A DNA stretch of 64,000 nucleotides from a virus. Shown here in pieces: positions 1-64,000 of this stretch. The stretch is from the IMG/VR virus record IMGVR_UViG_3300045538_000426, positions 58,970 through 122,969 of that record; one strand, written 5' to 3'. The position numbers were made by a program, and so were the translations under genes. The notes under the pieces were generated by a model, which saw nothing but the letters and a program-made list of their open reading frames with translations, was not told where the DNA came from and made no database searches. Within the stretch, counting starts at the first letter, position 1. Every line of letters starts with the position of its first letter.

Positions 1-2
1 TC

Positions 3-242
3 AATGGTCAAAAAATCAAATGGGTGTATTTGAAACAGAATGAATACGGAATCGATGCTCTCGCGTTTAAGGCTGACGGAAATGATTCGAAAGAGATATT
101 GAGTTTTATAGATACCTACATAGACAGATCAGCGATGTACGACCAAGAACTGAAGACCAAACTCCAGGACTTTTACGCTGTATTGAAGTGGCAGTATCCA
201 AGTTTGGAGAGCCGTAAAGCAGAAGAGTTTTTTAGTTTTTGA
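3..242 (+). CDS. hypothetical protein, probably 5'-truncated by window edge
   Basis: Frame is open from the window start through the track ORF 24..242. Confidence 0.6.
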   Translation, partial: NGQKIKWVYLKQNEYGIDALAFKADGNDSKEILSFIDTYIDRSAMYDQELKTKLQDFYAVLKWQYPSLESRKAEEFFSF

Positions 243-283
243 TTTATGTTATACTTCGAACGCAAAAACAACGATAAATAATT

Positions 284-541
284 ATGAAATTCAGAACCCG
301 CGCCGAAGATCCAGATTCACCGATGATTGATACCGACAATCTTCCTGACATGGACGCCTTGATTACGGAAAAAGTGATGGAACTCCGTAACTTATGTTAT
401 TCTGCTGGATACAGGTGTGTATTGACGGTACAACAGAGATACAACGCCACTCTACGTAATGCTTGGTGCATCCATGATTTAGACGACGGTGAAAGTATAT
501 GTGACACTGTAAAGTCCGCCATGCAGGAAAGACTGAAATAG
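284..541 (+). CDS. hypothetical protein
   Basis: ATG ORF, 85 aa, in co-directional run. Confidence 0.7.
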   Translation: MKFRTRAEDPDSPMIDTDNLPDMDALITEKVMELRNLCYSAGYRCVLTVQQRYNATLRNAWCIHDLDDGESICDTVKSAMQERLK

Positions 542-546
542 GATAA

Positions 547-912
547 ATGATTATGAAAATGCCAAATGCAATTCTTATAAATAAGACCGATTCTTCCACT
601 GGAAAAAGGTGGAATGTAGTTTACATAAAAACCGGTGTGGAGACTTATACTCACGTTGGTTCGGAATATGTAAAGACAGATGACATCACAAACTTTGACC
701 CATTTGTAAATTGGTTGGATTATATACCCGATAAGGAATGGGTTCATCCTGTGGTAGCCACTCCGTCTAATAATGGAGGTTGGAATTTATGTGCATTCGA
801 TGGATTCCACAACGCCACTTACAATGGGAAAGATACTACATTGGATTTCTTGTATAGTAACAATCTTCTATTTAAAATGTTCGATAAACTTCTGAAATCG
901 TATGAAAAGTGA
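547..912 (+). CDS. hypothetical protein
   Basis: 121-aa ORF in operon-like run. Confidence 0.7.
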   Translation: MIMKMPNAILINKTDSSTGKRWNVVYIKTGVETYTHVGSEYVKTDDITNFDPFVNWLDYIPDKEWVHPVVATPSNNGGWNLCAFDGFHNATYNGKDTTLDFLYSNNLLFKMFDKLLKSYEK

Positions 913-1114
913 CTTGCTGCATGCGTGTTTGCCACCTGATAGGGATGAAATTTATAGGTTATTAGATCTGTTTGAAAACGCCAAATACACGGAAAATTAT
1001 ATTGTTTCGTCGGTGATGAAACATTTTAGAGGAAGATGTAACCCTGTATTAGTGAGGGAGATTGTGTCGGAATATCTTGCTGCCCGCCCACGGCAGAAAA
1101 TAAGAATAGTATGA
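902..1114 (+). CDS. small protein resembling GatB/YqeY C-terminal helices
   Basis: VSSVMKHFRGRCNPVLVREIV resembles the GatB tail pattern VGQVMKxxRGKANPxxVxE. Confidence 0.45.
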   Translation: MKSDLLHACLPPDRDEIYRLLDLFENAKYTENYIVSSVMKHFRGRCNPVLVREIVSEYLAARPRQKIRIV

Positions 1115-1986
1115 ATTACAGAAAATTACTTCCGTTTCACGATGACGTTAAAGTCATGACGCAGTTTGGCATGCTTCCTCTTTCCGTGATGGAGTTTTCC
1201 AATGATGATAAATGGGACATGGCTTATTTTAAACAAGACGATTCCGAAAAGCGAAGAAGCGACGATTGTGAGTATCTTTCCGGATTGGGGATGAGCGAGT
1301 TTAGCAGTGCTATCTGTGAATTTATTGTAAAGTATTGGAGTTTGGAGAATGCCAACGTCGTTGACCCGTTCGCCGGGCGTTCAACTAGAGCCATAATAAG
1401 TTCAAAGTTGGGTAGGAATTACCAAGGTTACGAAATTTCACCACACACTTTCAATCGTAGTTTGGAACAATACAAAGTCGCGGGGGTAAATCCATTGCTT
1501 CATTTGTCAGATGGTCGGTATATGTTAGAAACCGAAAATGACTTCGCCCACCTCGTCATGACGTGTCCTCCGTATGGATCGATCGAAAAGTATGAGAGTG
1601 TCCCGGGACAATTAAGCGACATTAGAAAATACGACGAGTTTCTCTCTAACATAAGTGTTTGTATATCCAATATATACAGAGTTTTAAAGCCAGGAGGGTT
1701 CTGTTGTTGGGTGGTAGCTGATTGGAGAGATGGTCATGGATACCATCAGTTCAGTAACGACAGCATTCAATTGTTTAAAATGAACGGATTGATACCTCAC
1801 GACACGGTTATTATAAAGAACAATTCTCCATTTGCCGCACTTCAAGCGGGCAAGGCAGCTGCTAAACGGATAACCTCAAAGACACATGAATATCTATTGG
1901 TCTTCCGCAAGGAAGGTGAGCTGAATATAGACGGATTAAAACTAACGGAAATAAACAAATCGGCAAATGCTTTTTTTGAATTATGA
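1111..1986 (+). CDS. DNA amino-methyltransferase (N4-C/N6-A)
   Basis: SAM-binding DPFAGRST followed by catalytic TCPPY motif. Confidence 0.9.
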   Translation: MNYRKLLPFHDDVKVMTQFGMLPLSVMEFSNDDKWDMAYFKQDDSEKRRSDDCEYLSGLGMSEFSSAICEFIVKYWSLENANVVDPFAGRSTRAIISSKLGRNYQGYEISPHTFNRSLEQYKVAGVNPLLHLSDGRYMLETENDFAHLVMTCPPYGSIEKYESVPGQLSDIRKYDEFLSNISVCISNIYRVLKPGGFCCWVVADWRDGHGYHQFSNDSIQLFKMNGLIPHDTVIIKNNSPFAALQAGKAAAKRITSKTHEYLLVFRKEGELNIDGLKLTEINKSANAFFEL

Positions 1987-2138
1987 GAATGTCAGATACG
2001 ATTTTACTTGAATGGGAGGATTTGGTACTAGATTTTATAAAGATAGGATTTACCAGAGTTGAAGCAAGAATTTGTGCCACTGCAATAATGGAAGATAGGT
2101 ATAAAAAATTTACAACCCTCGATGATGTGGTAGACTGA
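1983..2138 (+). CDS. small hypothetical protein (51 aa)
   Basis: Hand-translated MRMSDTILLEW...DDVVD*; ATGA overlap with upstream stop. Confidence 0.55.
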   Translation: MRMSDTILLEWEDLVLDFIKIGFTRVEARICATAIMEDRYKKFTTLDDVVD

Positions 2139-2159
2139 TGGAGATATAAAACTAAAATC

Positions 2160-2903
2160 ATGAAAAAACAAACTGTAGAGACATTCATCAAGAAGTATTC
2201 ACTTAACGGACTCGTTGACTCTGTCAAGTGGACCGTTGATTCCGATAAAAAGACACTTACCACCAACGCTATCACGGAGGAAAAGAACGTCTTGATTGCT
2301 GTGGAGATTGCTAATTTCGACGCGATTGATGAGAAGTGTGAATTAGGAGTCTTCGAGACATCTCGTCTATCTAAGATGTTATCGGTTCTCTCCGATACGG
2401 TTACACTTTCTCTCAATAAGAAGGACGATAAGATTACTTCTGTTGGACTTTCTGACGACAATGACACCGTAGCACAATTCATCACATCCGACCTCGCGGT
2501 TATCCCATCCGCTCCGGCGTTGAAGAAACTCCCTGACTTCGGTGTGGAGATACTCTTGGACACCGACTTTGTCTCACGTTTCGTAAAAGCGAAGAATGCT
2601 CTTCCCGAAGTAGATACGTTTACTTTACTGATGAACAAGAAGTCTAAGTTGGAGATGGTCTTAGGTCATTCCACTTTAAATAGCAATCGTATCACGTTGG
2701 GTGTAGATGCGGTCGATGGTAAGGACGTGGTCAAGAAAAGCGTTAGCTTTAATGCTAAGTATTTCAAGGAAATCTTAGTGGCCAACAGCGACTGCCCATC
2801 TGCCGTGTTGAGAGTAAGTGATGCGGGTTTGTCAACGGTGGAATTCATAAATTCCGATTTCAAGTCGACTTATTACATGGTCGAGGTTAAGATGGTTGAC
2901 TAA
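2160..2903 (+). CDS. gp45: T4-like DNA polymerase sliding clamp
   Basis: 247 aa, gp45-like sequence pattern, directly upstream of clamp loader. Confidence 0.8.
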   Translation: MKKQTVETFIKKYSLNGLVDSVKWTVDSDKKTLTTNAITEEKNVLIAVEIANFDAIDEKCELGVFETSRLSKMLSVLSDTVTLSLNKKDDKITSVGLSDDNDTVAQFITSDLAVIPSAPALKKLPDFGVEILLDTDFVSRFVKAKNALPEVDTFTLLMNKKSKLEMVLGHSTLNSNRITLGVDAVDGKDVVKKSVSFNAKYFKEILVANSDCPSAVLRVSDAGLSTVEFINSDFKSTYYMVEVKMVD

Positions 2904-2921
2904 GTTGACTAATAACAAGTT

Positions 2922-3878
2922 ATGAATTTTTCGTTTGAGGAAGAGGTTCCCAAATCTACGGTTGTAAATTCTCTATGGGTAGAGAAATACCGACCCGATA
3001 AATTGGATGGGTATATAGGAAATGACCAACTTAAACAGACGGTTTCATCCTTTATTACGCGAAATGACATACCACATCTACTGTTTTATGGAACGGCTGG
3101 CACAGGAAAGACGACTCTCGCTAAGTTGATAACTAAGAACGTCGAATGTGATGTCCTTTATATTAACGCGAGTGATGAAAACTCCGTTGACACGGTCAGA
3201 TCGAAGATTAAGGGGTTCGCTTCGACTACAGGATTTACATCGTTAAAGGTGATTATTCTGGATGAGTCAGACTTTTTGTCTCAGGAAGCTCAGGCGGCTC
3301 TACGAAATCTGATGGAGACATTCAGTCTCACTACTCGGTTTATATTGACATGTAACTATCAGGAAAAGATTATCCCCGCGTTAATCTCCCGTTGTCAGAC
3401 GTATCAAATAAATCCAATTAGTAAGAAAGAGGTGGCGATTCACCTCAAATCAATCTTCGAGAAGGAATCGGTCAAATTCTCGATGGAAGACTTGGGATAT
3501 ATAGTGAACACGTATTATCCCGATATCCGTAAGATATTGAATTTCTCCCAACAAAGTGTGTTGGACGGAACTATCAAAATCAATACTTACGATGCCGTAG
3601 GAACTGATTTGAAGAATAAGATAATAAGTTCACTGTCAAATTCGAATAACATATCCACTACGTTCAACGAAATACGTCAGATAGTTGCTGATAATGACAT
3701 TCGTTCGTTCGACGAGTATTATTCATTACTCTACGAAAGATGTTCGGATTACTCCAAGGGAAAGGATGTTCCTGTAATTATTACAATCGCTGAATACGTT
3801 CATCAAAGTAGTTTGGTGGTCGATAAGGAGATTACATTCATGGCGTGTATCGCAGCGGTTCTAAAGTCAATAAAATGA
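2922..3878 (+). CDS. gp44: clamp loader AAA+ subunit (gp44/RFC-small-like)
   Basis: LWVEKYRP, Walker A GTAGTGKT, INASDE, LDESD, SRC motif. Confidence 0.95.
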   Translation: MNFSFEEEVPKSTVVNSLWVEKYRPDKLDGYIGNDQLKQTVSSFITRNDIPHLLFYGTAGTGKTTLAKLITKNVECDVLYINASDENSVDTVRSKIKGFASTTGFTSLKVIILDESDFLSQEAQAALRNLMETFSLTTRFILTCNYQEKIIPALISRCQTYQINPISKKEVAIHLKSIFEKESVKFSMEDLGYIVNTYYPDIRKILNFSQQSVLDGTIKINTYDAVGTDLKNKIISSLSNSNNISTTFNEIRQIVADNDIRSFDEYYSLLYERCSDYSKGKDVPVIITIAEYVHQSSLVVDKEITFMACIAAVLKSIK

Positions 3879-3910
3879 GACAGTAGTAATCTTTATAAGA
3901 ACTAACATGG

Positions 3911-3934
3911 AAACCGGCCTCTGGCCGGTTTTTT
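3911..3934 (+). terminator. intrinsic terminator
   Basis: aaaccggcc-tct-ggccggttt hairpin followed by T-tract. Confidence 0.85.
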
Positions 3935-3960
3935 AGTTTGTAGAAACGATAACTGATTGA

Positions 3961-3968
3961 TATTTATA
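3961..3968 (+). promoter_or_regulatory. putative late promoter TATTTATA
   Basis: Recurs 3-20 nt upstream of starts at 3975, 11942, 17833, 39960, 52469, 56757 and (minus) 21091. Confidence 0.65.
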
Positions 3969-3974
3969 GGATAA

Positions 3975-4553
3975 ATGAAACAAAAACTACACGAAAACGA
4001 CCTCGGTGATAGAATGGCTCTTGGGTTGCCGTATGGAACATCTGGTGTGGTCAATCCAGGAGCAGGCACATTTAGTTCACCTGACGCATCTCAGACTCCA
4101 TCTAGTTTTTATCAAGATGGTCCTAACAAAGTAAGCTCTTATAACAACGATAAAGCAATCGGTATAAATAAAGACGATATTGCTTTGTTGAAGGGAAGAG
4201 TCACTCCCGATGAGATACTGTGTGGAATGGAGTATGAACTCAAGCGAATGGTCGACCGAAACAAAGGAAAGGCGAAGGAAATCGTAGTGGCGAATCTAAA
4301 GAGAGATCCTAAGTATTATTCTAGTCTCGGTATGCTTATTCACGGAGACGAACGTATAAACGAGTCGGTTGACCCGGAAAAAATGGCTGCGGAAAAGAAG
4401 AAAGCATTTGAAGAGATATTCTCCGGTATGATGGCTAGTCAAGGAAAGACCACGGTCAGAAACGTTGATGAGAGAGTGGTAAATGCATATAAGGAAACCG
4501 CTGCTCGTTCAAACGAACGTCGGAAGCCATTTGGAACGATTATAAAATTATGA
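3975..4553 (+). CDS. DUF5661-like protein, probable virion protein
   Basis: GMEYE...NLKRDPKYYSSL, paralogous to next ORF. Confidence 0.6.
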   Translation: MKQKLHENDLGDRMALGLPYGTSGVVNPGAGTFSSPDASQTPSSFYQDGPNKVSSYNNDKAIGINKDDIALLKGRVTPDEILCGMEYELKRMVDRNKGKAKEIVVANLKRDPKYYSSLGMLIHGDERINESVDPEKMAAEKKKAFEEIFSGMMASQGKTTVRNVDERVVNAYKETAARSNERRKPFGTIIKL

Positions 4554-5185
4554 GACTATTTGAGTTTTACCCCGATATATCAACTGACAAATTATCTGGC
4601 GGAAAGGGAGATGGCGCATTGCCGAGTCATACGGACACCGCTGAACTTGCATTAGGCGTTCAGATAGAATCCGAACACACGGATGACCCCGACATAGCCA
4701 CGGAAATTGCCACCGATCACCTCACTGAAGACCCGAAGTATTACTCCAAACTTATATCTGCTGGACTTTCTGATGAATTTCCTTCGATGGTTAATTCTGG
4801 ATTGGGTGATCCGAATGCACCATTGAATAAAGTATCCAAGATTGGTAATGACGTGACATATTGTAAGCCTGGGAATAATATAGGCAAAATTACTAAGACA
4901 TCGGACGGTAATATACCCGGCAGATCAGACAAGCCCATCGTTGATAAGTCTATATCGGAGATAAAGTCGGATACGACATATGGTGATTATGCTAAGATAG
5001 CACAAAGAGTCATTGATGCTCTCATGGTTATGGCTAGGAAGACTCCGAAGAACTTCACGGAAGCGGAAAAAATGATAACTCCGAGTTTTGTGAAAAGCGT
5101 TCTATTAGGATTGGGTCAGTCACATCCGGAACTTAGTGAAAAGTTGACGTCGTTAGCAGCGATTGCAAGAAAACCGAAATTCTAA
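4550..5185 (+). CDS. DUF5661-like protein
   Basis: ELALGVQIESEHTDDPDIATEIATDHLTEDPKYYSKL. Confidence 0.7.
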   Translation: MRLFEFYPDISTDKLSGGKGDGALPSHTDTAELALGVQIESEHTDDPDIATEIATDHLTEDPKYYSKLISAGLSDEFPSMVNSGLGDPNAPLNKVSKIGNDVTYCKPGNNIGKITKTSDGNIPGRSDKPIVDKSISEIKSDTTYGDYAKIAQRVIDALMVMARKTPKNFTEAEKMITPSFVKSVLLGLGQSHPELSEKLTSLAAIARKPKF

Positions 5186-5186
5186 C

Positions 5187-6491
5187 ATGTTAAACGAGAG
5201 TCCTGATAAGTTAATATTGAAGGGAAAGAAGCTTTCGTGGCACGCGGGCATTACATTCTTTGCATTCAAGACACCCGGTGGAAAGTTTCATATAGCTCTA
5301 TCTCATGGATCGACATCTGACTTTCATATGCAGATAAATGAAATAGATCTTACTTCATATATCAAGAAAAATCACACCGAATTCATGACTTATTTGGATC
5401 ATGAAAGTATGGCTGCGGTAATCCATGCTATAAAGCCGGACATAATCAAGAAGGAAATGAACCGGGAGGAATTTGAATTCAGTGGTCGGATGTGGCAGGA
5501 CAGTGGGAAGAATTATCTATCGTTCTGGAACAGTCGTCAAAGAGTTGAGGAGAACCGTTCATTGTTAGACCGATTGATGGCTTTGCTTAAAATCAAATTC
5601 GACAATTCACTATTCGAATTTCCTCAAAATCAGGGAGATTATCGTCCATATGATCAAATAGGAGGAACTGCGGAACTTCCGAAGAAAGATATGGCTAAAT
5701 TCATGTCACAGCTTCACACTCTTCCTCCCGGAGCAAAGAAGTGGGCCATGCAAGGGTTATCTATGAAAGAGGCACTCATGAGTGAGAACCCCGACGTCAT
5801 ATACATGGATGATTCTGGAAAGGAATCTTATAGTTGGGGTTCTATCCAAGTCAGTTCAGTATTCTCCGTATTTAATAATTTAAGAGACGGTGTCGATTCA
5901 CAATACATCGTCGCCGTGTGTTCCGGTGCAAATCAGTATATAACCACTGGAGACGATAGGTTTGATAGAGAATTGCAGTTGGATAAGTATGCTCGTGAAA
6001 CGGCTGGTGAGTACATGAATCACGATACGTTGCTTAGTCCACTTGCTGATTATTTAATAGGTGACGATGATGAGGACGTGTGGAACCTCAGAGCGGCTAC
6101 GTTAGTGTCAGGTCGAAGTTGGAAGTTGGATAGTGGATCGGTTTTTTCGTTCTGGAATAAACAGTCGGTAGTTCAACGATATAAAAAACAGATAGATGAA
6201 ATTATGAATAAGATAGGGGCTCGTGCAGAGAGTTCCAAATTTGAATCTATAGATCATCAAAACGAAATGAAATCGTATGAAGAGTTTTTCGGTGGACAAC
6301 TTCAAAAATCTAAACTATCGGATGTTCAGATACGAGAATTGATGAAGATACAACACTTGGATCCGAGAGCAAAGAAAATCCTCCACGCGTTGGCGAATAG
6401 AGGGGATTATGCGGATTCCATGAAAAGCGCAGCTGCATCCATGAATATAACGGTAGCTCAACTTAAAAATCGAATTACACAGGGAGACTGA
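5187..6491 (+). CDS. hypothetical protein with an internal two-domain duplication
   Basis: SGRMWQDSGKNYLSFWN / SGRSWKLDSGSVFSFWN and LHTLPPGAKK / QHLDPRAKK; start moved to MLNESP. Confidence 0.75.
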   Translation: MLNESPDKLILKGKKLSWHAGITFFAFKTPGGKFHIALSHGSTSDFHMQINEIDLTSYIKKNHTEFMTYLDHESMAAVIHAIKPDIIKKEMNREEFEFSGRMWQDSGKNYLSFWNSRQRVEENRSLLDRLMALLKIKFDNSLFEFPQNQGDYRPYDQIGGTAELPKKDMAKFMSQLHTLPPGAKKWAMQGLSMKEALMSENPDVIYMDDSGKESYSWGSIQVSSVFSVFNNLRDGVDSQYIVAVCSGANQYITTGDDRFDRELQLDKYARETAGEYMNHDTLLSPLADYLIGDDDEDVWNLRAATLVSGRSWKLDSGSVFSFWNKQSVVQRYKKQIDEIMNKIGARAESSKFESIDHQNEMKSYEEFFGGQLQKSKLSDVQIRELMKIQHLDPRAKKILHALANRGDYADSMKSAAASMNITVAQLKNRITQGD

Positions 6492-6493
6492 CG

Positions 6494-7099
6494 ATGAATC
6501 GAAGGGACATAATAAACAGATACAAGACACGTTCCACGTTGAATGAGAGTGGAATCAATGAGATTGACTATAAAAGCCTCGCCGTCGCTGGTATGATAGG
6601 AGCCGCTTCTATGTTTCCCGGACAATCTAAAGCGTCACAGGAACCAACCTCAACGGTTCAGAAAGTTTCTTATCCATATACTTTGGAGGATATTATAGCA
6701 GCGACCATCGTCGATGAAGCGGGTGGAGAAAAAGATGCCGCGCGGGATATGCAATCTGTTTTGAATGTTATAATGAAACGTGGGAATGGTGATATACGGT
6801 CCGCCGCGGCAGCATGTTTGAAAGAAAAACAATTTAGCGGATGGAATCCCATAAAGAAGTCTGACATCAAGAGCGTCAATAGTTTTATAGAGAAGAAGAG
6901 AAAACACGGAAAATATTCCGTCGCTCTGAAATTGGTCGCTCAGGCTCGTGCCGGAACACTGAAGGATATCACCAATGGAGCAGATCATTTTCTCAATCTG
7001 GAATTGACAAAATCTCAAAGTGGAAAGATTCCGTCTTGGTATGACCCTAAAAAAGTGACGGGTAAGATAGGAAGGACCACGTTCCTGAAATTGAATTGA
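6494..7099 (+). CDS. SleB/Hydrolase_2-type cell wall hydrolase
   Basis: EAGGE...VLNVIMKR...QFSGWN...GADHF...IGRTTF. Confidence 0.85.
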   Translation: MNRRDIINRYKTRSTLNESGINEIDYKSLAVAGMIGAASMFPGQSKASQEPTSTVQKVSYPYTLEDIIAATIVDEAGGEKDAARDMQSVLNVIMKRGNGDIRSAAAACLKEKQFSGWNPIKKSDIKSVNSFIEKKRKHGKYSVALKLVAQARAGTLKDITNGADHFLNLELTKSQSGKIPSWYDPKKVTGKIGRTTFLKLN

Positions 7100-7100
7100 T

Positions 7101-7358
7101 ATGGAAGAATACCCTGTTATTAACTCTGACATGATCCGTAATATGATGATAAGACGGAATCAGTCTAATGAATTTCAACAAGTCGTTCAATATGATCCCT
7201 CGGAGGTAACGGAGTTAGAAGAGTTTTGTGCCAAATATGGAATATTAGGTGTAAATTTTGGTAAAATGTCTCCCAGAGCAACGTTGAGTATGTTGAAGGC
7301 TAAAATGGGAATACGTGATTCTGTGAATGAGAATAAAAAGATTTTGTTGAAAGGATAA
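7101..7358 (+). CDS. hypothetical protein
   Basis: 85-aa ORF tightly packed in operon. Confidence 0.7.
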   Translation: MEEYPVINSDMIRNMMIRRNQSNEFQQVVQYDPSEVTELEEFCAKYGILGVNFGKMSPRATLSMLKAKMGIRDSVNENKKILLKG

Positions 7359-7362
7359 TTAT

Positions 7363-8331
7363 ATGAAAAATTACATACGTCTCGTAGTATTGATCGCGTC
7401 GTTATCGTTGGCCGGATGCACAACGTTGATGGATTCGTTTAAATCAAGTGAAACCAAAGCACAGGACAAGCTCGATAAGAAGACCTCTGAGATTCTCGTA
7501 GACAAAGATGCTTTGTCAAAAAACAACATCGTCAAGTTAAAACAAATAGGAACCGTGTCTAAAGGAGTTCAACACGCGTTGAATAAGGACACGAACAATT
7601 CTCCTCCTATAAACGTAGCCAGAGAGTTAAATGACCGGGTTATTTCTCTAGCCGGAAATCCAGACGTTAAGGATGTTGTCCGCGTGAAGCAAGTTGTGGA
7701 TGATTTGATTTCGGAGGTGGAAGCTGAACAGAAACGGGGAAAATCGGAATTGACCAGACTTGACAAGGAACTCCAATACTCACAATCCCAGCGTGACCTC
7801 ATTCAGAGTTCATTTGATAAGAAATCGGAAGAATATAGGAAAATCAGTGAAAAAATCGCATATATAAGCGACCAACAAGAGGCCGCTGTGGAACAGATGG
7901 ATAAGTGGTTTGGATTGGGAGCAGTATTCTATGGATTGAAGAAATTTGTAATATCTTCTATATGGATTCTCTCAATCGGAACGATTTTATTCATGGGTCT
8001 TAGGATATTGTCACAGACCAATCCGATTGCTGCGTCTGTTTTTAGTATATTTGAGTTAATGGGAAGTGGAGTGCTTCGTGTAATTAAGTCGATACTTCCA
8101 AATTCATTCGGTCATGCCAAGTTCGTCGATACATCCACGTCGGAAAAGTATAGAATCACACTGGATAGAATAATCGATACACTACAGTCGTTGAAAGAGC
8201 AGAATGCTGTGCTTCCCAACGAGTCTAAATTTGACTTAGCTAAGACGTTCTTGGAACTTGACAAGAAAATGGATAGCGTCGAGAAGAAAGTTGTCTATGA
8301 CCGACTCGTTTCGATGGGTTGGAAAATATAA
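7363..8331 (+). CDS. lipoprotein with coiled coil and C-terminal membrane segment (spanin-like candidate)
   Basis: Lipobox LAG|C, heptad-rich middle, hydrophobic FVISSIWILSIGTILFMGL. Confidence 0.6.
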   Translation: MKNYIRLVVLIASLSLAGCTTLMDSFKSSETKAQDKLDKKTSEILVDKDALSKNNIVKLKQIGTVSKGVQHALNKDTNNSPPINVARELNDRVISLAGNPDVKDVVRVKQVVDDLISEVEAEQKRGKSELTRLDKELQYSQSQRDLIQSSFDKKSEEYRKISEKIAYISDQQEAAVEQMDKWFGLGAVFYGLKKFVISSIWILSIGTILFMGLRILSQTNPIAASVFSIFELMGSGVLRVIKSILPNSFGHAKFVDTSTSEKYRITLDRIIDTLQSLKEQNAVLPNESKFDLAKTFLELDKKMDSVEKKVVYDRLVSMGWKI

Positions 8332-8374
8332 TTTCTTGAATCTAACATGTTGTGGTATATATTGTTATCTGGAT

Positions 8375-8674
8375 ATGAGATATTACATTGTAGACACAAC
8401 CCAATCCAACGAACCTAGGATTTTTGATTCTTTGCCATCGTTGGTTTTTCACCTAGAAGGATCTGTGCAGCGAAAATTTGGACTTACGAGGGACGCATAT
8501 ATGCACAATCTCATAAGTTTGGGTTATGGATACGATGATAGGGAAGGTGCCACTTTTACTACCGCCATGTCGGAGGAATTCAACATCGGTGTAGTTCGTT
8601 CCGGTAAGTTATTGAGAACAAACGTCCACGAAGCGGCATATGGAAACAAATACCGCCAACAACACGGAGATTAA
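8375..8674 (+). CDS. hypothetical protein
   Basis: ATG MRYYIVD chosen inside track ORF 8258..8674. Confidence 0.7.
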   Translation: MRYYIVDTTQSNEPRIFDSLPSLVFHLEGSVQRKFGLTRDAYMHNLISLGYGYDDREGATFTTAMSEEFNIGVVRSGKLLRTNVHEAAYGNKYRQQHGD

Positions 8675-10314
8675 TGATTTCTCTGGACGTAAAGTGGTCA
8701 GAGCCTTACCAGTTCAACACCGAACATGGCAAGTGGTGGAAACGTGATTGGATGATACCCTCGGATCATAGGTCTGAGTTCTTTGTGTATTGGAGGAGTA
8801 ACTCTTTTAAGTTGAAAGAACGGGGGTTCGGTGTTTTTAAGAAGGACGAGGAGTGGTATCTAAGTGAATCTAAGCCAGAAAAACACTTTTTCAAGGAATT
8901 CTCACATTTAACGCCGGTGGAGAAACCACGGGCTGATTTTTTTCTCATTCCATATAAAGTCAAGGATGAGTCATGTCTTCGTCCGTGGCAGGTAGGAGCG
9001 GTTGGCAAGATTTGTGCGGCGCTGGAAAAGTGGGGATGTGCGATAGACGGTTCGGACGTCGGAATAGGTAAAACTTATACGGCATGTGGTGTGGCAAGAG
9101 AACTTGAGATGGATATTTTAGTGGTATGCCCGAAAGCCGTCAAAGAGTCTTGGAGGAGGGTCATCAAGGACCATTTTAAAATGGCCGGACGGATGGTAGG
9201 TATCATCAACTACGAATTGCTGACACGAGGGAGGTCGGATTCTGAGATAGCGTCCTATGTTAGAAATAAAAAGACCCACGTTAATGAATTTATTTGGAAG
9301 ATTCCCAAAAACACATTGATAGTGTGGGATGAGAGTCAGAAGTTGAAGGGAAGCGCAACCAAAAACAGCAAAGTGTGTCTGTTAGCGTTGAAACAGGGTT
9401 ACAAAATGCTGTTTTGCAGTGCTACAAACGCCACGAACCCACTTGAATTGAGAACCGTCGGCATGTCTCTCAAACTCTTCGAGAATAACAAACAATATTA
9501 TCAGTGGTTGTATCTCCACGGAGTAAATAAGGGGAGATTTGGACTTGAATTCAACAATAATAAAGACGTATTGACGAAGTTGAACCGAGATATATTTGTA
9601 GACCGGGGAATCAGACTTACACGAGATACAATTCCAAACTTCCCAGAGAGTCAGATAACGGCTCAGTGTTATGACATGGAAGAAGAGAGTCAGAAAAAGA
9701 TAAATTCTTTATATGACGAGATGAAATCCGAATTAAAGCGGTTGACCAGCAAGGTGAAGAAAGAAGGGAAGGATAATACATCCCAACTCACCGCGATTTT
9801 ACGGGCGAGACAGAAGATAGAGTTGGTAAAGGTCCCATTGTTCATCGAAATGATAGAAGATGGTATTGAAAATGGTATGAGCGTGGTTGTTTTCGTGAAT
9901 TTTACCGATACAATTGAGGCTCTATCGAAGAGACTCAACACGAGATGTATCGTCAATGGTCAGGTGAAAGACAAGGAGAGGCAAGATAACATCGATAATT
10001 TCCAAGCCGATAAAGAACGAGTTATATTGGTAAATATCGCGGCAGGTGGCGCGGGATTAAGTTTACATGACCTGAATGGAAAATATCCTAGACTATCGAT
10101 CATTTCTCCGTCATACTCGGCCGTACAAATGAGACAGGCTACAGGACGAGTTTGGAGAGACAGTGCTAAAAGCAAGAGCATTCAGAATATTGTTTTCGTG
10201 GCGAATACGGTAGAGGTGCAGGTGTGTGAGGCTGTCAATAAGAAATTGGATAACTTGGATTTGCTCAACGATGGGGATATGGATAACTATGAAACCACAG
10301 GAAATAACAGTTAA
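8674..10314 (+). CDS. superfamily 2 helicase
   Basis: GSDVGIGKT, VWDESQ, SAT, GGAGLSL, QATGRVWR. Confidence 0.92.
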   Translation: MISLDVKWSEPYQFNTEHGKWWKRDWMIPSDHRSEFFVYWRSNSFKLKERGFGVFKKDEEWYLSESKPEKHFFKEFSHLTPVEKPRADFFLIPYKVKDESCLRPWQVGAVGKICAALEKWGCAIDGSDVGIGKTYTACGVARELEMDILVVCPKAVKESWRRVIKDHFKMAGRMVGIINYELLTRGRSDSEIASYVRNKKTHVNEFIWKIPKNTLIVWDESQKLKGSATKNSKVCLLALKQGYKMLFCSATNATNPLELRTVGMSLKLFENNKQYYQWLYLHGVNKGRFGLEFNNNKDVLTKLNRDIFVDRGIRLTRDTIPNFPESQITAQCYDMEEESQKKINSLYDEMKSELKRLTSKVKKEGKDNTSQLTAILRARQKIELVKVPLFIEMIEDGIENGMSVVVFVNFTDTIEALSKRLNTRCIVNGQVKDKERQDNIDNFQADKERVILVNIAAGGAGLSLHDLNGKYPRLSIISPSYSAVQMRQATGRVWRDSAKSKSIQNIVFVANTVEVQVCEAVNKKLDNLDLLNDGDMDNYETTGNNS

Positions 10315-10594
10315 AAGCGCTGGTTGGTCACGAGTCATCATCATTGACAAGTCTCTCTTCGATGATGTTTACGTCGAGGCTTGTACTCAAGTAATTGAAT
10401 TGAATTTCAAGGAAAAGAATATGTTAGTGGCACCTTTCATAGAAGCATCTTTAAAGAATGGAAAACGATTTTTCATCTTCAATTCCTATAAGATATTATC
10501 AAACGCGGGGTATCATACTTTCGCTGAAAATCTCAGACGAAATGTAAAACAGAATATGTGCGTAGACTTGAAAAACGAACCTATTAGGGGATAA
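10289..10594 (+). CDS. hypothetical protein
   Basis: ATG MKPQEIT within track ORF 10226..10594. Confidence 0.65.
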   Translation: MKPQEITVKSAGWSRVIIIDKSLFDDVYVEACTQVIELNFKEKNMLVAPFIEASLKNGKRFFIFNSYKILSNAGYHTFAENLRRNVKQNMCVDLKNEPIRG

Positions 10595-11304
10595 TGGAAC
10601 AAGAAAACACAGACAGTCTTCTACGGTCGCTCATGGAACAAGTTTCCAAGCTTTCAACGGAGGTGGCCGATCTCAAACGAGATATACCCACCAATGAGGA
10701 CGTCATCAAAGAGATATCAATAACGAAGAATGCCAATTTTAAGATACTTCCGTTTAGAACAAAGAGAAAACGAGGATTGGGCGCATCGCCGTTGTTGGAA
10801 TCGGAGATAAGAGAAGCGCAATCGAAGTCAAAGAGCGCCGCACAGGCAGCGAAACATCTTAACGTATCGTTTGTCACGTATAAGAAGTATGCAACTCTCT
10901 ACGGAATACACTCTACGTTTTCAAACCGATGTGGGAAGGGAGTTCCGAAGCCCAAGAATCCTAACTACGGAAAATATCCGTTGAATGATATACTAGAAGG
11001 AAAATTTCCAGAATATCCACTTTGGAAATTGAAAGACAGGTTGATTAGGGCCGGGCTCAAACAGCCCCTCTGTGAGTTGTGTGGATATTCTGAACGCAGA
11101 ATTACCGACGGTAAGATACCGTTGCTTCTGGTTTTTGAGGATGATAATCCGAAAAATCACAAACTTCTAAATATTAAAGTTTATTGTTATAATTGTTCCT
11201 TCACCGCTGGTAAAATATGGGTCAAGATAAAAGACAGAACCCGTTGGATAAACGACCCGGATAGACTACAGGGTTCAAAATACGACACGGAACAAAGATT
11301 TTAA
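10594..11304 (+). CDS. HTH + zinc-binding HNH-like protein, catalytic His apparently absent
   Basis: AAQAAKHLNVSFVTYKKY; CELC...LLVFEDDNPKNHKLLNIKVYCYNC. Confidence 0.65.
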   Translation: MEQENTDSLLRSLMEQVSKLSTEVADLKRDIPTNEDVIKEISITKNANFKILPFRTKRKRGLGASPLLESEIREAQSKSKSAAQAAKHLNVSFVTYKKYATLYGIHSTFSNRCGKGVPKPKNPNYGKYPLNDILEGKFPEYPLWKLKDRLIRAGLKQPLCELCGYSERRITDGKIPLLLVFEDDNPKNHKLLNIKVYCYNCSFTAGKIWVKIKDRTRWINDPDRLQGSKYDTEQRF

Positions 11305-11338
11305 GTGTTATTGAAACCGACTTCTATTTATCCTATAG

Positions 11339-11860
11339 ATGGATAACGGAGTAAATCACATTTTAAATGTTACCGGCGTTTTAAAAAACTTCGGTATCGC
11401 CAAGAAGATATCTGCCTCCGAATTGCGGAAAATAAAGAAACGTGCAAAAGACGCATGTTCTTCGTCGGACGATTATACTGAATTGCTTAAGTCGGAGATA
11501 TTGAAATACACGGATGATTATGTAAAGCGGAATAAGATTCCGGGGTTAATCACGTCGAAGGGAAATGGACTTAAAAACTTCAACATCAAGGATAAAGCAT
11601 ACGCAAAGATTTATAATGAGGCTGCCCAGATGGCTAAGGGGTTGTTGGCCGGCAGAACTCTCTCGAAGAAAGAGTTGACTTTTTTTATAATGTCTCTTGT
11701 AGGGGCGTTAAATCTCACTCAAGAAGATTTTGATGCTTTTAATAAAGAAATAAGAGAGAGTGCTGATTTCGAAGAATCCGATGAATCCGATGAATGGGGT
11801 GGATTTGGAGAGTATGGGTCGGACGACGATGATGACGATGGGCCAGAACAAAATGCGTGA
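11339..11860 (+). CDS. hypothetical protein with acidic tail
   Basis: 173 aa; TATTTATC motif at 11325. Confidence 0.75.
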   Translation: MDNGVNHILNVTGVLKNFGIAKKISASELRKIKKRAKDACSSSDDYTELLKSEILKYTDDYVKRNKIPGLITSKGNGLKNFNIKDKAYAKIYNEAAQMAKGLLAGRTLSKKELTFFIMSLVGALNLTQEDFDAFNKEIRESADFEESDESDEWGGFGEYGSDDDDDDGPEQNA

Positions 11861-11941
11861 TTGGAGTAAGTGTCCAATGTGGTGAACAATGATTTAATTA
11901 TTGTTGGTTAAAGTGCATCTTCCGTATATTTATAGTGGAAT

Positions 11942-13780
11942 ATGGCACTCAAAGTCAAGATCAGTGAATTTGTCTCCGCATCCTTTGTCTCGGGAAGCGA
12001 CTTGATTCCAATTGTCCGATACGAATCCGGCAGTTACAGTAACAAGAAGACTGATTTATCTGCTGTGAAGGATTGGTTAGTCACATCCGTGCCAATCGGA
12101 ATACCCGCAGATGGTGTTTATACTGATGGGTTTTTTGATACGTTCACGAATACCACTCGGATTTCCGATGCCATCGATGATATAAGCGAAGCCTTTCTCG
12201 ATTTGGCACCAGTAAAAGCCGGATTGCTCACGGGAACAAACCTATCCATCTCGGGTGTAACGGAATATTCTGCTTATCTTGCATCGGGACTAAATTCCCA
12301 TTGGTATAGCGGGTCTATATCCGCTGGAAGTCAAGTTTCTAAGTTTGTTAATGGTACCGCTTTGACGTTGTCGACCACGGGCTCTGGGCAATCTTCGCCG
12401 ATGAATTTCCGTTCGGGAAAATACAGCGACTTCTCCTCTTTAACGGGGGGAGTCACCGCCAGTTTCTCCACTGGAAGTAACGCGGTAGTTCAAGCATCGA
12501 GTGCATCTATATTAAACTCCACGGCATCGGTTGTATCAAGTAGTTTGGCGATTGGAACTGGAATACTACCATCCACCTATATAAATGGAACTTCCCGATA
12601 TAATACATTCTGGACGCAAACATCAGCGTCCGTAAAACACACACTTTCTGTCACTGGTTCTTCTACCTACCGAGTCACCGCCGATAATGGTGCCGGAACC
12701 ACTAACGGATATACGATTTGGTTTGCTACAAATACGGGCAATGATTATCCCAATCAAACTGTTTCAGCGACCGCTAGTGTGTCAACTGTTAATTTGAAAT
12801 ACATTAGCGGCATGGCATATCTATCCGGGTCCTCGACGGTACAAGTTAGGCTGAATGCTAATAATTTACATAATCCGGTATACAATTCAACTCCCATATC
12901 GTTTGCATTCTCAAACCCAACGATAGGATCGATATCGGCCACAGGAAGCACGTCTACACCGGCGCATGGTGACCAGTTGGCTATAACAACCTCGTTGAAT
13001 GTCACCACCGCGAATCAAGTTTCTTCTACACCTTGGACGACGAATCCAACCTTTGTAGTCACCGCCACGAAACCGGGAAAATCAAATGTGACATCTGGAA
13101 CAGTGACGGTTTATTCCCGTCCGGTTAACACTTATTCAAATCCGTCGTCGGGAACCACAAACGCGGCCAACACCATAACAGAACTGTTCTTGGATGAATA
13201 TTATAGAATAGGAAATTTGAAAAGCGGTTCGACGTCAACATATACGACGAATTTCCCATCTTCATCGAACCTACAGACATCAGTTTCCAGCGCAGATAAT
13301 GCTCATTTACAGGTTCAGAACGGTAGATTGATAGCTGCTGGAAGCGGAGATTACAGTGGATTTACACCGGGTGCTTCCGCTGGTGGATATGCTAATTATT
13401 TCCGTAGATTAGACATTCTCTCCGATAACGTTGAGAGTGGACAGTTGACTATGTCATTCTCCGGATTCTCAACGGTTGAGGCGTGGGGTTCGTCTACCGG
13501 AGTCGGTCCAGAAGTAGCGATTGTATTGTCATCCAGCATAGCCTCCAATCTAACCGCGAGTAGTATATTCGATTTGGGATTGGGCACTGGTCTATATTCG
13601 GGAACAAACGTAACCGGTTCTCAGAACGCGGCTAATTCATCATTGGGTTCCGGTCGAGTTTATTGGGCTCTGCCATTGGGAACAAACACCGGCCCAGCAA
13701 CAACAAATCATCTCGTTTTATGGATACGTTACAAGAACGCATCCACTAATTATATAGACGACCTGACTTTCAAAGTTTAA
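11942..13780 (+). CDS. virion structural protein (S/T/G-rich)
   Basis: 612 aa, beta-rich low complexity, TATTTATA at 11927. Confidence 0.7.
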   Translation: MALKVKISEFVSASFVSGSDLIPIVRYESGSYSNKKTDLSAVKDWLVTSVPIGIPADGVYTDGFFDTFTNTTRISDAIDDISEAFLDLAPVKAGLLTGTNLSISGVTEYSAYLASGLNSHWYSGSISAGSQVSKFVNGTALTLSTTGSGQSSPMNFRSGKYSDFSSLTGGVTASFSTGSNAVVQASSASILNSTASVVSSSLAIGTGILPSTYINGTSRYNTFWTQTSASVKHTLSVTGSSTYRVTADNGAGTTNGYTIWFATNTGNDYPNQTVSATASVSTVNLKYISGMAYLSGSSTVQVRLNANNLHNPVYNSTPISFAFSNPTIGSISATGSTSTPAHGDQLAITTSLNVTTANQVSSTPWTTNPTFVVTATKPGKSNVTSGTVTVYSRPVNTYSNPSSGTTNAANTITELFLDEYYRIGNLKSGSTSTYTTNFPSSSNLQTSVSSADNAHLQVQNGRLIAAGSGDYSGFTPGASAGGYANYFRRLDILSDNVESGQLTMSFSGFSTVEAWGSSTGVGPEVAIVLSSSIASNLTASSIFDLGLGTGLYSGTNVTGSQNAANSSLGSGRVYWALPLGTNTGPATTNHLVLWIRYKNASTNYIDDLTFKV

Positions 13781-13789
13781 TTCGTAAGT

Positions 13790-16700
13790 ATGTCACTTAA
13801 CAAAACAGACCTGGCCTTTAAGAAGCTGATAAACCGTCAGTTTACTACACCAAATCGTGCGTTCTATCAAGAGGTCGGTGCTAATACTCTTGAGATAGAT
13901 TCTGGGATGGTTTATACAAGCCCGATACCCACCTCAAGGGCCGAGGCTATATCCGCGAGTGTGGTGAGAGTAGTAAAATGTGCATTAACTAAAGATTACA
14001 GTGGAACCGTATCCACTTCATCTTACTATATGATTTCCGGCAGCGGATACTCTGTAGACGCAAGCAACTATAACGCTAATTTCACATCATTGGGCGCTAA
14101 CTTCTTCGTGATAAGTAGTTCATACGTTCAGAGGAATTTTTTAAGTGAAAAATACGGAAGTCAATATGCCGTGGAAGTGAGAGATAGTTCCGGTACACAA
14201 CTGTCATCGGATTCTTCTATAAATTGGTATTTCGACTACAAAAGTGGTGTGTTACACGTAGCTGACCCGTCACCGTCGACTTTGCCGTATTCTATAACAG
14301 CGTCTCAATACATTGGTTCGTTTTTGAGTGACTCGTCGCTGAACGGTAACGTAGGTACTCCCGAAATGTACGGAGCGGTTGGAGACGGAACCACTGATGA
14401 TTTCTTGGCATTTAAGCATGCTTTGGTGAGTCATAGTATAGTAGAATTGGGTGCTAAGACTTACGCCGTCCGTGGTTACATCGGTATGCCTTCTAACAGA
14501 TCCCTCGTTGGAAAAGGAAAGGATAGATCTGTAATTAAATTGATGGATAATTCACCGTATGGATATGGTTCACAGATATATGTGATTCAAAACACGGTGA
14601 TGCAAGATGATGTTTATTGGACCGGTTCTTCGGTAGGAACATCCACCGGAACAGGATCAATCGTGGTCGACTACAGAGACACGTCTGTAAGAGATCAATC
14701 ACCGTCAAGTCCATATTACCAACAGTCACAGGCACAAGCTTTTGCTGGTATGGGTTACTGGCAACATGACACGAGTGTAGCGAAAATCGGCGCACGTAGA
14801 AACGTTTTGATCGAAGGATTGACGGTCGATTGTAATTTTGATTATCAGGCTAGACACGGAAGCATAAATCATTCCGACAACCCATATTCGGCGTCCAGAG
14901 TCGCGGGTGGATATTATTACATACCGGATTACAGAGAAAGAGTCCGCCCTACCATCCACGCTATAGTGTTGAATGGAGAGAATATCGTAGTCAAGGATGT
15001 CAAAATTGTAAATTATGGATACGGCGTGGCTTATGCTACATCGGGCCCACTGAACTACGCGGACTCAGCCACGTTGCCGGTTTATAACGAAAACTTTCCG
15101 CTTTTGATAAATGGTGACATCAGTGTAGATTACACGTCTTCAACTCACCACCGTCCATCGGATCAAGCAGGCCTTTCGCTTTTCCGTGGAAACTACGCTA
15201 TTGATTGCGAAGTTTTGGATATTGCTAATGTAAATTTGATGAATCCGTTCTCGAATACAACGGCCATCTATGTAACAAATCAATCGTTGAACACCAGCAA
15301 TGGACAAAGCAGTTTTTCTTCCGAGGGTGGAATTTTCAATTGCGTGGTCGATCCTGGTCGCAGAATAAAGACTCCGACTGCGAGTTTGTGGAGTGGTTCT
15401 TATTTGGATAGTTATAGTTACGTAAGTTCAAGTTTAAAACAATCCGCAGCAACTTTAGCCGAGTGGTTGTATACATCACAGGGATCTTTGACTGGATCGA
15501 ATGGAGATATAGCTATATCAGAGGGTTCTCCTGCGGGAGCTTACACCTCACATATGAGGAAGGTGAGTGGAAGTTGGAAACCTATTGGATCTGGTTACGC
15601 TGTTCAGGAACATTATGTCCATGCATTCTCCGGATACAGAGTGTTTAATAGCTTAGCGAGAAATGCGGAGACAGGATTTTATCTGGATAGTTGGAGAAAC
15701 AACGCGTTCGTTGAAAACAATCAGTTCGTCGACGTTTCGAGTGGATTTAGAACCGTGGTATCTGACATCATATTGACATCCAGTTATAAAAACGTAGTCA
15801 TTAAAGATAATTATGTTAAATTGACTGATCAGAGCAGAGCTTATGTCTATGGTCACGGTGCAATATTCTATGGAGCCGGCATGGCAACAGCAGATGGTTC
15901 TTCGTTAAGACACATAGATAATTTGACGATTGAAAACAATTTATTCGAATTGCCGATATCCGGAAGCACAGACGTATATGGTTCAGGTAATGTGGTGTTT
16001 AGGACGTATCCGAGATACGCTGGAATTTGGTTTGGTTCGGAAACCTCACTTTCCGGTTCATCACAACGGAAACATCGTTCGGTTTCTGTAAAAAACAACC
16101 ATTTCTCAAACTGGAATCCGGTCAGGTCTCGACTCGAATCTACTGAAGCGTTTGGGTATAATTTACCAATTTGGTTCGCATACAGCACGTCTTCATTAGA
16201 AGCTGATATAGATGACCCGGCAGCAGGACCGTTTCCATTGTCGATAAACAAGTTCAAGACGAATTTTTTACCTAACTATAACATTTCGGAAAACACCTAT
16301 AGTGATGCAATTTATCCAGCTACATCGTCTCTGGTCCCAATCATCGTTTCGCTGCAAGGCAACGGTAATACATTTTATTATCCAATTGATCAAGTAAGCA
16401 AGCTTGCCACTTTTACCGCGACGAGTGGAAGTATAGGAATATTATTTGCAACCGGAAGTTTATATGGAACAGCGAGTTATTCTCTGAATGGAAGCGGCGG
16501 TTCCTCAACCGGATTCCAACCTTGGTCGTCCGGTTCAATGACAATTGAAATGGACGGTTCGGGGAACCTCCAAGATGAAGATGGAAACCCAATTGAATCG
16601 GAAGAATCCTCCTCTTTCATAACCTATGCCGGATCTGTATCTATCGGAACGACCGCTTCGGCAGCTGGATATTCATTGTATGTAAGTCGTTCAATTAAAA

Positions 16701-17785
16701 TAGACGGTGAGTTAAGTCAAGGAACGGCCTCGATTGCATTTGGAAACTGGTCCCACGCAGAAGGAGATCTTACTTATGCTGGAGGAATAGCAGCTCACGC
16801 TGAAGGATATAACACTAATTCTAGTGGAAGTTATTCTCACTCTGAAGGTGGACTCACTCATGCTAGCGGATTATATGCCCATTCTGAGGGTTCATATACG
16901 TCGGCAAGCAACTACGCAGCTCACGCTGAAGGATATAACACTATTGCAAGTGGTCAACAGAGTCATGCTGAAGGATCTTCCACATTGGCGTCTGGTAATG
17001 GTTCTCATTCTGAGGGACAGCACACCACGGCAAGCGCACATTACCAACACGTATCTGGAAAATACAATGTAGCCAGTTCCAACAATGACGACCTCTTCAT
17101 CATCGGATCAGGAACAGAAAATTCACGACGGTCTAATATAATGGTTGTAAATAGAAAAACTGTATATCTTAATAACGGCGGCTATGTATCAGGTAGTGGA
17201 TTCAATATTGTTTCCGGAAGTTCTTTGTGTGTTAACACAACAGAGTCTTTCTTTGACAGAACATATTGGAGCGCTTCACTGTCTGTTGGCGGAGGGGTAA
17301 TTGTAAAGAATGGTATATTATTGGTGACTGGTTCCGAATCTAACGGCGGTGGAAACAACGCCGGAAGTATTTTTGTTAAAGGTTGTGAAGATGCTCCGTT
17401 TTTGACATTGGGTTCAAAGAACGACGGAGCATCCTCTGTTCAGAAATATGGACTTATTCAATCGTCCGGAAAAAGACTGTGGTTAGCCGCTGGAACATCA
17501 GCTGGCATCTTATGTATAGGACCTGATGACGAAAACAATGCCACATCAATTGGAACCACGCCAGACAGTGATTATACACTTAATATAGGTCCTGGAGCAG
17601 GAACATATGCTTTGAGAGTGCAGGGTGGTATATCCTCAAGTTTCTTCAAGACTCCGGCGAGCAGTTCTGTGGTTGTGAATGTCACCGGTTCTATGTTCTA
17701 TAGCGGAAGTAATTTGTTCATATTTACTGGAAACGGATCTGCTGGAGGATTGGTTGGATGGAAAACCGCTTCACTAGGCGGATAA
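13790..17785 (+). CDS. tail fibre/spike with pectate-lyase-3-like beta-helix and YadA-head-like repeats
   Basis: PEMYGAVGDGTTDD motif; about 8 SHAEG repeats near C-terminus. Confidence 0.8.
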   Translation: MSLNKTDLAFKKLINRQFTTPNRAFYQEVGANTLEIDSGMVYTSPIPTSRAEAISASVVRVVKCALTKDYSGTVSTSSYYMISGSGYSVDASNYNANFTSLGANFFVISSSYVQRNFLSEKYGSQYAVEVRDSSGTQLSSDSSINWYFDYKSGVLHVADPSPSTLPYSITASQYIGSFLSDSSLNGNVGTPEMYGAVGDGTTDDFLAFKHALVSHSIVELGAKTYAVRGYIGMPSNRSLVGKGKDRSVIKLMDNSPYGYGSQIYVIQNTVMQDDVYWTGSSVGTSTGTGSIVVDYRDTSVRDQSPSSPYYQQSQAQAFAGMGYWQHDTSVAKIGARRNVLIEGLTVDCNFDYQARHGSINHSDNPYSASRVAGGYYYIPDYRERVRPTIHAIVLNGENIVVKDVKIVNYGYGVAYATSGPLNYADSATLPVYNENFPLLINGDISVDYTSSTHHRPSDQAGLSLFRGNYAIDCEVLDIANVNLMNPFSNTTAIYVTNQSLNTSNGQSSFSSEGGIFNCVVDPGRRIKTPTASLWSGSYLDSYSYVSSSLKQSAATLAEWLYTSQGSLTGSNGDIAISEGSPAGAYTSHMRKVSGSWKPIGSGYAVQEHYVHAFSGYRVFNSLARNAETGFYLDSWRNNAFVENNQFVDVSSGFRTVVSDIILTSSYKNVVIKDNYVKLTDQSRAYVYGHGAIFYGAGMATADGSSLRHIDNLTIENNLFELPISGSTDVYGSGNVVFRTYPRYAGIWFGSETSLSGSSQRKHRSVSVKNNHFSNWNPVRSRLESTEAFGYNLPIWFAYSTSSLEADIDDPAAGPFPLSINKFKTNFLPNYNISENTYSDAIYPATSSLVPIIVSLQGNGNTFYYPIDQVSKLATFTATSGSIGILFATGSLYGTASYSLNGSGGSSTGFQPWSSGSMTIEMDGSGNLQDEDGNPIESEESSSFITYAGSVSIGTTASAAGYSLYVSRSIKIDGELSQGTASIAFGNWSHAEGDLTYAGGIAAHAEGYNTNSSGSYSHSEGGLTHASGLYAHSEGSYTSASNYAAHAEGYNTIASGQQSHAEGSSTLASGNGSHSEGQHTTASAHYQHVSGKYNVASSNNDDLFIIGSGTENSRRSNIMVVNRKTVYLNNGGYVSGSGFNIVSGSSLCVNTTESFFDRTYWSASLSVGGGVIVKNGILLVTGSESNGGGNNAGSIFVKGCEDAPFLTLGSKNDGASSVQKYGLIQSSGKRLWLAAGTSAGILCIGPDDENNATSIGTTPDSDYTLNIGPGAGTYALRVQGGISSSFFKTPASSSVVVNVTGSMFYSGSNLFIFTGNGSAGGLVGWKTASLGG

Positions 17786-17832
17786 AACAGTCGAAATCAA
17801 AAAACAATCAATATTTATAGGAAAGATAATTT

Positions 17833-19467
17833 ATGGCAAAAATCAGTGAACTAACGACACTTACCGCACCGATAACATCCTCTGATCTCGGAGTGATGAT
17901 ACGTCCCGCATCTGGTGGAGGATATAATTCCTTCAAAAGCAAGATGAATAATTTCGGAGATTTGACCGCATCTGTTTTAAATAATGGACAGGCAAATGTT
18001 GCTAGCGGTATAATTTCTCATGCCGAGGGCGGGGGCACTCTAGCGGATGGGCTTGGTTCTCACACCGAGGGATATTACACCACCGCAAGTATAAGTTATT
18101 CGCACGCAGAGGGGGCTCATTGTATCGCTCCTGGAAATTATACCCACGCGGAAGGTTCGGGGTCATGGGCAGGCATTTTGTTTGGGAATCCATCCTCCTT
18201 AGCTCCCGGCAGTCATGCTGAAGGTCTTTTCACACGAACTGCTGCTCCTGGAGCACACTCGGAGGGAAGCGGAAGTTTGGCCAGAGGAACAGTTTCTCAC
18301 GCAGAGGGAAATAATACTTGGACAATAGGTGAATCGTCCCACGCAGAGGGGCTAAAAACCACTGCTAGCGGAGAGTTTTCCCATGCGGAGGGAAATGGTT
18401 CATACACATTCGGGACAGCTTCTCACGCGGAAGGTCAATACACTTATGCTTCCGGAAATTATTCCCATGCTGAGGGATATTATACGACTGCGAGTGGAAA
18501 TTATTCCCATGCTGAGGGAGAGGGAACCGTTGCTTCAAGCACCATTGCGCATGCTGAAGGATATTATTCTATAGCATCTAACAACGTAGCACATGCTGAG
18601 GGAAATAGGACCACTGCGTCGGGAGTAGGTGCACACACGGAAGGCGACTCTACTACAGCGACCGGAAATTATGCCCACGCGGAGGGATATGGGTCGACTG
18701 CCACGGGAATCTTGGCTCATGCTGAAGGTGCGTTGACTTTAGCTTCCGGCGTGGCGTCTCATGCTGAAGGTCGTTATACGACTGCTTCATCTGACTACGC
18801 CCACTCCGAAGGAATTGCAAGCATAGCATCGACATATGCCGCCCACGCAGAGGGAAGTGGGTCGACGGCAGTTGGTACAGGATCTCATTCTGAAGGAAAT
18901 AAGACGTTGTCATTCGGTGATTTTTCTCATGCTGAGGGATATTATACGACTGCGAGTGGAAATTATTCCCACGCTGAAGGCACATACTCTACAGCCAGTG
19001 GATTATATTCTCACGCAGAGGGATTTTATGGGGCTGCACCGGGTCTCGCCGCTCACGCTGAAGGCGGTGAGTGTGTTGCCCTTGCTGGGTATGGACATGC
19101 TGAGGGATACAGAACATTAGCATCAGGCGTCGCGTCACATGCTCAAGGAGCACACGTAACAGCGTCAGGGGATTATCAACAGGCAATGGGACGTTATAAC
19201 GCCGCAATCTCAGATCAGTATCATTTAGTCTTGGTAGGAAATGGTTCATCTCCTTTTGCTAAATCTAATATACTGGTGCTCACCACTTCCAGTCTTTTCT
19301 TGAATGGATATGTGACCTCAAGTGGTTTAGTTGCTCCACAGACAAGCTCTTTACAGCCTGTGACCGGCTCGATGTTCTATAGCAGTGCTTTATCTAAACT
19401 ATTCGTTTTCACTGGAGTAACTGGAACCGACGGGCTTGTCGGATGGAAAGGAACTACCCTAAGTTAA
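17833..19467 (+). CDS. fibre protein built of 14-aa YadA/trimeric-autotransporter head-like repeats
   Basis: About 27 copies of xxASGxxSHAEGxx. Confidence 0.8.
   Translation: MAKISELTTLTAPITSSDLGVMIRPASGGGYNSFKSKMNNFGDLTASVLNNGQANVASGIISHAEGGGTLADGLGSHTEGYYTTASISYSHAEGAHCIAPGNYTHAEGSGSWAGILFGNPSSLAPGSHAEGLFTRTAAPGAHSEGSGSLARGTVSHAEGNNTWTIGESSHAEGLKTTASGEFSHAEGNGSYTFGTASHAEGQYTYASGNYSHAEGYYTTASGNYSHAEGEGTVASSTIAHAEGYYSIASNNVAHAEGNRTTASGVGAHTEGDSTTATGNYAHAEGYGSTATGILAHAEGALTLASGVASHAEGRYTTASSDYAHSEGIASIASTYAAHAEGSGSTAVGTGSHSEGNKTLSFGDFSHAEGYYTTASGNYSHAEGTYSTASGLYSHAEGFYGAAPGLAAHAEGGECVALAGYGHAEGYRTLASGVASHAQGAHVTASGDYQQAMGRYNAAISDQYHLVLVGNGSSPFAKSNILVLTTSSLFLNGYVTSSGLVAPQTSSLQPVTGSMFYSSALSKLFVFTGVTGTDGLVGWKGTTLS
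18466..18971 (+). repeat. 44-bp exact direct repeat within fibre gene
   Basis: catgctgagggatattatacgactgcgagtggaaattattccca at 18466-18509 and 18928-18971. Confidence 0.9.
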
Positions 19468-19628
19468 AAAGAAAATTTTTTCAGAAGGTTACTGAAAAAT
19501 TTAGATAAACCACGTTTGGTGATACGAATTCGCCTGGTTTCTTGTTTATAAAACAAGATAGTGGTTTCAGTTAATTCGACGTTTTCCTTTTCTCCCGCCG
19601 AGTTTATAATAGAGATGGTTTTTTTCAT
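19464..19628 (-). CDS. small hypothetical protein (54 aa)
   Basis: Hand-translated MKKTISIINSAGEKE...KKFSF*; stop overlaps convergent stop. Confidence 0.55.
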   Translation of the reverse strand: MKKTISIINSAGEKENVELTETTILFYKQETRRIRITKRGLSKFFSNLLKKFSF

Positions 19629-19635
19629 AAAAGGG

Positions 19636-19669
19636 TTTCTCCCGAACAGAATTAACTGTTCGGGAGAAA
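19636..19669. terminator. 14-bp hairpin, terminator-like
   Basis: tttctcccgaacag-aattaa-ctgttcgggagaaa. Confidence 0.7.
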
Positions 19670-19675
19670 TTTGTT

Positions 19676-20329
19676 CTAATTTGTTCCGTTTGATTCGAGG
19701 AAGTGCTTCCAGTCAGCGTGTTTTGCCTCTGTGATTAAATCACAGACTTTAATAGGACCGGGAGCGAACGGCTTACGGATTAACTTCAATCCGACTTCCT
19801 CATTCATCCGGTTTCCCTTTCGGGTGTTAATTTCCTTCGAAGTAACAACCATGTTAGTCCAGCTATCCTGACCGCCTCTGCTCGATGGGATAATGTGGTC
19901 GATGTTAGCGTCGTTTTTATTCAATGGTTTACCTGTGTATTGGTCAATGCCTCCGTCACGTCTCCAGAGAGCTTCCTTGGTGGGCTTTCCACGAAACATC
20001 CTAAGCGGCATCTTCGTGTAATTAGTTGCAACCACAACCGTAGGAACTCTAATTTCACTGTGAGCACTGTTGATGGTTACATCCCAAGGACGGATAGGAA
20101 GTTTAATCCAATCATCCCATGTTAAAGGAATGATTTGCGTTGGCTTATCAAAGTCCGGGTTACCATCTACATCGAGTTCATAGTGAATATCCAATGCAAC
20201 CGAAGACGGTTCCCGTTCGGTGGATGCTCCACAGAGCTGAATTATCGTGTCTTTGACGGTTTTGTAACCAACCACTTTCCAGCTTCGGTTAAGACTCAAA
20301 CAGATTAATTTTTGTGCGATGTTGCTCAT
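19676..20329 (-). CDS. HNH endonuclease (McrA-like)
   Basis: DQYTG...IDHIIPSSRGGQDSWTNMV...N. Confidence 0.9.
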   Translation of the reverse strand: MSNIAQKLICLSLNRSWKVVGYKTVKDTIIQLCGASTEREPSSVALDIHYELDVDGNPDFDKPTQIIPLTWDDWIKLPIRPWDVTINSAHSEIRVPTVVVATNYTKMPLRMFRGKPTKEALWRRDGGIDQYTGKPLNKNDANIDHIIPSSRGGQDSWTNMVVTSKEINTRKGNRMNEEVGLKLIRKPFAPGPIKVCDLITEAKHADWKHFLESNGTN

Positions 20330-20443
20330 AACAAGGTTAAATATACCTCACTTTGAAAAAAAGTCAACGATTTTTTTTAAGTTCCAACTGAAGATGATGG
20401 AAAATATCCTACACGGGAATAAAAACTGGCGGGTGTCTATCGG

Positions 20444-21091
20444 CTAGATTATTTCATCTATTAGTCCGTATTTCAAACATTCTTCTGGAGACAGACAGAG
20501 GTCGTGTTTCAACATTTCATTCAATTCTTTTTCCTTAAATTTGGTGTGTTTTAGATAGACTTTTTTTATCATTGACATGACCAAATCTAGGTTTTTTATC
20601 TCGTCTTGGAATTGTGCGTAATTTCCCCACATTGCTGAACTTACCTGATGAATCAACATATTAGCATTCTTCCTCATGTAACGTCGGCGACCCACTACAC
20701 TTATCAAGGTCGCTGCGGATGCGGCTATTCCCTCAACATACGTGTCAACCGGAACCTTGCTTGCAATAATTCTATCAACGGTTGTGAAGCTACTATAAAC
20801 TTCTCCGCCTTCACTTGAGATGAACAACTCGATTGGAGGAATCGATGTGAGGTTATATTGAAGTTGAATTAATCGGATTTGTCTCTCCGTCTCGGATAAT
20901 TGTCGGTTAAGCATATAGATGCTGTCCCGTGTGACGTCACTGTAAAAATAGAGTTGATTTGTCTGACTGGATAAGGAAATGCTTTCCCGTTGAGGTTTTA
21001 CATCGTCACATTCATCGGCGGTGACGGAGAGGGAATATTTTCGGTTATCACGTAGGGGGGATTTCATAATGATAGGAGAACGACCATTCAT
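20444..21091 (-). CDS. clpP: ClpP-family protease subunit
   Basis: ISSEGGEV, GIAASAATLIS, MLIHQ, LKYGLIDEI; start set by TATTTATA at 21098-21105. Confidence 0.85.
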   Translation of the reverse strand: MNGRSPIIMKSPLRDNRKYSLSVTADECDDVKPQRESISLSSQTNQLYFYSDVTRDSIYMLNRQLSETERQIRLIQLQYNLTSIPPIELFISSEGGEVYSSFTTVDRIIASKVPVDTYVEGIAASAATLISVVGRRRYMRKNANMLIHQVSSAMWGNYAQFQDEIKNLDLVMSMIKKVYLKHTKFKEKELNEMLKHDLCLSPEECLKYGLIDEII

Positions 21092-21135
21092 GCTACGTAT
21101 AAATATGAGACGACCGACCAATTCACTTTTATTAG

Positions 21136-21600
21136 TTAGACTAAAATGACATCGTCGAATCCCTCCGCTGTGGTTGGTCGAACATATTTTGCTAACATCT
21201 TATCAATAACGAATTCCGGAACCTCTCGTCCTCCGCTGGATTTCCTTTTAGCTTGATTTCTCATCAATGTAGCCTTATTTCTTTCGAGGACATATGCAAT
21301 TATCTCCACGCCGTGTTTTCTCCCCGATAAAATGTAATCTTTACGTTCCTTCGGATTCAGACTCGTAGCGTCGATCATAACATCTTTCCCTGACGCCAGG
21401 TCACGGTTGAGGTTGTATTTGATTGTAGAAAAGACCTGTGCTGTAACGGATTGGTCAGATTCATCTCTACCCAATATACCCCTCAATTTGTCGCTGCTGT
21501 GGACAATTACATTCGGGTGAGATTTTAAAAAGTTTTCGATGAATGTGGATTTTCCTGATCCAGACACTCCTACCATTATGTATAATTTTTTCTTTTCCAT
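21136..21600 (-). CDS. AAA_33/Pnk-like P-loop kinase
   Basis: GVSGSGKST, HSSDKLR, IDATSL, R...VPEFVI. Confidence 0.85.
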   Translation of the reverse strand: MEKKKLYIMVGVSGSGKSTFIENFLKSHPNVIVHSSDKLRGILGRDESDQSVTAQVFSTIKYNLNRDLASGKDVMIDATSLNPKERKDYILSGRKHGVEIIAYVLERNKATLMRNQAKRKSSGGREVPEFVIDKMLAKYVRPTTAEGFDDVILV

Positions 21601-21605
21601 ATAGA

Positions 21606-22013
21606 TTATAACAAAGACGCTGCCCGCTTGTAATTCTCAATGTAACTTTCGATATTTTCTTTGCCGATTGGATTCATCGAGTGGACGGCATACTCCGGAA
21701 ACTTTAACCTGTTATCCATACAGTATTCTACTGCCCACTTGGCGCAATCGTATCCGGTCTTATCTTTGAAGGTATCATAGAGTCGGTTATAATCCTCCTT
21801 ATTATTTCTATACATAGCGGGGTTATAATGTTCAGCTCCCAGGTCATGGTCAAACGAAATGAACAACGGCATGCCGAGGCTGTCTATGGTACTAACGAAA
21901 TCTTTGTAATTTCGGACAACAGTCCATGGAAACGGTGGAAGATTTACCCAAGTTACATTCTTCGGCCACCTCTCATCGTCGAGGAAAATATAATAAACAG
22001 ACGTATTCATCAC
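21606..22013 (-). CDS. cyclic-phosphate-processing receiver-domain protein
   Basis: IFLDDER, ISFDHDLG, KTGYDCAKW, VHSMNPIG. Confidence 0.75.
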   Translation of the reverse strand: MMNTSVYYIFLDDERWPKNVTWVNLPPFPWTVVRNYKDFVSTIDSLGMPLFISFDHDLGAEHYNPAMYRNNKEDYNRLYDTFKDKTGYDCAKWAVEYCMDNRLKFPEYAVHSMNPIGKENIESYIENYKRAASLL

Positions 22014-22040
22014 CGAAGTCTATCAGGTTGTTTTGAATTG

Positions 22041-25000
22041 TCAATTTACAAATACCATCTCATTGCTTAGTATTAATATATGAGTGTATCTTTCCCAACT
22101 ATTAAGCTCTCGGTCGGATTTTTTCAATGGTCCTTTGAAATCTAATTTTGAATCCCAAGTGACCGGTGTGATTGAATTCACGTCTTTTATCTCCGATACC
22201 TTTATTACCAGTGTATAATCTTTATTAAAATTGGTTTCATTTGCCATCACGAACTCCAATTTGTCATTCACGTTTATGGTGAGGTCGAGGTTGAACGGAA
22301 CTTCAGCGGGTTTGTTCAATACAACTTGAGTTTGTATCACGCCGTTTTTATAAACAAACAACTTCGTCACGTCGCCTGGTTTACCAACAACACCCACGGA
22401 ACCCGAGACTGTGAACGTTCCGCTTCTAGGTGAAATCCACTGACGGGAAGGTTTTATACTTGTATTTTTTGACAACGAACCACCGGTTCGGTTTATATTG
22501 ACTCCCTTGAAAAATTCATTGGTAGAACTATAAATGTCTCGATTAAACGATTGAAACTCGAAAAAGTTGGATGTTGATTTTGTTTTGTCATTTGTGACGC
22601 GGTATCCATACTTCCAATTATACTCCTTTTTTACATCCGACATATCTTCCTTCATCGCACCTTCGATGTAACGAATTCCGATTTTGATTTCCAAATCAGA
22701 CGGTTCTCGTTGGAAGCAGATTCTATACAATGTTCTAATTTTATCTTCCTCTGTTATTATACGGACGAATTCCGGCCTAGATACCATGTTTCTAACTTGT
22801 TCGATTACCATGGCGTTATTCATCAAGAACAATGCTTGTTTCGGAACAGTGGTCTGGAATCTTCTTCCCGTGGTCATTTCGGGAGTAGCAAAGTCGAACG
22901 TTGTGAATACTTCCGGCAGACGACCTCTATCAACTAATCCATATACTGTTCTACGAGTAGAATACTCTCCACCAGCAGAAGCAATCAAATTGACCGACTG
23001 ACCGCCCATATTCGTGTCTAATTTCCCACCCAAGAATAAAATGGTATCCCTTAACGTTTCAAATCCAATTCGGGTGGTGTTCATTTTCCAGTGAAGTCGA
23101 TTATATGGGTCAATTAAAGACTTTCTGCCGTCACTATTGGATAACTGACGGTATGTTGAGGAATTCATAATAAGCCTGTGCATATCTTTCACCGACCATC
23201 CGTTTTTAATAAATGTGTAAGCCAGGTAGTTCAGTAATTCATAATGAACTGGTTTCGGTGTATTGATTCCGAAATCATCCACGGACGTTACCAATCCCTC
23301 ACCAAAATGGAATTGCCAAATTCGATTGATGATAACCCGTGACGTAAGTGGGTTGAGTGGATTTGCGATACTCTTTGCCAATTCAAGTCTTCCACTTCCA
23401 TTGGTGAAAAGATTTGGATTAAGATAATCAAACGTCGATATAAAACGCCTCGTTACTATCGGTCCACGAGTGCCGGGATCACCTTTGATTAACACGGGCG
23501 AATCGGTTGCTCTCGGTTTATCACCCAATGCCATTGCTCTAGGCGGAGTCGATGGGTGGGCGATTTCGTGAGTGATTAATTTTCCACGTTGTTGTCTGAG
23601 TTCATTGTCATACTGCATCGTTTTTTGATTACTGGCATAGAATCTCGGAAACGAGTCACGGTCTATGTCAAGTGGACCTCCATTTTTAAAAATTGCTGAG
23701 ATGAATCCTTCCAATCCAACCGTGTTAGTCGGCGTCACACTCACAGTAATGACTGCGTTGTGATATGCTGACGCCAAATCTTTCATGTTCTTTATCACGC
23801 CTATCTTTTTTATGTGGGATAGGAGATATGGGTTTACGTTAGTTCCGTTCTCTGATATAAACGTAGAGAATTCCTCTTTGAATTTGGTATCGTCTACGTT
23901 ATACATCGAACCGAATGGTAAAAATACAGCTGACGTCGGAGTTACAGAAGACTTCTTCGGCACTTTTGGCGTGGATTGAACTGCTACCCCAGCATCGTTC
24001 GAAACAACTGTAACTTCCATTCCACCCCTCATATTTGGTTGACGGACATTTATCATCGACGTCCACCTCTGAATCATTCTTATGTTCAGACCGGAGTCTC
24101 GGATGTAATCGGTTCTGTTAGATGACGCCACTGAATTTAGAGCATATCCACCATACACATTTTTGAAAGTGTTTGTTTTAAATTCGTTTAGTGCGGCAAG
24201 GTAACGAGAGTTTATGAAACCCTCAATCTCTCCTTCTATCACAGTTCGTTTGTTTAAATAATCCTTGTAACCACTCGTCTCCACTACGGGATTTAGGAGA
24301 GGTTTTTCGGAATCATTTGGAAAATATGAACTATTCAACACTCCATGTAGAGCATAATAATCTTTTGTGCTGATCGGGTCGAACTTGTGGTCATGGCAAC
24401 GAGCACAAACAACCGTTGTGGCCATGAATCCTTTGAATATTACATCTATTTGGTCGTCAATAATGTCATTGGCGTTTCCGGAATTTTTACCAAGGGTCAG
24501 AAATCCAAGTCCCGCTAAATCTGGCCGTTTAATATCGTCCAATTTATCTCCGGCTATCTGCTCTAATATGAATCGGTTGAATGGTTTGTTTTCGTTAAAA
24601 CTTCGGATAACATAATCACGGTAGGTGTAAGAGTATGTGTAACGAGGTTCTCGATTTCCATTAACTGTTCCAGTGGTGTCGCTGTATCTGGCAGTATCCA
24701 ACCAGTGCCTTCCCCACCTTTCGCCATACATGGGATTGTCTAACAATCGGTCTATTAGTTTGGAATATGCATCTGAGGAGGAATCCGATAAAAACAATTC
24801 CACGTCTTTTTCGGAAGGCGGCAGACCTATCAAGTCAAAATACGCTCGTCGAATTAAAATCTTTTTGTCAGCTATCTGTGACGGCATCAGATTAGTTTTT
24901 GCAAGTTCTGTGAATACAAAGTTATCGATTGGGTTTGATATCCATTTACTAGATGACTTCGGTATCTCCGGCAATGTCAAAGGCTTGTAAGCCCAATGTT

Positions 25001-25406
25001 CTCTGGATTCTTTACCTAAGTCGACTAACTTTGTTTTTTCCACTCGTGGATCAGGTGCGCCATTTTTAATCCATGTCTCAAAATCTGATATTACCTGTGG
25101 AGATAATTTCCCATCGGGCGGCATTTGCAGATCTTTATCTGAATATCGCATAGCCTTTATAATCAAACTCTGCTCTATGTCGTTTGGAACCACGGCCGGC
25201 CCGTTTTCTCCTCCCTTTAAGGATGCGTCTCTGTTATCCAATAACAGCTGGCCCTTAGCCTTCTTCCCCTCGGCGCTGTGACACTTATAACATTCCTTGA
25301 TTAAAACTGGACGGATTTTCTTCTCAAAGAAGTCAGATTCATCTTTAGTGATTGCTGTGACGTTTAATGTCAGCAGATAAATGCACAATAGTATAATTTT
25401 GTTCAT
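22041..25406 (-). CDS. planctomycete cytochrome c protein (PSCyt1 + DUF1549 + DUF1553)
   Basis: Signal peptide, FFEKKIRPVL, CYKCH, YGERWGRHWLD, CARCHDHKFDP, NPLTSRVIINRIWQ. Confidence 0.92.
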   Translation of the reverse strand: MNKIILLCIYLLTLNVTAITKDESDFFEKKIRPVLIKECYKCHSAEGKKAKGQLLLDNRDASLKGGENGPAVVPNDIEQSLIIKAMRYSDKDLQMPPDGKLSPQVISDFETWIKNGAPDPRVEKTKLVDLGKESREHWAYKPLTLPEIPKSSSKWISNPIDNFVFTELAKTNLMPSQIADKKILIRRAYFDLIGLPPSEKDVELFLSDSSSDAYSKLIDRLLDNPMYGERWGRHWLDTARYSDTTGTVNGNREPRYTYSYTYRDYVIRSFNENKPFNRFILEQIAGDKLDDIKRPDLAGLGFLTLGKNSGNANDIIDDQIDVIFKGFMATTVVCARCHDHKFDPISTKDYYALHGVLNSSYFPNDSEKPLLNPVVETSGYKDYLNKRTVIEGEIEGFINSRYLAALNEFKTNTFKNVYGGYALNSVASSNRTDYIRDSGLNIRMIQRWTSMINVRQPNMRGGMEVTVVSNDAGVAVQSTPKVPKKSSVTPTSAVFLPFGSMYNVDDTKFKEEFSTFISENGTNVNPYLLSHIKKIGVIKNMKDLASAYHNAVITVSVTPTNTVGLEGFISAIFKNGGPLDIDRDSFPRFYASNQKTMQYDNELRQQRGKLITHEIAHPSTPPRAMALGDKPRATDSPVLIKGDPGTRGPIVTRRFISTFDYLNPNLFTNGSGRLELAKSIANPLNPLTSRVIINRIWQFHFGEGLVTSVDDFGINTPKPVHYELLNYLAYTFIKNGWSVKDMHRLIMNSSTYRQLSNSDGRKSLIDPYNRLHWKMNTTRIGFETLRDTILFLGGKLDTNMGGQSVNLIASAGGEYSTRRTVYGLVDRGRLPEVFTTFDFATPEMTTGRRFQTTVPKQALFLMNNAMVIEQVRNMVSRPEFVRIITEEDKIRTLYRICFQREPSDLEIKIGIRYIEGAMKEDMSDVKKEYNWKYGYRVTNDKTKSTSNFFEFQSFNRDIYSSTNEFFKGVNINRTGGSLSKNTSIKPSRQWISPRSGTFTVSGSVGVVGKPGDVTKLFVYKNGVIQTQVVLNKPAEVPFNLDLTINVNDKLEFVMANETNFNKDYTLVIKVSEIKDVNSITPVTWDSKLDFKGPLKKSDRELNSWERYTHILILSNEMVFVN

Positions 25407-25438
25407 AATTTATTAACCGAACGACGTGCGTTCTTTGA

Positions 25439-26827
25439 TTAGGCGATTACCTTCGTTGCAACTTCACCGAAAACATCCGTGAGGCGGAAATCTCTTCCAT
25501 TATAACGATAAGAAAGTTTCTTATGGTCGTATCCGGTCAATCGGAGAATGGTAGCATGTAGATCGTGAACCGACATTTTATCCTCGACGACTTGTCCACC
25601 GAATTCGTCAGTTGCACCATATACTGTGCCACCCTTGACACCACCGCCGACCAATACAGAAGACATAGCACGGTTCCAGTGACTTCTTCCGAATCCATTG
25701 GCTCCACCGACACCATCACGAGCAGGTGTTCGTCCGAACTCGCCTGTCATGACGATTAGAGTGGAATCTAATAGACCACGGGATTTCAAGTCTTGGATAA
25801 GAGCTGCAATCGGTCCGTCCACTTGGTCAGCTGCATTTTTAAGAGAACGGCTGATTCCGTCGTGGGTATCCCATCCACCAGTCCACACTTGAACGAATCG
25901 GACTCCCTTTTCAACCAATCTACGAGCAATAAGCATTTGTTTTCCTTGACTCGTGGTTCCATATGAGTCACGGACTGATTGAGACTCTTTGCTTATATCG
26001 AATACGTCAGTGGCCTCGGTCTGCATCTTGAATGCTAGTTCGAAACTCTGAATACGTGCGTCAAATGCCTCGTCCTTTTGAAAATTCTGACGGTGGATTT
26101 CATTGAGAGATGATAATGTGTCTAATTGACTACGTTGCTCTTTGAGAGACGCATATTGACTTTTGATGTTTTGAATCATCTTATCAACCGATCCAAGTGA
26201 CGTGTCAATCGGCGTTCCCTGATACATTCCTGGGAGGAAAGAACTTCCGAAATTTTGTGTTCCACCGGTTGGCATTCCACCGGAACGGAGACTGATGAAT
26301 GCTGGAAGGTTGTCGTTTCCGCTTCCCAGTCCATATACCACCCACGAACCCAAACTCGGTCGTACCAATCGAAGATTTCCGGTATTCATGAAAATCGTCG
26401 CTGTTTCGTGTGCTGGAACGTCGGTTGTCATTCCACGGAGAACCGCTGCGTGGTCAATGTGTTGTCCAATCTTCGAGAACACTTCACTGACTTCGATTCC
26501 AGATTTTCCACACTTATTGAACTTGAATGGAGATCCACATGCAAGTCCACCCATTCCAGGAAGAGGCTGACCGTCCATTTCTACCAATTTTGGCTTCGGA
26601 TCCCACGTATCAATGTGGGATTGGCCGCCGCTGAAGAAAATGTGGATGATATGTTTTGCTTTAGATGGGAAATGAGTGGCGACACCTTGTGCACCAGACA
26701 AGTCTCCCTCGAAAAGAGATGTCGCTCCCAACATTCCCATTCCCATGCCAAATTTGGATAAGAATTGTCGCTTGGTCATGATTAAATCCAACGGGGATAC
26801 GGAGTCTTGGTTACAGTATTCTTTCAT
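25439..26827 (-). CDS. DUF1501 family protein (Tat-like signal)
   Basis: TKRQFL, GGQSHIDTWDPKP, ARRLVEKGVRFVQ, GWDTH, GEFGRTP, DFRLTDVFGEV. Confidence 0.92.
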   Translation of the reverse strand: MKEYCNQDSVSPLDLIMTKRQFLSKFGMGMGMLGATSLFEGDLSGAQGVATHFPSKAKHIIHIFFSGGQSHIDTWDPKPKLVEMDGQPLPGMGGLACGSPFKFNKCGKSGIEVSEVFSKIGQHIDHAAVLRGMTTDVPAHETATIFMNTGNLRLVRPSLGSWVVYGLGSGNDNLPAFISLRSGGMPTGGTQNFGSSFLPGMYQGTPIDTSLGSVDKMIQNIKSQYASLKEQRSQLDTLSSLNEIHRQNFQKDEAFDARIQSFELAFKMQTEATDVFDISKESQSVRDSYGTTSQGKQMLIARRLVEKGVRFVQVWTGGWDTHDGISRSLKNAADQVDGPIAALIQDLKSRGLLDSTLIVMTGEFGRTPARDGVGGANGFGRSHWNRAMSSVLVGGGVKGGTVYGATDEFGGQVVEDKMSVHDLHATILRLTGYDHKKLSYRYNGRDFRLTDVFGEVATKVIA

Positions 26828-26884
26828 AGTGATTATGGTGTTTAGTATAACTATCAAATTGTGGAGTAAAGAAATGAATAAAAT

Positions 26885-27145
26885 TCAATAACTGGTTTGT
26901 CGTTTTAACATGAATCCAAAACCTACGATTCTAAATGAAAATACCCAAAAATACTTCTCACCGTCTTCAAATCTTGTATCGAGATATAATAGTTCAGTTG
27001 GGGCACTTACCGAAAATTGACTTCCTCTGTCATCTTCCATTACACATTCCCTTTTTTTGGTAAAAACGAAATTCGGAAAATAGAACACGGTTAATGAAAG
27101 ATAATTAAAATCCCCCCGCTTGAAAATGTATTTAGTTACTTCCAC
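26885..27145 (-). CDS. hypothetical protein
   Basis: 86-aa ORF in minus-strand run. Confidence 0.6.
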   Translation of the reverse strand: MEVTKYIFKRGDFNYLSLTVFYFPNFVFTKKRECVMEDDRGSQFSVSAPTELLYLDTRFEDGEKYFWVFSFRIVGFGFMLKRQTSY

Positions 27146-27158
27146 AAAGTTGTGCTTT

Positions 27159-27422
27159 CTATTTAAAAATTGTACACCGTAAGTTAACCGATATTAAATT
27201 ACATTTCTTTATCGACAGTGAATCAAAAATCGTAATAATTTCCTCATCCTTTGCGTTTTTAATCACATCTCCGTTTATTTTAATCTGAGCCTGCCAGCGG
27301 GTTAGTTTTGATGCATAATCAGCAGCGTCCTTGCACTTAACATCGGATATGTATTCATGTATTCTATGTCTTCCATGTTCCCCGGAATAACCTTTATATG
27401 TTATATACTCCAACGGAACCAA
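27159..27422 (-). CDS. hypothetical protein
   Basis: 87-aa ORF. Confidence 0.6.
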   Translation of the reverse strand: MVPLEYITYKGYSGEHGRHRIHEYISDVKCKDAADYASKLTRWQAQIKINGDVIKNAKDEEIITIFDSLSIKKCNLISVNLRCTIFK

Positions 27423-27452
27423 AGTCTTTTTTGTTTCGGTTAAAAAACATAA

Positions 27453-27851
27453 TTAAATTTCCCCATCGACGAGATGAAGATGACAAATTTGTTGTTTGTC
27501 TGCCCATTCCAAAATCTGCGCATAAACCTTCATTAGATGGTCATAATCATAATCATCTTCGGAAGCAAATCGGCCGGGCAACGCCGGATCGGTCTTGTAT
27601 TTGGCCATGTTAACTAAAGATTTAACGTTACCGGTCCAATCCCAACGTGGTTCATCTGGGCCCTCGTCGTCACTGATTCCTCCGCCGGTGATAGATGCCC
27701 ATGTATCGTAACAAGAACAGTGTCCGTATTTAGTTAAAGCTGCCCAGTCGTCAATTACAACTGCGACCCAACCAGACTCCTGATAGTCACAGTCGTCATC
27801 CTGTGCTATGATTGAGTTTCGAAATAACTCACTTTGTCCTTTAGTTATCAT
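27453..27851 (-). CDS. hypothetical protein
   Basis: 132-aa ORF downstream of a TTGACA promoter. Confidence 0.7.
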   Translation of the reverse strand: MITKGQSELFRNSIIAQDDDCDYQESGWVAVVIDDWAALTKYGHCSCYDTWASITGGGISDDEGPDEPRWDWTGNVKSLVNMAKYKTDPALPGRFASEDDYDYDHLMKVYAQILEWADKQQICHLHLVDGEI

Positions 27852-27887
27852 GATTGAAGATTAAACTAATTCCATCGGATTGTCAAC

Positions 27888-28114
27888 TTAAAAGCTGGAC
27901 GGCTTCACGACTTCTCCATCTATAATGGGAAGGGGGATCGGTTCCTCGCTCCACATACAATTCCGTTCTTTCTCTACAGTGAATGAATATTCCTCGTTGC
28001 TTGCGTAGAGTTTTCCACCTGACTTTTCTACACATAGAATACACGGGTGTGTTCGCCGAAGTCCGTCCACCAATAATATCCCGCTTTAGTGGGAATTTTT
28101 TTTGTCATTTTCAT
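27888..28114 (-). pseudogene. frameshifted small gene
   Basis: MKMTKKIPTKAGYYWWTDFGEHT continues as PCILCVEK...WSEEPIPLP only after a 1-nt shift near 28045. Confidence 0.5.
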
Positions 28115-28232
28115 ATTTTTTTGCTTTCTTACATTTTTTACATATACCGTCAAATCTAATATAGTTCATCTTGTAGAATTTGTTTTCTGACATCGATTCT
28201 CTACATTCTCTACACGTTATTTTGACAGTCAT
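28086..28232 (-). CDS. small zinc-ribbon protein (48 aa)
   Basis: CREC...CKKC, hand-translated. Confidence 0.55.
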   Translation of the reverse strand: MTVKITCRECRESMSENKFYKMNYIRFDGICKKCKKAKKYENDKKNSH

Positions 28233-28239
28233 ATAATGT

Positions 28240-28683
28240 TTAAAATGAAAAATCTGGGTTTTGATGTATATTTCCGACCACTTTTCTATAAGCTCCTAGT
28301 GGATTGCCGGAATAACGGTCCGATCCACCTGTCTCCAACATACGCCGTGTAAATCCTCGCCACCCCGATTGAATAAAACTCCATTTTACCAGATATGTTA
28401 CGTTATAGAGACGGTCGTTGCTCCAATCATCGTGAACTTTGGTTTGAACTAGATCGTCCTCGTAAATTTCTCTGCCATTCGAATCATCGAATTCACAATA
28501 TCGATTGAAGATATAATCAGATGTACCGGATTCTGTATCCAAACCATCCGTTCTACTTAGAGAAATTTCATTTCCCGTGTGGTGCCATAGAAGATGGTGT
28601 CCATCTGAACTGTGATATGGAATATCCGAAAATATTCTCAGGTTTTTACACCAAACTCGTGATTTATTCTTTAATTTTCTCAT
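28240..28683 (-). CDS. YopX-family protein
   Basis: DSNGREIYEDDLV...VVGNIHQNPD. Confidence 0.8.
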   Translation of the reverse strand: MRKLKNKSRVWCKNLRIFSDIPYHSSDGHHLLWHHTGNEISLSRTDGLDTESGTSDYIFNRYCEFDDSNGREIYEDDLVQTKVHDDWSNDRLYNVTYLVKWSFIQSGWRGFTRRMLETGGSDRYSGNPLGAYRKVVGNIHQNPDFSF

Positions 28684-28702
28684 AAATCTTGATTATATCC
28701 CC

Positions 28703-28879
28703 TCATTCTAATCCCCAAAACTTTCTCATATCTGGATTTGGATGATTTTTGTAAGCAGAAGCTGCACAGTCATGTAGTTCGTCTTTCATATCATCTAGTG
28801 ATCTTGACCTCTCACGGAAGATTTTGTGGGCCACATCAATATCGAACCAATATTCCGTTGGATGTGTTATATTATCCAT
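28703..28879 (-). CDS. small hypothetical protein (58 aa)
   Basis: Hand-translated MDNITHPTEYW...FWGLE*. Confidence 0.5.
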   Translation of the reverse strand: MDNITHPTEYWFDIDVAHKIFRERSRSLDDMKDELHDCAASAYKNHPNPDMRKFWGLE

Positions 28880-29378
28880 TTAGATGCCTTTCTAAAAATT
28901 TCCGTATCTTAGAACCTATTCTTTTGAAGAAACCTACGTCTTCTTTCATTTCTCCGAAAAGATTGTCCAATGCCGCGTCTGATTTGGCGCGATTCTTCCC
29001 TCTAAATTCAAGAAGTTTTACATTCGACACAACTGAATCCCGGAATTCTACTTCGTATTTTACCCAATAATCGTTTTTAAGACGAAGGTCGTCCTCATAA
29101 CCAGCGCAATACAAATCATATATTTCCATGACGAGGTTGTGTGGATTGTAACGTAACCATGTGGGATTTTTTCTCTCATATTCACCGTTCACGACTACAG
29201 CGTCAAAACTTTGAATCCACATAGTCCCATCTTCACGGATTTCGTAATTGGACATTCTTTTTCCTAGATTCTTGGTCTGAAACGTAAAAATCTTATTAAA
29301 ATCAGCCTTCTCTAATTCTTGTCGGTCTTTGGGGAAAGGCAAAGGAAATTTACATTTTATTGTATCGTATAATCCCAT
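28872..29378 (-). CDS. conserved phage hypothetical protein
   Basis: MGLYDTIKCKFPLP...FQTK. Confidence 0.7.
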   Translation of the reverse strand: MGLYDTIKCKFPLPFPKDRQELEKADFNKIFTFQTKNLGKRMSNYEIREDGTMWIQSFDAVVVNGEYERKNPTWLRYNPHNLVMEIYDLYCAGYEDDLRLKNDYWVKYEVEFRDSVVSNVKLLEFRGKNRAKSDAALDNLFGEMKEDVGFFKRIGSKIRKFLERHLNG

Positions 29379-29380
29379 AT

Positions 29381-29659
29381 TTATTGTCGGTTGAACACCA
29401 AATTCGAAAAGTGTTGATTTATCTGCGTCAGCGCGATTTGTTTTCCCGACTGAATTCCGTAGTTATAAGATTGGTCGTTGACGAATCGTAACAAATCCAT
29501 CAAATTGTGAATTGGTTCTCTCAATGGGATGTAAATTCTCAATCCAAGCGCCCATACGGAATGATTCTCTGAACAATCTGGAACTTGAACGGCTCCTATG
29601 GAAAGCAAGAAATCAACCGTAGCAACATCGGCGTGTTCTCTGTGTGTGTAATGTGCCAT
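29381..29659 (-). CDS. hypothetical protein
   Basis: Start placed at MAHYTH just after upstream stop. Confidence 0.6.
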   Translation of the reverse strand: MAHYTHREHADVATVDFLLSIGAVQVPDCSENHSVWALGLRIYIPLREPIHNLMDLLRFVNDQSYNYGIQSGKQIALTQINQHFSNLVFNRQ

Positions 29660-29663
29660 ATTA

Positions 29664-29963
29664 CTAATTTTGTGGTGGGGGAGGGACTTCAAATCCACTC
29701 TTACGTCTAACTGTCGGATCTACTCTAGTCCCATCTTCAAATGCAGACCTAGTTGTTTCAGACATTTTAATCAAATCGGACAATTCAATGCTGTGGTGTT
29801 TTTTGGAAAATTCCGCAATTGCTCCTAATAGGTCAGACAGTTCCATGAGTGCCATGATAGGATTGTTTGATTCCATCGCGTCTTTAAATTCCAGATACTC
29901 TTCGTCTATTTTAGTAATTTCTCCGAGTATTCCTTTAGGAATTGGTTTTGTGTGATATGGCAT
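29664..29963 (-). CDS. MazG-like all-alpha NTP pyrophosphohydrolase-like protein
   Basis: KIDEEYLEFKDA...MELSDLLGAI acidic pattern. Confidence 0.5.
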   Translation of the reverse strand: MPYHTKPIPKGILGEITKIDEEYLEFKDAMESNNPIMALMELSDLLGAIAEFSKKHHSIELSDLIKMSETTRSAFEDGTRVDPTVRRKSGFEVPPPPQN

Positions 29964-30513
29964 ATTTTTCTATAACTTTTGAGAGTCTTGGTTCCGCTAC
30001 ACCGGTTCCATAAATCCATTCCAAGAACTCACAACTACGAATACCATAACTCCCAAGTTCGATTTTGTCAAACATAATATCATAAGAAGGCATATCCGAT
30101 GAAGACCGAGTTGGTGTTATGTATACACCTTCACCGAGTTTTGATTCAAAAAAATCAAATGCCAAAGAAATGACATAATCTAACGAATCCCCGTTTACAT
30201 GGTCGGTTTTTATTAGTTCATTTTTTATGAAATATTTCGAATGATACGCATCAAACGCATCTTCTCGGAAGCACGGTGTAATTGTTTGAAACTGTCCCTT
30301 TGGTAAGAACCCCTTGTTGTATTGATATAGGAAAGATTGTTCTCCCGAAGCAACCAACACCTTTCCCTTTTCCAATACCGTGAAATCCGGTATATCCGAT
30401 GGTTTGGTTATGTCCGATATTGACTTGGTAACTAACCACGGTGTTTCTACTCGCTTGAATCCTCTATGTTCATAGAAGCTTAATGAATCATCCAATATTT
30501 TGTAGCTTATCAT
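29935..30513 (-). CDS. stand-alone class II aminoacyl-tRNA synthetase-like catalytic domain
   Basis: FKRVETPWL, ASGEQSF, PCFREDA...SKYF, IELGSYG...GTGVAEPRL; no anticodon-binding domain. Confidence 0.7.
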   Translation of the reverse strand: MISYKILDDSLSFYEHRGFKRVETPWLVTKSISDITKPSDIPDFTVLEKGKVLVASGEQSFLYQYNKGFLPKGQFQTITPCFREDAFDAYHSKYFIKNELIKTDHVNGDSLDYVISLAFDFFESKLGEGVYITPTRSSSDMPSYDIMFDKIELGSYGIRSCEFLEWIYGTGVAEPRLSKVIEKYAISHKTNS

Positions 30514-30754
30514 ATTTTAGAATCAATTGAATTTTCTCGTTCCGCGTAATTTGTTTGATTTGATATTCACGCTTCATTGCTTCCGACTTGGTATCGAATG
30601 CTTCGGAGTAAACCATAACCACTGGTCGTCTTGTTTTTGTGTATTTTGCTCCTTTGCCGTCATTGTGAGTTTTTATCCGTTTCTCAAGGTTGTTGCTGTA
30701 ACCACAGTAAAACGTACCGTCCGAACACCTAATCAAGTAACAGTAATGTTGCAT
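30488..30754 (-). CDS. GIY-YIG nuclease (UPF0213/YhbQ-like)
   Basis: YCYLIRCSDGTFYCGYSNNLEKRIKTHNDGKGAKYT. Confidence 0.9.
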   Translation of the reverse strand: MQHYCYLIRCSDGTFYCGYSNNLEKRIKTHNDGKGAKYTKTRRPVVMVYSEAFDTKSEAMKREYQIKQITRNEKIQLILKYDKLQNIG

Positions 30755-30977
30755 TAAAAATAGAATCTGTGATAGAATTCCAAGTGGCCCTATCGGTTGC
30801 ATTACATACATCAATTTCAGTGGAACAGAAAATTGTATTATCATCCGGCCATTGAACGGATGAGACACATGATTTGTTGATTTTTATCATCCATTCCGAT
30901 TCCGCTACCAAAACTCTTTCGTATCTTTGCTTTAATTCAATGATTTTTTCGTCTTCCACGATTGATTTAGTTATCAT
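30729..30977 (-). CDS. hypothetical protein
   Basis: ORF between pilin-like and GIY-YIG genes. Confidence 0.55.
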   Translation of the reverse strand: MITKSIVEDEKIIELKQRYERVLVAESEWMIKINKSCVSSVQWPDDNTIFCSTEIDVCNATDRATWNSITDSIFNATLLLLD

Positions 30978-31404
30978 ACGGTTTGAATGTGATTTTACCA
31001 AGTTCATTTATCATGACGGATTCTCTGAAAAGACAGTCTTTGCTCATGATTGTAAATTCACATGGAGTTATATACCCATCGGAATAAAATTCTATGCCCA
31101 TCACGTCATCTTCTATTATGGATAATGATACCACCGAATCGGAGTAAACCTTTAGGAATTCATTGGTTATAGAAATTATGTGGTTTGTGATTCCGATGCT
31201 TGCATTTGCCCCCGAGGTAATCGCATTTGCTCGGTAGTGGATAATCAGCGTTTCCAAATTAGTTTTTGCAGTTTCGTATTCATGTCTAGGATTCGGAGAT
31301 ATATTTGAGATCATACCAACGAAAATAATCCCAATGATAAAAATAACCAACAGAACTTCGATGAGTGTATATGCGGAGGATTTACGACGCGTAAGTTTGG
31401 TCAT
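30967..31404 (-). CDS. type IV pilin/pseudopilin-like protein
   Basis: Basic leader, A|YTLIE class III signal, hydrophobic helix VLLVIFIIGIIFV. Confidence 0.85.
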   Translation of the reverse strand: MTKLTRRKSSAYTLIEVLLVIFIIGIIFVGMISNISPNPRHEYETAKTNLETLIIHYRANAITSGANASIGITNHIISITNEFLKVYSDSVVSLSIIEDDVMGIEFYSDGYITPCEFTIMSKDCLFRESVMINELGKITFKPYDN

Positions 31405-31588
31405 ATAAAGTAAATCTCCATTCCACTGAAGCCATCGTGCGGTCTGTTACTTTTCTAAGAAGTTCGGCGTCTATGTAATTTTCAGTTGAATGTTCCAATT
31501 CCTCGCTAATGTTATCATGTACGTCTATAGGAATTAAATTTGTTCTTCCGAACAACTGCTTATTGTTTTTTAAAAAGTCAGCGTTCAT
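31382..31588 (-). CDS. hypothetical protein
   Basis: Start MNADF immediately after thyA stop. Confidence 0.55.
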   Translation of the reverse strand: MNADFLKNNKQLFGRTNLIPIDVHDNISEELEHSTENYIDAELLRKVTDRTMASVEWRFTLYDQTYAS

Positions 31589-31589
31589 A

Positions 31590-32774
31590 TTAAACCGCAA
31601 CGTCCGCTTTGATGGCCGATTGCGGGTTGTAACCAATCAACTCTATGTCCTCGAATTTAGTATCAAATATAGATTTTCCCAAGGTCTTTAACTTTAACGA
31701 TGGAAGTTCGCCGATGGTCCTACATAGCTGCAATTCGGCCTGTTCGACGTGATTCTCATATAAATGGAAATCGGCGATACTCGCGACCAATGTTCCGACA
31801 ATCATGTTTAATTGATTGGCCACCAGATGTGTAAGTAAAGCATAAAATGCATCATTATACGGCTTTCCTAAGAAAGCGTCGTTACTACGCATGGAATAGT
31901 AGCAGTTAAGTCTATATTTGGGGATATTCATTTGGTCACAGATTCGATACAGTGGTTCTTCGGCACACCTATGTCTCCCATCCGTAATGCCTAGGCATTT
32001 ATGTAACAAAACTTCTCTTTCACTGACCGATAACTCTTCCGTCCCGAATTGAATATAATTGTGGCAAGCAGGAAGAACAGCATCCTCTTTTCTGTTACTG
32101 TGATATGGATGCCACGACGAAATGATTATCCTACGGCTATCTGGATTTGTTTTTAATTCGTTTAGGGCAGCGGTTAGTTGATCTACATATCCAACTTCAC
32201 ACGATTCGCCATAACTTGTCTCATAATGAACGTCCCACTCGGTTCCAAATGGTTGTTGGGGGTTTTTATTATTACAAAGTGGGTCCGAGTTGTCGTGACA
32301 TGGAAACCGTCTCCACAAACCACCGTAAGCAAAGTTTCCTACACTTCCGAACTGATGAGCAAATTTTTCGTTTTCAACGATTCGTTTTTCAAATTCCTTT
32401 TGAGTAAACGGACGATGACTTCTAGCGCCGATATCTACACCGTAGAATGTCCCACCTTCGGTACAAATAGCCATGCCATTATCCTCATAATACTTGAGAT
32501 ATGATTGATATGGCCACTCTGTCCAGAAAGTCACTCCGTTTTGAAGAAGGTAACGGATATTGGTGTCACCTGAAATCATCCACAATAGTTCGTGAACGAC
32601 GCTTTTCCAGTGAATTTTTTTGGTGGTCAGTAACGGAAACCCTCGATTTAAATCGATATGGGTTTGTCTTCCCCAAACTTTGCGGGTGTTTATTCCAGTT
32701 CTATTTGAAGATTTTTTTCCATTTGATAGAACGTCGAACAATAACTTGAAATAATCAGACTCATATTTATTCAT
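31590..32774 (-). CDS. thyA: thymidylate synthase with insertions
   Basis: FPLLTTKK, HELLW, SRRIIIS, catalytic PACH, MRSNDAFLGKPYN. Confidence 0.95.
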   Translation of the reverse strand: MNKYESDYFKLLFDVLSNGKKSSNRTGINTRKVWGRQTHIDLNRGFPLLTTKKIHWKSVVHELLWMISGDTNIRYLLQNGVTFWTEWPYQSYLKYYEDNGMAICTEGGTFYGVDIGARSHRPFTQKEFEKRIVENEKFAHQFGSVGNFAYGGLWRRFPCHDNSDPLCNNKNPQQPFGTEWDVHYETSYGESCEVGYVDQLTAALNELKTNPDSRRIIISSWHPYHSNRKEDAVLPACHNYIQFGTEELSVSEREVLLHKCLGITDGRHRCAEEPLYRICDQMNIPKYRLNCYYSMRSNDAFLGKPYNDAFYALLTHLVANQLNMIVGTLVASIADFHLYENHVEQAELQLCRTIGELPSLKLKTLGKSIFDTKFEDIELIGYNPQSAIKADVAV

Positions 32775-32961
32775 ATTCTTCTTTAATGATATTTAAGATG
32801 TTTTGTAAATCCTCTTGATCCAGCCCGACTGAACAATAACCCACAATTGGGTATTTTCCCTTTTCAATTTCCACCGTGCATAAATGGTCTTTGTAAAGAG
32901 ATGTATTATCCACAAGACTCCATTGATGTCCTCCGATATACTCCCATGTTCTATCTTTCAT
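32767..32961 (-). CDS. hypothetical protein
   Basis: 64-aa ORF, overlapping junctions. Confidence 0.6.
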   Translation of the reverse strand: MKDRTWEYIGGHQWSLVDNTSLYKDHLCTVEIEKGKYPIVGYCSVGLDQEDLQNILNIIKEEYE

Positions 32962-33160
32962 AGGCTTCTTCGGAAATTTCCTGTGTAATATCTACCGGTT
33001 TGATACCAGTGTTGTTGTCTCTAAATCTCAAAACAGTATAATATGCCAGGAACTCCTCCTTGAACGGTGGAAGAGAATCAATAAGTTCGTGTTTAACGGT
33101 ATACGCCTCCGATGGTATATTATCGTAAAACAAAAGGTAAATATAGGTTGAACGTGCCAT
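32951..33160 (-). CDS. hypothetical protein
   Basis: 69-aa ORF. Confidence 0.6.
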   Translation of the reverse strand: MARSTYIYLLFYDNIPSEAYTVKHELIDSLPPFKEEFLAYYTVLRFRDNNTGIKPVDITQEISEEAYER

Positions 33161-33198
33161 TATTATTTTACAAATTTTTGATCTTTTTTAGGACGGAT

Positions 33199-33498
33199 TC
33201 AACTTTCGTATTCATACACTACATCTTCTATTTCAAGCCACTTTGAATTGGCTTTCTTTATTGCCGATAGTTCCACTCCCATGTGGCCAACTACCACTGC
33301 AATTTGACTTTCTATTGAATTAATCTTTTCCGTAAAATTCAAATCAAACCTCTCGTCGGATTTTTCCATTCGGTCACGGAGTTCCATTAACCTGTCGAAC
33401 TCTGCTAACCAAAACCCAGTTGACGCATTCAACATGGTATCGGATTCGCCTTGGATGATAAGATTTTCTTTAGATTTTTTTGTAAGTTTCTTTTTCAT
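33199..33498 (-). CDS. hypothetical protein
   Basis: 99-aa ORF, ATGA overlap. Confidence 0.65.
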   Translation of the reverse strand: MKKKLTKKSKENLIIQGESDTMLNASTGFWLAEFDRLMELRDRMEKSDERFDLNFTEKINSIESQIAVVVGHMGVELSAIKKANSKWLEIEDVVYEYES

Positions 33499-33968
33499 TC
33501 GGTGAAGTATTCTCTAACGGTGTTTTCTAGGATTTTACGAAGTTGTGGAGGAATGTTGTATTTTTGGGAATTTATGTCGATGGATTTTCTTATGTTACCG
33601 TCTTTATTTCTCATAGTGGCTGCTTTCCAGTCAGCCAACATTTCTAAAACATCTACCAACGTCATGTCTTCCACGCCGTTCGGCCAGTGTTCGGGGTGAT
33701 GACGATTTTTTGCATAATGGTGAGTTATAGCTGGTCGGACCTCATCTAATAACTTCTTGTATTCCTCACTGCCATAGACGGTTGCACCTAGTTTGTGGGT
33801 ATTAGCCGCGAAAATACTAAGTTCAGGTTCCTCGAATTTTGAGTTGTCGTGATTTTCTCCCCTTTTGATTAAATCAACGACAAATAGATTTAAGTTTCCT
33901 TGGACGGTTCTTACGTGTTTGTGAGTTTCGGCTAGACAGTGGCTCACTTCTTGTTCGGTAACGTTCAT
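33495..33968 (-). CDS. DUF5662-like HD-type protein
   Basis: HDNSKF...HHYAKNRHHPEH...DVLEMLADW. Confidence 0.75.
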   Translation of the reverse strand: MNVTEQEVSHCLAETHKHVRTVQGNLNLFVVDLIKRGENHDNSKFEEPELSIFAANTHKLGATVYGSEEYKKLLDEVRPAITHHYAKNRHHPEHWPNGVEDMTLVDVLEMLADWKAATMRNKDGNIRKSIDINSQKYNIPPQLRKILENTVREYFTE

Positions 33969-33975
33969 GTCAACG

Positions 33976-34004
33976 ACTGTATTTCACAACTCGGTGTCCG
34001 TCAA
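33976..34004 (-). promoter_or_regulatory. sigma70-type promoter
   Basis: TTGACG-N17-TACAGT. Confidence 0.7.
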
Positions 34005-34010
34005 ATTCTT

Positions 34011-34148
34011 TTACAAGTTCTTGATTCGGCAGTAGATGTTCAGAGTTAGTTCTCTAAACCATTTAAAATCTTCTTTTATAGGGGACCAAGGAAGCTTACC
34101 GGCGAGTCCAATCGTTCTACCCTCCGACATTGCTGCTACGGCTATCAC
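34011..34148 (-). pseudogene. dihydrofolate reductase N-terminal stub (45 aa)
   Basis: GTG start; IAVAAMSEGRTIGLAGKLPWSPIKEDFKWFRELT matches the DHFR N-terminus, then stop. Confidence 0.75.
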
Positions 34149-34297
34149 TCGACCAAAACCATTCTCTTAGATACGCCGTTTAACCCATATGCGTAATTAA
34201 TCGTGATTACTTCTTCTAGGCTGAGTGTGTATACGGTGGAGTCAATTCTCTCGCCTGTGCTAGTGTTCACCAACTTATATGTTTGATATGTTTTCAT
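34145..34297 (-). CDS. small hypothetical protein (50 aa)
   Basis: Hand-translated MKTYQTYKLVN...VLVE*; overlaps both neighbours by 4 nt. Confidence 0.6.
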   Translation of the reverse strand: MKTYQTYKLVNTSTGERIDSTVYTLSLEEVITINYAYGLNGVSKRMVLVE

Positions 34298-34695
34298 GTT
34301 GTTTTAATTGTCAATACTCTATAGACCGACTCGAATCCGTTTTTGTCCGAGATTTTCACCACTAAGTCTTTTTCGGGAGAGAAATAATGGCTAACAAATT
34401 TGAAGTCGGAACTTTTTTCACCCAACGAGGATTTCAGAGAACGGTGGATTAGTTCACAAAATTCCGATTCGGTAAGTTCCTTCTTTTTCAATACGGTTTC
34501 CCGGATTTCGTATTTTTGTTTGACTGATTTGATGAAATCATTAGTTTTCTTGTCGTTTCTAAACAAATTCTCACGCAAAAACGAGAATACACATTCCTCG
34601 TTATTGGATTTCGTCACTAACTCAAGCCGTGGATTCTTTTTGATATCGGACTCAAGTTCAATGACAATTTTCTCTAAAAGTTCAGTTAGTTCCAT
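34294..34695 (-). CDS. hypothetical protein
   Basis: Start at MELTE. Confidence 0.65.
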   Translation of the reverse strand: MELTELLEKIVIELESDIKKNPRLELVTKSNNEECVFSFLRENLFRNDKKTNDFIKSVKQKYEIRETVLKKKELTESEFCELIHRSLKSSLGEKSSDFKFVSHYFSPEKDLVVKISDKNGFESVYRVLTIKTT

Positions 34696-34747
34696 ATGTT
34701 TTAATAGTATCACCAAAATCAGGACTGTCAATTAAGTAATTATACAA

Positions 34748-35338
34748 TCAATCCCAAAGTGCTAAAAAGTGACGTCCGAACAAATCAAATCCCTCTTGAA
34801 CCCGTTTGCTATGTTCTTCACATGGAGTCCAGTCAATCCGACGGTCATCGGCGGGTTTATATCCAATGGAATGTTCGTCGACGGAGACGACCAACTGACG
34901 ACTATCATAATTCTCGGGATAAATAGGGTCAGGTTCGTTGTCGAAGTTTTCCATAGACCAGATGATTTTATCCAAAACTTCTTCCCAACGTTGGCTTCCC
35001 GTTTTTACAACGGCGACGTCTTTAATGAAATCAAAATAGAGTTGGTCCGTTGTATTCAACTCGTCGGCCTCTTCCATAAATGAAATCGGATAACCACTCA
35101 AATTATTTCTCATTTGTTTTAACCTGGGCAAACTCCACTTTGCACAATGACTGTGGAAATCAAATGATTCTTCGGATGGGAAACCATCCCGAATTCTTTG
35201 CCCCTGTTTTCTGAAAAAATACATCACATCCCTCGTCCACCACTTAGGTTTCATGTAGAGAAGTTCCCACCAGCGTAGAGGTTCAAAATTAAATCCCCAG
35301 TGTTTTACTACGTCGCCTACTTTTAGTTCTTGTTTCAT
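34748..35338 (-). CDS. conserved phage hypothetical protein
   Basis: WEEVLDKIIWS...EGFDLFGRHFLALWD. Confidence 0.75.
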   Translation of the reverse strand: MKQELKVGDVVKHWGFNFEPLRWWELLYMKPKWWTRDVMYFFRKQGQRIRDGFPSEESFDFHSHCAKWSLPRLKQMRNNLSGYPISFMEEADELNTTDQLYFDFIKDVAVVKTGSQRWEEVLDKIIWSMENFDNEPDPIYPENYDSRQLVVSVDEHSIGYKPADDRRIDWTPCEEHSKRVQEGFDLFGRHFLALWD

Positions 35339-35706
35339 AGATTATACTTTATACCATTCAATTTATAAAAATTGAGTTCGTCTTTTTCTGCAACATAACC
35401 ATCCGAAGAATAGTCAAATTCACAACATGGAAATTGTCTACCGGATTCATCAGTCAGACACCAACTATGGGGTTCTTCTAACCATTTCCATCCAACTCCA
35501 TCGTTGGTTGGTGGGAATTCACCGAAACCGTTTCCAATTCCCGCGGGGGAATCCGGAGTGTGTTCGTGATTACATGTACATCCTCTTGGAACGCAATCGT
35601 CACAGAAATAAGGATATACGATGTTTTTTGAACTGGGCATGTAACACCACTTAGCCGATGTATGTTTTTCACAATCACATTTAAATCGATGATACATAAT
35701 ACTCAT
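35335..35706 (-). CDS. Cys-rich hypothetical protein
   Basis: CDCEK, CDDCVPRGCTC, FPCCEF. Confidence 0.7.
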   Translation of the reverse strand: MSIMYHRFKCDCEKHTSAKWCYMPSSKNIVYPYFCDDCVPRGCTCNHEHTPDSPAGIGNGFGEFPPTNDGVGWKWLEEPHSWCLTDESGRQFPCCEFDYSSDGYVAEKDELNFYKLNGIKYNL

Positions 35707-36179
35707 TTAAAAGAGATGTATTTCAACTCTTCCTTGGTTAGTTTCGATTCTATTATTCTGTGGAATTTTTCTTTTCTTTTCTCAAGTTCGATTCGTTTCA
35801 ATTTCTTGTCTAACTTGACCGTCACCAGTTCTTCATTATAGTCGTCAACTGACTTTTTGAACTCATCTTCAAAATCTTCCCATAACCATCTAGTAGGAAA
35901 TGAGTTATTACATCCATAAGGTTCCGGCAAAAACGCATACTCCCCACCCACCGTTATTTCCTTCTTATATTCATCTAAATCAAATTTGCCTTCAGATGCA
36001 TCACCCTCGTAACCACAGTTTCCATAATCAAACCAACCTTTTTTGGTAACATCGGGAATGATGGTCAATACAATTTCACCGAATCGTTCATCGATTTTTG
36101 ATAAAATTTCATTGTATTTTCTAATAGTTGTCTTTGGGTTATATAAAGACTCGAATTCTTTTTTAGTTATTTTGCTCAT
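35703..36179 (-). CDS. hypothetical protein
   Basis: 158-aa ORF, ATGA overlaps. Confidence 0.7.
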   Translation of the reverse strand: MSKITKKEFESLYNPKTTIRKYNEILSKIDERFGEIVLTIIPDVTKKGWFDYGNCGYEGDASEGKFDLDEYKKEITVGGEYAFLPEPYGCNNSFPTRWLWEDFEDEFKKSVDDYNEELVTVKLDKKLKRIELEKRKEKFHRIIESKLTKEELKYISFK

Positions 36180-36589
36180 TTTTGTGAAAATTCAACGTAA
36201 CCCGCTTTTTTCAACACTGACAAGGCTTTCGCTGGACTTTTGTCCACTATCCGAAGTCCCCGTTTATCTCTTTTAGCGGTAGGTGAGTGATATTCATAGA
36301 CGCTTTCACAAGTCTCCACGAAATTATCTGGTATTAACTTTTGGAATTCTCCATATGGGATTCCCGAATTGTAATAGAAATCAAAAAACTTCCCATCTTT
36401 TACAATACCTAACATGAAGTTCGGTCCATATGTCAAGTCTTCGTCATCAACTATTACTGCACAGGTTAGTTTCTTAGACTTAATTCGTTTTCTTATAGTA
36501 TCTAAAGAATTTTCGTTCTTATGTTCGCCCCTACGAGTAAGTTCGGCCAGTAGTTGTTCCGTGGGTGTGGATTCTAAATCAGACTTCAT
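36176..36589 (-). CDS. hypothetical protein
   Basis: 137-aa ORF. Confidence 0.7.
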   Translation of the reverse strand: MKSDLESTPTEQLLAELTRRGEHKNENSLDTIRKRIKSKKLTCAVIVDDEDLTYGPNFMLGIVKDGKFFDFYYNSGIPYGEFQKLIPDNFVETCESVYEYHSPTAKRDKRGLRIVDKSPAKALSVLKKAGYVEFSQK

Positions 36590-37103
36590 AAATATCCCCG
36601 TTAATCATAGTTTTTACTCCCAATTTTCCAGAAAATATTCTGACGTTTACATGTGATTCGTATATCATAATATCACTTCGTTGACCGCTTTCCGTCCATT
36701 TGTCTCGTGTAATTCCCACCGATACATCGTGTTCCCATCCTTCGTGTAGAACAATCTCCTTTATTCCTGATTGGATTATAGCACGAGTACAATCGCTGCA
36801 TGGAAGTCCTTGTGTGTATAACACGGTTCCTAATGTAGAAATTCCGTTGCGGGCACAATGAAAGATGCAATTACGTTCTGCGTGTTCTGACCAGAAGTAT
36901 TTCTCTGGCCTTTCATGACGTTCAGGTATATCGTCAATTATTCCTCGACAGAACCCATTATACCCTTCGCTTATAACTGAATTGTCCCTCACCAATACTG
37001 CTCCGACTTTTGTCTTCTTGTCTTTGCTCTTTGATGCTATCAAATAGACGTGTCGCATGAAGAGTTCGTCCCAACTAGGCGCTGGCCATTCAGAATGGAC
37101 CAT
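36579..37103 (-). CDS. dCMP deaminase
   Basis: KVGAVLV, GYNG, HAERN, PCSDC. Confidence 0.92.
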   Translation of the reverse strand: MVHSEWPAPSWDELFMRHVYLIASKSKDKKTKVGAVLVRDNSVISEGYNGFCRGIIDDIPERHERPEKYFWSEHAERNCIFHCARNGISTLGTVLYTQGLPCSDCTRAIIQSGIKEIVLHEGWEHDVSVGITRDKWTESGQRSDIMIYESHVNVRIFSGKLGVKTMINGDIYEV

Positions 37104-37260
37104 ATGCCTCCTCGTTATAATAACCCGATTCTTCCAGATGCGTCTCTATTTCCTGTTCAATGTCAATTTTTAATTGATAAGCGGCCCCATCCACCTCGGT
37201 TGTGAAACCGTGTGATTCCATGAGTACCAGAATCCGGTCGGTTAGTTTACATACGTTCAT
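37090..37260 (-). CDS. small hypothetical protein (56 aa)
   Basis: Hand-translated; preceded by TTGACG-N16-TATCAT. Confidence 0.55.
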   Translation of the reverse strand: MNVCKLTDRILVLMESHGFTTEVDGAAYQLKIDIEQEIETHLEESGYYNEEAYGPF

Positions 37261-37303
37261 ATTGTTATGATAACTTAAAGTCTGTCACCGTCAACTTAAT
37301 TCA

Positions 37304-37957
37304 TTATTCACCATGATGGTCAACTATTTCCACTGATTTTCTTGCCATGATTTTATTGATGTCATCCATGCTATATGGAGCCGCATTGCCGTCCCAACCA
37401 ACGTCCAGTATCAATCCATCCTTTGAATCGGCTCTCGTCTTGGCGAAACTATAATGACTATGTCCACAGAGCATATATGCACCCGATGACATGAAGTTCC
37501 ACACATTTATAGGGTAATGCATCATAACTACGATTTTCCCATCAATTAAAGCTTCCTGATAATCTCCTAGAAACGTTACGTTTTTGTAACGAAATGGATA
37601 AACTTTAATGTTTTCGCTGTATTTAGCAAGAACTTCTCGTTCGTATACTTTCTGAATAGGATTGTTGTGATTTCCCCAAAGCATATAAATATTCTGACAC
37701 AGTATACGAGAGAGATACGATTCAAATTGGCCTTCGTTTGTGTTCAAGCAGAAATCGCCTAAATAAAACAGGTAATCATTCGGCTTTACGGTGTCGTTTA
37801 CCGTATCAATTACGAAATTCGTATGGTCATCGGAACTTTTGTGTCCACGGGACTCCCACACGAACGGACGATTGTGTCCGAGGTGGAAGTCACTGGAAAA
37901 ATAAACGGTCGAATCAACCGTGGACCTTAGTTTAATCATTTGTGATGTATTTGACAT
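37304..37957 (-). CDS. calcineurin-like metallophosphoesterase
   Basis: SDFHLGH, LGDF, WGNH, HYP, CGHSH; promoter TTGACA-N17-TACCAT at 37992-37964. Confidence 0.9.
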   Translation of the reverse strand: MSNTSQMIKLRSTVDSTVYFSSDFHLGHNRPFVWESRGHKSSDDHTNFVIDTVNDTVKPNDYLFYLGDFCLNTNEGQFESYLSRILCQNIYMLWGNHNNPIQKVYEREVLAKYSENIKVYPFRYKNVTFLGDYQEALIDGKIVVMMHYPINVWNFMSSGAYMLCGHSHYSFAKTRADSKDGLILDVGWDGNAAPYSMDDINKIMARKSVEIVDHHGE

Positions 37958-38038
37958 TATCCGATGGTAACGCATGGAGTTCCAATTGTCAACGAAATTA
38001 TAAATTGACCTTTTCCAACGGAGGTATACACTAAGTAA

Positions 38039-38458
38039 GTGAAAATCATCCAAAATGTGTATCGGCCAGTGACTCTTAAAATGAATGGGTCATTTCACCG
38101 ATTTGGAGAGGAGATAACCAAACTTCTCATTGCCTACCCCATGATAAATAAAGTGTGGATGGTCAATGGAGAAGAATTCATAACGTCTCTGTCGGAATGT
38201 GGCGGAGACACGCATCTTACAGACCCGTGGCTTCGGAATTTTCCAGAGGAGATGTTAAATGAATCAAAAACGGTGGAACTTCCGGAAAAGCATGTAAAAG
38301 TTCAGACGACGGTAGCAGGTATCGGCGTCATTTGTAATGTATACGCGCGAAAGCTCAATAAAGTAGAGGTGGATTGTAAAATATGTGAGGGTAACGATGT
38401 GTGTCTGGAATGTAACAAGACACTCAGAAAAATAGTATGTTTCCCACAGATGAATTAA
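38039..38458 (+). CDS. hypothetical protein with C-terminal zinc ribbon
   Basis: CKIC...CLEC; GTG start. Confidence 0.6.
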   Translation: MKIIQNVYRPVTLKMNGSFHRFGEEITKLLIAYPMINKVWMVNGEEFITSLSECGGDTHLTDPWLRNFPEEMLNESKTVELPEKHVKVQTTVAGIGVICNVYARKLNKVEVDCKICEGNDVCLECNKTLRKIVCFPQMN

Positions 38459-38480
38459 AATTTATAATTCACGTCGGAAT

Positions 38481-38870
38481 ATGTATCCGTATATGAAAGA
38501 AATCTTTACAAAAATCCTAACAGTAGTTAGTTTAGCCGCTTTGTCCGTGTGGCTGAGTGTATTGGTCGTAGAACACCGTCTTTCCGAACGACAACTTCCA
38601 CCGGTGAAGGTTGCGTGGTCGGTCACGAACTATGTGACATTAACAAACTACTACGTGACAGTCACCAATTTCGTTCCGGTTGTGGTTTCGACAAACGAGA
38701 CATCGACATCGGAACCGATATTGAGCCCCGGCATACCGTTCATATTTAACACACAATCGGTGATAGTTACATCGATCGATCCACCGACGGAAAAAACAGG
38801 TCGTCTTAGACAGATTTCAGAGGAATTAAAAACGATATTGGAAGATTTGAAAGAAAAAGAAAAGAAATGA
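38481..38870 (+). CDS. membrane-anchored hypothetical protein
   Basis: N-terminal hydrophobic helix, repeated TNY/TNF sequons. Confidence 0.65.
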   Translation: MYPYMKEIFTKILTVVSLAALSVWLSVLVVEHRLSERQLPPVKVAWSVTNYVTLTNYYVTVTNFVPVVVSTNETSTSEPILSPGIPFIFNTQSVIVTSIDPPTEKTGRLRQISEELKTILEDLKEKEKK

Positions 38871-39913
38871 TAAAATTAAAGAAAATTGTAGAATCGATTA
38901 TAACTCCGTCGAAGAAGATTTCTGAGGGAGGTAAGCTCTTTGGCCCAAGGGCCGTTAGAGTGACCACTGATGAGATGAACAAGGTGTTTCGTGAAATTTC
39001 TTCAGTTTTGGCGCCGTTCATCACTCGTATGGAACTAAGTCGTGCGCTTAAGACAAAAGCAGACCACGGCGACATTGATATAGTAGTTCTCAATGACAAG
39101 AATCATGATTTATCTGTCCTATTAAAAACAAAATTGGGAGACGGAGTGAAGGATTACAGTAAGAATGGAAACATTTACAGCATTCTCTATGCATCCTCTG
39201 CCATCGGTAAAACCGTCCACGTTGATATTCTGAACACGGTTTCACAGGAACAATTCGACCCACATTGGGAGTATCTTAGTTACAATGATTTCAGTGGAAT
39301 ACTTGGCGTGTTATCACGGAGAGTAAAATTTAACTATGGGACTGGTGGATTTTTCAAAATCTATGTAGATAAGAAAGGGCAGTTCCACTATATTCATATA
39401 ACCAATGACTTGAGAAAAGGTTTGAAGATTCTTGGATACAATAACATCGAAAGATATGATAGTATAGAAACGGTGGATGACATTGTTGAGTTTATATCAT
39501 CCTCGCCACTATTTGATAGTGAGTATTATGTCGGTCAAGACATGAACCACAGTGACCGGAAACGTGTTAGGACGGGAAGACCAATCGCGGATTATATTCG
39601 AAAAAAACTCATAGAACTGAACGTGCGTCGTAAAATTGACGACGATGACCATTTTTTCAAGACTTTATTTCCATCGGAATATTCCAAATACGTCGCTGAG
39701 ACAGAGAAAATTGAAAATACTGTCATTCCAAAGAGTAAATATAACGGAGAATGGTTGATGAAGAACTTTCCAGAGGTCAAACCAGGCCCTCGTGTGGGTA
39801 AGGTGTTGAAATTCTGGTTTGACACCTATAAAGATAAAATGGATGAGGTGCCGGAAGAGGAACTTCTGTCTGTAACTAAAGACTTTTTACACAAACAATC
39901 TCAGGTCAAATAA
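38867..39913 (+). CDS. Pol-beta-superfamily nucleotidyltransferase
   Basis: KADHGDIDIVV, VHVDI; C-terminal YNGEWLM...KPGPRVGKVL resembles CCA-adding enzyme tails. Confidence 0.7.
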   Translation: MIKLKKIVESIITPSKKISEGGKLFGPRAVRVTTDEMNKVFREISSVLAPFITRMELSRALKTKADHGDIDIVVLNDKNHDLSVLLKTKLGDGVKDYSKNGNIYSILYASSAIGKTVHVDILNTVSQEQFDPHWEYLSYNDFSGILGVLSRRVKFNYGTGGFFKIYVDKKGQFHYIHITNDLRKGLKILGYNNIERYDSIETVDDIVEFISSSPLFDSEYYVGQDMNHSDRKRVRTGRPIADYIRKKLIELNVRRKIDDDDHFFKTLFPSEYSKYVAETEKIENTVIPKSKYNGEWLMKNFPEVKPGPRVGKVLKFWFDTYKDKMDEVPEEELLSVTKDFLHKQSQVK

Positions 39914-39959
39914 TGCCATCTATTTCGAGGTTCGATTCTATTTATAGAGAGAACTTGAT

Positions 39960-42900
39960 ATGGCAAATGTAAAAATCTCCAATTTATCGACCGTCTGGAC
40001 ATCGTCGTTAACGGAACATGATGGTATAAAGCTGACCGTGACCGATACTGCGTCTTCGGGTTCGAGCAAGCTCATCAATCTGTTGATTGGTACAACGAGC
40101 AAGTTTTCCGTTGGAAAAGACAGTGTGGTTACTGCTGACAGTTTTGTCGGACAATTTACAGGTCCATTATCTGGGACAGCTAGTTATTCTAACTCAGCCA
40201 GTTACGCCTTAAATGCTCCTAATTTAGCCACTGGAAGTTCACATAATATTACAAGCAGTTGGTCATCGAGAGCCGTCACCGCGAGTTATGTTGGAATCCA
40301 ATCAACATCAAGTTATTCCGACAATTCCAAAACATCTAGTTATGCATTAAATGCTCCGAATTTTTCGACTGGAAGTTCACACAATATCACAAGCAGTTGG
40401 TCATTGACAGCAAGTCATTCCAACACAGCTAGTTATGCGTTAAATGCTCCTAATTTAGCCACCGGAAGTTCATATAACATCACAAGCAGCTGGGCATCAA
40501 ACGCATCTACCGCTAGTTACGTTTCCACACAATCGACGTCAAGTTATTCCGATAATTCCAAAACATCTAGTTACGCGTTAAATGCGCCCAATTTTTCAAC
40601 AGGAAGTTCCCATAATATAACGAGTAGTTGGGCCACACGTTCCGTTTCAAGCAGCCACTCGACGAATTCTGATATTTCCATTACAGCGAGTTATGTGACG
40701 TCGTCTAACGTGTTTGGCACAGTGTCTTCAGCTAGTTATGCCTTAAATGCACCTAACTTTTCAACAGGAAGTTCACACAATATCACAAGCAGTTGGTCGG
40801 CGATGGCTTCAACTGCGAGTTATGTATCCGTTCAAAATTCGGCTAGTTACTCCGTCACATCCAGTTATGCACTGAATGCTCCGAATTTGACGACCGGAAG
40901 TTCATATAACATAACATCTAGCTGGTCAGCCAACGCTTCAACCGCGAGTTATGTATCCAGTTCCGCTGTATTCGGAACGGTGACTTCCGCTAGTTATGCG
41001 TTAAATGCTCCTAATTTATCCACCGGAAGTTCACATAGTATCACAAGTAGTTGGTCGACTAACTCGGTTTCCTCAAGTGCGGCAGTCAGTTCGAGCGCTG
41101 CCTTGTATTCGGTATCTTCTAGTTATTCCACAACCTCTGGAACATCAAACACGTCCAGTTATGTATCCAGTTCCGCTGTATTCGGAACGGTGACTTCTGC
41201 TAGTCACTCGTTGACGTCTTCATTTGCACTGAATTCTTCCAATGGGGGGACTGTATTGGGAAGTGGAAGTATATACAACATAACGGCCAGTTGGAGTTCC
41301 AATTCATCTACCGCTAGTTATGCTTCGACCAGTGTTTCCGCAAGTTATGCTCCTGGCTCACCGTCCGTATCGGCAAGTTATGCAACATCCGCTGCGACCA
41401 GCATTTCTGCTAGTTATGCTCCTGGTTCACCTACGTTGTCATCTAGTTATGCTTCGACCAGTGTTTCCGCGAGTTATGCCTCACAAGCGCTCTCTGCGAG
41501 TTATGCTCCCGGTTCACCATCGATATCGTCAAGTTATGCTTTATCCGCAAGTTATGCTCCTGGCTCACCTTCGGTTTCCGCAAGTTATGCACTGACCTCC
41601 AGCTTTTCATTGAATGGAGTCGGTGCGGGGACTACTTTGGGGAGTGGGAGTACATACAACATCACCAGCAGTTGGTCGACCAATTCTATATCAAGCAGTT
41701 ATGCTTTAACAAGCACCTCCGCAAGTTATGCTCCTGGCTCTCCGTCGGTGTCAGCCAGTTATGCCTTATCCGCAAGCTATGCTCCCGGCTCACCGTCCGT
41801 ATCGGCAAGTTATGCTCTCTCGGCCAGCTACGCACCCGGCTCACCTTCAGTTTCCGCGAGTTATGCACTTTCGGCTAGCTACGCAATCAGTTCAAGTCAC
41901 TCAATCACATCAAGTTTTTCAATTAGCGCAAGTCACGCACTTTCGGCTAGCTACGCAATCAGTTCAAGTCACTCAATCACATCAAGTTTTTCAATTAGCG
42001 CAAGTCACGCACTTTCATCCAGTCGCACAATTACTGCTAGTTATGCTGATCGTTATGCTCCACTGTGGCCATCAAGTGTTCAGATAACCGGATCGGGTTT
42101 CACTGAACAGAGTGGAATTAATTATATTGCTACCAGTGCTTCATTCACACTTATTGCTAGTGCTTTGGGAGACACTCCGATGTATTATAATTGGTATATC
42201 AATTCATCGTCTTTGTTGCAATCCGGAAGTGCTAATAGTTACAATGTAACGGAATCCGTGAAGAATATTCACAGTGGATATTACACATGTAACGTAACCA
42301 ATAGTTTCGGCACCTCGACGTCGGCCAACTTCACCATCACAGTATTAGACCCGGTGGTTATTACAAGCGAGACGCCACCATCTGCAACGCCAACTATAAA
42401 TTCAGTCGTGACCTTCGCCGTCACTGCTACGGGTGACCAATTATCATATATCTGGAGGCGAACGAGCAACAGTTCATATTTGGTTAATGGAACTCCGAAC
42501 ATATTCACAACCGGAACCACAACGCCGACGATGACCCTACAAGCCCTAGCTAGTGTGCCACCGAATGGCATGGAGGGGTCATATGCATGTGAGGTTTCGA
42601 ATATCGTAAGTGAGGCCAGTTCTTCGGAAATGCCTATTTATACATCGGCACCAACGATTTTGACTAATCCGTCCAGTATAAACTCAAGTGGATTTGCAGC
42701 ACTTACTGCTACCGGATCGGCTATCAGTTATTCGTGGGAATATGGCGGAATCGCAGTAACCGGACAGACCGCAGCTACTTTGGATCTGACTACAGCGGTT
42801 AACGATGGATATTTTACACAAACAATGATCGACCAGGGTTTAAACTTGAGAGCTCGTGTATACAATCAAGTCGGTTCGGTTTATGGTAATAATATTCAGA

Positions 42901-44006
42901 TAAAGCCTTTTAGAAAGTCTGGTGCAGCCACTCCATCTGGTGCAGGCACTACAACTCGTGGAAATGGAGGCCCGATTGTGGCCGGAAACGCTACGAATTG
43001 CTTTGTTTATCCAAGTGACACTGTTTTTGCGTGGTATCGTGACGGTGTCAGCGTTGGAGCGGATATAAATGCTTTCGGAGAAACCACACCGAAACTTACT
43101 TTATATAACGTCCAAACTGCTGATCAGGGGAGTTATATATGTAGCGCAAGTAACGCCAATGGAAGCGCAGCGAGTGATGTGGTGACACTCACCGTTAGCG
43201 CCACCAACACTCATCACAACAGTAGCCCTTCACAGTTATACATATACGATGATGAAACCTACACTCTGTTGAGAGATGACGATACAAACATTTCTACCCG
43301 AGGATCGTCGATGGGGGCGACTACTTACGATAACATCAACATGAATTTCGGTGCGGGTTTTATAAGAATAGATTACGGTTGGAGGAGTCCGACGTTCGGA
43401 CCTACTACGGTATTCTCCCCAACTCAGACTACCATCACTGCTCCGTGCCCGGACGGCGTAACGATACCGATGACCAACACCTTTACTACGGCTACGAAGG
43501 TCTTAACCGGATCCACAATTTCAGAAAATCAGAATTGGTATTATCAGTGGATAGGAGCCAGCGGGGTCGCTGCGATTGACTGTGTAAATGGCAACGGCCC
43601 GTATTCATTACCTTATATATGGCCGTTTTCCACATCCATCCTCGATCTTACGGCCCACGCTGGTAGTCAAATTCTGACCGATTCTGGGTCTGTGGGCGGA
43701 CAGACTCTCTACACTGTCAGTGTGATGCCGAAGAACAGTCCTGGTATATCCTCTCAACCAGCAACTTCTCAGAGCGCAGTCGTTGGCGATTCCGTTAGTA
43801 TGACGGTATCAGTCGTTGAAGGTGATTATGTGAGATGGTATAAAAATGGAGTGTTACAACCAGCTGAAACTTCTACTACTTACACAATCCCTGCGGTTTC
43901 ATTATCCGACAGCGGATCTTATTATTGCAAAGTTGCAAACAAATCCACCTTTAGTTACAAGGTTATGAATTCCAGTAGTTCCCGTTTAGATGTTGCTCCT
44001 GCCTAA
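39960..44006 (+). CDS. long fibre protein with Ser/Ala-rich repeats and C-terminal Ig-like domains
   Basis: ASYALNAPNxxTGSSxNITSSW repeats, SASYAPGSP repeats, Ig motifs (WYxNG...DSGSYYC). Confidence 0.8.
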   Translation: MANVKISNLSTVWTSSLTEHDGIKLTVTDTASSGSSKLINLLIGTTSKFSVGKDSVVTADSFVGQFTGPLSGTASYSNSASYALNAPNLATGSSHNITSSWSSRAVTASYVGIQSTSSYSDNSKTSSYALNAPNFSTGSSHNITSSWSLTASHSNTASYALNAPNLATGSSYNITSSWASNASTASYVSTQSTSSYSDNSKTSSYALNAPNFSTGSSHNITSSWATRSVSSSHSTNSDISITASYVTSSNVFGTVSSASYALNAPNFSTGSSHNITSSWSAMASTASYVSVQNSASYSVTSSYALNAPNLTTGSSYNITSSWSANASTASYVSSSAVFGTVTSASYALNAPNLSTGSSHSITSSWSTNSVSSSAAVSSSAALYSVSSSYSTTSGTSNTSSYVSSSAVFGTVTSASHSLTSSFALNSSNGGTVLGSGSIYNITASWSSNSSTASYASTSVSASYAPGSPSVSASYATSAATSISASYAPGSPTLSSSYASTSVSASYASQALSASYAPGSPSISSSYALSASYAPGSPSVSASYALTSSFSLNGVGAGTTLGSGSTYNITSSWSTNSISSSYALTSTSASYAPGSPSVSASYALSASYAPGSPSVSASYALSASYAPGSPSVSASYALSASYAISSSHSITSSFSISASHALSASYAISSSHSITSSFSISASHALSSSRTITASYADRYAPLWPSSVQITGSGFTEQSGINYIATSASFTLIASALGDTPMYYNWYINSSSLLQSGSANSYNVTESVKNIHSGYYTCNVTNSFGTSTSANFTITVLDPVVITSETPPSATPTINSVVTFAVTATGDQLSYIWRRTSNSSYLVNGTPNIFTTGTTTPTMTLQALASVPPNGMEGSYACEVSNIVSEASSSEMPIYTSAPTILTNPSSINSSGFAALTATGSAISYSWEYGGIAVTGQTAATLDLTTAVNDGYFTQTMIDQGLNLRARVYNQVGSVYGNNIQIKPFRKSGAATPSGAGTTTRGNGGPIVAGNATNCFVYPSDTVFAWYRDGVSVGADINAFGETTPKLTLYNVQTADQGSYICSASNANGSAASDVVTLTVSATNTHHNSSPSQLYIYDDETYTLLRDDDTNISTRGSSMGATTYDNINMNFGAGFIRIDYGWRSPTFGPTTVFSPTQTTITAPCPDGVTIPMTNTFTTATKVLTGSTISENQNWYYQWIGASGVAAIDCVNGNGPYSLPYIWPFSTSILDLTAHAGSQILTDSGSVGGQTLYTVSVMPKNSPGISSQPATSQSAVVGDSVSMTVSVVEGDYVRWYKNGVLQPAETSTTYTIPAVSLSDSGSYYCKVANKSTFSYKVMNSSSSRLDVAPA
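41865..42015 (+). repeat. perfect 72-bp tandem duplication (about 2.1 copies)
   Basis: Unit starting gcactttcggctagctacgc at 41865 and 41937. Confidence 0.9.
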
Positions 44007-44026
44007 TTCTTGACTATATATTAGTT

Positions 44027-44185
44027 ATGAAACAACAAATTGGAATAGTCACATTGAAGCCCATCGGTGGGCTCGTCACAAACAATCCCGCCACTACCGT
44101 TCAAGAGCAGATAGAGGCAACGAAAAGAGTTGAAGCTGCTAGACAGGCTGAACTTCTACGTCAATCTTCCAAGAAGGTAAAGTAA
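44027..44185 (+). CDS. small hypothetical protein (52 aa)
   Basis: Hand-translated MKQQIGIV...KKVK*; TAAATG junction to next gene. Confidence 0.6.
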   Translation: MKQQIGIVTLKPIGGLVTNNPATTVQEQIEATKRVEAARQAELLRQSSKKVK

Positions 44186-44692
44186 ATGATAAATGGTGAA
44201 TCATATGGCTGTCTGATGTGTTATATTTCCCGAGACACGGTACCAAAACTAATCAGCGTCGGAAAGAAACTGGTGAAAGATTCTCAACTTTACACCGAAC
44301 CGAATGAGGATTACGGTAGAGAAACCGATCCCCATGTGACTATAAAATACGGATTTACACCTGACCTGACCGACGATGAAGTGAAGAAAATGCTGTCCGG
44401 TGTCAAGAAATTTTCAGTCACCGTGTCTGGCATCTCCACCTTCTCACCGGAGAAATTTGATGTTGTGAAATTTGACGTCGTCCCGAACGGACAGTTGCTC
44501 GATCTCCGAAAACTGGCGGACAAGTTTCCAAATAAAGATAGTCACCCGAACTACCATCCGCACATCACAATTGCGTATGTAAAAAAAGGGTCTTTCCCAA
44601 ACAAAGTCGAGGGAAAGAACTTTACTTTCCTTATAGATAAGATGGTTTATTCGACGAAATCGAACGTTAAAACCGACTATAACCTCCAGTAA
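44186..44692 (+). CDS. 2H phosphoesterase (T4 57B/Acb1-like)
   Basis: Two HxT motifs: PHVTIKYG and PHITIAY. Confidence 0.85.
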   Translation: MINGESYGCLMCYISRDTVPKLISVGKKLVKDSQLYTEPNEDYGRETDPHVTIKYGFTPDLTDDEVKKMLSGVKKFSVTVSGISTFSPEKFDVVKFDVVPNGQLLDLRKLADKFPNKDSHPNYHPHITIAYVKKGSFPNKVEGKNFTFLIDKMVYSTKSNVKTDYNLQ

Positions 44693-44766
44693 AGTCTGTC
44701 TAATTCATTATCTCACAACGAGATAAAAACTTTACTGTAGCGCAAACTCGGTTATACTTATTGAAG

Positions 44767-45315
44767 ATGACTGATGAGACTGTATTTTTCGTAGAAACAG
44801 GAAATTGGAGAGCCAGAGTAATCCTTCCCGTAAAACTCTCCTCTGTGAGCAACTATGATTATATAGAATCAGCTACCCGTGCAATAGAATGTGTATTCGA
44901 TGATAGGAAAGACATTGGGAAGACTTTCGAAATGGTGCATCTATATGACCAGAATAGAAAAGATTATTTTGATGCCGAGTATTCTGGTAACTTAAGCGAT
45001 ATACCAGACCCACTGTTCGGTATGCTTACGGCCTGTTTTTTGGAAAAGGATAAAAACTCCGAAGAGAATTGGTGGTACTTCCTTAGCAGCAAAATTTTTG
45101 CCAATGCGGGGCAACACCGTAACGCATCACTAGCTGAATCGGTTGAGAAAAATTACGAAGCGGAAGTTTCCGAGTTCAAATCCAGAGAAAATGAACTCGT
45201 AGAGTTGGATAAAAAAGGAAAGCTTGGGAAGAAATTAGAAGGCGACCGCAAGAATTACAAAGCTTCGAAGAAAAAGAAGAAATCCCCGCCTAAAAAAGAC
45301 CCGCCTGAAAAATGA
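44767..45315 (+). CDS. hypothetical protein
   Basis: ATG MTDET; basic tail. Confidence 0.7.
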   Translation: MTDETVFFVETGNWRARVILPVKLSSVSNYDYIESATRAIECVFDDRKDIGKTFEMVHLYDQNRKDYFDAEYSGNLSDIPDPLFGMLTACFLEKDKNSEENWWYFLSSKIFANAGQHRNASLAESVEKNYEAEVSEFKSRENELVELDKKGKLGKKLEGDRKNYKASKKKKKSPPKKDPPEK

Positions 45316-45605
45316 ACTTGATTATAAGTTGTGAACTGACCGCTCCTCCTAGCGAAGTGAGTGCTTTTAGAAGTCTCACGATGTACGCAACTATCTTCAA
45401 GAAAATGGATTGTCTCATTGAAGCTGATCCGGAAGAAATCGATTTTTATTATACTTGGTTGAAAAGAAATTATGCTCACGATTTCATTCGACAATTCGTT
45501 AGACGTAAAGAAGTAACCGGCGTGGAATTCAGATACGATAGCATCCAAAGAATAACTCACAACAATTTGAATGAGTTAATTCTTGCGGTAAATACGGTCA
45601 AGTAA
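45312..45605 (+). CDS. hypothetical protein
   Basis: 97-aa ORF. Confidence 0.65.
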   Translation: MNLIISCELTAPPSEVSAFRSLTMYATIFKKMDCLIEADPEEIDFYYTWLKRNYAHDFIRQFVRRKEVTGVEFRYDSIQRITHNNLNELILAVNTVK

Positions 45606-45607
45606 CG

Positions 45608-45826
45608 ATGGATTCTATGAAAATGAAACTACGACGTAAGGTAAAATTGTTTAATATCAAGGAAAGGGAAGATGGTGATTCGACGTTATGTCCTCTCTGT
45701 GATTCTAAGTTGAGTGGATGCCATATTGGTGTATTTTGTTCTGATGAAAAATGTCATTATGTAGATGGCGTCGCGTTTTTAAATGCCGAGGAACAACGAC
45801 GGTATAGTAAAAAAATTGACATTTGA
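45608..45826 (+). CDS. small zinc-ribbon protein
   Basis: CPLC...CSDEKC. Confidence 0.6.
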   Translation: MDSMKMKLRRKVKLFNIKEREDGDSTLCPLCDSKLSGCHIGVFCSDEKCHYVDGVAFLNAEEQRRYSKKIDI

Positions 45827-45987
45827 TGTGATTTTTTGGCCGTTTTCAAAAATTGTTAATATGTATTGGATAATGAACGTAGAATCGTATATACCGTCAC
45901 TGTCTGTGTGGGCACCAGTTGCCCTCGGGAGTGCTGTATTATCAGCCCCTCTCGGGTAACTTTCTAACGGCATATCTTTACATGAAG

Positions 45988-46016
45988 ACCGTTGGAAAAA
46001 CTTCCAACGGTTTTTG
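45988..46016 (+). terminator. intrinsic terminator
   Basis: accgttggaa-aaac-ttccaacggt followed by tttt. Confidence 0.8.
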
Positions 46017-46044
46017 ACATTTTTGGCGTCAGTGAAGAAAGTAG

Positions 46045-46072
46045 TTGACGGATTTGAAAAGAAGTGTAAGAT
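46045..46072 (+). promoter_or_regulatory. sigma70-type promoter heading the tRNA island
   Basis: TTGACG-N16-TAAGAT. Confidence 0.65.
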
Positions 46073-46218
46073 AGTAACAGTTGAATTTGAAACAAGACGT
46101 TCGGTTGAAATTCCGAACCGTAGAGGCAGAGTCTAAAAGAGACAGAGCCGGTCGGGCTAGTCCCGGTCACCACACGATAGGTCAAGCGGCGTCGCTCACC
46201 GAATAGAAAAGAGCTTGT

Positions 46219-46292
46219 GCGGGTATGATGTAATGGTAGCCTATAACTTTGCCAAAGTTGATGCGAGGGTTCGATTCCCTCTACCCGCTCCA
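46219..46292 (+). tRNA. tRNA-Gly(GCC)
   Basis: Cloverleaf, loop TTGCCAA, encoded CCA. Confidence 0.95.
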
Positions 46293-46303
46293 GTAAATTT
46301 AAT

Positions 46304-46378
46304 GGGAGTATAGCTCAGAGGAAGAGCAGGTCCTTTACACGGACAAGGTCGGGATTTCAAAATTCTCTACTCCTACCA
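46304..46378 (+). tRNA. tRNA-Val(TAC)
   Basis: Loop TTTACAC, CCA; atypical T stem. Confidence 0.85.
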
Positions 46379-46474
46379 TTTCAAAAAAAGTAAGGGTTCG
46401 ATTCCCCTGTTCGTCAATGGCCGCTAAATGAAAATAGCCAGTGTAGTTTATGGAGAACGTTTTTGAAATTAAAT

Positions 46475-46551
46475 GGCCTCGTCGTCTACGAATGGATATA
46501 GGATTCTGGATTCTCAATCCGGAGAACTCGGTTCGACTCCGAGCGGGGCTA
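46475..46551 (+). tRNA. tRNA-Glu(CTC)
   Basis: ctgga-TTCTCAA-tccgg; no CCA. Confidence 0.9.
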
Positions 46552-46859
46552 CAGTAGTTAAGGCAAAGTATCCTTTATAATCCTACGCCACACGTACTGT
46601 GGATATGGAAACTTGACAGCTGGAGAGAAAGCACCAATTTAAAAACACCGTCTCTGCATGGAGACGTGAGATATGCCACACACGGGCGATAGTAGTCGGT
46701 TTACGATATGAACAAAATTTTGACTGTAATGGTCACTATTCAAAAGCCGTATAAACTCCATCAATTTAAATCACGGAAGTTAGGGTTCGAGGTCCTTGGG
46801 TCTTCTTGTAGGGAAGACACTTAATGTAAACGGCAGCATAACGTGGTTTGAATATTTTT

Positions 46860-46934
46860 GGGGTGCTGGTGATAATGGTAGCACAGTAGCTTTGCAAGCT
46901 TCGGGTAAGGGTTCGATTCCCTTGCGCTCCACCA
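46860..46934 (+). tRNA. tRNA-Ala(TGC)
   Basis: G3-U70 pair, loop TTTGCAA, CCA. Confidence 0.92.
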
Positions 46935-46936
46935 AT

Positions 46937-47009
46937 CGGTTCGTAGGATAATGGTTATTCCGCCTGCTTTGGGAGCAGGATATTGTGAGTTCGAGTCTCA
47001 CCGAGCCGA
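46937..47009 (+). tRNA. tRNA-Pro(TGG)
   Basis: cctgc-TTTGGGA-gcagg, C1-G72, A73. Confidence 0.92.
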
Positions 47010-47032
47010 CCCGTGTTAGTAGTGTAAATAAA

Positions 47033-47103
47033 CAGTCATAGGTGTTTCGGTAGCATGCAAGTTCTGGAAACTTGGGGGATCCGTTCGACTCGGATATGGC
47101 TGA
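47033..47103 (+). tRNA. tRNA-Pro(TGG), atypical C33/A37
   Basis: cagtcat/atggctg acceptor, caagt-TCTGGAA-acttg, T arm atccg-TTCGACT-cggat. Confidence 0.75.
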
Positions 47104-47172
47104 CAGCGTAGCGCCGGGTTGGATATTGCTCCAGCGGTGATGTGTTAGTGTTAACACCCGGCGGTCACGTAT

Positions 47173-47246
47173 GCTCAGGTGATGTAACTGGAAAACATCC
47201 GGGTTTTAGAAGCCTGGTTTTGTGGGTTCAACTCCCACCTTGAGCA
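47173..47246 (+). tRNA. tRNA-Leu(TAG), short variable loop
   Basis: cgggt-TTTAGAA-gcctg, 5-nt variable region, A73. Confidence 0.8.
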
Positions 47247-47269
47247 CCTTAATTCAGCTGAATTTTAAT

Positions 47270-47347
47270 GGTCACGTAGCCCAATTGGCAGGAGGCAACA
47301 GTTTCAAAAACTGTACAGTGTCGGTTCAAATCCGACCGTGACCACCA
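47270..47347 (+). tRNA. tRNA-Leu(CAA), short variable loop
   Basis: acagt-TTCAAAA-actgt, CCA. Confidence 0.85.
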
Positions 47348-47408
47348 CAGCCCAAAGGCCATTCTTCCTTCGTTTTATACGAATAGAATCTTTGGTGTGT
47401 TTCAAAAT

Positions 47409-47481
47409 GCGGATGTAGCTCAATTGGCAGAGCGCTTGCCTTCCAAGCAGGCTGTTGTGGGTTCAACTCCCATCATCCGCT
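47409..47481 (+). tRNA. tRNA-Gly(TCC)
   Basis: cttgc-CTTCCAA-gcagg, U73. Confidence 0.93.
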
Positions 47482-47492
47482 CAGATAAATTT

Positions 47493-47583
47493 GGTCGATG
47501 TTCCCTATGGCCGTCTGTAAAACGGTTGCATAATAATAAATAGGGCGGACATGCGAGAGGTTCGACTCCTTCATTGACCACCA
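47493..47583 (+). tRNA. D-armless tRNA-Tyr(GTA)-like RNA
   Basis: 7-bp acceptor + ACCA, gccgt-CTGTAAA-acggt, T loop TTCGACT; no D stem. Confidence 0.65.
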
Positions 47584-47678
47584 AACATCACGCTCACCCT
47601 GTATTACACAGCCTATAGCTAGGGCCATATAATGGTGTATTAACCGATTGGATCGGACGTGCCTCTGATGTCTTTGAT

Positions 47679-47764
47679 TGCGGAGACAAGCCGTGGGATG
47701 CTAACTGCGCTCATAACGCAGGCGACGAAAGTCTCTATGGACGGTTCGACTCCGTCCTCCGCTA
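47679..47764 (+). tRNA. tRNA-Met(CAT), initiator-like, long variable arm
   Basis: U1xU72 mismatch, A11-U24, ctgcg-CTCATAA-cgcag, variable hairpin gac-gaaa-gtc. Confidence 0.75.
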
Positions 47765-47931
47765 CATTTTAAACAGGCCAGCGTTTCGGGCTAGCCTGGT
47801 GAAACGAGATAGATTTCTGGAGTAGGGCACGAAACAGAAGAACATCGGTGAAATCCTCGGGAAACCATTTCTTGACTCTTACGGAGATTGATGTAAGATG
47901 TTCAATGTCGGTTGTGAGAGACTCTTTAATT

Positions 47932-48022
47932 GGTTCCATGATGTAATGGTAACATGGCAGACTTATAATCTGTATATGCTCTAGATTGGAGCGCTATCTC
48001 GGTTCGACTCCGGGTGGAACCA
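47932..48022 (+). tRNA. tRNA-Ile(TAT) with long variable arm
   Basis: gcaga-CTTATAA-tctgt; 24-nt extra arm gctct-agatt-ggagc. Confidence 0.8.
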
Positions 48023-48488
48023 CCTTCGAATGATTTGTGACTTTTAGACACATTTCAATAAACTCTTGGGGAGTCATATTAAATTTGGATTGATTGACTA
48101 TTCTTTTGGTTATTGCCAAGTTAGAGAGAGAACTTTCTCCTCCCCTAGAAGCAGGTAGAATATGGTCAAGACTAAAATCATCCTTATCCAATAGATTGAT
48201 TGGTTCTCCAGTCAAATAACATTTTGGCGATGGTCCCAATTTCTTCTTTAAATCCAAAAGAGAGAAATCTACAACTACATTTTTTCGACTTGACCGTAGA
48301 AATTCTTTCCGTTTATAAAACAGAGGATCCGTGGTCTGTTTCTTTTTTGTATATTTATCTTGATTCCTCTTCCTATTTGGATTAAGGTTGTAGTGAACGG
48401 TCCACTCAGAACAACCTAATGTTCTCGCTATTTGTTTATATGTTTTTCCCGACGAGTGAAGTTCTTTAATTTGAGATTGATAATTCAT
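47994..48488 (-). CDS. HTH + HNH homing-type endonuclease
   Basis: KTYKQIARTLGCSEWTVHY; CYLTG...SLDHILPASRGG...N. Confidence 0.85.
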   Translation of the reverse strand: MNYQSQIKELHSSGKTYKQIARTLGCSEWTVHYNLNPNRKRNQDKYTKKKQTTDPLFYKRKEFLRSSRKNVVVDFSLLDLKKKLGPSPKCYLTGEPINLLDKDDFSLDHILPASRGGESSLSNLAITKRIVNQSKFNMTPQEFIEMCLKVTNHSKVVPPGVEPR

Positions 48489-48558
48489 GATGTAAATTAC
48501 TTGTTGTAATATACATATCAAAAATAATAGAAATAGTTAGATATTTCGATAATAAAAT

Positions 48559-48640
48559 GGCCCTGTGACCTAATTGCGAATTGGCACAGCATACAGACTT
48601 AAAATCTGGAGTTTTACGAGTTCGAGTCTCGTCAGGGCTA
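48559..48640 (+). tRNA. tRNA-Leu(TAA), short variable loop
   Basis: Loop CTTAAAA, 6-nt variable region, enlarged D loop. Confidence 0.8.
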
Positions 48641-48652
48641 CCGTTTTCTTAT

Positions 48653-48766
48653 GCCTGTTATGCAGTGAGTTCGATTCTCATACATTCCATAGATGGGATG
48701 GCTGGTGCAGAAATGCTTTGGTTACGTGTTAGATCAACATAATCGGTTCAATTCCGATAATAGGTT
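48653..48766 (+). ncRNA. tRNA-shell RNA with two T-loop arms, no anticodon arm
   Basis: gcctgtt/aataggt acceptor; gtgag-TTCGATT-ctcat and atcgg-TTCAATT-ccgat. Confidence 0.55.
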
Positions 48767-49042
48767 CAGTTGAGTGTATATGACATAATGAATAACGTTT
48801 ATTTGTGTCAAAATGTGGAATAGATTGGGCACGAAACTTCGAATTGAGCTGACCAATCACACTTGACTTTTAGAATCTACGTTGGGCCGCACGGTTTTGG
48901 TTCCGATGTAAGCAGAGGCCGCGGGTGGTGTCCTCGGATGGGTTTAAGTCCCAGACCACCAAATTTAGAATTTCTAAACGAAATATACGATTCGCTGTGT
49001 AGGCTGAATTGTTCGTGTAGAAAAAACACAAAAAAAAAACAT

Positions 49043-49420
49043 ATGAATACATTAGTAAAATACAACGGCGTAACCTCAGACTTGTCAGACATCGTGGATA
49101 GATTTCACGATTGTTTTTGGTCAGATCCTGTGTTTCAACTAAATAGAAACTGGAGACCAACCGATGTATCGGAGACGGACAAATCTGTGGTTGTTGAGGT
49201 GGAACTCCCCCGCTTTAAACGAGAAGATGTAAAGGTGGAAGTTTCCAGCGGAAAATTGTCAATCATAGCAAAAAATCAAAAATCCTCCTACCTAAGAGAA
49301 TTTAGTTATACTGGGTTGGATCTTGACTTAGCTGACGTAAAGCTTCAAGACGGTGTTCTAAGAATTGAAATCCCAAAGATTTCTTCCGAGAAGACCAAGA
49401 AATATCTTGAAGTCAAATAA
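49043..49420 (+). CDS. small heat-shock protein (Hsp20)
   Basis: DVSETDKSVVVEVELPRF, ADVKLQDGVLRIEIPK. Confidence 0.9.
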   Translation: MNTLVKYNGVTSDLSDIVDRFHDCFWSDPVFQLNRNWRPTDVSETDKSVVVEVELPRFKREDVKVEVSSGKLSIIAKNQKSSYLREFSYTGLDLDLADVKLQDGVLRIEIPKISSEKTKKYLEVK

Positions 49421-49426
49421 CAATAT

Positions 49427-49445
49427 GGACCGGTCTTTCCGGTCC
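49427..49445 (+). terminator. GC-rich hairpin after hsp20
   Basis: ggaccgg-tcttt-ccggtcc; no clear U-tract. Confidence 0.45.
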
Positions 49446-49449
49446 TAAT

Positions 49450-49524
49450 GGGAATGTAACTCAACGGTAGAGTGTTGCGGTGACAACGCAAAAGTAGTTG
49501 GTTCGACTCCAACCATTCCCACCA
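49450..49524 (+). tRNA. tRNA-Val(GAC)
   Basis: ttgcg-GTGACAA-cgcaa, CCA. Confidence 0.92.
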
Positions 49525-49611
49525 GATTGAAGAAAATGGTGCTAGATTTGAGAGGTAAACGTAACCCGCTCTTCCCCGATAGGGAAAAATTTCAAATCAC
49601 TTCAACATTTT

Positions 49612-49772
49612 GTAGATGTAGCGGTGGAGAAGTGCCACTAGAACATGAGTAGTTCGTAAATAGGTGTGTGATGTTCCCGACAGTGGGGAAAAACGGAAAC
49701 GGCCGTAACAACGGTGTAGCCGCCCGCGATAGTCAAAAATACGCCATGGAGGTTCAATCCTTCCCATCTACA
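49612..49772 (+). ncRNA. 161-nt tRNA-shell RNA with inserted structured domain
   Basis: Perfect gtagatg/catctac acceptor, A73, T arm ggagg-TTCAATC-cttcc. Confidence 0.6.
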
Positions 49773-49782
49773 ATCCCTTTAT

Positions 49783-49860
49783 GGTCACGTAGCCCAATTG
49801 GCAGGAGGCGCAACATTGAGCGTGTTGACAGTGTGAGTTCAAATCTCACCGTGACTACCA
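49783..49860 (+). tRNA. tRNA-Leu(GAG), short variable loop
   Basis: caaca-TTGAGCG-tgttg; paralogue of 47270; CCA. Confidence 0.85.
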
Positions 49861-49937
49861 CGATGCAGAGGTCGGTAATTACAGTAATGGATTCTTTGTA
49901 AAGGCCTTCAAAAGAAACCAACCGTAGGCAACAATTT

Positions 49938-50245
49938 GAAAACGTGGTGCGTGATAAAACGCAATGGGAACTAGACCACAACGATCCGGGACGAAAGAAA
50001 AGGATTGATAAATTATAGTTCTCATGTCGATTGAGACGGTGCGAAAATCCGATGGTGTCGCGACAGACATATTGAACATACCAAAATCGATTGTAAGTGT
50101 TCAGTCTATGGGGAACCAAGCGGTGAGGAGATAGGGGTGGATGGCAAGCTGTGACGGCCGACCTCATTACTATCCAACAATCACAAGGCACCCATAACGC
50201 AGGGCCAGTCTTAGACATATGCGGGTCCGAATCCCGCCGTTTTCA
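49938..50245 (+). ncRNA. about 308-nt RNA: tRNA-Met-like shell with large insertion
   Basis: gaaaacg/cgttttc acceptor; 3' half cataacgcagg + variable hairpin + T arm, paralogous to the 47679 tRNA. Confidence 0.5.
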
Positions 50246-50282
50246 TCATTGACTTTAGAAAATCACACTATATCATAGATTC

Positions 50283-50993
50283 ATGTCATACAACAAAAAC
50301 AACGTAGGTACAGCGATGCACACGGTTCGGAATGTGAACCAACTTTCCTCGGAACATACTCCTCAAATGACAGTTGAGGAAAGGTTAAGAGAAGGGGCTG
50401 TTACACACGTTCGATTGAAAGCCAGAAATTCTACTGATGCAAGTATTTTAGAATCTCTGTCATCGAAATTGGTAAAATCTGTATCAGATGAACAAAAAAA
50501 GGAAAATATCCACAGATGGTTCAAGGACAAAATTAAGAATTCTTATTACGATTTTTTCAAATCAGACGAGGGCAGATTGGATATTAAAATTTGGTGTCAT
50601 AACTGTCAGACTTACATGAAAAGTTCCGAATTAAATTGGGACGTTGAAGGAAACGCCTACTGTAAAAAATACCCAATATGTTATTCACAGTATTACGAAT
50701 TTGATTTGTGGTTAATTTCACAAATTTGGAATATTCCACTTAAAGTAAAGTATTCAAATGAAGAAGAACAATACTTTGAACTTTTGAAGAGACAAGACCA
50801 GATTGAAAAGAACATATCGTTCCTTTACCGTAAAGGTATAGAAAATCAACGAATGAAAGATTATAGATTAGAATCTAAGGAAGTGAGAAAAAAGATAAAG
50901 GAATTTGAGAACATCATAGCAGACTCCTTACACGAACAGTTTCCTCCTGGCGCTCCTGAGGTAGAGATGTTGTCTTCATTACAACATTTTTAA
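50283..50993 (+). CDS. hypothetical protein with zinc ribbon
   Basis: CHNC...CKKYPIC; promoter TTGACT-N16-TATCAT upstream. Confidence 0.7.
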   Translation: MSYNKNNVGTAMHTVRNVNQLSSEHTPQMTVEERLREGAVTHVRLKARNSTDASILESLSSKLVKSVSDEQKKENIHRWFKDKIKNSYYDFFKSDEGRLDIKIWCHNCQTYMKSSELNWDVEGNAYCKKYPICYSQYYEFDLWLISQIWNIPLKVKYSNEEEQYFELLKRQDQIEKNISFLYRKGIENQRMKDYRLESKEVRKKIKEFENIIADSLHEQFPPGAPEVEMLSSLQHF

Positions 50994-51071
50994 TTGACCT
51001 TCAATTTCCGACTCCTCTGGGATCATAAAGACTATATGCAGCCATCTAAGCGATACAGGTCGGAACAATTT

Positions 51072-51100
51072 GATTAGAAGGAAACTTCTAATCGATTTTA
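51072..51100 (+). terminator. GAAA-capped hairpin, terminator-like
   Basis: gattagaag-gaaa-cttctaatc then gatttta. Confidence 0.5.
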
Positions 51101-51101
51101 T

Positions 51102-51169
51102 AGCGTGGCTACTGGGTAGTGCGGAAACTCCAAATCTCTGCTTCGTCGGTTCGATTCCGACTCACGCTG
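51102..51169 (+). tRNA. tRNA-Trp(CCA), minimal D arm
   Basis: Loop CTCCAAA, G73, T arm gtcgg-TTCGATT-ccgac. Confidence 0.8.
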
Positions 51170-51191
51170 CCGTGTCAAAGTAGTTTATAAT

Positions 51192-51275
51192 TGGTATGTG
51201 GCGTAATGGCAGCCGCGCTAGTTTTAGAAGCTAGTGGAGAAATCCGTGCAGGTTCAAGTCCTGTCATACCAACCA
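51192..51275 (+). tRNA. tRNA-Leu(TAG), normal long variable arm
   Basis: ctagt-TTTAGAA-gctag, gga-gaaa-tcc arm, CCA. Confidence 0.92.
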
Positions 51276-51276
51276 T

Positions 51277-51352
51277 CGGGGTATAATGTCAATGGTAGAC
51301 GGTCTGGTCCGGAGCCAGAAGGTTGCGAGTTCAAGTCCCGCTACCCCGACCA
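51277..51352 (+). tRNA. tRNA-Pro(CGG), atypical C33/A37
   Basis: tctgg-TCCGGAG-ccaga, C1-G72, A73, CCA. Confidence 0.8.
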
Positions 51353-51495
51353 GTGTTAGTTGGGTATTCATCAAATTAAAAACTCAACTGCATGTTTAAT
51401 TGGATTTAGAGCGAAAACGTAAATCTGGGTCGTGGTGCTGAACCCGGTTATAACCAAACCAGCCACGGGGTGTCTATTTCCTCTAAAAATAGAAT

Positions 51496-51567
51496 GGCCC
51501 ATTCGTCTAGTAGTTAGGACGGATCCCTTTCAAGAATTAGAAGACGGAGCGTAACCGTCATGGGCTA
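51496..51567 (+). tRNA. tRNA-Glu(TTC), non-canonical T loop
   Basis: Loop CTTTCAA; T arm gacgg-AGCGTAA-ccgtc. Confidence 0.8.
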
Positions 51568-51568
51568 C

Positions 51569-51893
51569 AGTTTAACACGGTCGATCTATAGCGGGTGTAG
51601 AAATACATCTGAGGAAGTTCGCGCCACCAAAGCAGATGATTGGGAGAATATGTTCACTCATTAGAGTGATAAAATAGACGGTGTATAATCGGAGTGAAAG
51701 TCTCTGAGGGATGGTCGGTTACAAAATAATCCAATACACGGCCGTTAGTTCCGACCACATATTCATTAATACCACATATTAGGTGCAAGCCAAACAGAAC
51801 CGAGGGTAGTGCTTCCCGTTATGGTAGGTTCGGGTTGGCGCATAGTCAAATTATAGAATAAAACAGAAGCGCGGCTACATGATACGTTAAACT
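51569..51893 (+). ncRNA. rnpB: RNase P RNA (catalytic subunit, A-type, lacking P18)
   Basis: GAGGAAGTTCGCGC and AACAGAAGCGCGGCTAC form P4; P1, P2, P3, P5 (cacc/ggtg+CAAG), P6 (aagca/tgctt), P15 and P16 all pair; GTGAAAG S-domain motif. Confidence 0.9.
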
Positions 51894-51896
51894 AAT

Positions 51897-51973
51897 GGTC
51901 AGGTGATGTAATTGGAAAACATCTTTGTCTCAGAAACAGAGTTTTGTGGGTTCAACTCCCATCTTGACCACCA
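51897..51973 (+). tRNA. tRNA-Leu(CAG), short variable loop
   Basis: tttgt-CTCAGAA-acaga; paralogue of 47173; CCA. Confidence 0.85.
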
Positions 51974-51974
51974 T

Positions 51975-52142
51975 ATGAAATCGAAACAAGACAGAATCAA
52001 ACATGAGACTGAATACGTCGCATTTCTTGAGAAACGGTTAGCAAGCAAAAATTTTCATAATAACTCGACCAACGGGGAAATTGAAACTACCAAGGTAAAG
52101 TTAAAGAAAGCAAAGTTGGTTTTGAGAATGTTGGCGAATTAA
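51975..52142 (+). CDS. small basic hypothetical protein
   Basis: ATG 1 nt after tRNA CCA; MKSKQDRIKHE... Confidence 0.6.
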   Translation: MKSKQDRIKHETEYVAFLEKRLASKNFHNNSTNGEIETTKVKLKKAKLVLRMLAN

Positions 52143-52144
52143 AT

Positions 52145-52232
52145 GGGCGGTTATCCCGTAGGGGTAGCGGTACGCGCTGTAAACGCGTTGTCTTAACGGA
52201 CTCGGGTGGTTCAACTCCATCACCGCCCACCA
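52145..52232 (+). tRNA. tRNA-Tyr(GTA)
   Basis: acgcg-CTGTAAA-cgcgt, long variable arm, CCA. Confidence 0.93.
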
Positions 52233-52453
52233 TGAAAAATAAAAACAAGGTTTTGTCGGAAATGCTCGATAAATACAACGCCAATAGAGAAGAACACCAA
52301 CGAGTTCATCTTTGGACATTGGGTTTGATGACTGCTGGCTTGATTGGCAAGACTATTAACACTCGTCGTCCGGTGGATAGTCCTCGGATGAAAGCGAATA
52401 TAGCTAATTCACATATGAAAACATTGGAAGGAACGGTGGTTTTAAATAAATGA
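52232..52453 (+). CDS. hypothetical protein
   Basis: ATG shares its A with the tRNA-Tyr CCA. Confidence 0.55.
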   Translation: MKNKNKVLSEMLDKYNANREEHQRVHLWTLGLMTAGLIGKTINTRRPVDSPRMKANIANSHMKTLEGTVVLNK

Positions 52454-52468
52454 TTACTATTTATAACC

Positions 52469-53032
52469 ATGAGACAATTTAAATCATGGTTATTTATAGG
52501 ATTGGTTGTATGTCTATCGTTACTCCCCATCGGATGTGGGAATGGTGAGAGCAACTCAACCAAAGTCGCTTTACCACCACCGCCGACAAAAACATTCAGT
52601 TCGACGGAAATTTACAACTCAATGGCGAGTATTGGAATACTCACAGAGAAAGCGGTAATATCCGATGGTCTGTATGTTCTAGCTAAACGTGAATGGGTGG
52701 AAAAAGAGTTTTCATCAGGTTTATCCGCTTTTCAATTTCAGTTTGGAATAAACAACTGGAACGCAGAATCCAATGATTGTGATAAATTTTCAGGGGCTGC
52801 TTCGTTTTATTTAAGATGGTTGAACCATTCTTCTCCGAATCGAAATGTAAAGGCTGCCTTAGCAGCCGGGGAAGTTTACTATCGTACAGACCAGGGGCAA
52901 AATCACGCCATCAATCTTTTCATATTGGAGAAGGACGGTGTATTGACGCCCAGCTTCTACGAACCGCAGACTCGTCGTTTCGTGACATTATCACAGTCGG
53001 AAATATTTTCGGTGTTTTTTTGGAAATTATGA
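52469..53032 (+). CDS. lipoprotein with papain/transglutaminase-like (MOA C-terminal-like) domain
   Basis: PIG|C lipobox-like; DCDKF...HAIN...FYEPQ. Confidence 0.65.
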   Translation: MRQFKSWLFIGLVVCLSLLPIGCGNGESNSTKVALPPPPTKTFSSTEIYNSMASIGILTEKAVISDGLYVLAKREWVEKEFSSGLSAFQFQFGINNWNAESNDCDKFSGAASFYLRWLNHSSPNRNVKAALAAGEVYYRTDQGQNHAINLFILEKDGVLTPSFYEPQTRRFVTLSQSEIFSVFFWKL

Positions 53033-53151
53033 AAAAACTAACTCTCATTCTCATGTTCTTCGTCGTTATGTTAGGTCAAGCGTGTAAGACAGTGGAAACG
53101 ATAAAACCGACAATACAGAAACCCCCGGTTAGGTTTACATTAAACGATTGA
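53029..53151 (+). CDS. small lipoprotein (40 aa)
   Basis: MKKLTLILMFFVVMLGQA|C. Confidence 0.55.
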   Translation: MKKLTLILMFFVVMLGQACKTVETIKPTIQKPPVRFTLND

Positions 53152-53181
53152 CTCATTAGATTTCCGTGATATCATCCTTCC

Positions 53182-53550
53182 ATGGGTGAACAAGAAACTT
53201 TGGACGAAATCTTCGGAGAAACTCCGATTTGGAAGAATACCTACAAGATAAAATGGTGTGAATTGTGTCGGACGGCTATCATTGTTTGTCCTGTTTGTAA
53301 AAACACTTCGTGCAACGGCAGCGGATGTAAAGAGTGCAACGATGAGTTTGATTTATTCAATAAGTCTAAGTCGTGTGTCGAAGATTATCTCACCGACAGT
53401 GAAATCGAAGCTTACAACAAAGCTATCTACATAAAACAATTCATCCTCAAGTCGCTTGGTAGAAATGAAACGGAAATTGATTTCAAACGGATGAAGGACG
53501 CGGGCGAACTTTCGGAGTTGACAGAGAAGATGTTTTCCGATAGACTATAG
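53182..53550 (+). CDS. Cys-rich hypothetical protein
   Basis: CELC, CPVC, CNGSGCKEC; promoter TTGACT-N16-TATCAT. Confidence 0.7.
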   Translation: MGEQETLDEIFGETPIWKNTYKIKWCELCRTAIIVCPVCKNTSCNGSGCKECNDEFDLFNKSKSCVEDYLTDSEIEAYNKAIYIKQFILKSLGRNETEIDFKRMKDAGELSELTEKMFSDRL

Positions 53551-53558
53551 AAAGTAAT

Positions 53559-53648
53559 GGGAGTATATTGGCGGTGTTTCCTAAACACTTAGTGCATAAT
53601 TGGATAGCCGGAAGGCGGATGTGGGTTCGAGTCCCTCTACTCCCACCA
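53559..53648 (+). tRNA. aberrant tRNA(CAT)-like RNA
   Basis: Perfect gggagta/tactccc + ACCA, T loop TTCGAGT, 7-bp D-like hairpin, weak anticodon stem, loop TGCATAA. Confidence 0.55.
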
Positions 53649-53654
53649 AATAAC

Positions 53655-53852
53655 ATGAACATGGGACGAATGTTGGACGAAGGTAATTACACTCTCGACG
53701 AAGAGTTATTTATAGCAAATAACTGTTCCATTGAATTGTGTGAATCGTGTGGAGATTATTTCGCAATTCATCCCGACTATTGTTATGTCGGTAGAAACAA
53801 TTTTGTTGAATTGACATTTAGTGGACAATTTTGTTGTCAGAAATGTAAGTGA
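53655..53852 (+). CDS. small zinc-binding hypothetical protein
   Basis: CESC...CQKC; ATG 6 nt after tRNA CCA. Confidence 0.55.
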   Translation: MNMGRMLDEGNYTLDEELFIANNCSIELCESCGDYFAIHPDYCYVGRNNFVELTFSGQFCCQKCK

Positions 53853-53857
53853 TAATT

Positions 53858-53942
53858 GGATGATAAACCCGAAAGGTTTGGGAACTGCCTCGAAAACAGA
53901 TTGCGCCCTAAAAAGCGTGGGCTTCGATTGCTCTGTCATCCG
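53858..53942 (+). tRNA. tRNA-Ser(CGA)
   Basis: Loop CTCGAAA, long variable arm, G73. Confidence 0.8.
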
Positions 53943-53990
53943 CAGAAAACAAATCATTGACTCCTTATAGAAATCGAATACTATCAAACA

Positions 53991-54512
53991 ATGAATGTAA
54001 GAGATCATTTGAAGGATTTGAGTGTAGATGCAATCAAGAACTACTGTTCGGAAAATTGTGTCGATGCAGCGGTGGCAATGATGCACACTGAAGGTGATTT
54101 CAATCTTTCTAACGTATTTCGAACAACGAACTTCTTTGGAATTCGAGAGGCTTATTATATCGCAGGTCAGAAGCAGTGGGATAGACGCGGAGCAGTTGGT
54201 GTCCACCATTATACACCTGTCAATTACTGCAAGACGGTGGAGGATTTTTGGGCAATAATCACAGAAAAGGGTTATACCCCGGTGGCCATTGAGAATAACA
54301 CTAATTTCGATTGTCAGAACATTTTTACTTATACTTGGCCGGAGAAGCCAGTCATTATTTTAGGAGAAGAACAGACGGGTATTCCCACTGAAGTCTTGAC
54401 TAACTGCAAGAGTGTGGTTACAATTCCCGCGTTCGGTTCAGTCCGTTCTCTTAATGTGGGTAGTGCAGCAGCAATTGCTATTGCAATGTATAGGAATCAA
54501 ATTGGAAGGTAA
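53991..54512 (+). CDS. TrmH/SpoU-family (SPOUT) RNA 2'-O-methyltransferase
   Basis: NLSNVFRT, IILGEEQTGIP, IPAFGSVRSLNVGSAAAI. Confidence 0.9.
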   Translation: MNVRDHLKDLSVDAIKNYCSENCVDAAVAMMHTEGDFNLSNVFRTTNFFGIREAYYIAGQKQWDRRGAVGVHHYTPVNYCKTVEDFWAIITEKGYTPVAIENNTNFDCQNIFTYTWPEKPVIILGEEQTGIPTEVLTNCKSVVTIPAFGSVRSLNVGSAAAIAIAMYRNQIGR

Positions 54513-54589
54513 AACCGATAGGTTTGGTCAGTGATTGGAAATCACTTGGGCGCCTAAAAAACGCTGAGTTTCGAATACTCTGCCTTCCG
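54504..54589 (+). tRNA. tRNA-Ser(GGA)
   Basis: agtga-TTGGAAA-tcact, G73; 5' end overlaps the last 9 nt of the methylase gene. Confidence 0.85.
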
Positions 54590-54595
54590 CATCAT

Positions 54596-54814
54596 TCACT
54601 TCATTATCGAAATCATGTGAGTTCCGGTCAATGAAGGAGTGTAATAATTGTTTGTATTTCCACGTTTCTCATACAGTGGAATTGTCCGATTGCCGTCCTT
54701 GTCAGTATAACCTTTCCGTATAAGTTTATAATCTTCATTATTTACGCGGACGTTATATGGGTCAGAACAAGCCGTTAGTAAAGCCAAAGTCAAGATATAA
54801 AACATGTTTCTCAT
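54596..54814 (-). CDS. small lipoprotein
   Basis: MRNMFYILTLALLTA|C. Confidence 0.6.
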   Translation of the reverse strand: MRNMFYILTLALLTACSDPYNVRVNNEDYKLIRKGYTDKDGNRTIPLYEKRGNTNNYYTPSLTGTHMISIMK

Positions 54815-54859
54815 GACAATAACTATTGAAGTAATGATTGAATGTGATAAGATATAAAC

Positions 54860-55369
54860 ATGCAAACATTTCTACCTCATGCGGATTTTTACGAATCGGC
54901 CAAGTGCCTAGACGACAAGCGTTTAGGAAAGCAACGAGTTGAAGGGTATCAGATTCTAAAATCCCTATCAATCGGGCCGTATCAGAGATTTCACGATAAT
55001 AGTTGGACAAGTTGTGATGAAACGACTTACAAGTTGTTAAAATCAATGAAGATAAAGAAATTGGTCAGAAAGACACCGTGGTATAATCACCCGGCCACAA
55101 AAATGTGGCGCGGCAACGAACGTAAGTTACGAGAGTATACCGAGGTTGTATGCAACGTGTGGGTCAGTCGTGGGTTTAAAGATACTATTGTAGAAAAACT
55201 CAAAAGTATTTCATGTCAATTTTCAAAAAATCTCTCATATCCCAGCTGGCTTGGAGATGTATCATTTCACGCGTCACATCGATCTAATTTGTTAAGAAAG
55301 AATAAAGGGTGGTATTCTAAGTTTAATTGGTCGGAACGAGACGACCTACCATATGTTTGGCCACAATAA
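54860..55369 (+). CDS. pyrimidine-dimer glycosylase-related (DenV/MSMEG_6728-like) protein
   Basis: MQTFLP...LDDKRLGKQRVE...HPATKMW...HASHRSNLLRK. Confidence 0.8.
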   Translation: MQTFLPHADFYESAKCLDDKRLGKQRVEGYQILKSLSIGPYQRFHDNSWTSCDETTYKLLKSMKIKKLVRKTPWYNHPATKMWRGNERKLREYTEVVCNVWVSRGFKDTIVEKLKSISCQFSKNLSYPSWLGDVSFHASHRSNLLRKNKGWYSKFNWSERDDLPYVWPQ

Positions 55370-55415
55370 TGTAGTTTATCAACGGTGATTTCTAAAATCA
55401 AATATAGTTATTAAT

Positions 55416-55676
55416 ATGGTTGATAGAGATGGTATAAAACAACTCAGCGTCTATCTTGATCTGTGTGGTGAACGACAGGTTTTGCTCGAAACCGTCTGGT
55501 TGGCATTTCGTTATAAAGACACTCACAAGGGATGGGACGTAAATAAGTGCTTTGAAGAAGCTCTTTGGAATGTCATGCTTGCCGAAGCCAAACGTGAGGT
55601 TAAAGTTGACCTAAAAGCCACCGTGGATAAAATTAACAGTATTTCTTCAATGGGTGCTGTCAAGAAATCCGGTTGA
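55416..55676 (+). CDS. hypothetical protein
   Basis: 86-aa ORF. Confidence 0.6.
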   Translation: MVDRDGIKQLSVYLDLCGERQVLLETVWLAFRYKDTHKGWDVNKCFEEALWNVMLAEAKREVKVDLKATVDKINSISSMGAVKKSG

Positions 55677-55700
55677 CAGTTTTAGAATCCGGTGTATAGT
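55673..55700 (+). promoter_or_regulatory. sigma70-type promoter upstream of the large ncRNA
   Basis: TTGACA-N16-TATAGT. Confidence 0.75.
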
Positions 55701-55885
55701 TATTTCAAGGTTAGTTGAGTGTAAGCGAAAATCCTTAAATTAAAAACTCGACGGTGTGATAAATACCTAAAGTTATCCGTTTGCCAGTAACGACAATGCA
55801 GCAAGATTTGTGTGGTATTGACTTGACCACACCTTTTTATCGAATTTATGTCAAAATTCGACGCTTTGTAGATTGTTCTTTGTAG

Positions 55886-56692
55886 TAAGTAAAATTTGGG
55901 GGCCTGACCCCGTGAGATAACCCGTCGTAAGGCGGTAAAAGCAGAAACTCCCTAACGAGACTGCGCCGTAGCAATACGGACACTCAGGCAACTGACAAGA
56001 TCAGTGTCTTTCACTCAAAAGGTGGAAGTATGTCTGAAGCTGGATTGGGAAATGGTGACTGAGGGTAACACTGTAAGTCATCTACTAACGGCACCGCCGA
56101 GCTCTACCAGTTCCTTAACGGGAACAGCCAAGAATAAGATCTAAGTCAAACAAATAGATACAAGCCCGCAAGCAAGTGTTTATCTGTAGAAAGATAGAAA
56201 GTGGCCAGGGTAACCAGGACATAATCTTGAAATTCGGTGAAGTATCCGCAAGAGAAACACAAATGGTGTGTGGTATATTGGTTCCCAAAAGGAATTGATG
56301 TCACAAGTAACGCACGTCATTGTTAGGTGCATATTATATCCTTGGTAGATATTACATATTATACAAAAAGCAAAGTCGTTACTTGTGTTCGTCGAAAAGA
56401 ACGTAACTCTGAGGCCGTAAGGTAACTCAGACAACGAAGCGCTCGCAAGGTGTTAGTTGTTGATCCGAGTTTGGACGTGGTCCGCAAGACCTAATTGCTC
56501 GCAAGGCAACCGTTTGAATAGAGGTTGATTAGATGAACATTAAAGATGAAAAGCCTCATCTCTAAAAAGGCCGTTCTGTCAAATACAGACATAAACCGTA
56601 AGGTTGTGGATGTGGATATATCGGGAAAGCAGCCCGCAAGGTTGTAATAATCCGATTAAAGGTTGACACGAAACACTGTAGTCTCAGGTTTC
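55886..56692 (+). ncRNA. GOLLD-like giant structured RNA (boundaries approximate)
   Basis: About 0.8 kb without a credible ORF, more than 10 short GNRA-capped hairpins, set among tRNAs; segments gtgtggtatattggttcccaaaagg and ctgtagtctcagg resemble GOLLD as I recall it. Confidence 0.7.
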
Positions 56693-56756
56693 ATTTTAAA
56701 AATTAGTCTCTTTTAGGGTTTAAAACACTATTTATAGTTAAAGGAACATTAAACCA

Positions 56757-57164
56757 ATGCCAAACGTATATAGTATTAAAACATGTATAAATTGTGGAAT
56801 CTCTAAGAGAAGTAATGGAAAAAAGTTTTGTGGACCGAAGTGTCAACATGATTTCAATTACAAAGAAAAGATAAAATTGTGGTTAGACGGAAAGCACGAT
56901 GGGATGCGGGGAAAAACATCCACGGCACATTGGATTAAAAGATATATCACCGAAGTACGTGGACATCAATGTGAATGTTGTAAAATTAAAGAGTGGATGG
57001 ATAGGTCGATATCTTTAGATTTAGAACATAAAGACGGAAATTTTAAAAACAATAAAATTGACAATCTTGGTCTAATTTGTCCGAACTGTCACAGTCAGAC
57101 GGATACATATAAAGGTAGAAACAAAAAAGGAAGGCCTCGTTCTAAGTATTATAGAGGATTGTAA
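56757..57164 (+). CDS. HNH endonuclease
   Basis: CINC...FCGPKC; LEHKDGNFKNNKIDNLGLICPNCH. Confidence 0.9.
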   Translation: MPNVYSIKTCINCGISKRSNGKKFCGPKCQHDFNYKEKIKLWLDGKHDGMRGKTSTAHWIKRYITEVRGHQCECCKIKEWMDRSISLDLEHKDGNFKNNKIDNLGLICPNCHSQTDTYKGRNKKGRPRSKYYRGL

Positions 57165-57165
57165 T

Positions 57166-57252
57166 GGATAGGTGGCTGAGTGGATTAAAGCGGTGCTCTT
57201 GAAAAGCACAGGGGCCTAAAAACCCCCGGGGGTTCGAATCCCTCTCTATCCT
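57166..57252 (+). tRNA. tRNA-Ser(TGA)
   Basis: gtgct-CTTGAAA-agcac, long variable arm, U73. Confidence 0.9.
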
Positions 57253-57279
57253 CCGTAGTTAGGTAAGTGGTGTAAATAT

Positions 57280-57368
57280 GGAACGGTGGCCGAGTCTGGC
57301 TTATGGCGGAAGTTTGCTAAACTTCTGAGGCCTAAAAACCTCCACAGGTTCGAATCCTGTTCGTTCCG
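57280..57368 (+). tRNA. tRNA-Ser(GCT)
   Basis: gaagt-TTGCTAA-acttc, long variable arm, G73. Confidence 0.92.
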
Positions 57369-57371
57369 CAG

Positions 57372-57411
57372 CAATTCCTCCGATGACGTAATTGTTATCG
57401 GAGGAATTTTC
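57372..57411 (+). terminator. intrinsic terminator closing the tRNA island
   Basis: aattcctccgat...atcggaggaatt followed by ttc. Confidence 0.75.
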
Positions 57412-57457
57412 ATGTCCAAATCTATCGTAATCACGATTGTTTTGATATTTATTCAAC

Positions 57458-57835
57458 ATGGAAACCGATTTGAAAGACATTGTGAAGGAATTTGGAGCTT
57501 TTATAGTAAAGAAGCTGGCCATCAAAAAACCATTCAAAATCCAGCTCACAGTCAATCGGGACGACTTGAAGACGTATGCTCATTATAGCCCCACTGAGGG
57601 AATTGTTAAAGTATATGTCAAAGGTAGGTCAACCGCTGATGTACTTCGTTCAATTGCTCATGAAATGGTCCATCATCAACAAAATCAGAATGGGAAATTA
57701 AAACAAGACCCTAAAAACCCGATTCCAGATGTCGGCGGTGAGATTGAGGATGAAGCAAATGCCGTAGCTGGTCAGTTGGTTAAAGAATTCGGTTACAAGT
57801 TCAAAGACAGTGCCGGAAAGAGCATCTACGAATAA
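57458..57835 (+). CDS. zincin-like metallopeptidase-domain protein
   Basis: IAHEMVHHQQ (HExxH), downstream EDEANA. Confidence 0.7.
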   Translation: METDLKDIVKEFGAFIVKKLAIKKPFKIQLTVNRDDLKTYAHYSPTEGIVKVYVKGRSTADVLRSIAHEMVHHQQNQNGKLKQDPKNPIPDVGGEIEDEANAVAGQLVKEFGYKFKDSAGKSIYE

Positions 57836-57846
57836 ATTCGGACGTT

Positions 57847-58656
57847 ATGTATTTTTCTGAAAACCACGATAAGTTAGCCGACCTCATTAGCGATCCGTCA
57901 AACAACGACAGATTTCTATCGGAAATTTTAAGAGATTTCGAAGCATCGGGGGGAACAGTTTTAGGCCGTGGGAGATACGCGGTAGCATTGACCCGATCCA
58001 ATTGGAATCACGTTGTAAAATTATTTTTTTCCGACGATTCGTATTTGAAGTTTGTTAGATTTGTGTTGAAGAACCCAAGGCCGTCGTTTCCAAAATTCTT
58101 AGATAAACCAAGAAAGATCGTCCCTAATTTCACACGGTCCCCCGGTGAACGATATTTGTATGTGGTCAGAGTTGAGAAATTAATCCCAATCACAAAACAA
58201 GAGTTCGAAGATATACAATATTATATCTATTACGGACACACGGACTTAAATCCGAACACGGATTCCTCAGTAAATTCATATAAAAACTCATATACGTGGG
58301 CGGAAATAAGGAAGAACATCCGACGAATAGAGAGTGAATATAAAGGCATGAAATCCTTCCTATCTGACTATGACTCGTTGATGGTTGCTGATATTAATGC
58401 GTCGTTGGATATAACCCAAACAAACATTCTAAAAAGATCGAGTGGAGAATTCGTATTGAATGACCCGTTCTGGGCTGGGGAGACGCCGTATCAAACTCAC
58501 GATAGACTGGTGCAGGCTGAGATTGGTTATGATGAATACGAGGAAAAACCTAGGAAATTCATAAAAGGTGGAGAGATTAACTTACCCAAAGTTAAAGAAC
58601 GCCCAGAACCGGTCGTCAAGGCACCAGTCGATAAGGGAGAAGACGTTCCGTTTTAA
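57847..58656 (+). CDS. protein-kinase-like fold protein
   Basis: LGRGRYAVA Gly loop, VVKLF, RVEKL, LDITQTNIL, VLNDP. Confidence 0.6.
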   Translation: MYFSENHDKLADLISDPSNNDRFLSEILRDFEASGGTVLGRGRYAVALTRSNWNHVVKLFFSDDSYLKFVRFVLKNPRPSFPKFLDKPRKIVPNFTRSPGERYLYVVRVEKLIPITKQEFEDIQYYIYYGHTDLNPNTDSSVNSYKNSYTWAEIRKNIRRIESEYKGMKSFLSDYDSLMVADINASLDITQTNILKRSSGEFVLNDPFWAGETPYQTHDRLVQAEIGYDEYEEKPRKFIKGGEINLPKVKERPEPVVKAPVDKGEDVPF

Positions 58657-60065
58657 AAGAAATCGACGTAGTTTTGGTGTGATTCCAATGTCAAATCACC
58701 CTCGTTAATTTTGTTACCTTCGGAATCTTTAGCTTTGACTCTCGTTAAAATAGTCTGTTTCTTTGAACCGTATTTTTGATCCCCAATTTTATGATCTTTT
58801 ACGGTTCCAACGACAGAATACTTTTTATTCTCCTCGATTCCTATATTGTTGCTACTGAACCACACCAGTAGATTTCCCAAATCATCTTTGAAATTGTATA
58901 TGGTCATGTAACCATAGGCAGATTCATAACCACGAATTGAGGTGACGGTAACATCGATAGATAATTTCTGTCCAATAACACCGACAAACTCACTCGGTCT
59001 TTGTGCCTCCGATTCAGCTTTCTTCTTTATCATTTCCTTGTCAATCAAATAGGATACCAATAATCCTCCCATGTATCCTAGATTCTTTATACCCACCGTC
59101 GATGACTTGGAAAGCACGGCTAGGTTATTGAAGTAATTAGCCATATCCGGCTTCTTCTCCGCATCCAATTTAAAATCATGAGTTTTAATCCATTCCAAAA
59201 TCCCATCAGACATTTCTTTAGCTTCCGGTTTCATTTCCTCGGCTCGAATTATGAAATCGGGAGTTTTATGTGAGTTTGGATTTCTACGATAGAACATGAT
59301 ATTGCTAGCGACGTCCGAAGTGCTATCCAAATACTCTCCGGTTGTATCGGCCACTTCTCTAGCCTTCTTTTTTGAAATATACTTCTTGCCCATCACCAAA
59401 TAAGCCAGCGACAGATAGAATATAATCTCTCCGATAGCATAATAATTACCACTGGAGCCCCCACGACCCATTCCGCCGGATTCAATCTCCTCCTCACTAA
59501 GTCCTCGTAGTTCTTCCAATATTTCCGCAAATCTAATTACTTTGCTTACACTGTCGATGGGAAGAAATCTCTTCAGACAGCCGCTTCCTACCGTCAATAG
59601 TTTGTTTTCCTTTACATCTTTAATGATGAAAGTGTTATGTCTTTCCCGTTTTGTTTTACAGACGTCACAGACGGAATCTGCATCACGGTATTCATCGGGC
59701 AAAGAAGAAATGCTGGCGTCCGGAGATATGTTTATCAAATTCCCAGAGTCGGTGTGTTCTATTTTAGCGATAAACTCAAATCCCTCGACTTGCGGTGACT
59801 TTCCTATAATTCTTACGGTGTATTGTTTTTTGAATTCGGATATATCCAAATCATCAGCGTTAGTTTTTACATTCTCTTCTTTTAGAACTTCCAATTTAAC
59901 GGCTTCCAATCCCCATTTAACTGCCTTCTTATTTATCTCATTTATTTTTGCTTTTAAGAAATTAAGTCCATTCTCACCGACTAAAATGTCGTCACGAGAA
60001 ACGTCCTCCACTCTGTTAATAGTGGATTCTGATATACGGACGATTAAATCTTTTAAGTTGATCAT
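58653..60065 (-). CDS. hypothetical protein with zinc ribbon and C-terminal OB-like domain
   Basis: CDVC, VGSGCL; FVGVIGQK...FKDDLGNLLVWFSS; start MINLK set by TATTTATT at 60069-76. Confidence 0.75.
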   Translation of the reverse strand: MINLKDLIVRISESTINRVEDVSRDDILVGENGLNFLKAKINEINKKAVKWGLEAVKLEVLKEENVKTNADDLDISEFKKQYTVRIIGKSPQVEGFEFIAKIEHTDSGNLINISPDASISSLPDEYRDADSVCDVCKTKRERHNTFIIKDVKENKLLTVGSGCLKRFLPIDSVSKVIRFAEILEELRGLSEEEIESGGMGRGGSSGNYYAIGEIIFYLSLAYLVMGKKYISKKKAREVADTTGEYLDSTSDVASNIMFYRRNPNSHKTPDFIIRAEEMKPEAKEMSDGILEWIKTHDFKLDAEKKPDMANYFNNLAVLSKSSTVGIKNLGYMGGLLVSYLIDKEMIKKKAESEAQRPSEFVGVIGQKLSIDVTVTSIRGYESAYGYMTIYNFKDDLGNLLVWFSSNNIGIEENKKYSVVGTVKDHKIGDQKYGSKKQTILTRVKAKDSEGNKINEGDLTLESHQNYVDFF

Positions 60066-60103
60066 TTCAATAAATATAATCCCCACCGAGTAAACTGGAT
60101 AAA

Positions 60104-60316
60104 TTATGATATCGTCACAATGGCGATTTTCTTCAAATGAGCCCATGCTTTTGATTTCAACTGACGGTTGGTCAGGTTACCGTATGGATCACTCACTCGG
60201 ACATAATGTCCCCGGCCGTTTATATCAAAACACACCTCTTTGGTTTTATAGTTAATAAGAGGCAATGTATAGGTGTCGTGATTGTAAATTGCGGCTGAAT
60301 TATGCATGGGATTCAT
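60104..60316 (-). CDS. hypothetical protein
   Basis: 70-aa ATG ORF. Confidence 0.45.
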   Translation of the reverse strand: MNPMHNSAAIYNHDTYTLPLINYKTKEVCFDINGRGHYVRVSDPYGNLTNRQLKSKAWAHLKKIAIVTIS

Positions 60317-60395
60317 AAATTCATTCTATGACACTATACATCCATGTCAATCGATTTGTGATTGACTTTTTTTCATTTCAGTGGATGATTGTGAT

Positions 60396-60500
60396 ATGAA
60401 AAAAATCTACATCCTCGGTGGTGGAACGGTTTCCCATGTTTCTAGCCATCTCTCGGTGTCATCAGCCGCATACGGAAAAACCGGTGGATATAATTTGTAA
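60396..60500 (+). pseudogene. 34-aa stub resembling the N-terminus of CoaB/PPC-synthetase-like proteins
   Basis: KIYILGGGTVSHVSSHLSVSSAAYGKTG then stop. Confidence 0.45.
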
Positions 60501-60504
60501 GTGA

Positions 60505-60533
60505 TTGACTAATCAACCATCTTACCCCATAAT
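60505..60533 (+). promoter_or_regulatory. sigma70-type promoter
   Basis: TTGACT-N17-CATAAT. Confidence 0.65.
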
Positions 60534-60575
60534 GTTCTTATGCAAATACACCCAGATAAAATTACCAATTGGAAA

Positions 60576-61067
60576 ATGGCGACGAAAACAAAACCGGTTA
60601 AAGCAAAACCTCTAGTCAACCTTCTCATTGACAAGACAGTTGTAAACAAATTCCTCGTGAACACGCTGGAAGGAAATGAACCTCTTGGTGACGGTGTCGT
60701 AATTTGTGTGGGAGAAGCCGGTGACGTCTGGCAACAGACACCCAAGAAACTTTTACAAAAATACAATGTAACATCAATTGACAACGACGGATGGATGGTC
60801 TGCGAACCTAAACCCGAAAATGTAGTTAATTGTATCGAAGTTGTAAACTTCGTAGGACTTCCATTTGCGTCTAAACCCCCGGATGACGCGATGTATAAAG
60901 CACATGATTTCTATATACTTGGATTGTGGGGAGCCACCGTTGCCGGATTTGGAAAAGGTGTCCAGTGGGGAGATTCCGGTGATTATGTCTGTCAAAACCA
61001 AACGGATCATAATGACGTGTGGATTGTGGAACGAAAAATCTTCGAGAACACCTACGCGATATTTTGA
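60576..61067 (+). CDS. hypothetical protein (PGDYG-like motifs)
   Basis: GEAGDVWQQ...KKLLQKY; GDSGDYV...DVWIVERKIFENTY. Confidence 0.6.
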   Translation: MATKTKPVKAKPLVNLLIDKTVVNKFLVNTLEGNEPLGDGVVICVGEAGDVWQQTPKKLLQKYNVTSIDNDGWMVCEPKPENVVNCIEVVNFVGLPFASKPPDDAMYKAHDFYILGLWGATVAGFGKGVQWGDSGDYVCQNQTDHNDVWIVERKIFENTYAIF

Positions 61068-61247
61068 ATGGAAAAGGAACATCAAATAGAGGAAGCTAAA
61101 CGAAGAGATGCAGTCGAACTAGCTGACGAAATCTTCGGGTTCGGAGTCAGACGTAAGTGTGGACACCATGAACATCACAGTGGGTTAACATCGTCTGAGA
61201 GAGATGAATTGAAATTGACAGAATGTTTCGACTGTAAACCGGATTAA
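61068..61247 (+). CDS. small hypothetical protein (59 aa)
   Basis: Hand-translated MEKEHQIEE...CFDCKPD*. Confidence 0.5.
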   Translation: MEKEHQIEEAKRRDAVELADEIFGFGVRRKCGHHEHHSGLTSSERDELKLTECFDCKPD

Positions 61248-61251
61248 ATTT

Positions 61252-61377
61252 ATGAATATTGTACATTCTGACCAACCAATTGAAGGAATTGCATTGACTA
61301 CCCCATCGGTATTCTTGGCAGGCCCCACCCCCAGAGACAAAGACACCAAGTCTTGGCGACCCGATGCTATCAAATAA
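61252..61377 (+). pseudogene. 41-aa stub of a nucleoside 2-deoxyribosyltransferase-like domain
   Basis: SVFLAGPTPR...SWRPDAI then stop. Confidence 0.65.
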
Positions 61378-61386
61378 AATTCTTCA

Positions 61387-61415
61387 TTGACACTTTTAAG
61401 AAAGTCGTCTATAGT
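61387..61415 (+). promoter_or_regulatory. sigma70-type promoter for NAD genes
   Basis: TTGACA-N17-TATAGT. Confidence 0.8.
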
Positions 61416-61487
61416 TATTCACAGATGGTTGATGTCTGATTTTGATAAGAACTCAATCGTCGGAAAACATAACAGATAAATAAGATT

Positions 61488-62456
61488 ATGAAAGAGAAAC
61501 AAGCAGCAGCTACAGCCGCGGGCGTCATCGTGGCAAGATTCCAACTCCACGAGCTTCACGATGCCCATCGTGATTTAATCCAAAGCGTCATTGAAAGACA
61601 CGAACGGGTTATTATCTTTTTGGGACTTTCGCCTCTAAAGAACACCCTCAACAACCCACTCGAATTCAGACAACGCAAGGCGATGATTGAAGAGGCGTTC
61701 AAGGATTGTGATAAGGCCCTTGAAATTCATTATGTCGATGATAACCGAGACGACCACGTTTGGTCGAAGAACCTCGATAAACAACTGGCTAAGTGGTTGA
61801 ACCCAGGACAGAACGCAACTCTTTATGGCAGTCGGGACAGTTTTCTAAAACGTTACCACGGAAAGTATCCGGTGTGTGAACTTGAGTCGGAAGTCTTCGT
61901 GTCGGCAAGTGAGATTCGTAAAAAAATCATAAACAACTATCCGCCAACCAAAGACTTTCGTGCCGGATTGATTGCCGGAACCGGTCTTAAATATCCAACC
62001 GCATATCAAACGGTGGACGTGGCCATTGTAAATGAAAAACGAGAGTTTTTGATGGTCAAGAAGCCGGGTGAAAAGAATTGGAGATTCGTCGGCGGGTTCA
62101 GCGATCCTCGTAGCAACAGTCTTGAGGAAGATGTTAAACGTGAGGTCCAAGAGGAAACCGGAGTTTCGATAGGTGAACCGGTTTATCTCGGAAGCACGTT
62201 GATTGACGACTGGCGATATCGTGGAGAAGTTGATAAAATCAAAACGGCGTTTTTTGTCACTAAATACGTTTTTGGTGCCCCCGTTGGCGCAGATGACGTT
62301 GAAATCGCTGGATGGGTAAATCTCAATGAATTGGTTGAGGGTAATATCATGCCAGAACACAAACCTTTGCTTGAAATTTTAGTCAAAAAGTTCATTCAAA
62401 ATGATGTCATGTGGAAACAATTTACATCGGTAGATGTTGATGGTCAGATGACTTGA
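61488..62456 (+). CDS. nadM: bifunctional NMN adenylyltransferase / Nudix hydrolase
   Basis: ARFQLHELHDAH (HxGH variant), SASEIR, Nudix box GGF...EEDVKREVQEETG. Confidence 0.9.
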   Translation: MKEKQAAATAAGVIVARFQLHELHDAHRDLIQSVIERHERVIIFLGLSPLKNTLNNPLEFRQRKAMIEEAFKDCDKALEIHYVDDNRDDHVWSKNLDKQLAKWLNPGQNATLYGSRDSFLKRYHGKYPVCELESEVFVSASEIRKKIINNYPPTKDFRAGLIAGTGLKYPTAYQTVDVAIVNEKREFLMVKKPGEKNWRFVGGFSDPRSNSLEEDVKREVQEETGVSIGEPVYLGSTLIDDWRYRGEVDKIKTAFFVTKYVFGAPVGADDVEIAGWVNLNELVEGNIMPEHKPLLEILVKKFIQNDVMWKQFTSVDVDGQMT

Positions 62457-62542
62457 CATTCGGAGAAAACCAGATACAGTATTGATACGACCTGATTTAG
62501 ATGGGTCGTCAAAAAACAAAATAGAAAGATACAGATAACTCT

Positions 62543-63973
62543 ATGAATAAAGAAAACCTCATATTCCTAACTGACAGCTATAAACTTGGCCATCATGGAA
62601 TGCTCCCCATCGGAACACAGAACCTCAGCAGTTACTTGGAAAGTCGTAAAGGCGCAAAATTCGCAGAAACCGTCTTCTTCGGTCTGCAAATTATATTGAA
62701 ACGTTACTTGGAGGGCGTCGTCGTCACCAGTGCCGATATTGAAGAAGCGGACGTGTTTTGTAAGGAACACTTCCTCGGTATGGATTATTTCAATCGAGCC
62801 ATGTGGCGACGTATTGTCGACGTTCACGGTGGAAAACTTCCCCTACGTATTATGGCCGTCAAAGAGGGCACGCCGGTCCCAATCGGAAATGTAATGATGA
62901 CCGTTGAGGCCACTGATGAAACTATCAATCCAGATACGGGAATTGCATATTTCGCTCCTCTCGTTAACGTGTTCGAGACTATCCTCACTCATGTCTGGCA
63001 CCCAAGTAACGTGGCCACTATTAGTCGTGATATCAAGAAACGATTAAAAAATGGATTTGATAAGACCGTGCCGAATGAGCTAGGTTGGTTGATTGAGTTT
63101 ATGCTCCACGACTTCGGATTTCGTGGTGTAAGCAGCGTCGAGTCGGCTGGGATGGGCGGTGCAGGTCACTTGGTAAACTTCAAGGGAACTGATACTCTCG
63201 TTGCAATCACTTACGCCCGTAGATACTACAACACTACAGAAATGGTGGCTTATAGTGTAGCGGCTACGGAACATAGTATTATGACCGCCGAAGGGCCCGC
63301 TGGTGAATTCAAAGTCGTAGAGAAATTAATTGCCAAATACCCAAATGGAATCCTATCGGTGGTCAGCGATAGTTATGACATTGAAAACGCGATTCGTGTC
63401 TATGGAACCGAATTGAAAGAAAAGATTCTCGGACGAAATGACGGAGCGAAGTTTGTTATTCGACCGGACAGCCCTCGTTTCGAGGGGGATACCCCAGCCG
63501 CTCAAATCCTTTGGATTGCTCAAGAATTAGAGAAGTATTTTGGTGCCACGACAAATGACAAGGGGTATAAGATGCTTCACCCGAAGGTAGGTATCATTTA
63601 TGGAGATGGACTCAGCCGTGATGAAATCGTCGAAGCCATCGACGTATTGATTGCCAATGGTTACGCGGCAAGCACTTGTGTATTCGGTATGGGTGGCGGA
63701 TTGCTCCAAAAGCATAACCGTGACACACAGAGAAACGCGTTCAAGTGTTCGGCGCAGAAACGTGGAGATGTGTGGATCGACATCTTCAAGGATCCGAAGG
63801 ACAAGACCAAAGCATCGAAGCGAGGTCGTCTTGCCCTTGTGTTCGAAAATGGTCAGTATAAGACCGTTGCGGCGAAAGACGCAAAAAACAATCTCTTGGA
63901 GGTTGTATTTGAGAATGGTGTAATCGTCAGGGATATGACTTGGAATGAAGTCCGTGACAACGCAAAAGTTTAA
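62543..63973 (+). CDS. nadV: nicotinamide phosphoribosyltransferase
   Basis: TDSYKLGH, HDFGFRG, ATEHS, VSDSYD, IRPDS, YGDG, GMGGGLLQ. Confidence 0.95.
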   Translation: MNKENLIFLTDSYKLGHHGMLPIGTQNLSSYLESRKGAKFAETVFFGLQIILKRYLEGVVVTSADIEEADVFCKEHFLGMDYFNRAMWRRIVDVHGGKLPLRIMAVKEGTPVPIGNVMMTVEATDETINPDTGIAYFAPLVNVFETILTHVWHPSNVATISRDIKKRLKNGFDKTVPNELGWLIEFMLHDFGFRGVSSVESAGMGGAGHLVNFKGTDTLVAITYARRYYNTTEMVAYSVAATEHSIMTAEGPAGEFKVVEKLIAKYPNGILSVVSDSYDIENAIRVYGTELKEKILGRNDGAKFVIRPDSPRFEGDTPAAQILWIAQELEKYFGATTNDKGYKMLHPKVGIIYGDGLSRDEIVEAIDVLIANGYAASTCVFGMGGGLLQKHNRDTQRNAFKCSAQKRGDVWIDIFKDPKDKTKASKRGRLALVFENGQYKTVAAKDAKNNLLEVVFENGVIVRDMTWNEVRDNAKV

Positions 63974-63980
63974 TAACTAT

Positions 63981-64000
63981 ATGAAACCAATTACCGCTGA
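63981..64000 (+). CDS. start of a gene truncated by window edge
   Basis: ATG AAA CCA ATT ACC GCT, 7 nt after nadV stop. Confidence 0.4.

Follow-up and report, generated by a model that had tools for sequence, protein, structure and literature searches.

A reduced RNase P RNA in a tRNA-rich island of a large uncultured phage

Does a phage region that carries tRNA genes, an RNase P RNA and several other structured RNAs represent one RNA-processing system, or a set of modules acquired separately? The question is raised by 13 kb of a large uncultured phage, in which ~25 tRNA genes are found together with a reduced RNase P RNA, a GOLLD RNA and odd tRNA-like RNAs. The region belongs to a 64,000-nucleotide stretch that was analyzed as a whole (the window), which is part of a 123-kb contig (G000) with a CheckV completeness estimate of 41%. 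The ~25 tRNA or tRNA-like genes are all on one strand, with HNH endonucleases and small ORFs in between. Two relatives are used for comparison: the sister phage G001, the closest relative (record 49% complete), and G022, the best-sampled relative (89% complete), which has 37 tRNAs and a tmRNA. In G001, tRNAs, RNase P RNA, shell RNAs A and B, GOLLD and a 2H phosphoesterase gene follow the same order. We regard the region as an island of tRNA and other non-coding RNA genes in a jumbo phage; it is probably, with some reserve, a hot spot at which modules acquired independently have accumulated, and not a single system inherited as a unit. The unexpected component is the RNase P RNA gene; both the protein toolkit and the occurrence of GOLLD next to tRNA islands are known from the literature.

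The RNase P RNA and its viral family

The 325-nt RNase P RNA (51569-51893, + strand) occupies exactly the whole spacer from tRNA-Glu to tRNA-Leu. It matches the full RF00373 model at 36.4 bits (E = 2e-7), which is below the gathering score of 84. Despite this sub-threshold score, we accept the RNA as a real RNase P RNA, as the first-pass annotation had proposed, because of family-wide covariation. Its helices were assigned as P1 (51569-76/51886-93), P2 (51585-91/51851-57) and P3 (51592-51611), and its core includes CR-I (51611-24), the P4 partner (51869-76) and CR-V, ACAGAA (51863-68).

Searching IMG/VR with two core motifs of the RNase P RNA yielded 22 loci. At 16 of the 22 loci, GAGGAAGTTC+NNNN is found upstream, where NNNN is the exact complement of the CR-V NNNN, and nine different P4 cores are found among the loci. 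The viral RNAs range from 200 to 325 nt and show compensated P4, P5, P15 and P16 helices, all four of which were recovered by RNAalifold without guidance. Among 13 family members, 96.3% of the cells in these helices are paired, compared with 20-37% when the partner strand is slid, and 48 cells are doubly changed. The observed covariation score was reached by none of 500 shuffles. In single-sequence tests, P1, P2 and P6 are no better than shuffled controls in several members. Two loci, L127 (131.8 bits) and L138 (101 bits), are above the threshold of the Rfam model RNaseP_bact_a (RF00010), and the phage RNA retains P1-P6, P15-P17, the bulged-U P4 and the L15 GGU that binds CCA. Judged by sequence comparison, the RNA is a real RNase P RNA homolog, conserved and structured; it descends from bacterial type A, and its S-domain is reduced.

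Members of the family sit inside or adjoin phage tRNA arrays. Their loci hold 7 to 28 tRNAs, and the RNA is on the same strand as the tRNAs where checked. When the core pattern was compared with 185,579 prokaryote genomes, only three true hits were obtained, two of them archaeal RNase P RNAs and the third within an array of 15 tRNAs on a contig of a bacterial MAG. The family is thus essentially viral. An unannotated copy is present in the complete genome of the cultured Stenotrophomonas phage DLP6, and the Rfam model fails to detect both this copy and that of G022. We found no paper that describes these phage RNase P RNAs.

tRNA genes and tRNA-shell RNAs

ARAGORN identified 20 tRNAs between 46219 and 57369, all on the + strand, and Rfam added one at 51277-51349, making 21 firm tRNA genes, beside which there are ~5 weaker tRNA-like genes on the same strand. 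At the 85% threshold, ARAGORN reports 25 tRNA or tRNA-like genes on the + strand, close to the 26 counted at first reading; the additional ones include Leu(taa) (48567-48639), 48686-48765, 53559-53648 and Ser(gga) (54504-54590). CCA is encoded in 10 of the 21 firm tRNAs and is therefore missing from 11, compared with 14 of 26 in the first count.

All tRNA genes described below are on the + strand and, unless noted, were found by ARAGORN and Rfam. The first block (46219..48024) consists of Gly, Val, Glu, Ala, two Pro, two Leu, Gly, Met (87 nt) and Ile-UAU (93 nt), with a matching gene order in G001; a Tyr-like tRNA in this block (47492-47583) has a fold with an acceptor stem, a GUA anticodon loop, a T arm and ACCA. 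It is followed by the weak tRNA-Leu(taa) and the tRNA-like RNA at 48567..48765, which were called only at the ARAGORN 85% threshold and show a partial Rfam tRNA match of 20 bits and fold z-scores of ~0. Further along are tRNA-Val(gac), shell RNA B and tRNA-Leu(gag) (49450..49860); tRNA-Trp, Leu(tag), Pro(cgg) and Glu(ttc) (51102..51568), the last without encoded CCA; and tRNA-Leu(cag) and tRNA-Tyr(gta) (51897..52232). A 90-nt tRNA-like RNA (53559..53648; ARAGORN 85% threshold) has a 7-bp acceptor stem, a T arm and encoded ACCA, with a weak tmRNA match (16.6 bits) and a fold z-score of -0.3. The class II tRNA-Ser(GGA), also called at the 85% threshold, folds as a cloverleaf (z = -2.8) and is 77% identical to G001. 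The array ends with tRNA-Ser(tga) and tRNA-Ser(gct) (57166..57369).

Three larger RNAs with tRNA-like ends had been proposed, and two of them are conserved in G001. Shell RNA A (309 nt, 49937..50245, + strand) has an 8-bp acceptor-like closing stem beside a T arm and a variable middle. Its flanks are 90-91% identical to those in G001, with five compensated pairs, one of which is in the T stem, and its middle section differs in length. Shell RNA B (164 nt, 49610-49773, + strand) is closed by a 9-bp stem, contains a hairpin that resembles a T arm, and shows 84% identity and one compensated pair. Neither matches an Rfam family, including, for shell RNA A, the group I intron and tmRNA models. The third (~48653-48766, read at first as a two-T-loop RNA) did not hold up in the same way, as 48640-48773 has no conserved match in G001.

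It is possible, if somewhat doubtful, that decay or interruption of tRNA genes has produced the shell RNAs and the aberrant tRNA-like RNAs (as pseudogenes, or as genes with an unrecognized intron or insert), which would then be neither decoys nor purposeful mimics. Such decay would fit the varying middle of shell RNA A, the fold z-scores near zero of the weak calls and the third shell RNA, as well as the HNH endonucleases dispersed in the island, one of which is a homing-type enzyme with an N-terminal HTH (47994..48521, - strand, Pfam HNH_4) and the other of which is at 56757-57164. According to the first-pass annotation, shell RNA A and tRNA-Met also have an anticodon-region string in common, which would point the same way. 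However, between the two phages the identity of shell RNAs A and B at their flanks is 84-91%, compared with 67-75% nucleotide identity for protein genes of the same region, the T stem and inner helices are kept by compensated pairs, and no match to a group I intron or another Rfam family was found. With their acceptor stem and T arm, the aberrant tRNA-like RNAs would be expected to be treated as tRNAs.

A putative route of tRNA processing and repair

The tRNA array would be transcribed as multi-tRNA precursors, from which the phage RNase P RNA may be freed by tRNA-end processing of the neighboring tRNAs. Together with host RnpA, it could then cut the 5' leaders off phage pre-tRNAs. The host protein is the proposed partner because no RnpA was found in any of the 17 viral contigs tested that carry the RNase P RNA. 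If this is correct, the RNA gives extra capacity for processing when phage precursors suddenly accumulate.

We consider it unlikely that the RNA is instead not a working tRNA-processing enzyme, and serves as a sponge for host RnpA or pre-tRNA that shifts maturation in favor of host tRNAs or against them, or as a ribozyme retargeted to non-tRNA substrates. The missing phage RnpA would suit such a role, as would the S-domain, which is reduced in G000 and nearly absent in relatives, where CR-I and J15 are 103-192 nt apart, and the CR-I sequence, which is GAGGAAGUUC in the phage RNA and GAGGAAAGUCC in bacterial RNase P RNA. A reduced S-domain weakens tRNA-elbow binding, and therefore activity may be low or specificity altered. 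Nevertheless, catalytic-core elements (the bulged-U P4, J5/15 CAA, L15 GGU and ACAGAA...GGCUA) are invariant in 13 members, the position within tRNA arrays fits a function that involves tRNAs, and both the Pyrobaculum type T RNA, a natural RNase P RNA without an S-domain, and C-domain-only constructs are active.

Some RNA in the pool may also be methylated by a SpoU-family RNA 2'-O-methyltransferase (53991..54512, + strand; Pfam SpoU_methylase 89 bits, NCBIfam), for which TrmH is the nearest NCBIfam family, yet the score is far under the equivalog cut-off. The methylase was described as abutting Ser tRNAs; its stop codon does overlap tRNA-Ser(GGA) at 54504-54590, but the Ser pair at 57166 adjoins an HNH ORF. 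A 47% identical homolog is present in G022, and none was found in the 49%-complete record of G001. RNA ends cut by host tRNA nucleases would be healed by four further proteins. The LigT/2H phosphoesterase (44186..44692, + strand) is closest to RNA 2',3'-cyclic phosphodiesterase (Pfam 2_5_RNA_ligase2 50.7 bits, also LigT_PEase; NCBIfam TIGR02258 below cut-off), and its gene is syntenic in G001. The Pnkp-like polynucleotide kinase (21136-21600, - strand; Pfam AAA_33 80.9 bits; TIGR04075 kinase-domain match, E = 4e-23) and the cyclic-phosphate-processing receiver protein cREC (21606-22013, - strand; Pfam cREC_REC 72.2 bits) are also an adjacent pair in G001, and both proteins are found in G022. 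These three protein assignments agree with the first-pass annotation. Its metallophosphoesterase (37304..38053, - strand) is only probable, with a Pfam Metallophos_2 match (E = 0.002) below the cut-off, but a 45% identical homolog directly adjoins the kinase in G022. The end-healing genes are 7 to 25 kb distant from the island. Provisioning of tRNAs by jumbo phages, with RNA repair by 2H, cRec and kinase, is a known counter-defense toolkit (PMC7824862), and phage tRNAs are reported to escape tRNA-cutting defenses (PMC10264068, PMC11555353).

A nucleotidyltransferase with a CCA-enzyme-like tail had also been suggested at 38867..39913 (+ strand), and this candidate was not confirmed. No PolyA_pol match, the signal of CCA enzymes, was found anywhere in the contig. 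The protein belongs to a phage-specific Pol-beta/PolX-like family (PHROG 'DNA polymerase') with >250 homologs; its AlphaFold2 model (mean pLDDT 87.5) has DNA polymerases lambda and beta as top Foldseek PDB matches (TM 0.31-0.38), with no CCA enzyme among the matches listed. It is found in 12 relatives, 11 of which lack the RNase P RNA signature.

GOLLD would be a separate, known passenger of tRNA islands. The RNA (55662..56697, + strand) consists of a variable 5' half and a 3' core (56261-56690) that matches RF02032 at 216.9 bits, above the gathering score of 150, as expected from the first reading. It is shared with G001 (88% identity over 1045 nt, with conservation across 55662-56697), where it directly adjoins tRNA-Ser. 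In G000, an HNH endonuclease (56757..57164, + strand; PHROG HNH families, E = 2e-23) is inserted between the two, and 56698-57164 has no counterpart in G001. A promoter-like TTGACA-16-TATAGT is present at 55673-55700, within the GOLLD span.

Co-occurrence of the modules

It is very doubtful that the island is an integrated, self-contained maturation and decoy system, in which RNase P RNA, GOLLD, SpoU, 2H and tRNA mimics serve a private tRNA pool and the mimics act as sinks for host anticodon nucleases or escape them; that the aberrant RNAs are decoys is purely conjectural. All parts are on one strand within 13 kb, their order is conserved in G001, and the shell RNAs retain an acceptor stem and T arm, the minimum that RNase P needs in a substrate. 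The presence of GOLLD close to tRNA islands of phages has been reported, with the proposal that GOLLD cages hold tRNAs (PMC12286853). Nevertheless, the co-occurrence expected of such a system was not found across unrelated records. Among the RNase P RNA records examined, GOLLD is present only in G000 and G001 and in none of 18 unrelated records, including the complete DLP6 genome. SpoU was found in none of 15 unrelated viral contigs with RNase P RNA (0/16 unrelated records tested), and 2H in none of 15 other such contigs (0/16 unrelated records tested). The unrelated records include five genomes with a completeness of 94% or more and, for the GOLLD test only, the complete DLP6 genome; these absences are soft because most records are fragments. 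SpoU is also missing from the partial G001 record. Since neither RnpA nor a CCA-adding enzyme was found, the set is not self-sufficient, although G000 at 41% completeness could still hide either.

A self-contained, co-inherited island is thus not supported, but an RNA-maintenance toolkit is, with RNase P RNA, 2'-O-methylase, 2H, kinase, cREC and phosphoesterase accompanying ~25 tRNAs in one phage. This toolkit recurs in part in G022: no GOLLD, 2H or shell RNA A or B was found in that 89%-complete record with its 37 tRNAs, whereas RNase P RNA, SpoU, kinase, phosphoesterase and cREC are all kept.

A family of miniature RNase P RNAs in phage tRNA arrays

An RNase P RNA (51569-51893, + strand) fills the gap from the end of tRNA-Glu(ttc) at 51568 to the start of tRNA-Leu(cag) at 51897, and this viral RNA is the most valuable piece of the tRNA island. 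It matches the archaeal model of Rfam (RNaseP_arch, RF00373) across the whole model with 36.4 bits (E = 2e-7), far short of the curated gathering score of 84. Two members of the same family, L127 and L138, both from complete phage genomes, pass the threshold of the bacterial type A model (RNaseP_bact_a, RF00010) with 131.8 and 101 bits, which ties the family to the bacterial type A lineage. A scan of IMG/VR with two RNase P core motifs, in which P4 was left unconstrained, returned 22 loci. At 16 of the 22, GAGGAAGTTC followed by four bases (NNNN) lies 103-192 nt upstream, and these four bases are the exact reverse complement of the four that come after ACAGAA; nine different P4 cores were found among the loci. 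A scan with the bare 15-mer of conserved region I (CR-I) gave three true loci (two distinct RNAs) among 119, the rest being mostly chance matches.

The helices were examined in 13 sequences by RNAalifold, pair counting and scripts. From an ordinary MAFFT alignment, RNAalifold predicted P4, including the bulged U, as well as P5, P15 and P16. Cells of the alignment are paired in 96.3% of cases, vs 20-37% after a shift of the partner columns by 1-3, and changes on both sides of a pair occur in 48 cells, vs 2-12 after the shift; the observed covariation score was matched by none of 500 shuffles. P5, P15 and P16 covary. P4, formed by CR-I and CR-V (51616-24 with 51869-76 on the + strand in the window, with the bulged U), has eight pairs that are 100% paired in the 13 sequences, and all four of its variable pairs show double changes (GC/AU/CG and others). 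The strands of P1 and P2 differ among members yet are complementary in 13 of 13, with single-sequence shuffle controls that are weak for some. Most members have complementary 5-8-nt pairs of differing sequence between the J5/7 region and L17 (AAGCA/UGCUU in the window), a candidate P6 pseudoknot that is too short to beat shuffled controls.

In its architecture the family resembles bacterial type A RNase P RNA (E. coli M1/rnpB, RF00010), with P1-P5, of which P1, P2 and P3 enclose the core, P15-P17, the candidate P6 pseudoknot and a bulged-U P4. The invariant columns of the alignment, namely GAGGAA in CR-I, CAA in J5/15, GGU in L15 and ACAGAA...GGCU(A) in CR-V, include the type A signatures of J5/15, L15 and CR-V (ACAGAA...GGCUA). 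Unlike bacterial type A RNA, the phage RNA has its gene in viral tRNA arrays and measures 200-325 nt vs about 350-400 nt; in most members only a stub is left of the specificity domain (S-domain), and many lack P18. Its CR-I reads GAGGAAGUUC, which is one A shorter than the bacterial consensus or substituted relative to it. No member is longer than the window copy, which retains part of the S-domain; a full one (P7-P14 with CR-II and CR-III) was not found in it, since the ~155 nt between the P5 strands hold partial CR-II/III-like strings only. The same interval measures ~80 nt in G001, the sister phage and closest relative, which has lost ~75 nt of the S-domain, and less in the others. Type T minimal RNase P RNA of the Thermoproteaceae (Pyrobaculum) has likewise shed most of its specificity domain while retaining the catalytic one. 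Type T RNA, however, is archaeal and chromosomal, is the sole RNase P RNA of the cell and works with archaeal proteins, whereas the phage family derives from bacterial type A and coexists with the host's own enzyme.

At most loci the copies lie in or adjoin tRNA arrays of 7 to 28 genes. When the same motif pattern was run on one genome from each of 185,579 prokaryote species, only three true matches were obtained: two archaeal chromosomal RNase P RNAs and one RNA on a bacterial MAG contig, within an array of 15 tRNAs. A gene for the cognate protein, RnpA, was not found in 17 viral contigs, five of them at least 94% complete, and the RNA, if active in vivo, therefore presumably uses the host protein. 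We propose that the array is transcribed as multi-tRNA precursors and that the RNase P RNA would be freed from them through processing of the neighbouring tRNAs. Together with host RnpA it could then provide extra capacity for cleaving the 5' leaders of phage pre-tRNAs.

Six family members, including the window copy, were compared by blastn with 50,697 GenBank phage records. The window RNA, L127, L138, L135 and L126 had no match among these records; L133 alone had one, in the cultured, T4-like Stenotrophomonas phage DLP6 (vB_SmaS-DLP_6). Its unannotated RNA of 245 nt (KU682439.2:105774-106018, L310:1305-1549, + strand) lies within a 30-tRNA cluster just upstream of tRNA-Arg(CCG), with P1, P2 and P4 compensated. 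This copy is invisible to Rfam at E <= 1, and the DLP6 paper makes no mention of RNase P. Similarly, RF00373 reported none of 12 relatives, though G022, a relative with 37 tRNAs, holds a clear copy by a motif-plus-complement script. Absences based on Rfam were therefore discounted. The 11 other relatives, all fragments, showed no GOLLD. In these 11, a scan for GAGGAAGTTC with a check of the CR-V partner, which is blind to copies with a different CR-I, gave no CR-I/CR-V signature.

RNase P RNA is regarded as a ribozyme universal to cells. If a virus-specific, miniaturised family occupies phage tRNA arrays, phages would come with a tRNA-processing catalyst of their own, and dozens of natural experiments on the lower size limit of an RNase P RNA would become available. 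Since Rfam misses most members, current phage annotation is blind to them. The copy in cultured phage DLP6 opens the question to bench testing. We found no report of a phage-encoded RNase P RNA in a literature search that had most subscription journals outside its reach.

The tRNA array and its other RNAs

The interval 46219-57369 holds 20 tRNAs called by ARAGORN, every one of them on the + strand, and Rfam adds one at 51277, giving 21 firm tRNAs, of which 10 encode CCA and 11 do not. Lowering the ARAGORN threshold to 85% raises the + strand tRNA or tRNA-like calls to 25, nearly the 26 of the first-pass annotation. The extra calls on the + strand include a Leu(taa) at 48567, tRNA-like RNAs at 48686-48765 and 53559-53648, and a class II tRNA-Ser(GGA) with a cloverleaf fold at 54504-54590. 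Five or six genes between 47173 and 51973 have Leu anticodons and measure only 73-78 nt, except one at 51192 (84 nt); the long variable arm typical of bacterial tRNA-Leu is therefore absent from the short ones. The discriminator is A73 in the four short Leu-anticodon tRNAs whose 3' ends were inspected, and similar short Leu-anticodon tRNAs occur in G001 and G022.

An unusually long tRNA-Ile(UAU) of 92-96 nt (47932-48024 in the window) is found again in tRNA arrays of unrelated phages with a mini RNase P RNA (L126:11309-11404, L127:2088-2182, L141:5623-5715, and L310:269-360 in DLP6). In some viral contigs, a tmRNA is found alongside the mini RNase P RNA and tRNAs, as in L132 (2547-2927 and 8829-9077) and in G022 (L294:12191-12571). 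G001 also carries a tRNA with a CUA anticodon (L124:3028-3102), of the amber-suppressor type and labelled 'Pyl' by ARAGORN, which called none in the window. Two stretches, 45830-46218 and 53655-53943, have no convincing ORFs and are ~83% identical to G001, above the neighbouring coding DNA; the first, ahead of the array, contains a strong terminator-like hairpin at 45983-46016. Either stretch could hold further small RNAs.

The GOLLD-like RNA noticed earlier proved unambiguous. It matches RF02032 with 216.9 bits (gathering score 150) at 56261-56690, covering model positions 1-416 of 416, and lies within the island beside tRNA-Ser. Conservation with G001 extends back to 55662, 600 nt upstream of the modelled core, which fits the known variable 5' half of GOLLD. 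That GOLLD occurs beside phage tRNA islands is established, and the structure of its cage has been determined (PMC12286853; PMC6582537). With its variable 5' half, conserved 3' core and place in a phage tRNA cluster next to tRNA-Ser, the window GOLLD is itself nothing unusual (RF02032; PMC12286853; PMC6582537). Unlike known GOLLD settings, the island also holds an RNase P RNA, a pairing seen only in this lineage. Relative to G001, in which GOLLD directly adjoins tRNA-Ser (L124 near 4352-4361), an HNH endonuclease gene (56698-57164) forms a clean insertion between the GOLLD 3' end and tRNA-Ser. HNH endonucleases are still entering the island.

Two further RNAs, shell A (49937-50245) and shell B (49610-49773), end in tRNA-like parts. 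Shell A was also considered as a group I intron or a tmRNA, and both readings were rejected for want of Rfam support. GOLLD beside tRNAs and the jumbo-phage RNA-repair toolkit were already known; the ribozyme gene and the two conserved tRNA-ended RNAs are new.

Protein toolkit and co-occurrence of the parts

Several of the proteins named in the first-pass annotation were recovered. A 2H/LigT phosphoesterase is encoded at 44186-44692, and a Pnkp-like kinase and a cyclic-phosphate receiver (cREC) protein are encoded by adjacent genes at 21136-22013; a metallophosphoesterase match is present as proposed, though weak (E = 0.002). These genes provide both a 5'-kinase and cyclic/3'-phosphate esterases, by which cut RNA ends could be healed. 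In the 304-kb relative (G022:C1:151921-153007) the Pnkp-like kinase adjoins a metallophosphoesterase, like a split Pnkp; in the window the two are 16 kb apart. The SpoU methylase (53991-54512) has a SPOUT domain (PF00588, 89 bits), and its best defined equivalog is TrmH with 50.7 bits vs a cut-off of 227, which gives no assignment to TrmH, TrmL or TrmJ. It may modify RNA of the tRNA pool. It had been described as abutting Ser tRNAs, which holds for tRNA-Ser(GGA), since the SpoU stop codon overlaps that gene at 54504. The same placement at the Ser pair at 57166 was rejected, the ORF there being the HNH endonuclease.

The nucleotidyltransferase at 38867-39913, which had been credited with a CCA-enzyme-like tail, is phage-specific and Pol-beta/PolX-like. 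It has no PolyA_pol or other Pfam match, and its AlphaFold2 model (mean pLDDT 87.5) finds its best PDB matches in Pol lambda and beta; the CCA-adding reading was rejected. By the PolyA_pol profile, no CCA-adding enzyme is detectable in the contig.

T4 Pnkp and Rnl1 serve in tRNA repair. A counter-defence theme of many tRNAs, RNA repair by 2H, cRec, kinase and ligase, and NAD salvage has been described for jumbo phages (Iyer et al. 2021, PMC7824862), in a review that mentions neither RNase P nor GOLLD. The window's phage shares with that toolkit the 2H, cRec, polynucleotide kinase, phosphoesterase, many tRNAs, and NAMPT with an NMNAT-Nudix protein (PMC7824862). It differs in that no RNA ligase (RtcB or RNA_ligase) was matched in G000, the contig of the window, which is 41% complete; only G001 has a weak Rnl-like ORF (RNA_ligase 25.4 bits, below the cut-off). 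Phage tRNAs are reported to escape tRNA-cutting defences (PMC10264068, PMC11555353, PMC11464382).

The first-pass annotation had joined the tRNAs, the other RNAs and the RNA-processing proteins into one RNA maturation and decoy system and suggested co-occurrence in relatives as a check. G000, with ~25 tRNAs, holds the RNase P RNA, GOLLD, SpoU, 2H, kinase, cREC and shells A and B. G001 (49% complete) has 23 tRNAs in the two stretches scanned, in the same order as in the window, shares the PolX-like gene, and holds every one of these parts except SpoU, which was not found. G022 (89% complete; 37 tRNAs and a tmRNA) has the RNase P RNA, SpoU, kinase and cREC, and a PolX-like protein of 55% identity, and is without GOLLD, 2H and shells A and B. 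GOLLD was absent from all 18 unrelated records with RNase P RNA (15 viral contigs, cultured phage DLP6, the MAG contig and one further contig), and SpoU and 2H from all 16 that were tested; cREC occurs in a few (G014, G016 and DLP6). The individual parts had been observed largely correctly, and the single integrated system is for the most part not supported. From this pattern of co-occurrence, the link between RNase P RNA and tRNA arrays is robust, this phage group has conserved a protein toolkit for tRNA maintenance whose genes are dispersed over the genome, and GOLLD, 2H and the shell RNAs are additions specific to the lineage.

Another alternative is that the RNA parts form one RNA-only machine in this lineage, in which the GOLLD cage, the RNase P ribozyme and the shells would process, shelter or decoy the phage tRNAs while host tRNA nucleases attack, and in which the lost S-domain would admit tRNA-like RNAs without a normal elbow. 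We consider this very improbable.

General gene content of the phage

The contig, an IMG/VR viral record of which the window is the final 64 kb, measures 122,969 bp at a CheckV completeness of 41%, so that the phage is probably a jumbo phage. Its gene content is that of a typical large phage, with a DNA methylase, a helicase, a clamp-loader-like AAA protein, ClpP, thymidylate synthase, dCMP deaminase, YopX, GIY-YIG and HNH endonucleases, an Ig-domain protein of 1,348 residues and an NMNAT-Nudix plus NAMPT pair. Two unknown ORFs (5163-6491 and 58653-60146) had no matches in sequence searches of the PDB. An NMNAT-Nudix fusion lies beside NAMPT at 61488-63973 (+ strand), which is the pair for NAD salvage known from jumbo phages; the NAMPT of G022 is 51% identical. 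Amid phage genes at 22041-26857 (- strand) are two large genes of the Planctomycete-type families PSCyt1/PSCyt2/PSD1 (DUF1549/DUF1553) and DUF1501, which may be auxiliary genes taken from the host; their presence hints that the host belongs to the Planctomycetota-Verrucomicrobiota group. The thymidylate synthase (31590-32774, - strand) has 394 aa and matches the 266-position Pfam profile from end to end, and it therefore holds ~125 extra residues.

Follow-up and report, generated by a model that had tools for sequence, protein, structure and literature searches.

A putative RNase P RNA gene in a phage tRNA array and its viral family

The locus

The DNA analysed here, called the window, makes up the final 64 kb of an IMG/VR virus record of 122,969 bp, whose completeness CheckV estimates at 41%. 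On its + strand, at 51569–51893, lies what reads as a gene of about 325 nt for a divergent RNase P RNA, set between two tRNA genes of a large uncultured phage. RNase P RNA is the ribozyme that trims the 5' end of new tRNAs, and to our knowledge it is regarded as a universal cellular ribozyme. The assignment of the whole gene is based on a match to the Rfam model RF00373, on a homologue in a related contig (G001), and on covariation within a family of viral RNAs.

The upstream neighbour is tRNA-Glu(UUC), which lacks an encoded CCA and occupies 51496–51567 (+; ARAGORN, and RF00005 at 40.4 bits). Its 3' end, at 51567/68, leaves a gap of 1–2 nt. Downstream, tRNA-Leu(CAG) occupies 51897–51973 (+; ARAGORN and Rfam); its 5' end at 51897 leaves 3–4 nt after the RNase P RNA. 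These gaps agree with a preliminary description of the locus, in which the RNase P RNA had been placed between the same two tRNA genes. That description had also called the stretch free of open reading frames (ORFs), and indeed only two short ones, of 34 and 44 aa, touch 51569–51893. No + strand promoter adjoining the RNase P RNA was found.

The gene is part of a tRNA island at 46219–57369 (+), which holds 20 tRNAs called by ARAGORN and one detected by Rfam only (51277–51349), all of them on the + strand. The island also contains genes for Hsp20 (48863–49420), a SpoU methylase (53991–54512), and a T4 endonuclease V-like glycosylase (54860–55369). A full-length GOLLD RNA (RF02032, 216.9 bits, E 5e-60) lies in the same island, 4.4 kb downstream of the RNase P RNA, at 56261–56690 (+).

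The genes of the contig include those for a tape measure protein, tail proteins, a DnaB-type helicase, a DNA polymerase, a ribonucleotide reductase, and NAMPT. By this gene content the contig is that of a phage. Neither the window's contig nor G001 yielded a gene for RnpA (PF00825), Rpp29, or Pop5, both records being less than 50% complete; for RnpA this extends to the whole 123-kb contig what the preliminary description had noted for the window. The neighbouring small ORFs have no match in Pfam or PHROG and therefore offer no candidate for a phage cofactor. A search for relatives with a neighbouring 236-aa ORF found none.

The catalytic domain

The catalytic domain is complete and has a type A layout, with P1–P5, P15–P17, the P6 pseudoknot, a bulged U in P4, and the conserved regions CR-I, CR-IV, and CR-V. 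The helices P1–P6, P15, and P16 and the strands GAGGAAG and AACAGAA, all of which had been proposed in the preliminary description, were found where it had placed them. All features of the RNA described here are on the + strand.

P1 closes the molecule by pairing GUUUAAC (51570–51576) with GUUAAAC (51886–51892), to which the pair A51569–U51893 can be added. P2 is formed by UCUAUAG (51585–51591) and UUAUAGA (51851–51857). It is followed by P3, a hairpin of 7 bp with a GAAA tetraloop (GGGUGUA-GAAA-UACAUCU, 51593–51610).

The next segment, 51611–51624, joins CR-I (GAGGAAG, 51611–17) to the 5' strand of P4 (AGUUCGCGC, 51616–24). Its counterpart at 51862–51876 consists of CR-V (AACAGAA, 51862–68) and the 3' strand of P4 (GCGCGGCU, 51869–76). 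Together the two strands make eight pairs and leave one U bulged. Either U51618 or U51619 is the bulged one, the latter being suggested by likeness to archaeal GAGGAAGCUC, and it corresponds to the universal metal-binding U. The active site lies in P4, and the role of the bulged U there has been described (PMC4919922).

P5 pairs CACC (51625–51628) with GGUG (51782–51785) and is followed by CAAG. The P6 pseudoknot is formed by AAGCA (51630–51634) and UGCUU (51810–51814), the latter within the loop of P17. J5/15, with the sequence GCAAG, lies at 51785–51789 and is identified by the conservation of its GCAA. It leads into the P15-P16-P17 arm (51789–51839), built from P15 (GCCAA/UUGGC), P16 (GAACC/GGUUC), and P17 (GGG/CCC). 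The 3' side of the arm's internal loop reads GGG(U) at 51832–35, in the position of the bacterial GGU that binds CCA.

CR-IV, UAGUCAAAU, occupies 51843–51851 and is supported by both the sequence and the Infernal alignment. Four conserved single strands of RNase P RNA, which is Rfam clan CL00002, are all present: GAGGAA (CR-I), AGNNNAAU (CR-IV), ACAGAA (CR-V), and GCAAG in J5/15. The P18 hairpin is missing, since only 11 nt separate P15 and P2, which agrees with the earlier impression that P18 and P19 are absent. A hairpin does stand at the P18 position in some other members of the family. A C-domain can be catalytic by itself (PMC5839562).

The specificity domain

The specificity domain (S-domain), already called divergent in the preliminary description, is non-canonical. 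P8, P9, P13, and P14 are absent, as is CR-II in its known form; these are the canonical elements that read the tRNA elbow.

What is present begins with a P7-like stem, whose 5' strand lies at 51635–51643. It consists of GAUG/UAUU (3' strand 51777–80) and UGG/CCA (3' strand 51772–74), with a 2x2 internal loop between them. One further helix, spanning 51646–51764, pairs GAAUAUGU (51646–53) with ACAUAUUC (51757–64). The joiner AUUAAUA (51765–51771), with the CCAC that follows it, forms the motif (C)GUUAAUACCAC, a strand that the alignments show to be conserved across the family. This strand resembles what we take to be bacterial CR-III, GGUAAACUCCAC in E. coli, a likeness offered as a lead only.

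Inside the S-domain helix is an expansion of 103 nt (51654–51756) that is unique to the window phage and resembles none of the other sequences compared in this analysis. Its internal fold is not significant by itself, with a z-score of -1.2.

Detection by covariance models and sequence searches

Infernal aligned RF00373, the model of archaeal RNase P RNA, to 51577–51887 over model positions 1–288 of 288, with a score of 36.4 bits. This corresponds to an E-value of 8.1e-9 over the 651 nt searched, and to one of 3.7e-10 per genome. In the S-domain the alignment leaves inserts of 50 nt and 44 nt unaligned. The score is well below the Rfam gathering score of 84 bits for this model, a threshold that is the curators' score cut-off and no structural feature of the RNA. 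Because of this shortfall, default Rfam annotation of the window reports no RNase P RNA.

The preliminary description had named RF00010, RF00011, and RF00373 as the models by which its proposal could be checked. For RF00373 the match proved significant but sub-threshold, while RF00010 has no candidate anywhere on the contig and RF00011 does not match the window copy. The same is true of RF02357.

The RNA had no blastn match among 50,697 phage records. Three early pattern scans of IMG/VR, in which the gap range or the CR-V base was set too strictly, gave only chance or coding matches, and all five matches from one pattern scan of metagenomes were due to chance.

A homologue in a related phage

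With the DNA polymerase as query, 16 related virus contigs were collected, and the records of 12 of them were searched whole. G001 (173,817 bp; polymerase 79% identical) is the only one of the 12 with an RF00373 match, at 34 bits. RF02357 scores 15.8 bits on the same copy. No copy was found in the contigs of the other 11, more distant relatives, all of which are 6–45% fragments.

As in the window, the G001 copy lies directly 3' of tRNA-Glu(UUC). In both contigs the RNase P RNA is about 54–61 kb from the polymerase gene, within a syntenic tRNA island bordered on either side by phage genes. Identity between the two contigs across this island is mostly 68–90%. The RNAs themselves differ at two positions in their 5' 85 nt, and their 3' 132 nt are 94% identical.

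Several of the differences preserve pairing. In P5, CACC/GGUG of the window becomes CACU/AGUG in G001, and in P16, GAACC/GGUUC becomes GAGCC/GGCUC. Three more compensatory pairs are seen in the S-domain helix, where GAAUAUGU/ACAUAUUC corresponds to GAAUCGGC/GCCGAUUC in G001. Within that helix G001 has about 35 nt, folded as two small hairpins, whereas the window has 103 nt; the specificity half of G001 is about 70 nt shorter than that of the window. Comparison of the pair could reveal the role of the expansion.

The island of G001 shares a further small element. A 55-aa lysine-rich ORF at 51975–52142 (+) in the window exactly fills the gap between tRNA-Leu, which ends at 51973, and tRNA-Tyr, which starts at 52145. 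It has about 76% nucleotide identity in G001 and no match in Pfam or PHROG.

A family of viral RNase P RNAs

IMG/VR was scanned with a pattern of CR-IV, CR-V, and those bases of the P4 3' strand that are constant, which returned 54 loci. In 48 of them GAGGAAG[UC]UC lies upstream, and the bases next to it complete 8 of 8 pairs with the P4 3' strand at the four positions (NNNN) that the pattern left free. Among these 48 copies of P4 the four positions hold many different tetramers. Pairing that holds over such varied tetramers is direct covariation evidence for P4.

Members of the family occur in no fewer than 48 virus contigs and in a cultured phage. The gene is recurrent, and the window phage is not its sole carrier. 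The window has the family signature: CR-I GAGGAAG[UC]UC, the P4 3' strand NNNNGGCUA, the S-domain core P7-GA-helix-GUUANUACC, and a cluster of phage tRNAs on the same strand. Family-wide, that core runs from the P7-like stem through a GA dinucleotide and a single helix to the strand (C)GUUANUACC(AC). Two marks notably distinguish the window copy within the family: its large, unique expansion of the specificity domain and the presence of a tRNA on both flanks. The spacing from CR-I to CR-IV ranges from 116 to 242 nt in the family, and that of the window, 232 nt, is among the three longest.

Transfer RNA genes are present at 45 of 51 family loci, in every case on the strand of the RNA. At 18 of the 51, no more than 60 nt lie between P4 and the start of a same-strand tRNA.

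Covariation was counted on MAFFT alignments only, which take no account of structure, with the fold of the window projected on them. Over an alignment of 35 distinct copies, 73.5% of cells are paired, compared with 32–42% for slid partners, and none of 500 shuffles reached this value. P4 is paired in 99.6% of cells, with four pairs changed on both sides, and P5 in 99.3%. P2 is paired in 91%, with both sides changed in six of seven pairs, and P6 in 83%, with both sides changed in all five. The values for P15, P3, and P16 are 87%, 79%, and 74%. The GCAA of J5/15, which was not imposed by any search pattern, is invariant in 35 of 35.

Alignment of the 35 copies is poor over P1, P7, P17, and the S-domain helix, which are 44–49% paired there. 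These helices were tested again on the subgroup of seven sequences closest to the window. There the fold pairs 87.2% of cells, compared with 32–39% for slid partners, and 36 of 66 pairs are changed on both sides. For P1 the paired fraction in this subgroup is 78%, with six of its seven pairs doubly changed, and for the P7-like stem it is 89%, with two pairs doubly changed. The values for P17, the S-domain helix, P3, and P6 are 95%, 81%, 88%, and 100%.

The cultured member is Stenotrophomonas phage vB_SmaS-DLP_6 (DLP6). Its copy, at 105774–106022 of KU682439.2, scores 54.7 bits with RF00010 (E 3e-17) under full scoring. It is unannotated and lies 3 nt before tRNA-Arg. When cmscan is run with its usual filters it reports nothing at this place, despite the 54.7 bits obtained under full scoring; this loss at the filters may be one reason why phage RNase P RNAs go unannotated.

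Two members depart from the family pattern. In L202:879-1336 (+), which belongs to the close subgroup and has a tRNA directly after it, CR-V reads ACAAAA where all others have ACAGAA, a change at a base that is normally universal. In L105:1537-1748 (-), CR-I reads GAGGAAGCUAGGAC and four of the eight P4 pairs can form in the usual register, so that a shift or a shortening of its P4 is possible. Further GAGGAAGYUC sites, seen in related contigs, are not RNase P RNAs.

Comparison with known systems

Bacterial type A RNase P RNA (E. coli M1 RNA, rnpB; RF00010) shares with the window copy P1–P5, a P4 with bulged U, CR-I, CR-IV, CR-V, and the GCAAG of J5/15. Also shared are the P15-P16-P17 arm, the P6 pseudoknot, and a loop of the GGU type; a common role in tRNA 5' maturation is inferred from these. 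The bacterial RNA is longer, at about 377 nt compared with about 325 nt. It has P8, P9, P13, P14, and P18, none of which is present in the window copy, and for P13 and P14 nothing alignable remains. The upper pairs of P4 are A-U/G-C/U-G in the window (GAGGAAGUUC) and A-U/A-U/G-C in bacterial type A (GAGGAAAGUCC). Unlike the bacterial gene, that of the window is encoded by a virus and lies inside a tRNA operon.

Archaeal RNase P RNA, of which the DPANN and Nitrososphaeria forms are the closest, gives the best-scoring Rfam model for the window copy (RF00373). The archaeal forms share with it the absence of P18, the P4 variant GAGGAAG[CU]UC...GGCUA, and CR-IV UAGNNAAAU. Other features differ. The S-domain motifs CAGAAACGA ... 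GAUGAAACGG, present in archaeal copies from metagenome-assembled genomes (MAGs), are absent from the phage RNA. Conversely, P16, P17, and P6 are missing from the small DPANN RNAs but retained in the phage RNA.

The CR-IV/CR-V pattern matched 82 stretches in prokaryote genomes, about 50 of which are the cells' own RNase P RNAs in MAGs of Micrarchaeota, Aenigmatarchaeota, Nitrososphaeria, and Marsarchaeota. These have the P4 variant GAGGAAG[CU]UC...GGCUA instead of GAGGAAAGUCC...GGCUUA. Two bacterial MAGs, of Mycoplasmataceae (L147 and L161), have it as well. The upper pairs of the variant are A-U/G-C/Y-G in place of the usual A-U/A-U/G-C, and the geometry is the same. Because the other archaeal features differ and the Mycoplasmataceae MAGs carry the variant, the archaeal likeness is read as a common variant of P4 and as no proof of archaeal origin.

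The DLP6 copy shares with the window CR-I GAGGAAGUUCGCG, the S-domain core, and a position directly before a tRNA in a phage tRNA cluster. Its CR-V and P4 3' strand, AACAGAAUCGCGGCUAC, differ from those of the window, AACAGAAGCGCGGCUAC, only in the first base of the P4 3' strand. At 249 nt, the DLP6 copy combines a P18-like hairpin with a tiny S-domain, and its match is to RF00010 and not to RF00373, whereas the window copy has the 103-nt S-domain expansion and no P18.

RNase P RNAs poor in S-domain exist in nature (PMC3579882). Among them is type T of the Thermoproteaceae (RF02357; PMC3579882), which is similar in being a natural RNA that works with most of its specificity domain removed. It belongs to a different lineage, and the window copy keeps and expands part of the S-domain.

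The nearest published idea concerns theta ribozymes, which are HDV-like, adjoin phage tRNAs, and have been proposed to free phages from host tRNA-processing enzymes (PMC10879173). These too are phage-encoded ribozymes beside phage tRNA genes. They are small and self-cleaving, act on the 3' side of the tRNA, and have an unrelated fold, whereas the window RNA would be a trans-acting RNase P homologue concerned with the 5' side.

A full-text literature search, with subscription journals mostly outside its range, found no paper describing an RNase P RNA encoded by a phage or other virus. Neither a 2016 review of RNase P diversity nor a 2026 study of RNase P evolution mentions one.

Proposed function and alternative explanations

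The evidence points to a real, conserved, phage-encoded RNase P RNA at 51569–51893 that probably cleaves the leaders of phage tRNAs, most likely with host RnpA; we give this reading a probability of roughly three in four. The claim that a phage encodes an RNase P RNA within its tRNA array, made in the preliminary description, is borne out by the covariance-model match, the syntenic homologue with its compensatory changes, the family of at least 48 contigs, and the phage nature of the contig. That the RNA is catalytic, and that it matures the odd tRNAs of the phage, is what we infer from sequence. The window RNA is best described as a new viral variant of a known ribozyme.

In the proposed mechanism the RNase P RNA would be transcribed within the phage tRNA precursor. 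Its release would fall to the enzymes that mature the flanking tRNA-Glu and tRNA-Leu, with P1 closing the ends of the RNA. As tRNA-Leu starts 4 nt past P1, the RNase P cut at the 5' end of tRNA-Leu would also make the 3' end of the ribozyme. The freed RNA would fold into its catalytic core and bind host RnpA through the conserved surface of P2-P3 together with CR-IV and CR-V. The hybrid enzyme would then remove the 5' leaders of the 20-plus tRNAs of the phage, and the phage RNA would add or protect RNase P capacity in the infected cell. Because the module that reads the tRNA elbow is reduced, the enzyme may be relaxed in the substrates that it accepts.

Tentatively, the phage ribozyme might instead be a private enzyme for tRNA maturation that needs no host RnpA or that works with a phage protein yet to be recognised. 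Through an S-domain remodelled in its own lineage, it would be retargeted to the phage's unusual tRNAs and tRNA-like RNAs, and the ribozyme would be the 5' leader of its own substrate, freed by cutting the tRNA after it. If this were true, phage translation could continue when host RNase P is depleted or attacked. It is unlikely that the RNA is a decoy or sponge, in which an RNase P-like fold captures host RnpA or pre-tRNAs and shuts down or redirects host tRNA maturation. Such a role would fit the conservation of the regions that contact RnpA (P2-P3, CR-IV, and CR-V) beside a reduced substrate-reading domain, and also the failure to find a phage protein cofactor. However, the most strongly conserved parts, namely the bulged U, ACAGAA, GCAAG, and the P6 pseudoknot, are catalytic ones and would be dispensable in a decoy, and the same-strand tRNA arrays, with the RNA directly before a tRNA in 18 of 51 loci, fit a role in processing.

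The archaeal model being the best Rfam match, and the P4 variant being common to the RNase P RNAs of about 50 MAGs of the four archaeal groups named above, one might suppose an archaeal virus whose archaeal-type RNA works with archaeal RNase P proteins. This is quite improbable: the S-domain motifs and the state of P16, P17, and P6 are reversed in the phage RNA, a family member occurs in DLP6, which infects a bacterium, the Mycoplasmataceae MAGs carry the P4 variant too, Rpp29 and Pop5 genes were not found, and the phage has genes for a DnaB-type helicase and a GOLLD RNA. A low score, the loss of several helices, and S-domains that differ strongly between two sister phages could all be expected of a decaying relic of a captured host rnpB that is now functionless. 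Yet the core is near-identical in two phages whose polymerases differ by 21%, and the compensatory changes that maintain every core helix in 35 diverged copies nearly refute a relic, which is thus very improbable. Host DNA or an assembly chimera misfiled as viral is hardly credible. IMG/VR does label G001 a 'provirus', but the two contigs place the gene at a similar distance from that of the polymerase, within a syntenic island flanked by phage genes, and no cellular-type full-length RNase P RNA gave a match. The preliminary description had named a host chromosome or a chimera as one finding that would overturn it; the contig is that of a phage by its gene content, and the locus is syntenic in G001.

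Significance

A virus-borne family of RNase P RNAs would add a ribozyme to the translation-related functions of large phages. With CR-I to CR-IV spacings from 116 to 242 nt, it would also provide dozens of natural trials of how far the RNase P fold can be reduced. Such genes are missed by standard annotation. The copy in the cultured phage DLP6 makes function directly testable.

Clues to hosts

A PVC host for the window phage, assumed in the preliminary description, is unsupported, as no evidence for any host was found. Phage-type mini copies of the RNA occur on four short contigs (L117, L173, L194, and L126) that are binned with MAGs of Roizmanbacteria, Saccharofermentanales, Planctomycetia, and Bacteroidetes. 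These contigs may be prophages or mis-binned phage contigs, and they could give clues to hosts.

Follow-up and report, generated by a model that had tools for sequence, protein, structure and literature searches.

The window analysed here, a 64,000-nt stretch (positions 58,970 to 122,969) of the IMG/VR virus record IMGVR_UViG_3300045538_000426, carries on its plus strand a group of 18 tRNA genes, an RNase P-like element, a putative promoter followed by a large structured RNA, an HNH endonuclease gene, two tRNA-Ser genes and a gene for an HExxH-type protein (Table 1). The source record is a 122,969-bp virus contig with an estimated completeness of 41%, so that it probably derives from a phage of roughly 300 kb. 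Using cmscan with Rfam, we found a match to the GOLLD family (RF02032) at 56261-56690 (+), with a score of 216.9 bits (gathering score 150; E ~5e-60). The match is untruncated (model positions 1-416 of 416) and was recovered again when the whole record was searched, and neither ROOL nor any other large-RNA family gave a match in the whole window at E <= 0.1. The original prediction had named a GOLLD-like giant RNA of about 800 nt at 55886-56692 and had proposed the Rfam GOLLD and ROOL models as a check; with the GOLLD model matched in full above the cut-off, the family call was borne out. The association with phages and tRNA clusters that is established for GOLLD holds here too, considering the viral origin of the record and the tRNA genes on both sides. 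The GOLLD core spans 55866-56697 (832 nt), which the predicted interval fits well; with leader and promoter, conservation extends over 55662-56697. One refinement concerns the extent: a structured leader of about 165 nt, specific to this lineage, lies between the promoter and the predicted start. We conclude with high confidence that this locus of an uncultured large phage encodes a GOLLD RNA, as its identity and its architecture show.

Table 1. Features of the GOLLD locus and its surroundings (positions in the window)
Feature	Position	Strand	Basis or remark
tRNA genes (18)	46219-52232	+	3.5-9.6 kb upstream of GOLLD
RNase P-like RNA	51577-51887	+	RNaseP_arch, 36.4 bits, E 8e-7, sub-threshold (cut-off 84)
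Putative sigma-70-type promoter	55673-55700	+	-35 TTGACA 55673-55678, 16-nt spacer, -10 TATAGT 55695-55700
Lineage-specific structured leader, ~165 nt	55701-55865	+	Covariation; R2 model
GOLLD 5' domain	55866-56260	+	R1 model and covariation; GNRA-capped hairpins 55922-55935, 55966-55979, 55984-55995
Hairpin CCGTA-GCAA-TACGG	55966-55979	+	In sequence
Hairpin CAG-GCAA-CTG	55985-55994	+	In sequence
First hairpin of conserved 3' half	56261-56322	+	Rfam model 1-62, CAAAA loop (cmscan alignment)
AT-rich variable linker (J13/15 in literature naming)	56323-56383	+	Alignment to the ends of the L170 tRNA
Core of conserved GOLLD 3' domain	56384-56690	+	Rfam model 137-416
Hairpin GGTC-CGCAA-GACC	56479-56491	+	In sequence
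Hairpin TTGCT-CGCAA-GGCAA	56497-56511	+	In sequence
Hairpin AACC-GTAA-GGTT	56594-56605	+	In sequence
U-rich conserved 3' tail	56691-56697	+	Homology with L037 and L170 ends here
468-nt insertion relative to L037	56698-57165	+	Context, not part of the RNA
Free-standing HNH endonuclease ORF, 135 aa	56757-57164	+	PHROG HNH families, E 2e-23
tRNA-Ser(tga)	57166-57254	+	ARAGORN and Rfam
tRNA-Ser(gct)	57280-57369	+	ARAGORN and Rfam
125-aa protein with HEMVHH (HExxH-type) motif	57458-57835	+	78% identical to the 122-aa counterpart in L037

Employing a pattern for the conserved 3' end, we retrieved 45 viral contigs, 44 of which carried a GOLLD above the Rfam cut-off; a looser form of the pattern gave at least 120 matches. 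Mainstream viral GOLLDs scored about 307-333 bits with RF02032, whereas the window and the 174-kb contig L037 scored 211-217 bits, about 100 bits lower, which places them on a divergent branch. Over 55662-56697 the window and L037 share 88% identity, and the two are unrelated on both sides of this block. A pattern specific to the sub-lineage recovered L037 alone among the viral contigs; in metagenome contigs it led to two further members, L168 (224 bits) and L170 (214 bits). The metagenome search also returned L169, a chance match. The window, L037, L168 and L170 form a small sub-lineage. No match to 55600-56760 was found in the GenBank phage collection with blastn, and the 5' and 3' halves, searched with blastn and nhmmer against 45 and then ~165 GOLLD loci, found L037 and a faint match in L153 only. 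Such sequence-only searches are nearly empty because the family is held together by structure; covariance models were used instead. The GOLLD in the window is a somewhat divergent example of an already known RNA family that is abundant in viral metagenomes. Modest novelty lies in its leader, which is confined to this lineage, in the pair of extra hairpins, in linkers with an intact or an apparently decayed tRNA among close relatives, and in the HNH insertion.

The 3' domain is about 98% identical to that of L037. Relative to the Rfam model, the cmscan alignment showed several non-canonical pairs and two hairpin insertions, at ~56590-56608 (GUAA cap) and ~56627-56646 (GCAA cap). Between the GGGAA and TAATCC motifs there are 20 nt in the window versus 4-5 nt (rarely 10) in other viral GOLLDs among the matches listed. 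The two GNRA-capped insertions are specific to the lineage; they are maintained in the relatives, with one compensatory change in L168. The first hairpin of the 3' half carries one compensatory pair, GU to UA, in L168 and L170. At the other end, the RNA probably stops with the U-rich tail at 56691-56697, as judged from where homology ends; no clear intrinsic terminator was found after GOLLD.

The linker that leads from the first 3'-half hairpin to the long-range helix differs among the relatives. In L170 it holds an intact tRNA-Asp(AUC), and in L153, which belongs to another lineage, a tRNA-Cys. The linker of the window aligns to both ends of the L170 tRNA with ~37 central nucleotides missing, and neither ARAGORN nor Rfam called a tRNA in it. 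The linkers of L037 and L168 likewise lack the middle of the tRNA, and no tRNA was detectable there. The window linker therefore reads, from these alignments, like a decayed tRNA, the direction of change being our reading of them. The tRNA embedded in L170 (879-952, minus strand) has itself an unusual anticodon, AUC (Asp, A34), and a C-A mismatch in the acceptor stem.

RF02032 covers the 3' half of the RNA only, so a covariance model, R1, was built for the 5' block, which is 91-92% identical to L037 and L168 over 55866-56260. R1 represents 55890-56030 and was derived from the window, L037 and L168 alone. It matched about 70 other GOLLD loci over its full length (E 5e-5 to about 0.4). In 52 of the 53 matches with a locatable 3' motif, the R1 block shared the strand of GOLLD and preceded the motif by 701-810 nt; the median distance was 778 nt, and that in the window 771 nt. 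The lone exception was a second match, of 12 bits, in a locus that also holds a proper one. Taken singly the R1 matches are weak, but their fixed geometry is decisive. These results identified 55866-56260 as the canonical 5' domain of GOLLD.

Upstream of the core, homology with the relatives starts at ~55662, just before the -35 box. TTGACA-N16-TATAGT scored 11 of 12 in a promoter consensus scan. The window, L037 and L168 share both hexamers and the 16-nt distance between them, with different spacer sequences. This conservation supports the earlier proposal that the RNA has its own promoter, a candidate read from the DNA. In a promoter survey of other GOLLDs, the sites were scattered 38-355 nt upstream, many loci had none, and there was no common start. 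The leader downstream of the promoter is less conserved (72-83% identity to L037 and L168). At its 3' end there are two hairpins (55810-55832 and 55840-55861) and then a short U-rich run; the second hairpin, whose sequence is nearly a new one from contig to contig, retains its shape and precedes a run of 3-5 U. The stretch 55824-55866 varies in length, with 119 extra nucleotides in L168. This insertion (L168 ~1892-2010, minus strand) lies between leader and core, directly after the best terminator-like version of the last leader hairpin, and holds TTGACA-N16-TAAGAT ~89 nt upstream of the R1 block.

A second covariance model, R2, was made from the leader with the same number of sequences and the same information content as R1. 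Among the GOLLD loci it had no match beyond its three sources (the window, L037 and L168). R2 thus serves as a negative control for R1 and marks the leader as lineage-specific; the leader is absent from other GOLLDs. Compared with Rfam, the leader fell into no family, with one chance-level match at E <= 10.

All five hairpins named in the original prediction are present where it had placed them (Table 1). The core (55866-56697) contains four strict GNRA tetraloops with a closing stem of at least 4 bp, versus a same-strand background of 0.79 +/- 0.89 per 832-nt window; the maximum, 5, was at the tRNA/RNase P-like region. The hairpin CCGTA-GCAA-TACGG becomes CCACA-GTAA-TGTGG in L037 and CCATA-GTAA-TATGG in L168. 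RNAalifold applied to the window, L037, L168 and L170 predicted 250 pairs, 19 of which show pair-preserving changes on both sides. The counts that follow come from three to four close relatives, and the structure was derived from the same sequences, so that their power is limited: among the 24 variable pairs of the 5' domain, changes were compensatory in 10 and one-sided but compatible in 11, and 3 pairs were broken, versus 0-1 compensatory and 22-31 broken in slid-partner controls; the variable pairs of the leader comprised 7 compensatory, 6 compatible one-sided and 4 broken, versus 0-2 compensatory and 15-23 broken in the controls. In both segments, compensatory changes are far above the slid controls, and the covariation support that the prediction called for is present, if from few close relatives. 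Thermodynamically, the 5' domain gives a modest to weak signal (z = -1.73 on the plus strand and +1.15 on the minus strand). A helix joining 55702-55712 to 56226-56236 was predicted from two sequences and dropped in the four-sequence fold; the changes in L168 and L170 are A-U to G-U only.

It is extremely improbable that small proteins, or a single one, are encoded in this region and not an RNA. The longest ORF with an ATG, GTG or TTG start inside it encodes 84 aa and lies on the minus strand. The window does contain several open frames of 40-90 codons, but those of at least 40 codons from stop to stop all gain stops or frameshifts in L037, L168 or L170, except inside the near-identical 3' domain, where frames stay open and the comparison has no power; the strong covariance-model match also speaks against coding. 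With no frame conserved among the relatives, the earlier statement that the region holds no credible ORF stands. A decaying, non-functional GOLLD remnant might be suspected from the Rfam score, ~100 bits below the mainstream, and from the apparently degraded linker tRNA. Both domains are, however, kept in four contigs from different samples, with the promoter kept in the window, L037 and L168; compensatory changes, ~98% identity in the 3' domain and the maintenance of the extra hairpins, one with a compensatory change in L168, also argue against decay, and we consider a remnant very improbable.

Two other readings concern the leader. It could be a separate small RNA gene (~55707-55865) that has a promoter of its own and ends in a weak terminator, GOLLD being transcribed by read-through or from an unrecognised start. 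In line with this, the hairpin at the leader end is structurally conserved while its sequence differs in all three relatives, with 3-5 U behind it; the L168 version has the best U-run, followed by the 119-nt insertion with its promoter-like TTGACA-N16-TAAGAT before the GOLLD core; and, as R2 indicated, GOLLDs elsewhere do not include the leader. On the other hand, no promoter of at least 10 of 12 lies between leader and core in the window or L037, the hairpin of the window is AT-rich with just three U downstream, and in each of the three contigs leader and core are neighbours that share a strand. We regard a separate gene as possible though somewhat unlikely. Distinctly less likely is a cis-acting regulatory element (riboswitch-like, or a protein- or tRNA-sensing attenuator) that gates GOLLD transcription: the layout would be classic, from promoter through a conserved structured segment and a conserved hairpin with a U-run to the regulated gene, but the leader matched nothing in Rfam, T-box and riboswitches included, its U-tract is short, no alternative antiterminator pairing was demonstrated, and three sequences are all that is available. 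In the reading we prefer, the whole block is a GOLLD gene in which the leader precedes the core.

Downstream, the GOLLD gene adjoins tRNA genes. In L037, tRNA-Ser(tga) begins 2-3 nt after GOLLD and is followed by tRNA-Ser(gct) and the 122-aa HExxH protein. L168 has a class-II tRNA ~11 nt after GOLLD; Rfam recognised two class-II tRNA-like genes there, one of which is tRNA-Ser(gct) by ARAGORN. The HNH segment of the window is absent from both contigs, in which the tRNA directly follows GOLLD. It appears that a homing-endonuclease gene has been inserted here into a transcription unit of GOLLD and tRNAs. As for the HExxH protein, ten viral loci with more distant homologues had no GOLLD nearby or anywhere in their records.

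Upstream, the 18 tRNA genes are followed on the same strand by genes for a SpoU-type methylase and a pyrimidine-dimer glycosylase and by an 86-aa ORF (55416-55676). The long-arm tRNA at 52145-52232 (+) is tRNA-Tyr(gta) by ARAGORN and tRNA-Sec-like, below the cut-off, in Rfam, and at 53559-53648 (+) there is a weak match to the tmRNA model (16.6 bits). L037 and L168 carry a tRNA with a CTA anticodon (amber-suppressor type) upstream of the GOLLD promoter (L037 2659-2733; L168 2225-2300, minus strand), ~240 nt before it in the former and directly before it in the latter; in the window there is no CTA tRNA at this place and the 86-aa ORF is found instead. Elsewhere in the window (22041-26857, minus strand), a PSCyt1/PSCyt2/PSD1 protein (1121 aa) is encoded beside a DUF1501 protein (472 aa). 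Such a pair is typical of Planctomycetota and Verrucomicrobiota; here it may hint at the host, have been captured from a host or belong to host DNA within the contig.

The original prediction had also drawn attention to a nearby RNase P RNA. An element of this kind does lie 4.4 kb upstream of GOLLD, but as RNase P RNA it is a sub-threshold match only (36.4 bits versus a cut-off of 84). A sister phage (G036:C1:128581-128823) has a similar match of 34 bits ~7 kb upstream of its GOLLD, and with the archaeal model no RNase P-like RNA was found in three complete 321-kb mainstream GOLLD phages. Apparently, the co-occurrence is a trait of the lineage and not of GOLLD in general. The bacterial RNase P type A model found nothing in the record of the window or in four other GOLLD phages.

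From the sequence features described above, a course of expression can be proposed. Host RNA polymerase would start near 55707 and produce a primary transcript of ~990 nt, in which the leader (55701-55865) would be followed by the 5' domain, the first 3'-half hairpin, the linker and the 3' domain to ~56697. In the two relatives with adjoining tRNAs, the transcript would run straight into two tRNA-Ser genes. Since a tRNA abuts GOLLD there, we infer that RNase P, by cutting at the 5' end of the tRNA, would define the 3' end of GOLLD; in the present phage, the HNH homing-endonuclease gene separates GOLLD from the tRNAs. By analogy with GOLLDs of known structure, the RNA may fold into separate 5' and 3' domains and self-assemble without protein into a hollow dihedral cage of ~12-14 copies, in which rings would be built from the 3' domains and caps from the 5' domains, and the linker would point inward. 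Because the window RNA scores ~100 bits lower and has non-canonical pairs and two insertions, neither cage formation nor copy number should be assumed to be identical. It is a matter of speculation that the cage acts late in infection on tRNA-related or translation-related cargo.

As a further and quite unlikely possibility, which we put forward tentatively, the RNAs of the window, L037, L168 and L170 may be a structurally distinct GOLLD variant, in which the leader would be a cap module or a cis-gate and the two hairpins would alter ring contacts and copy number. If so, this variant and the linkers with present or decayed tRNAs would offer a series of natural forms with which to examine the contents of the cage. 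Whether or not such a variant exists, GOLLD RNAs are among the largest non-coding RNAs of bacteria and phages, and their protein-free cages were demonstrated recently. The copy described here brings no new principle; it defines a divergent sub-lineage, whose variants are convenient for testing how peripheral helices relate to cage stoichiometry and whether an embedded tRNA is cargo. As the locus illustrates, GOLLD genes appear to share transcription units with tRNA genes, and a homing-endonuclease insertion can split such units.

Cage assembly, the two-domain organisation, embedded tRNAs and the phage/tRNA-array context of GOLLD have been documented (PMC12286853, PMC12990946); its cellular function is given as unknown in both papers. 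The GOLLD of env-38, 833 nt long, forms a 14-mer cage with D7 symmetry as determined by cryo-EM (PDB 9MEE; Kretsch et al. 2025, PMC12286853). The window RNA resembles it in its environmental phage-type source, in a core of ~830 nt with a 5' domain of ~400 nt and a 3' domain of ~430 nt, in a 3' domain described by the same covariance model, in the variable linker, which points inward in the cage, and in adjoining tRNA genes. It differs in the two extra GNRA-capped 3' hairpins, in the ~165-nt leader and in a score ~100 bits below that of mainstream viral GOLLDs. The Streptococcus agalactiae GOLLD (700 nt) forms a 12-mer (PDB 9L0R), and its 3' domain alone mainly a decamer (PDB 9LMF) (PMC12990946). 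It belongs to the same family, and the change in cage copy number upon gain or loss of peripheral helices is relevant to the extra hairpins of the window; it is, however, a bacterial/prophage copy without several 5' helices, whereas the 5' block of the window matches the environmental type over its full length.

ROOL (~600 nt, 8-mer cage) is unrelated to GOLLD in sequence and fold, and the window has no match to it at E <= 0.1; the two are alike as large, ornate, cage-forming RNAs associated with phages and tRNAs. In Mycolicibacterium, a GOLLD with a tRNA-Phe embedded in the J13/15 linker has been described (Morgado et al. 2020, as cited in PMC12990946). The window, L037 and L168 differ from such tRNA-embedded GOLLDs in lacking the middle of the tRNA, whereas L170 (tRNA-Asp) and L153 (tRNA-Cys) hold a tRNA at exactly the J13/15 position.
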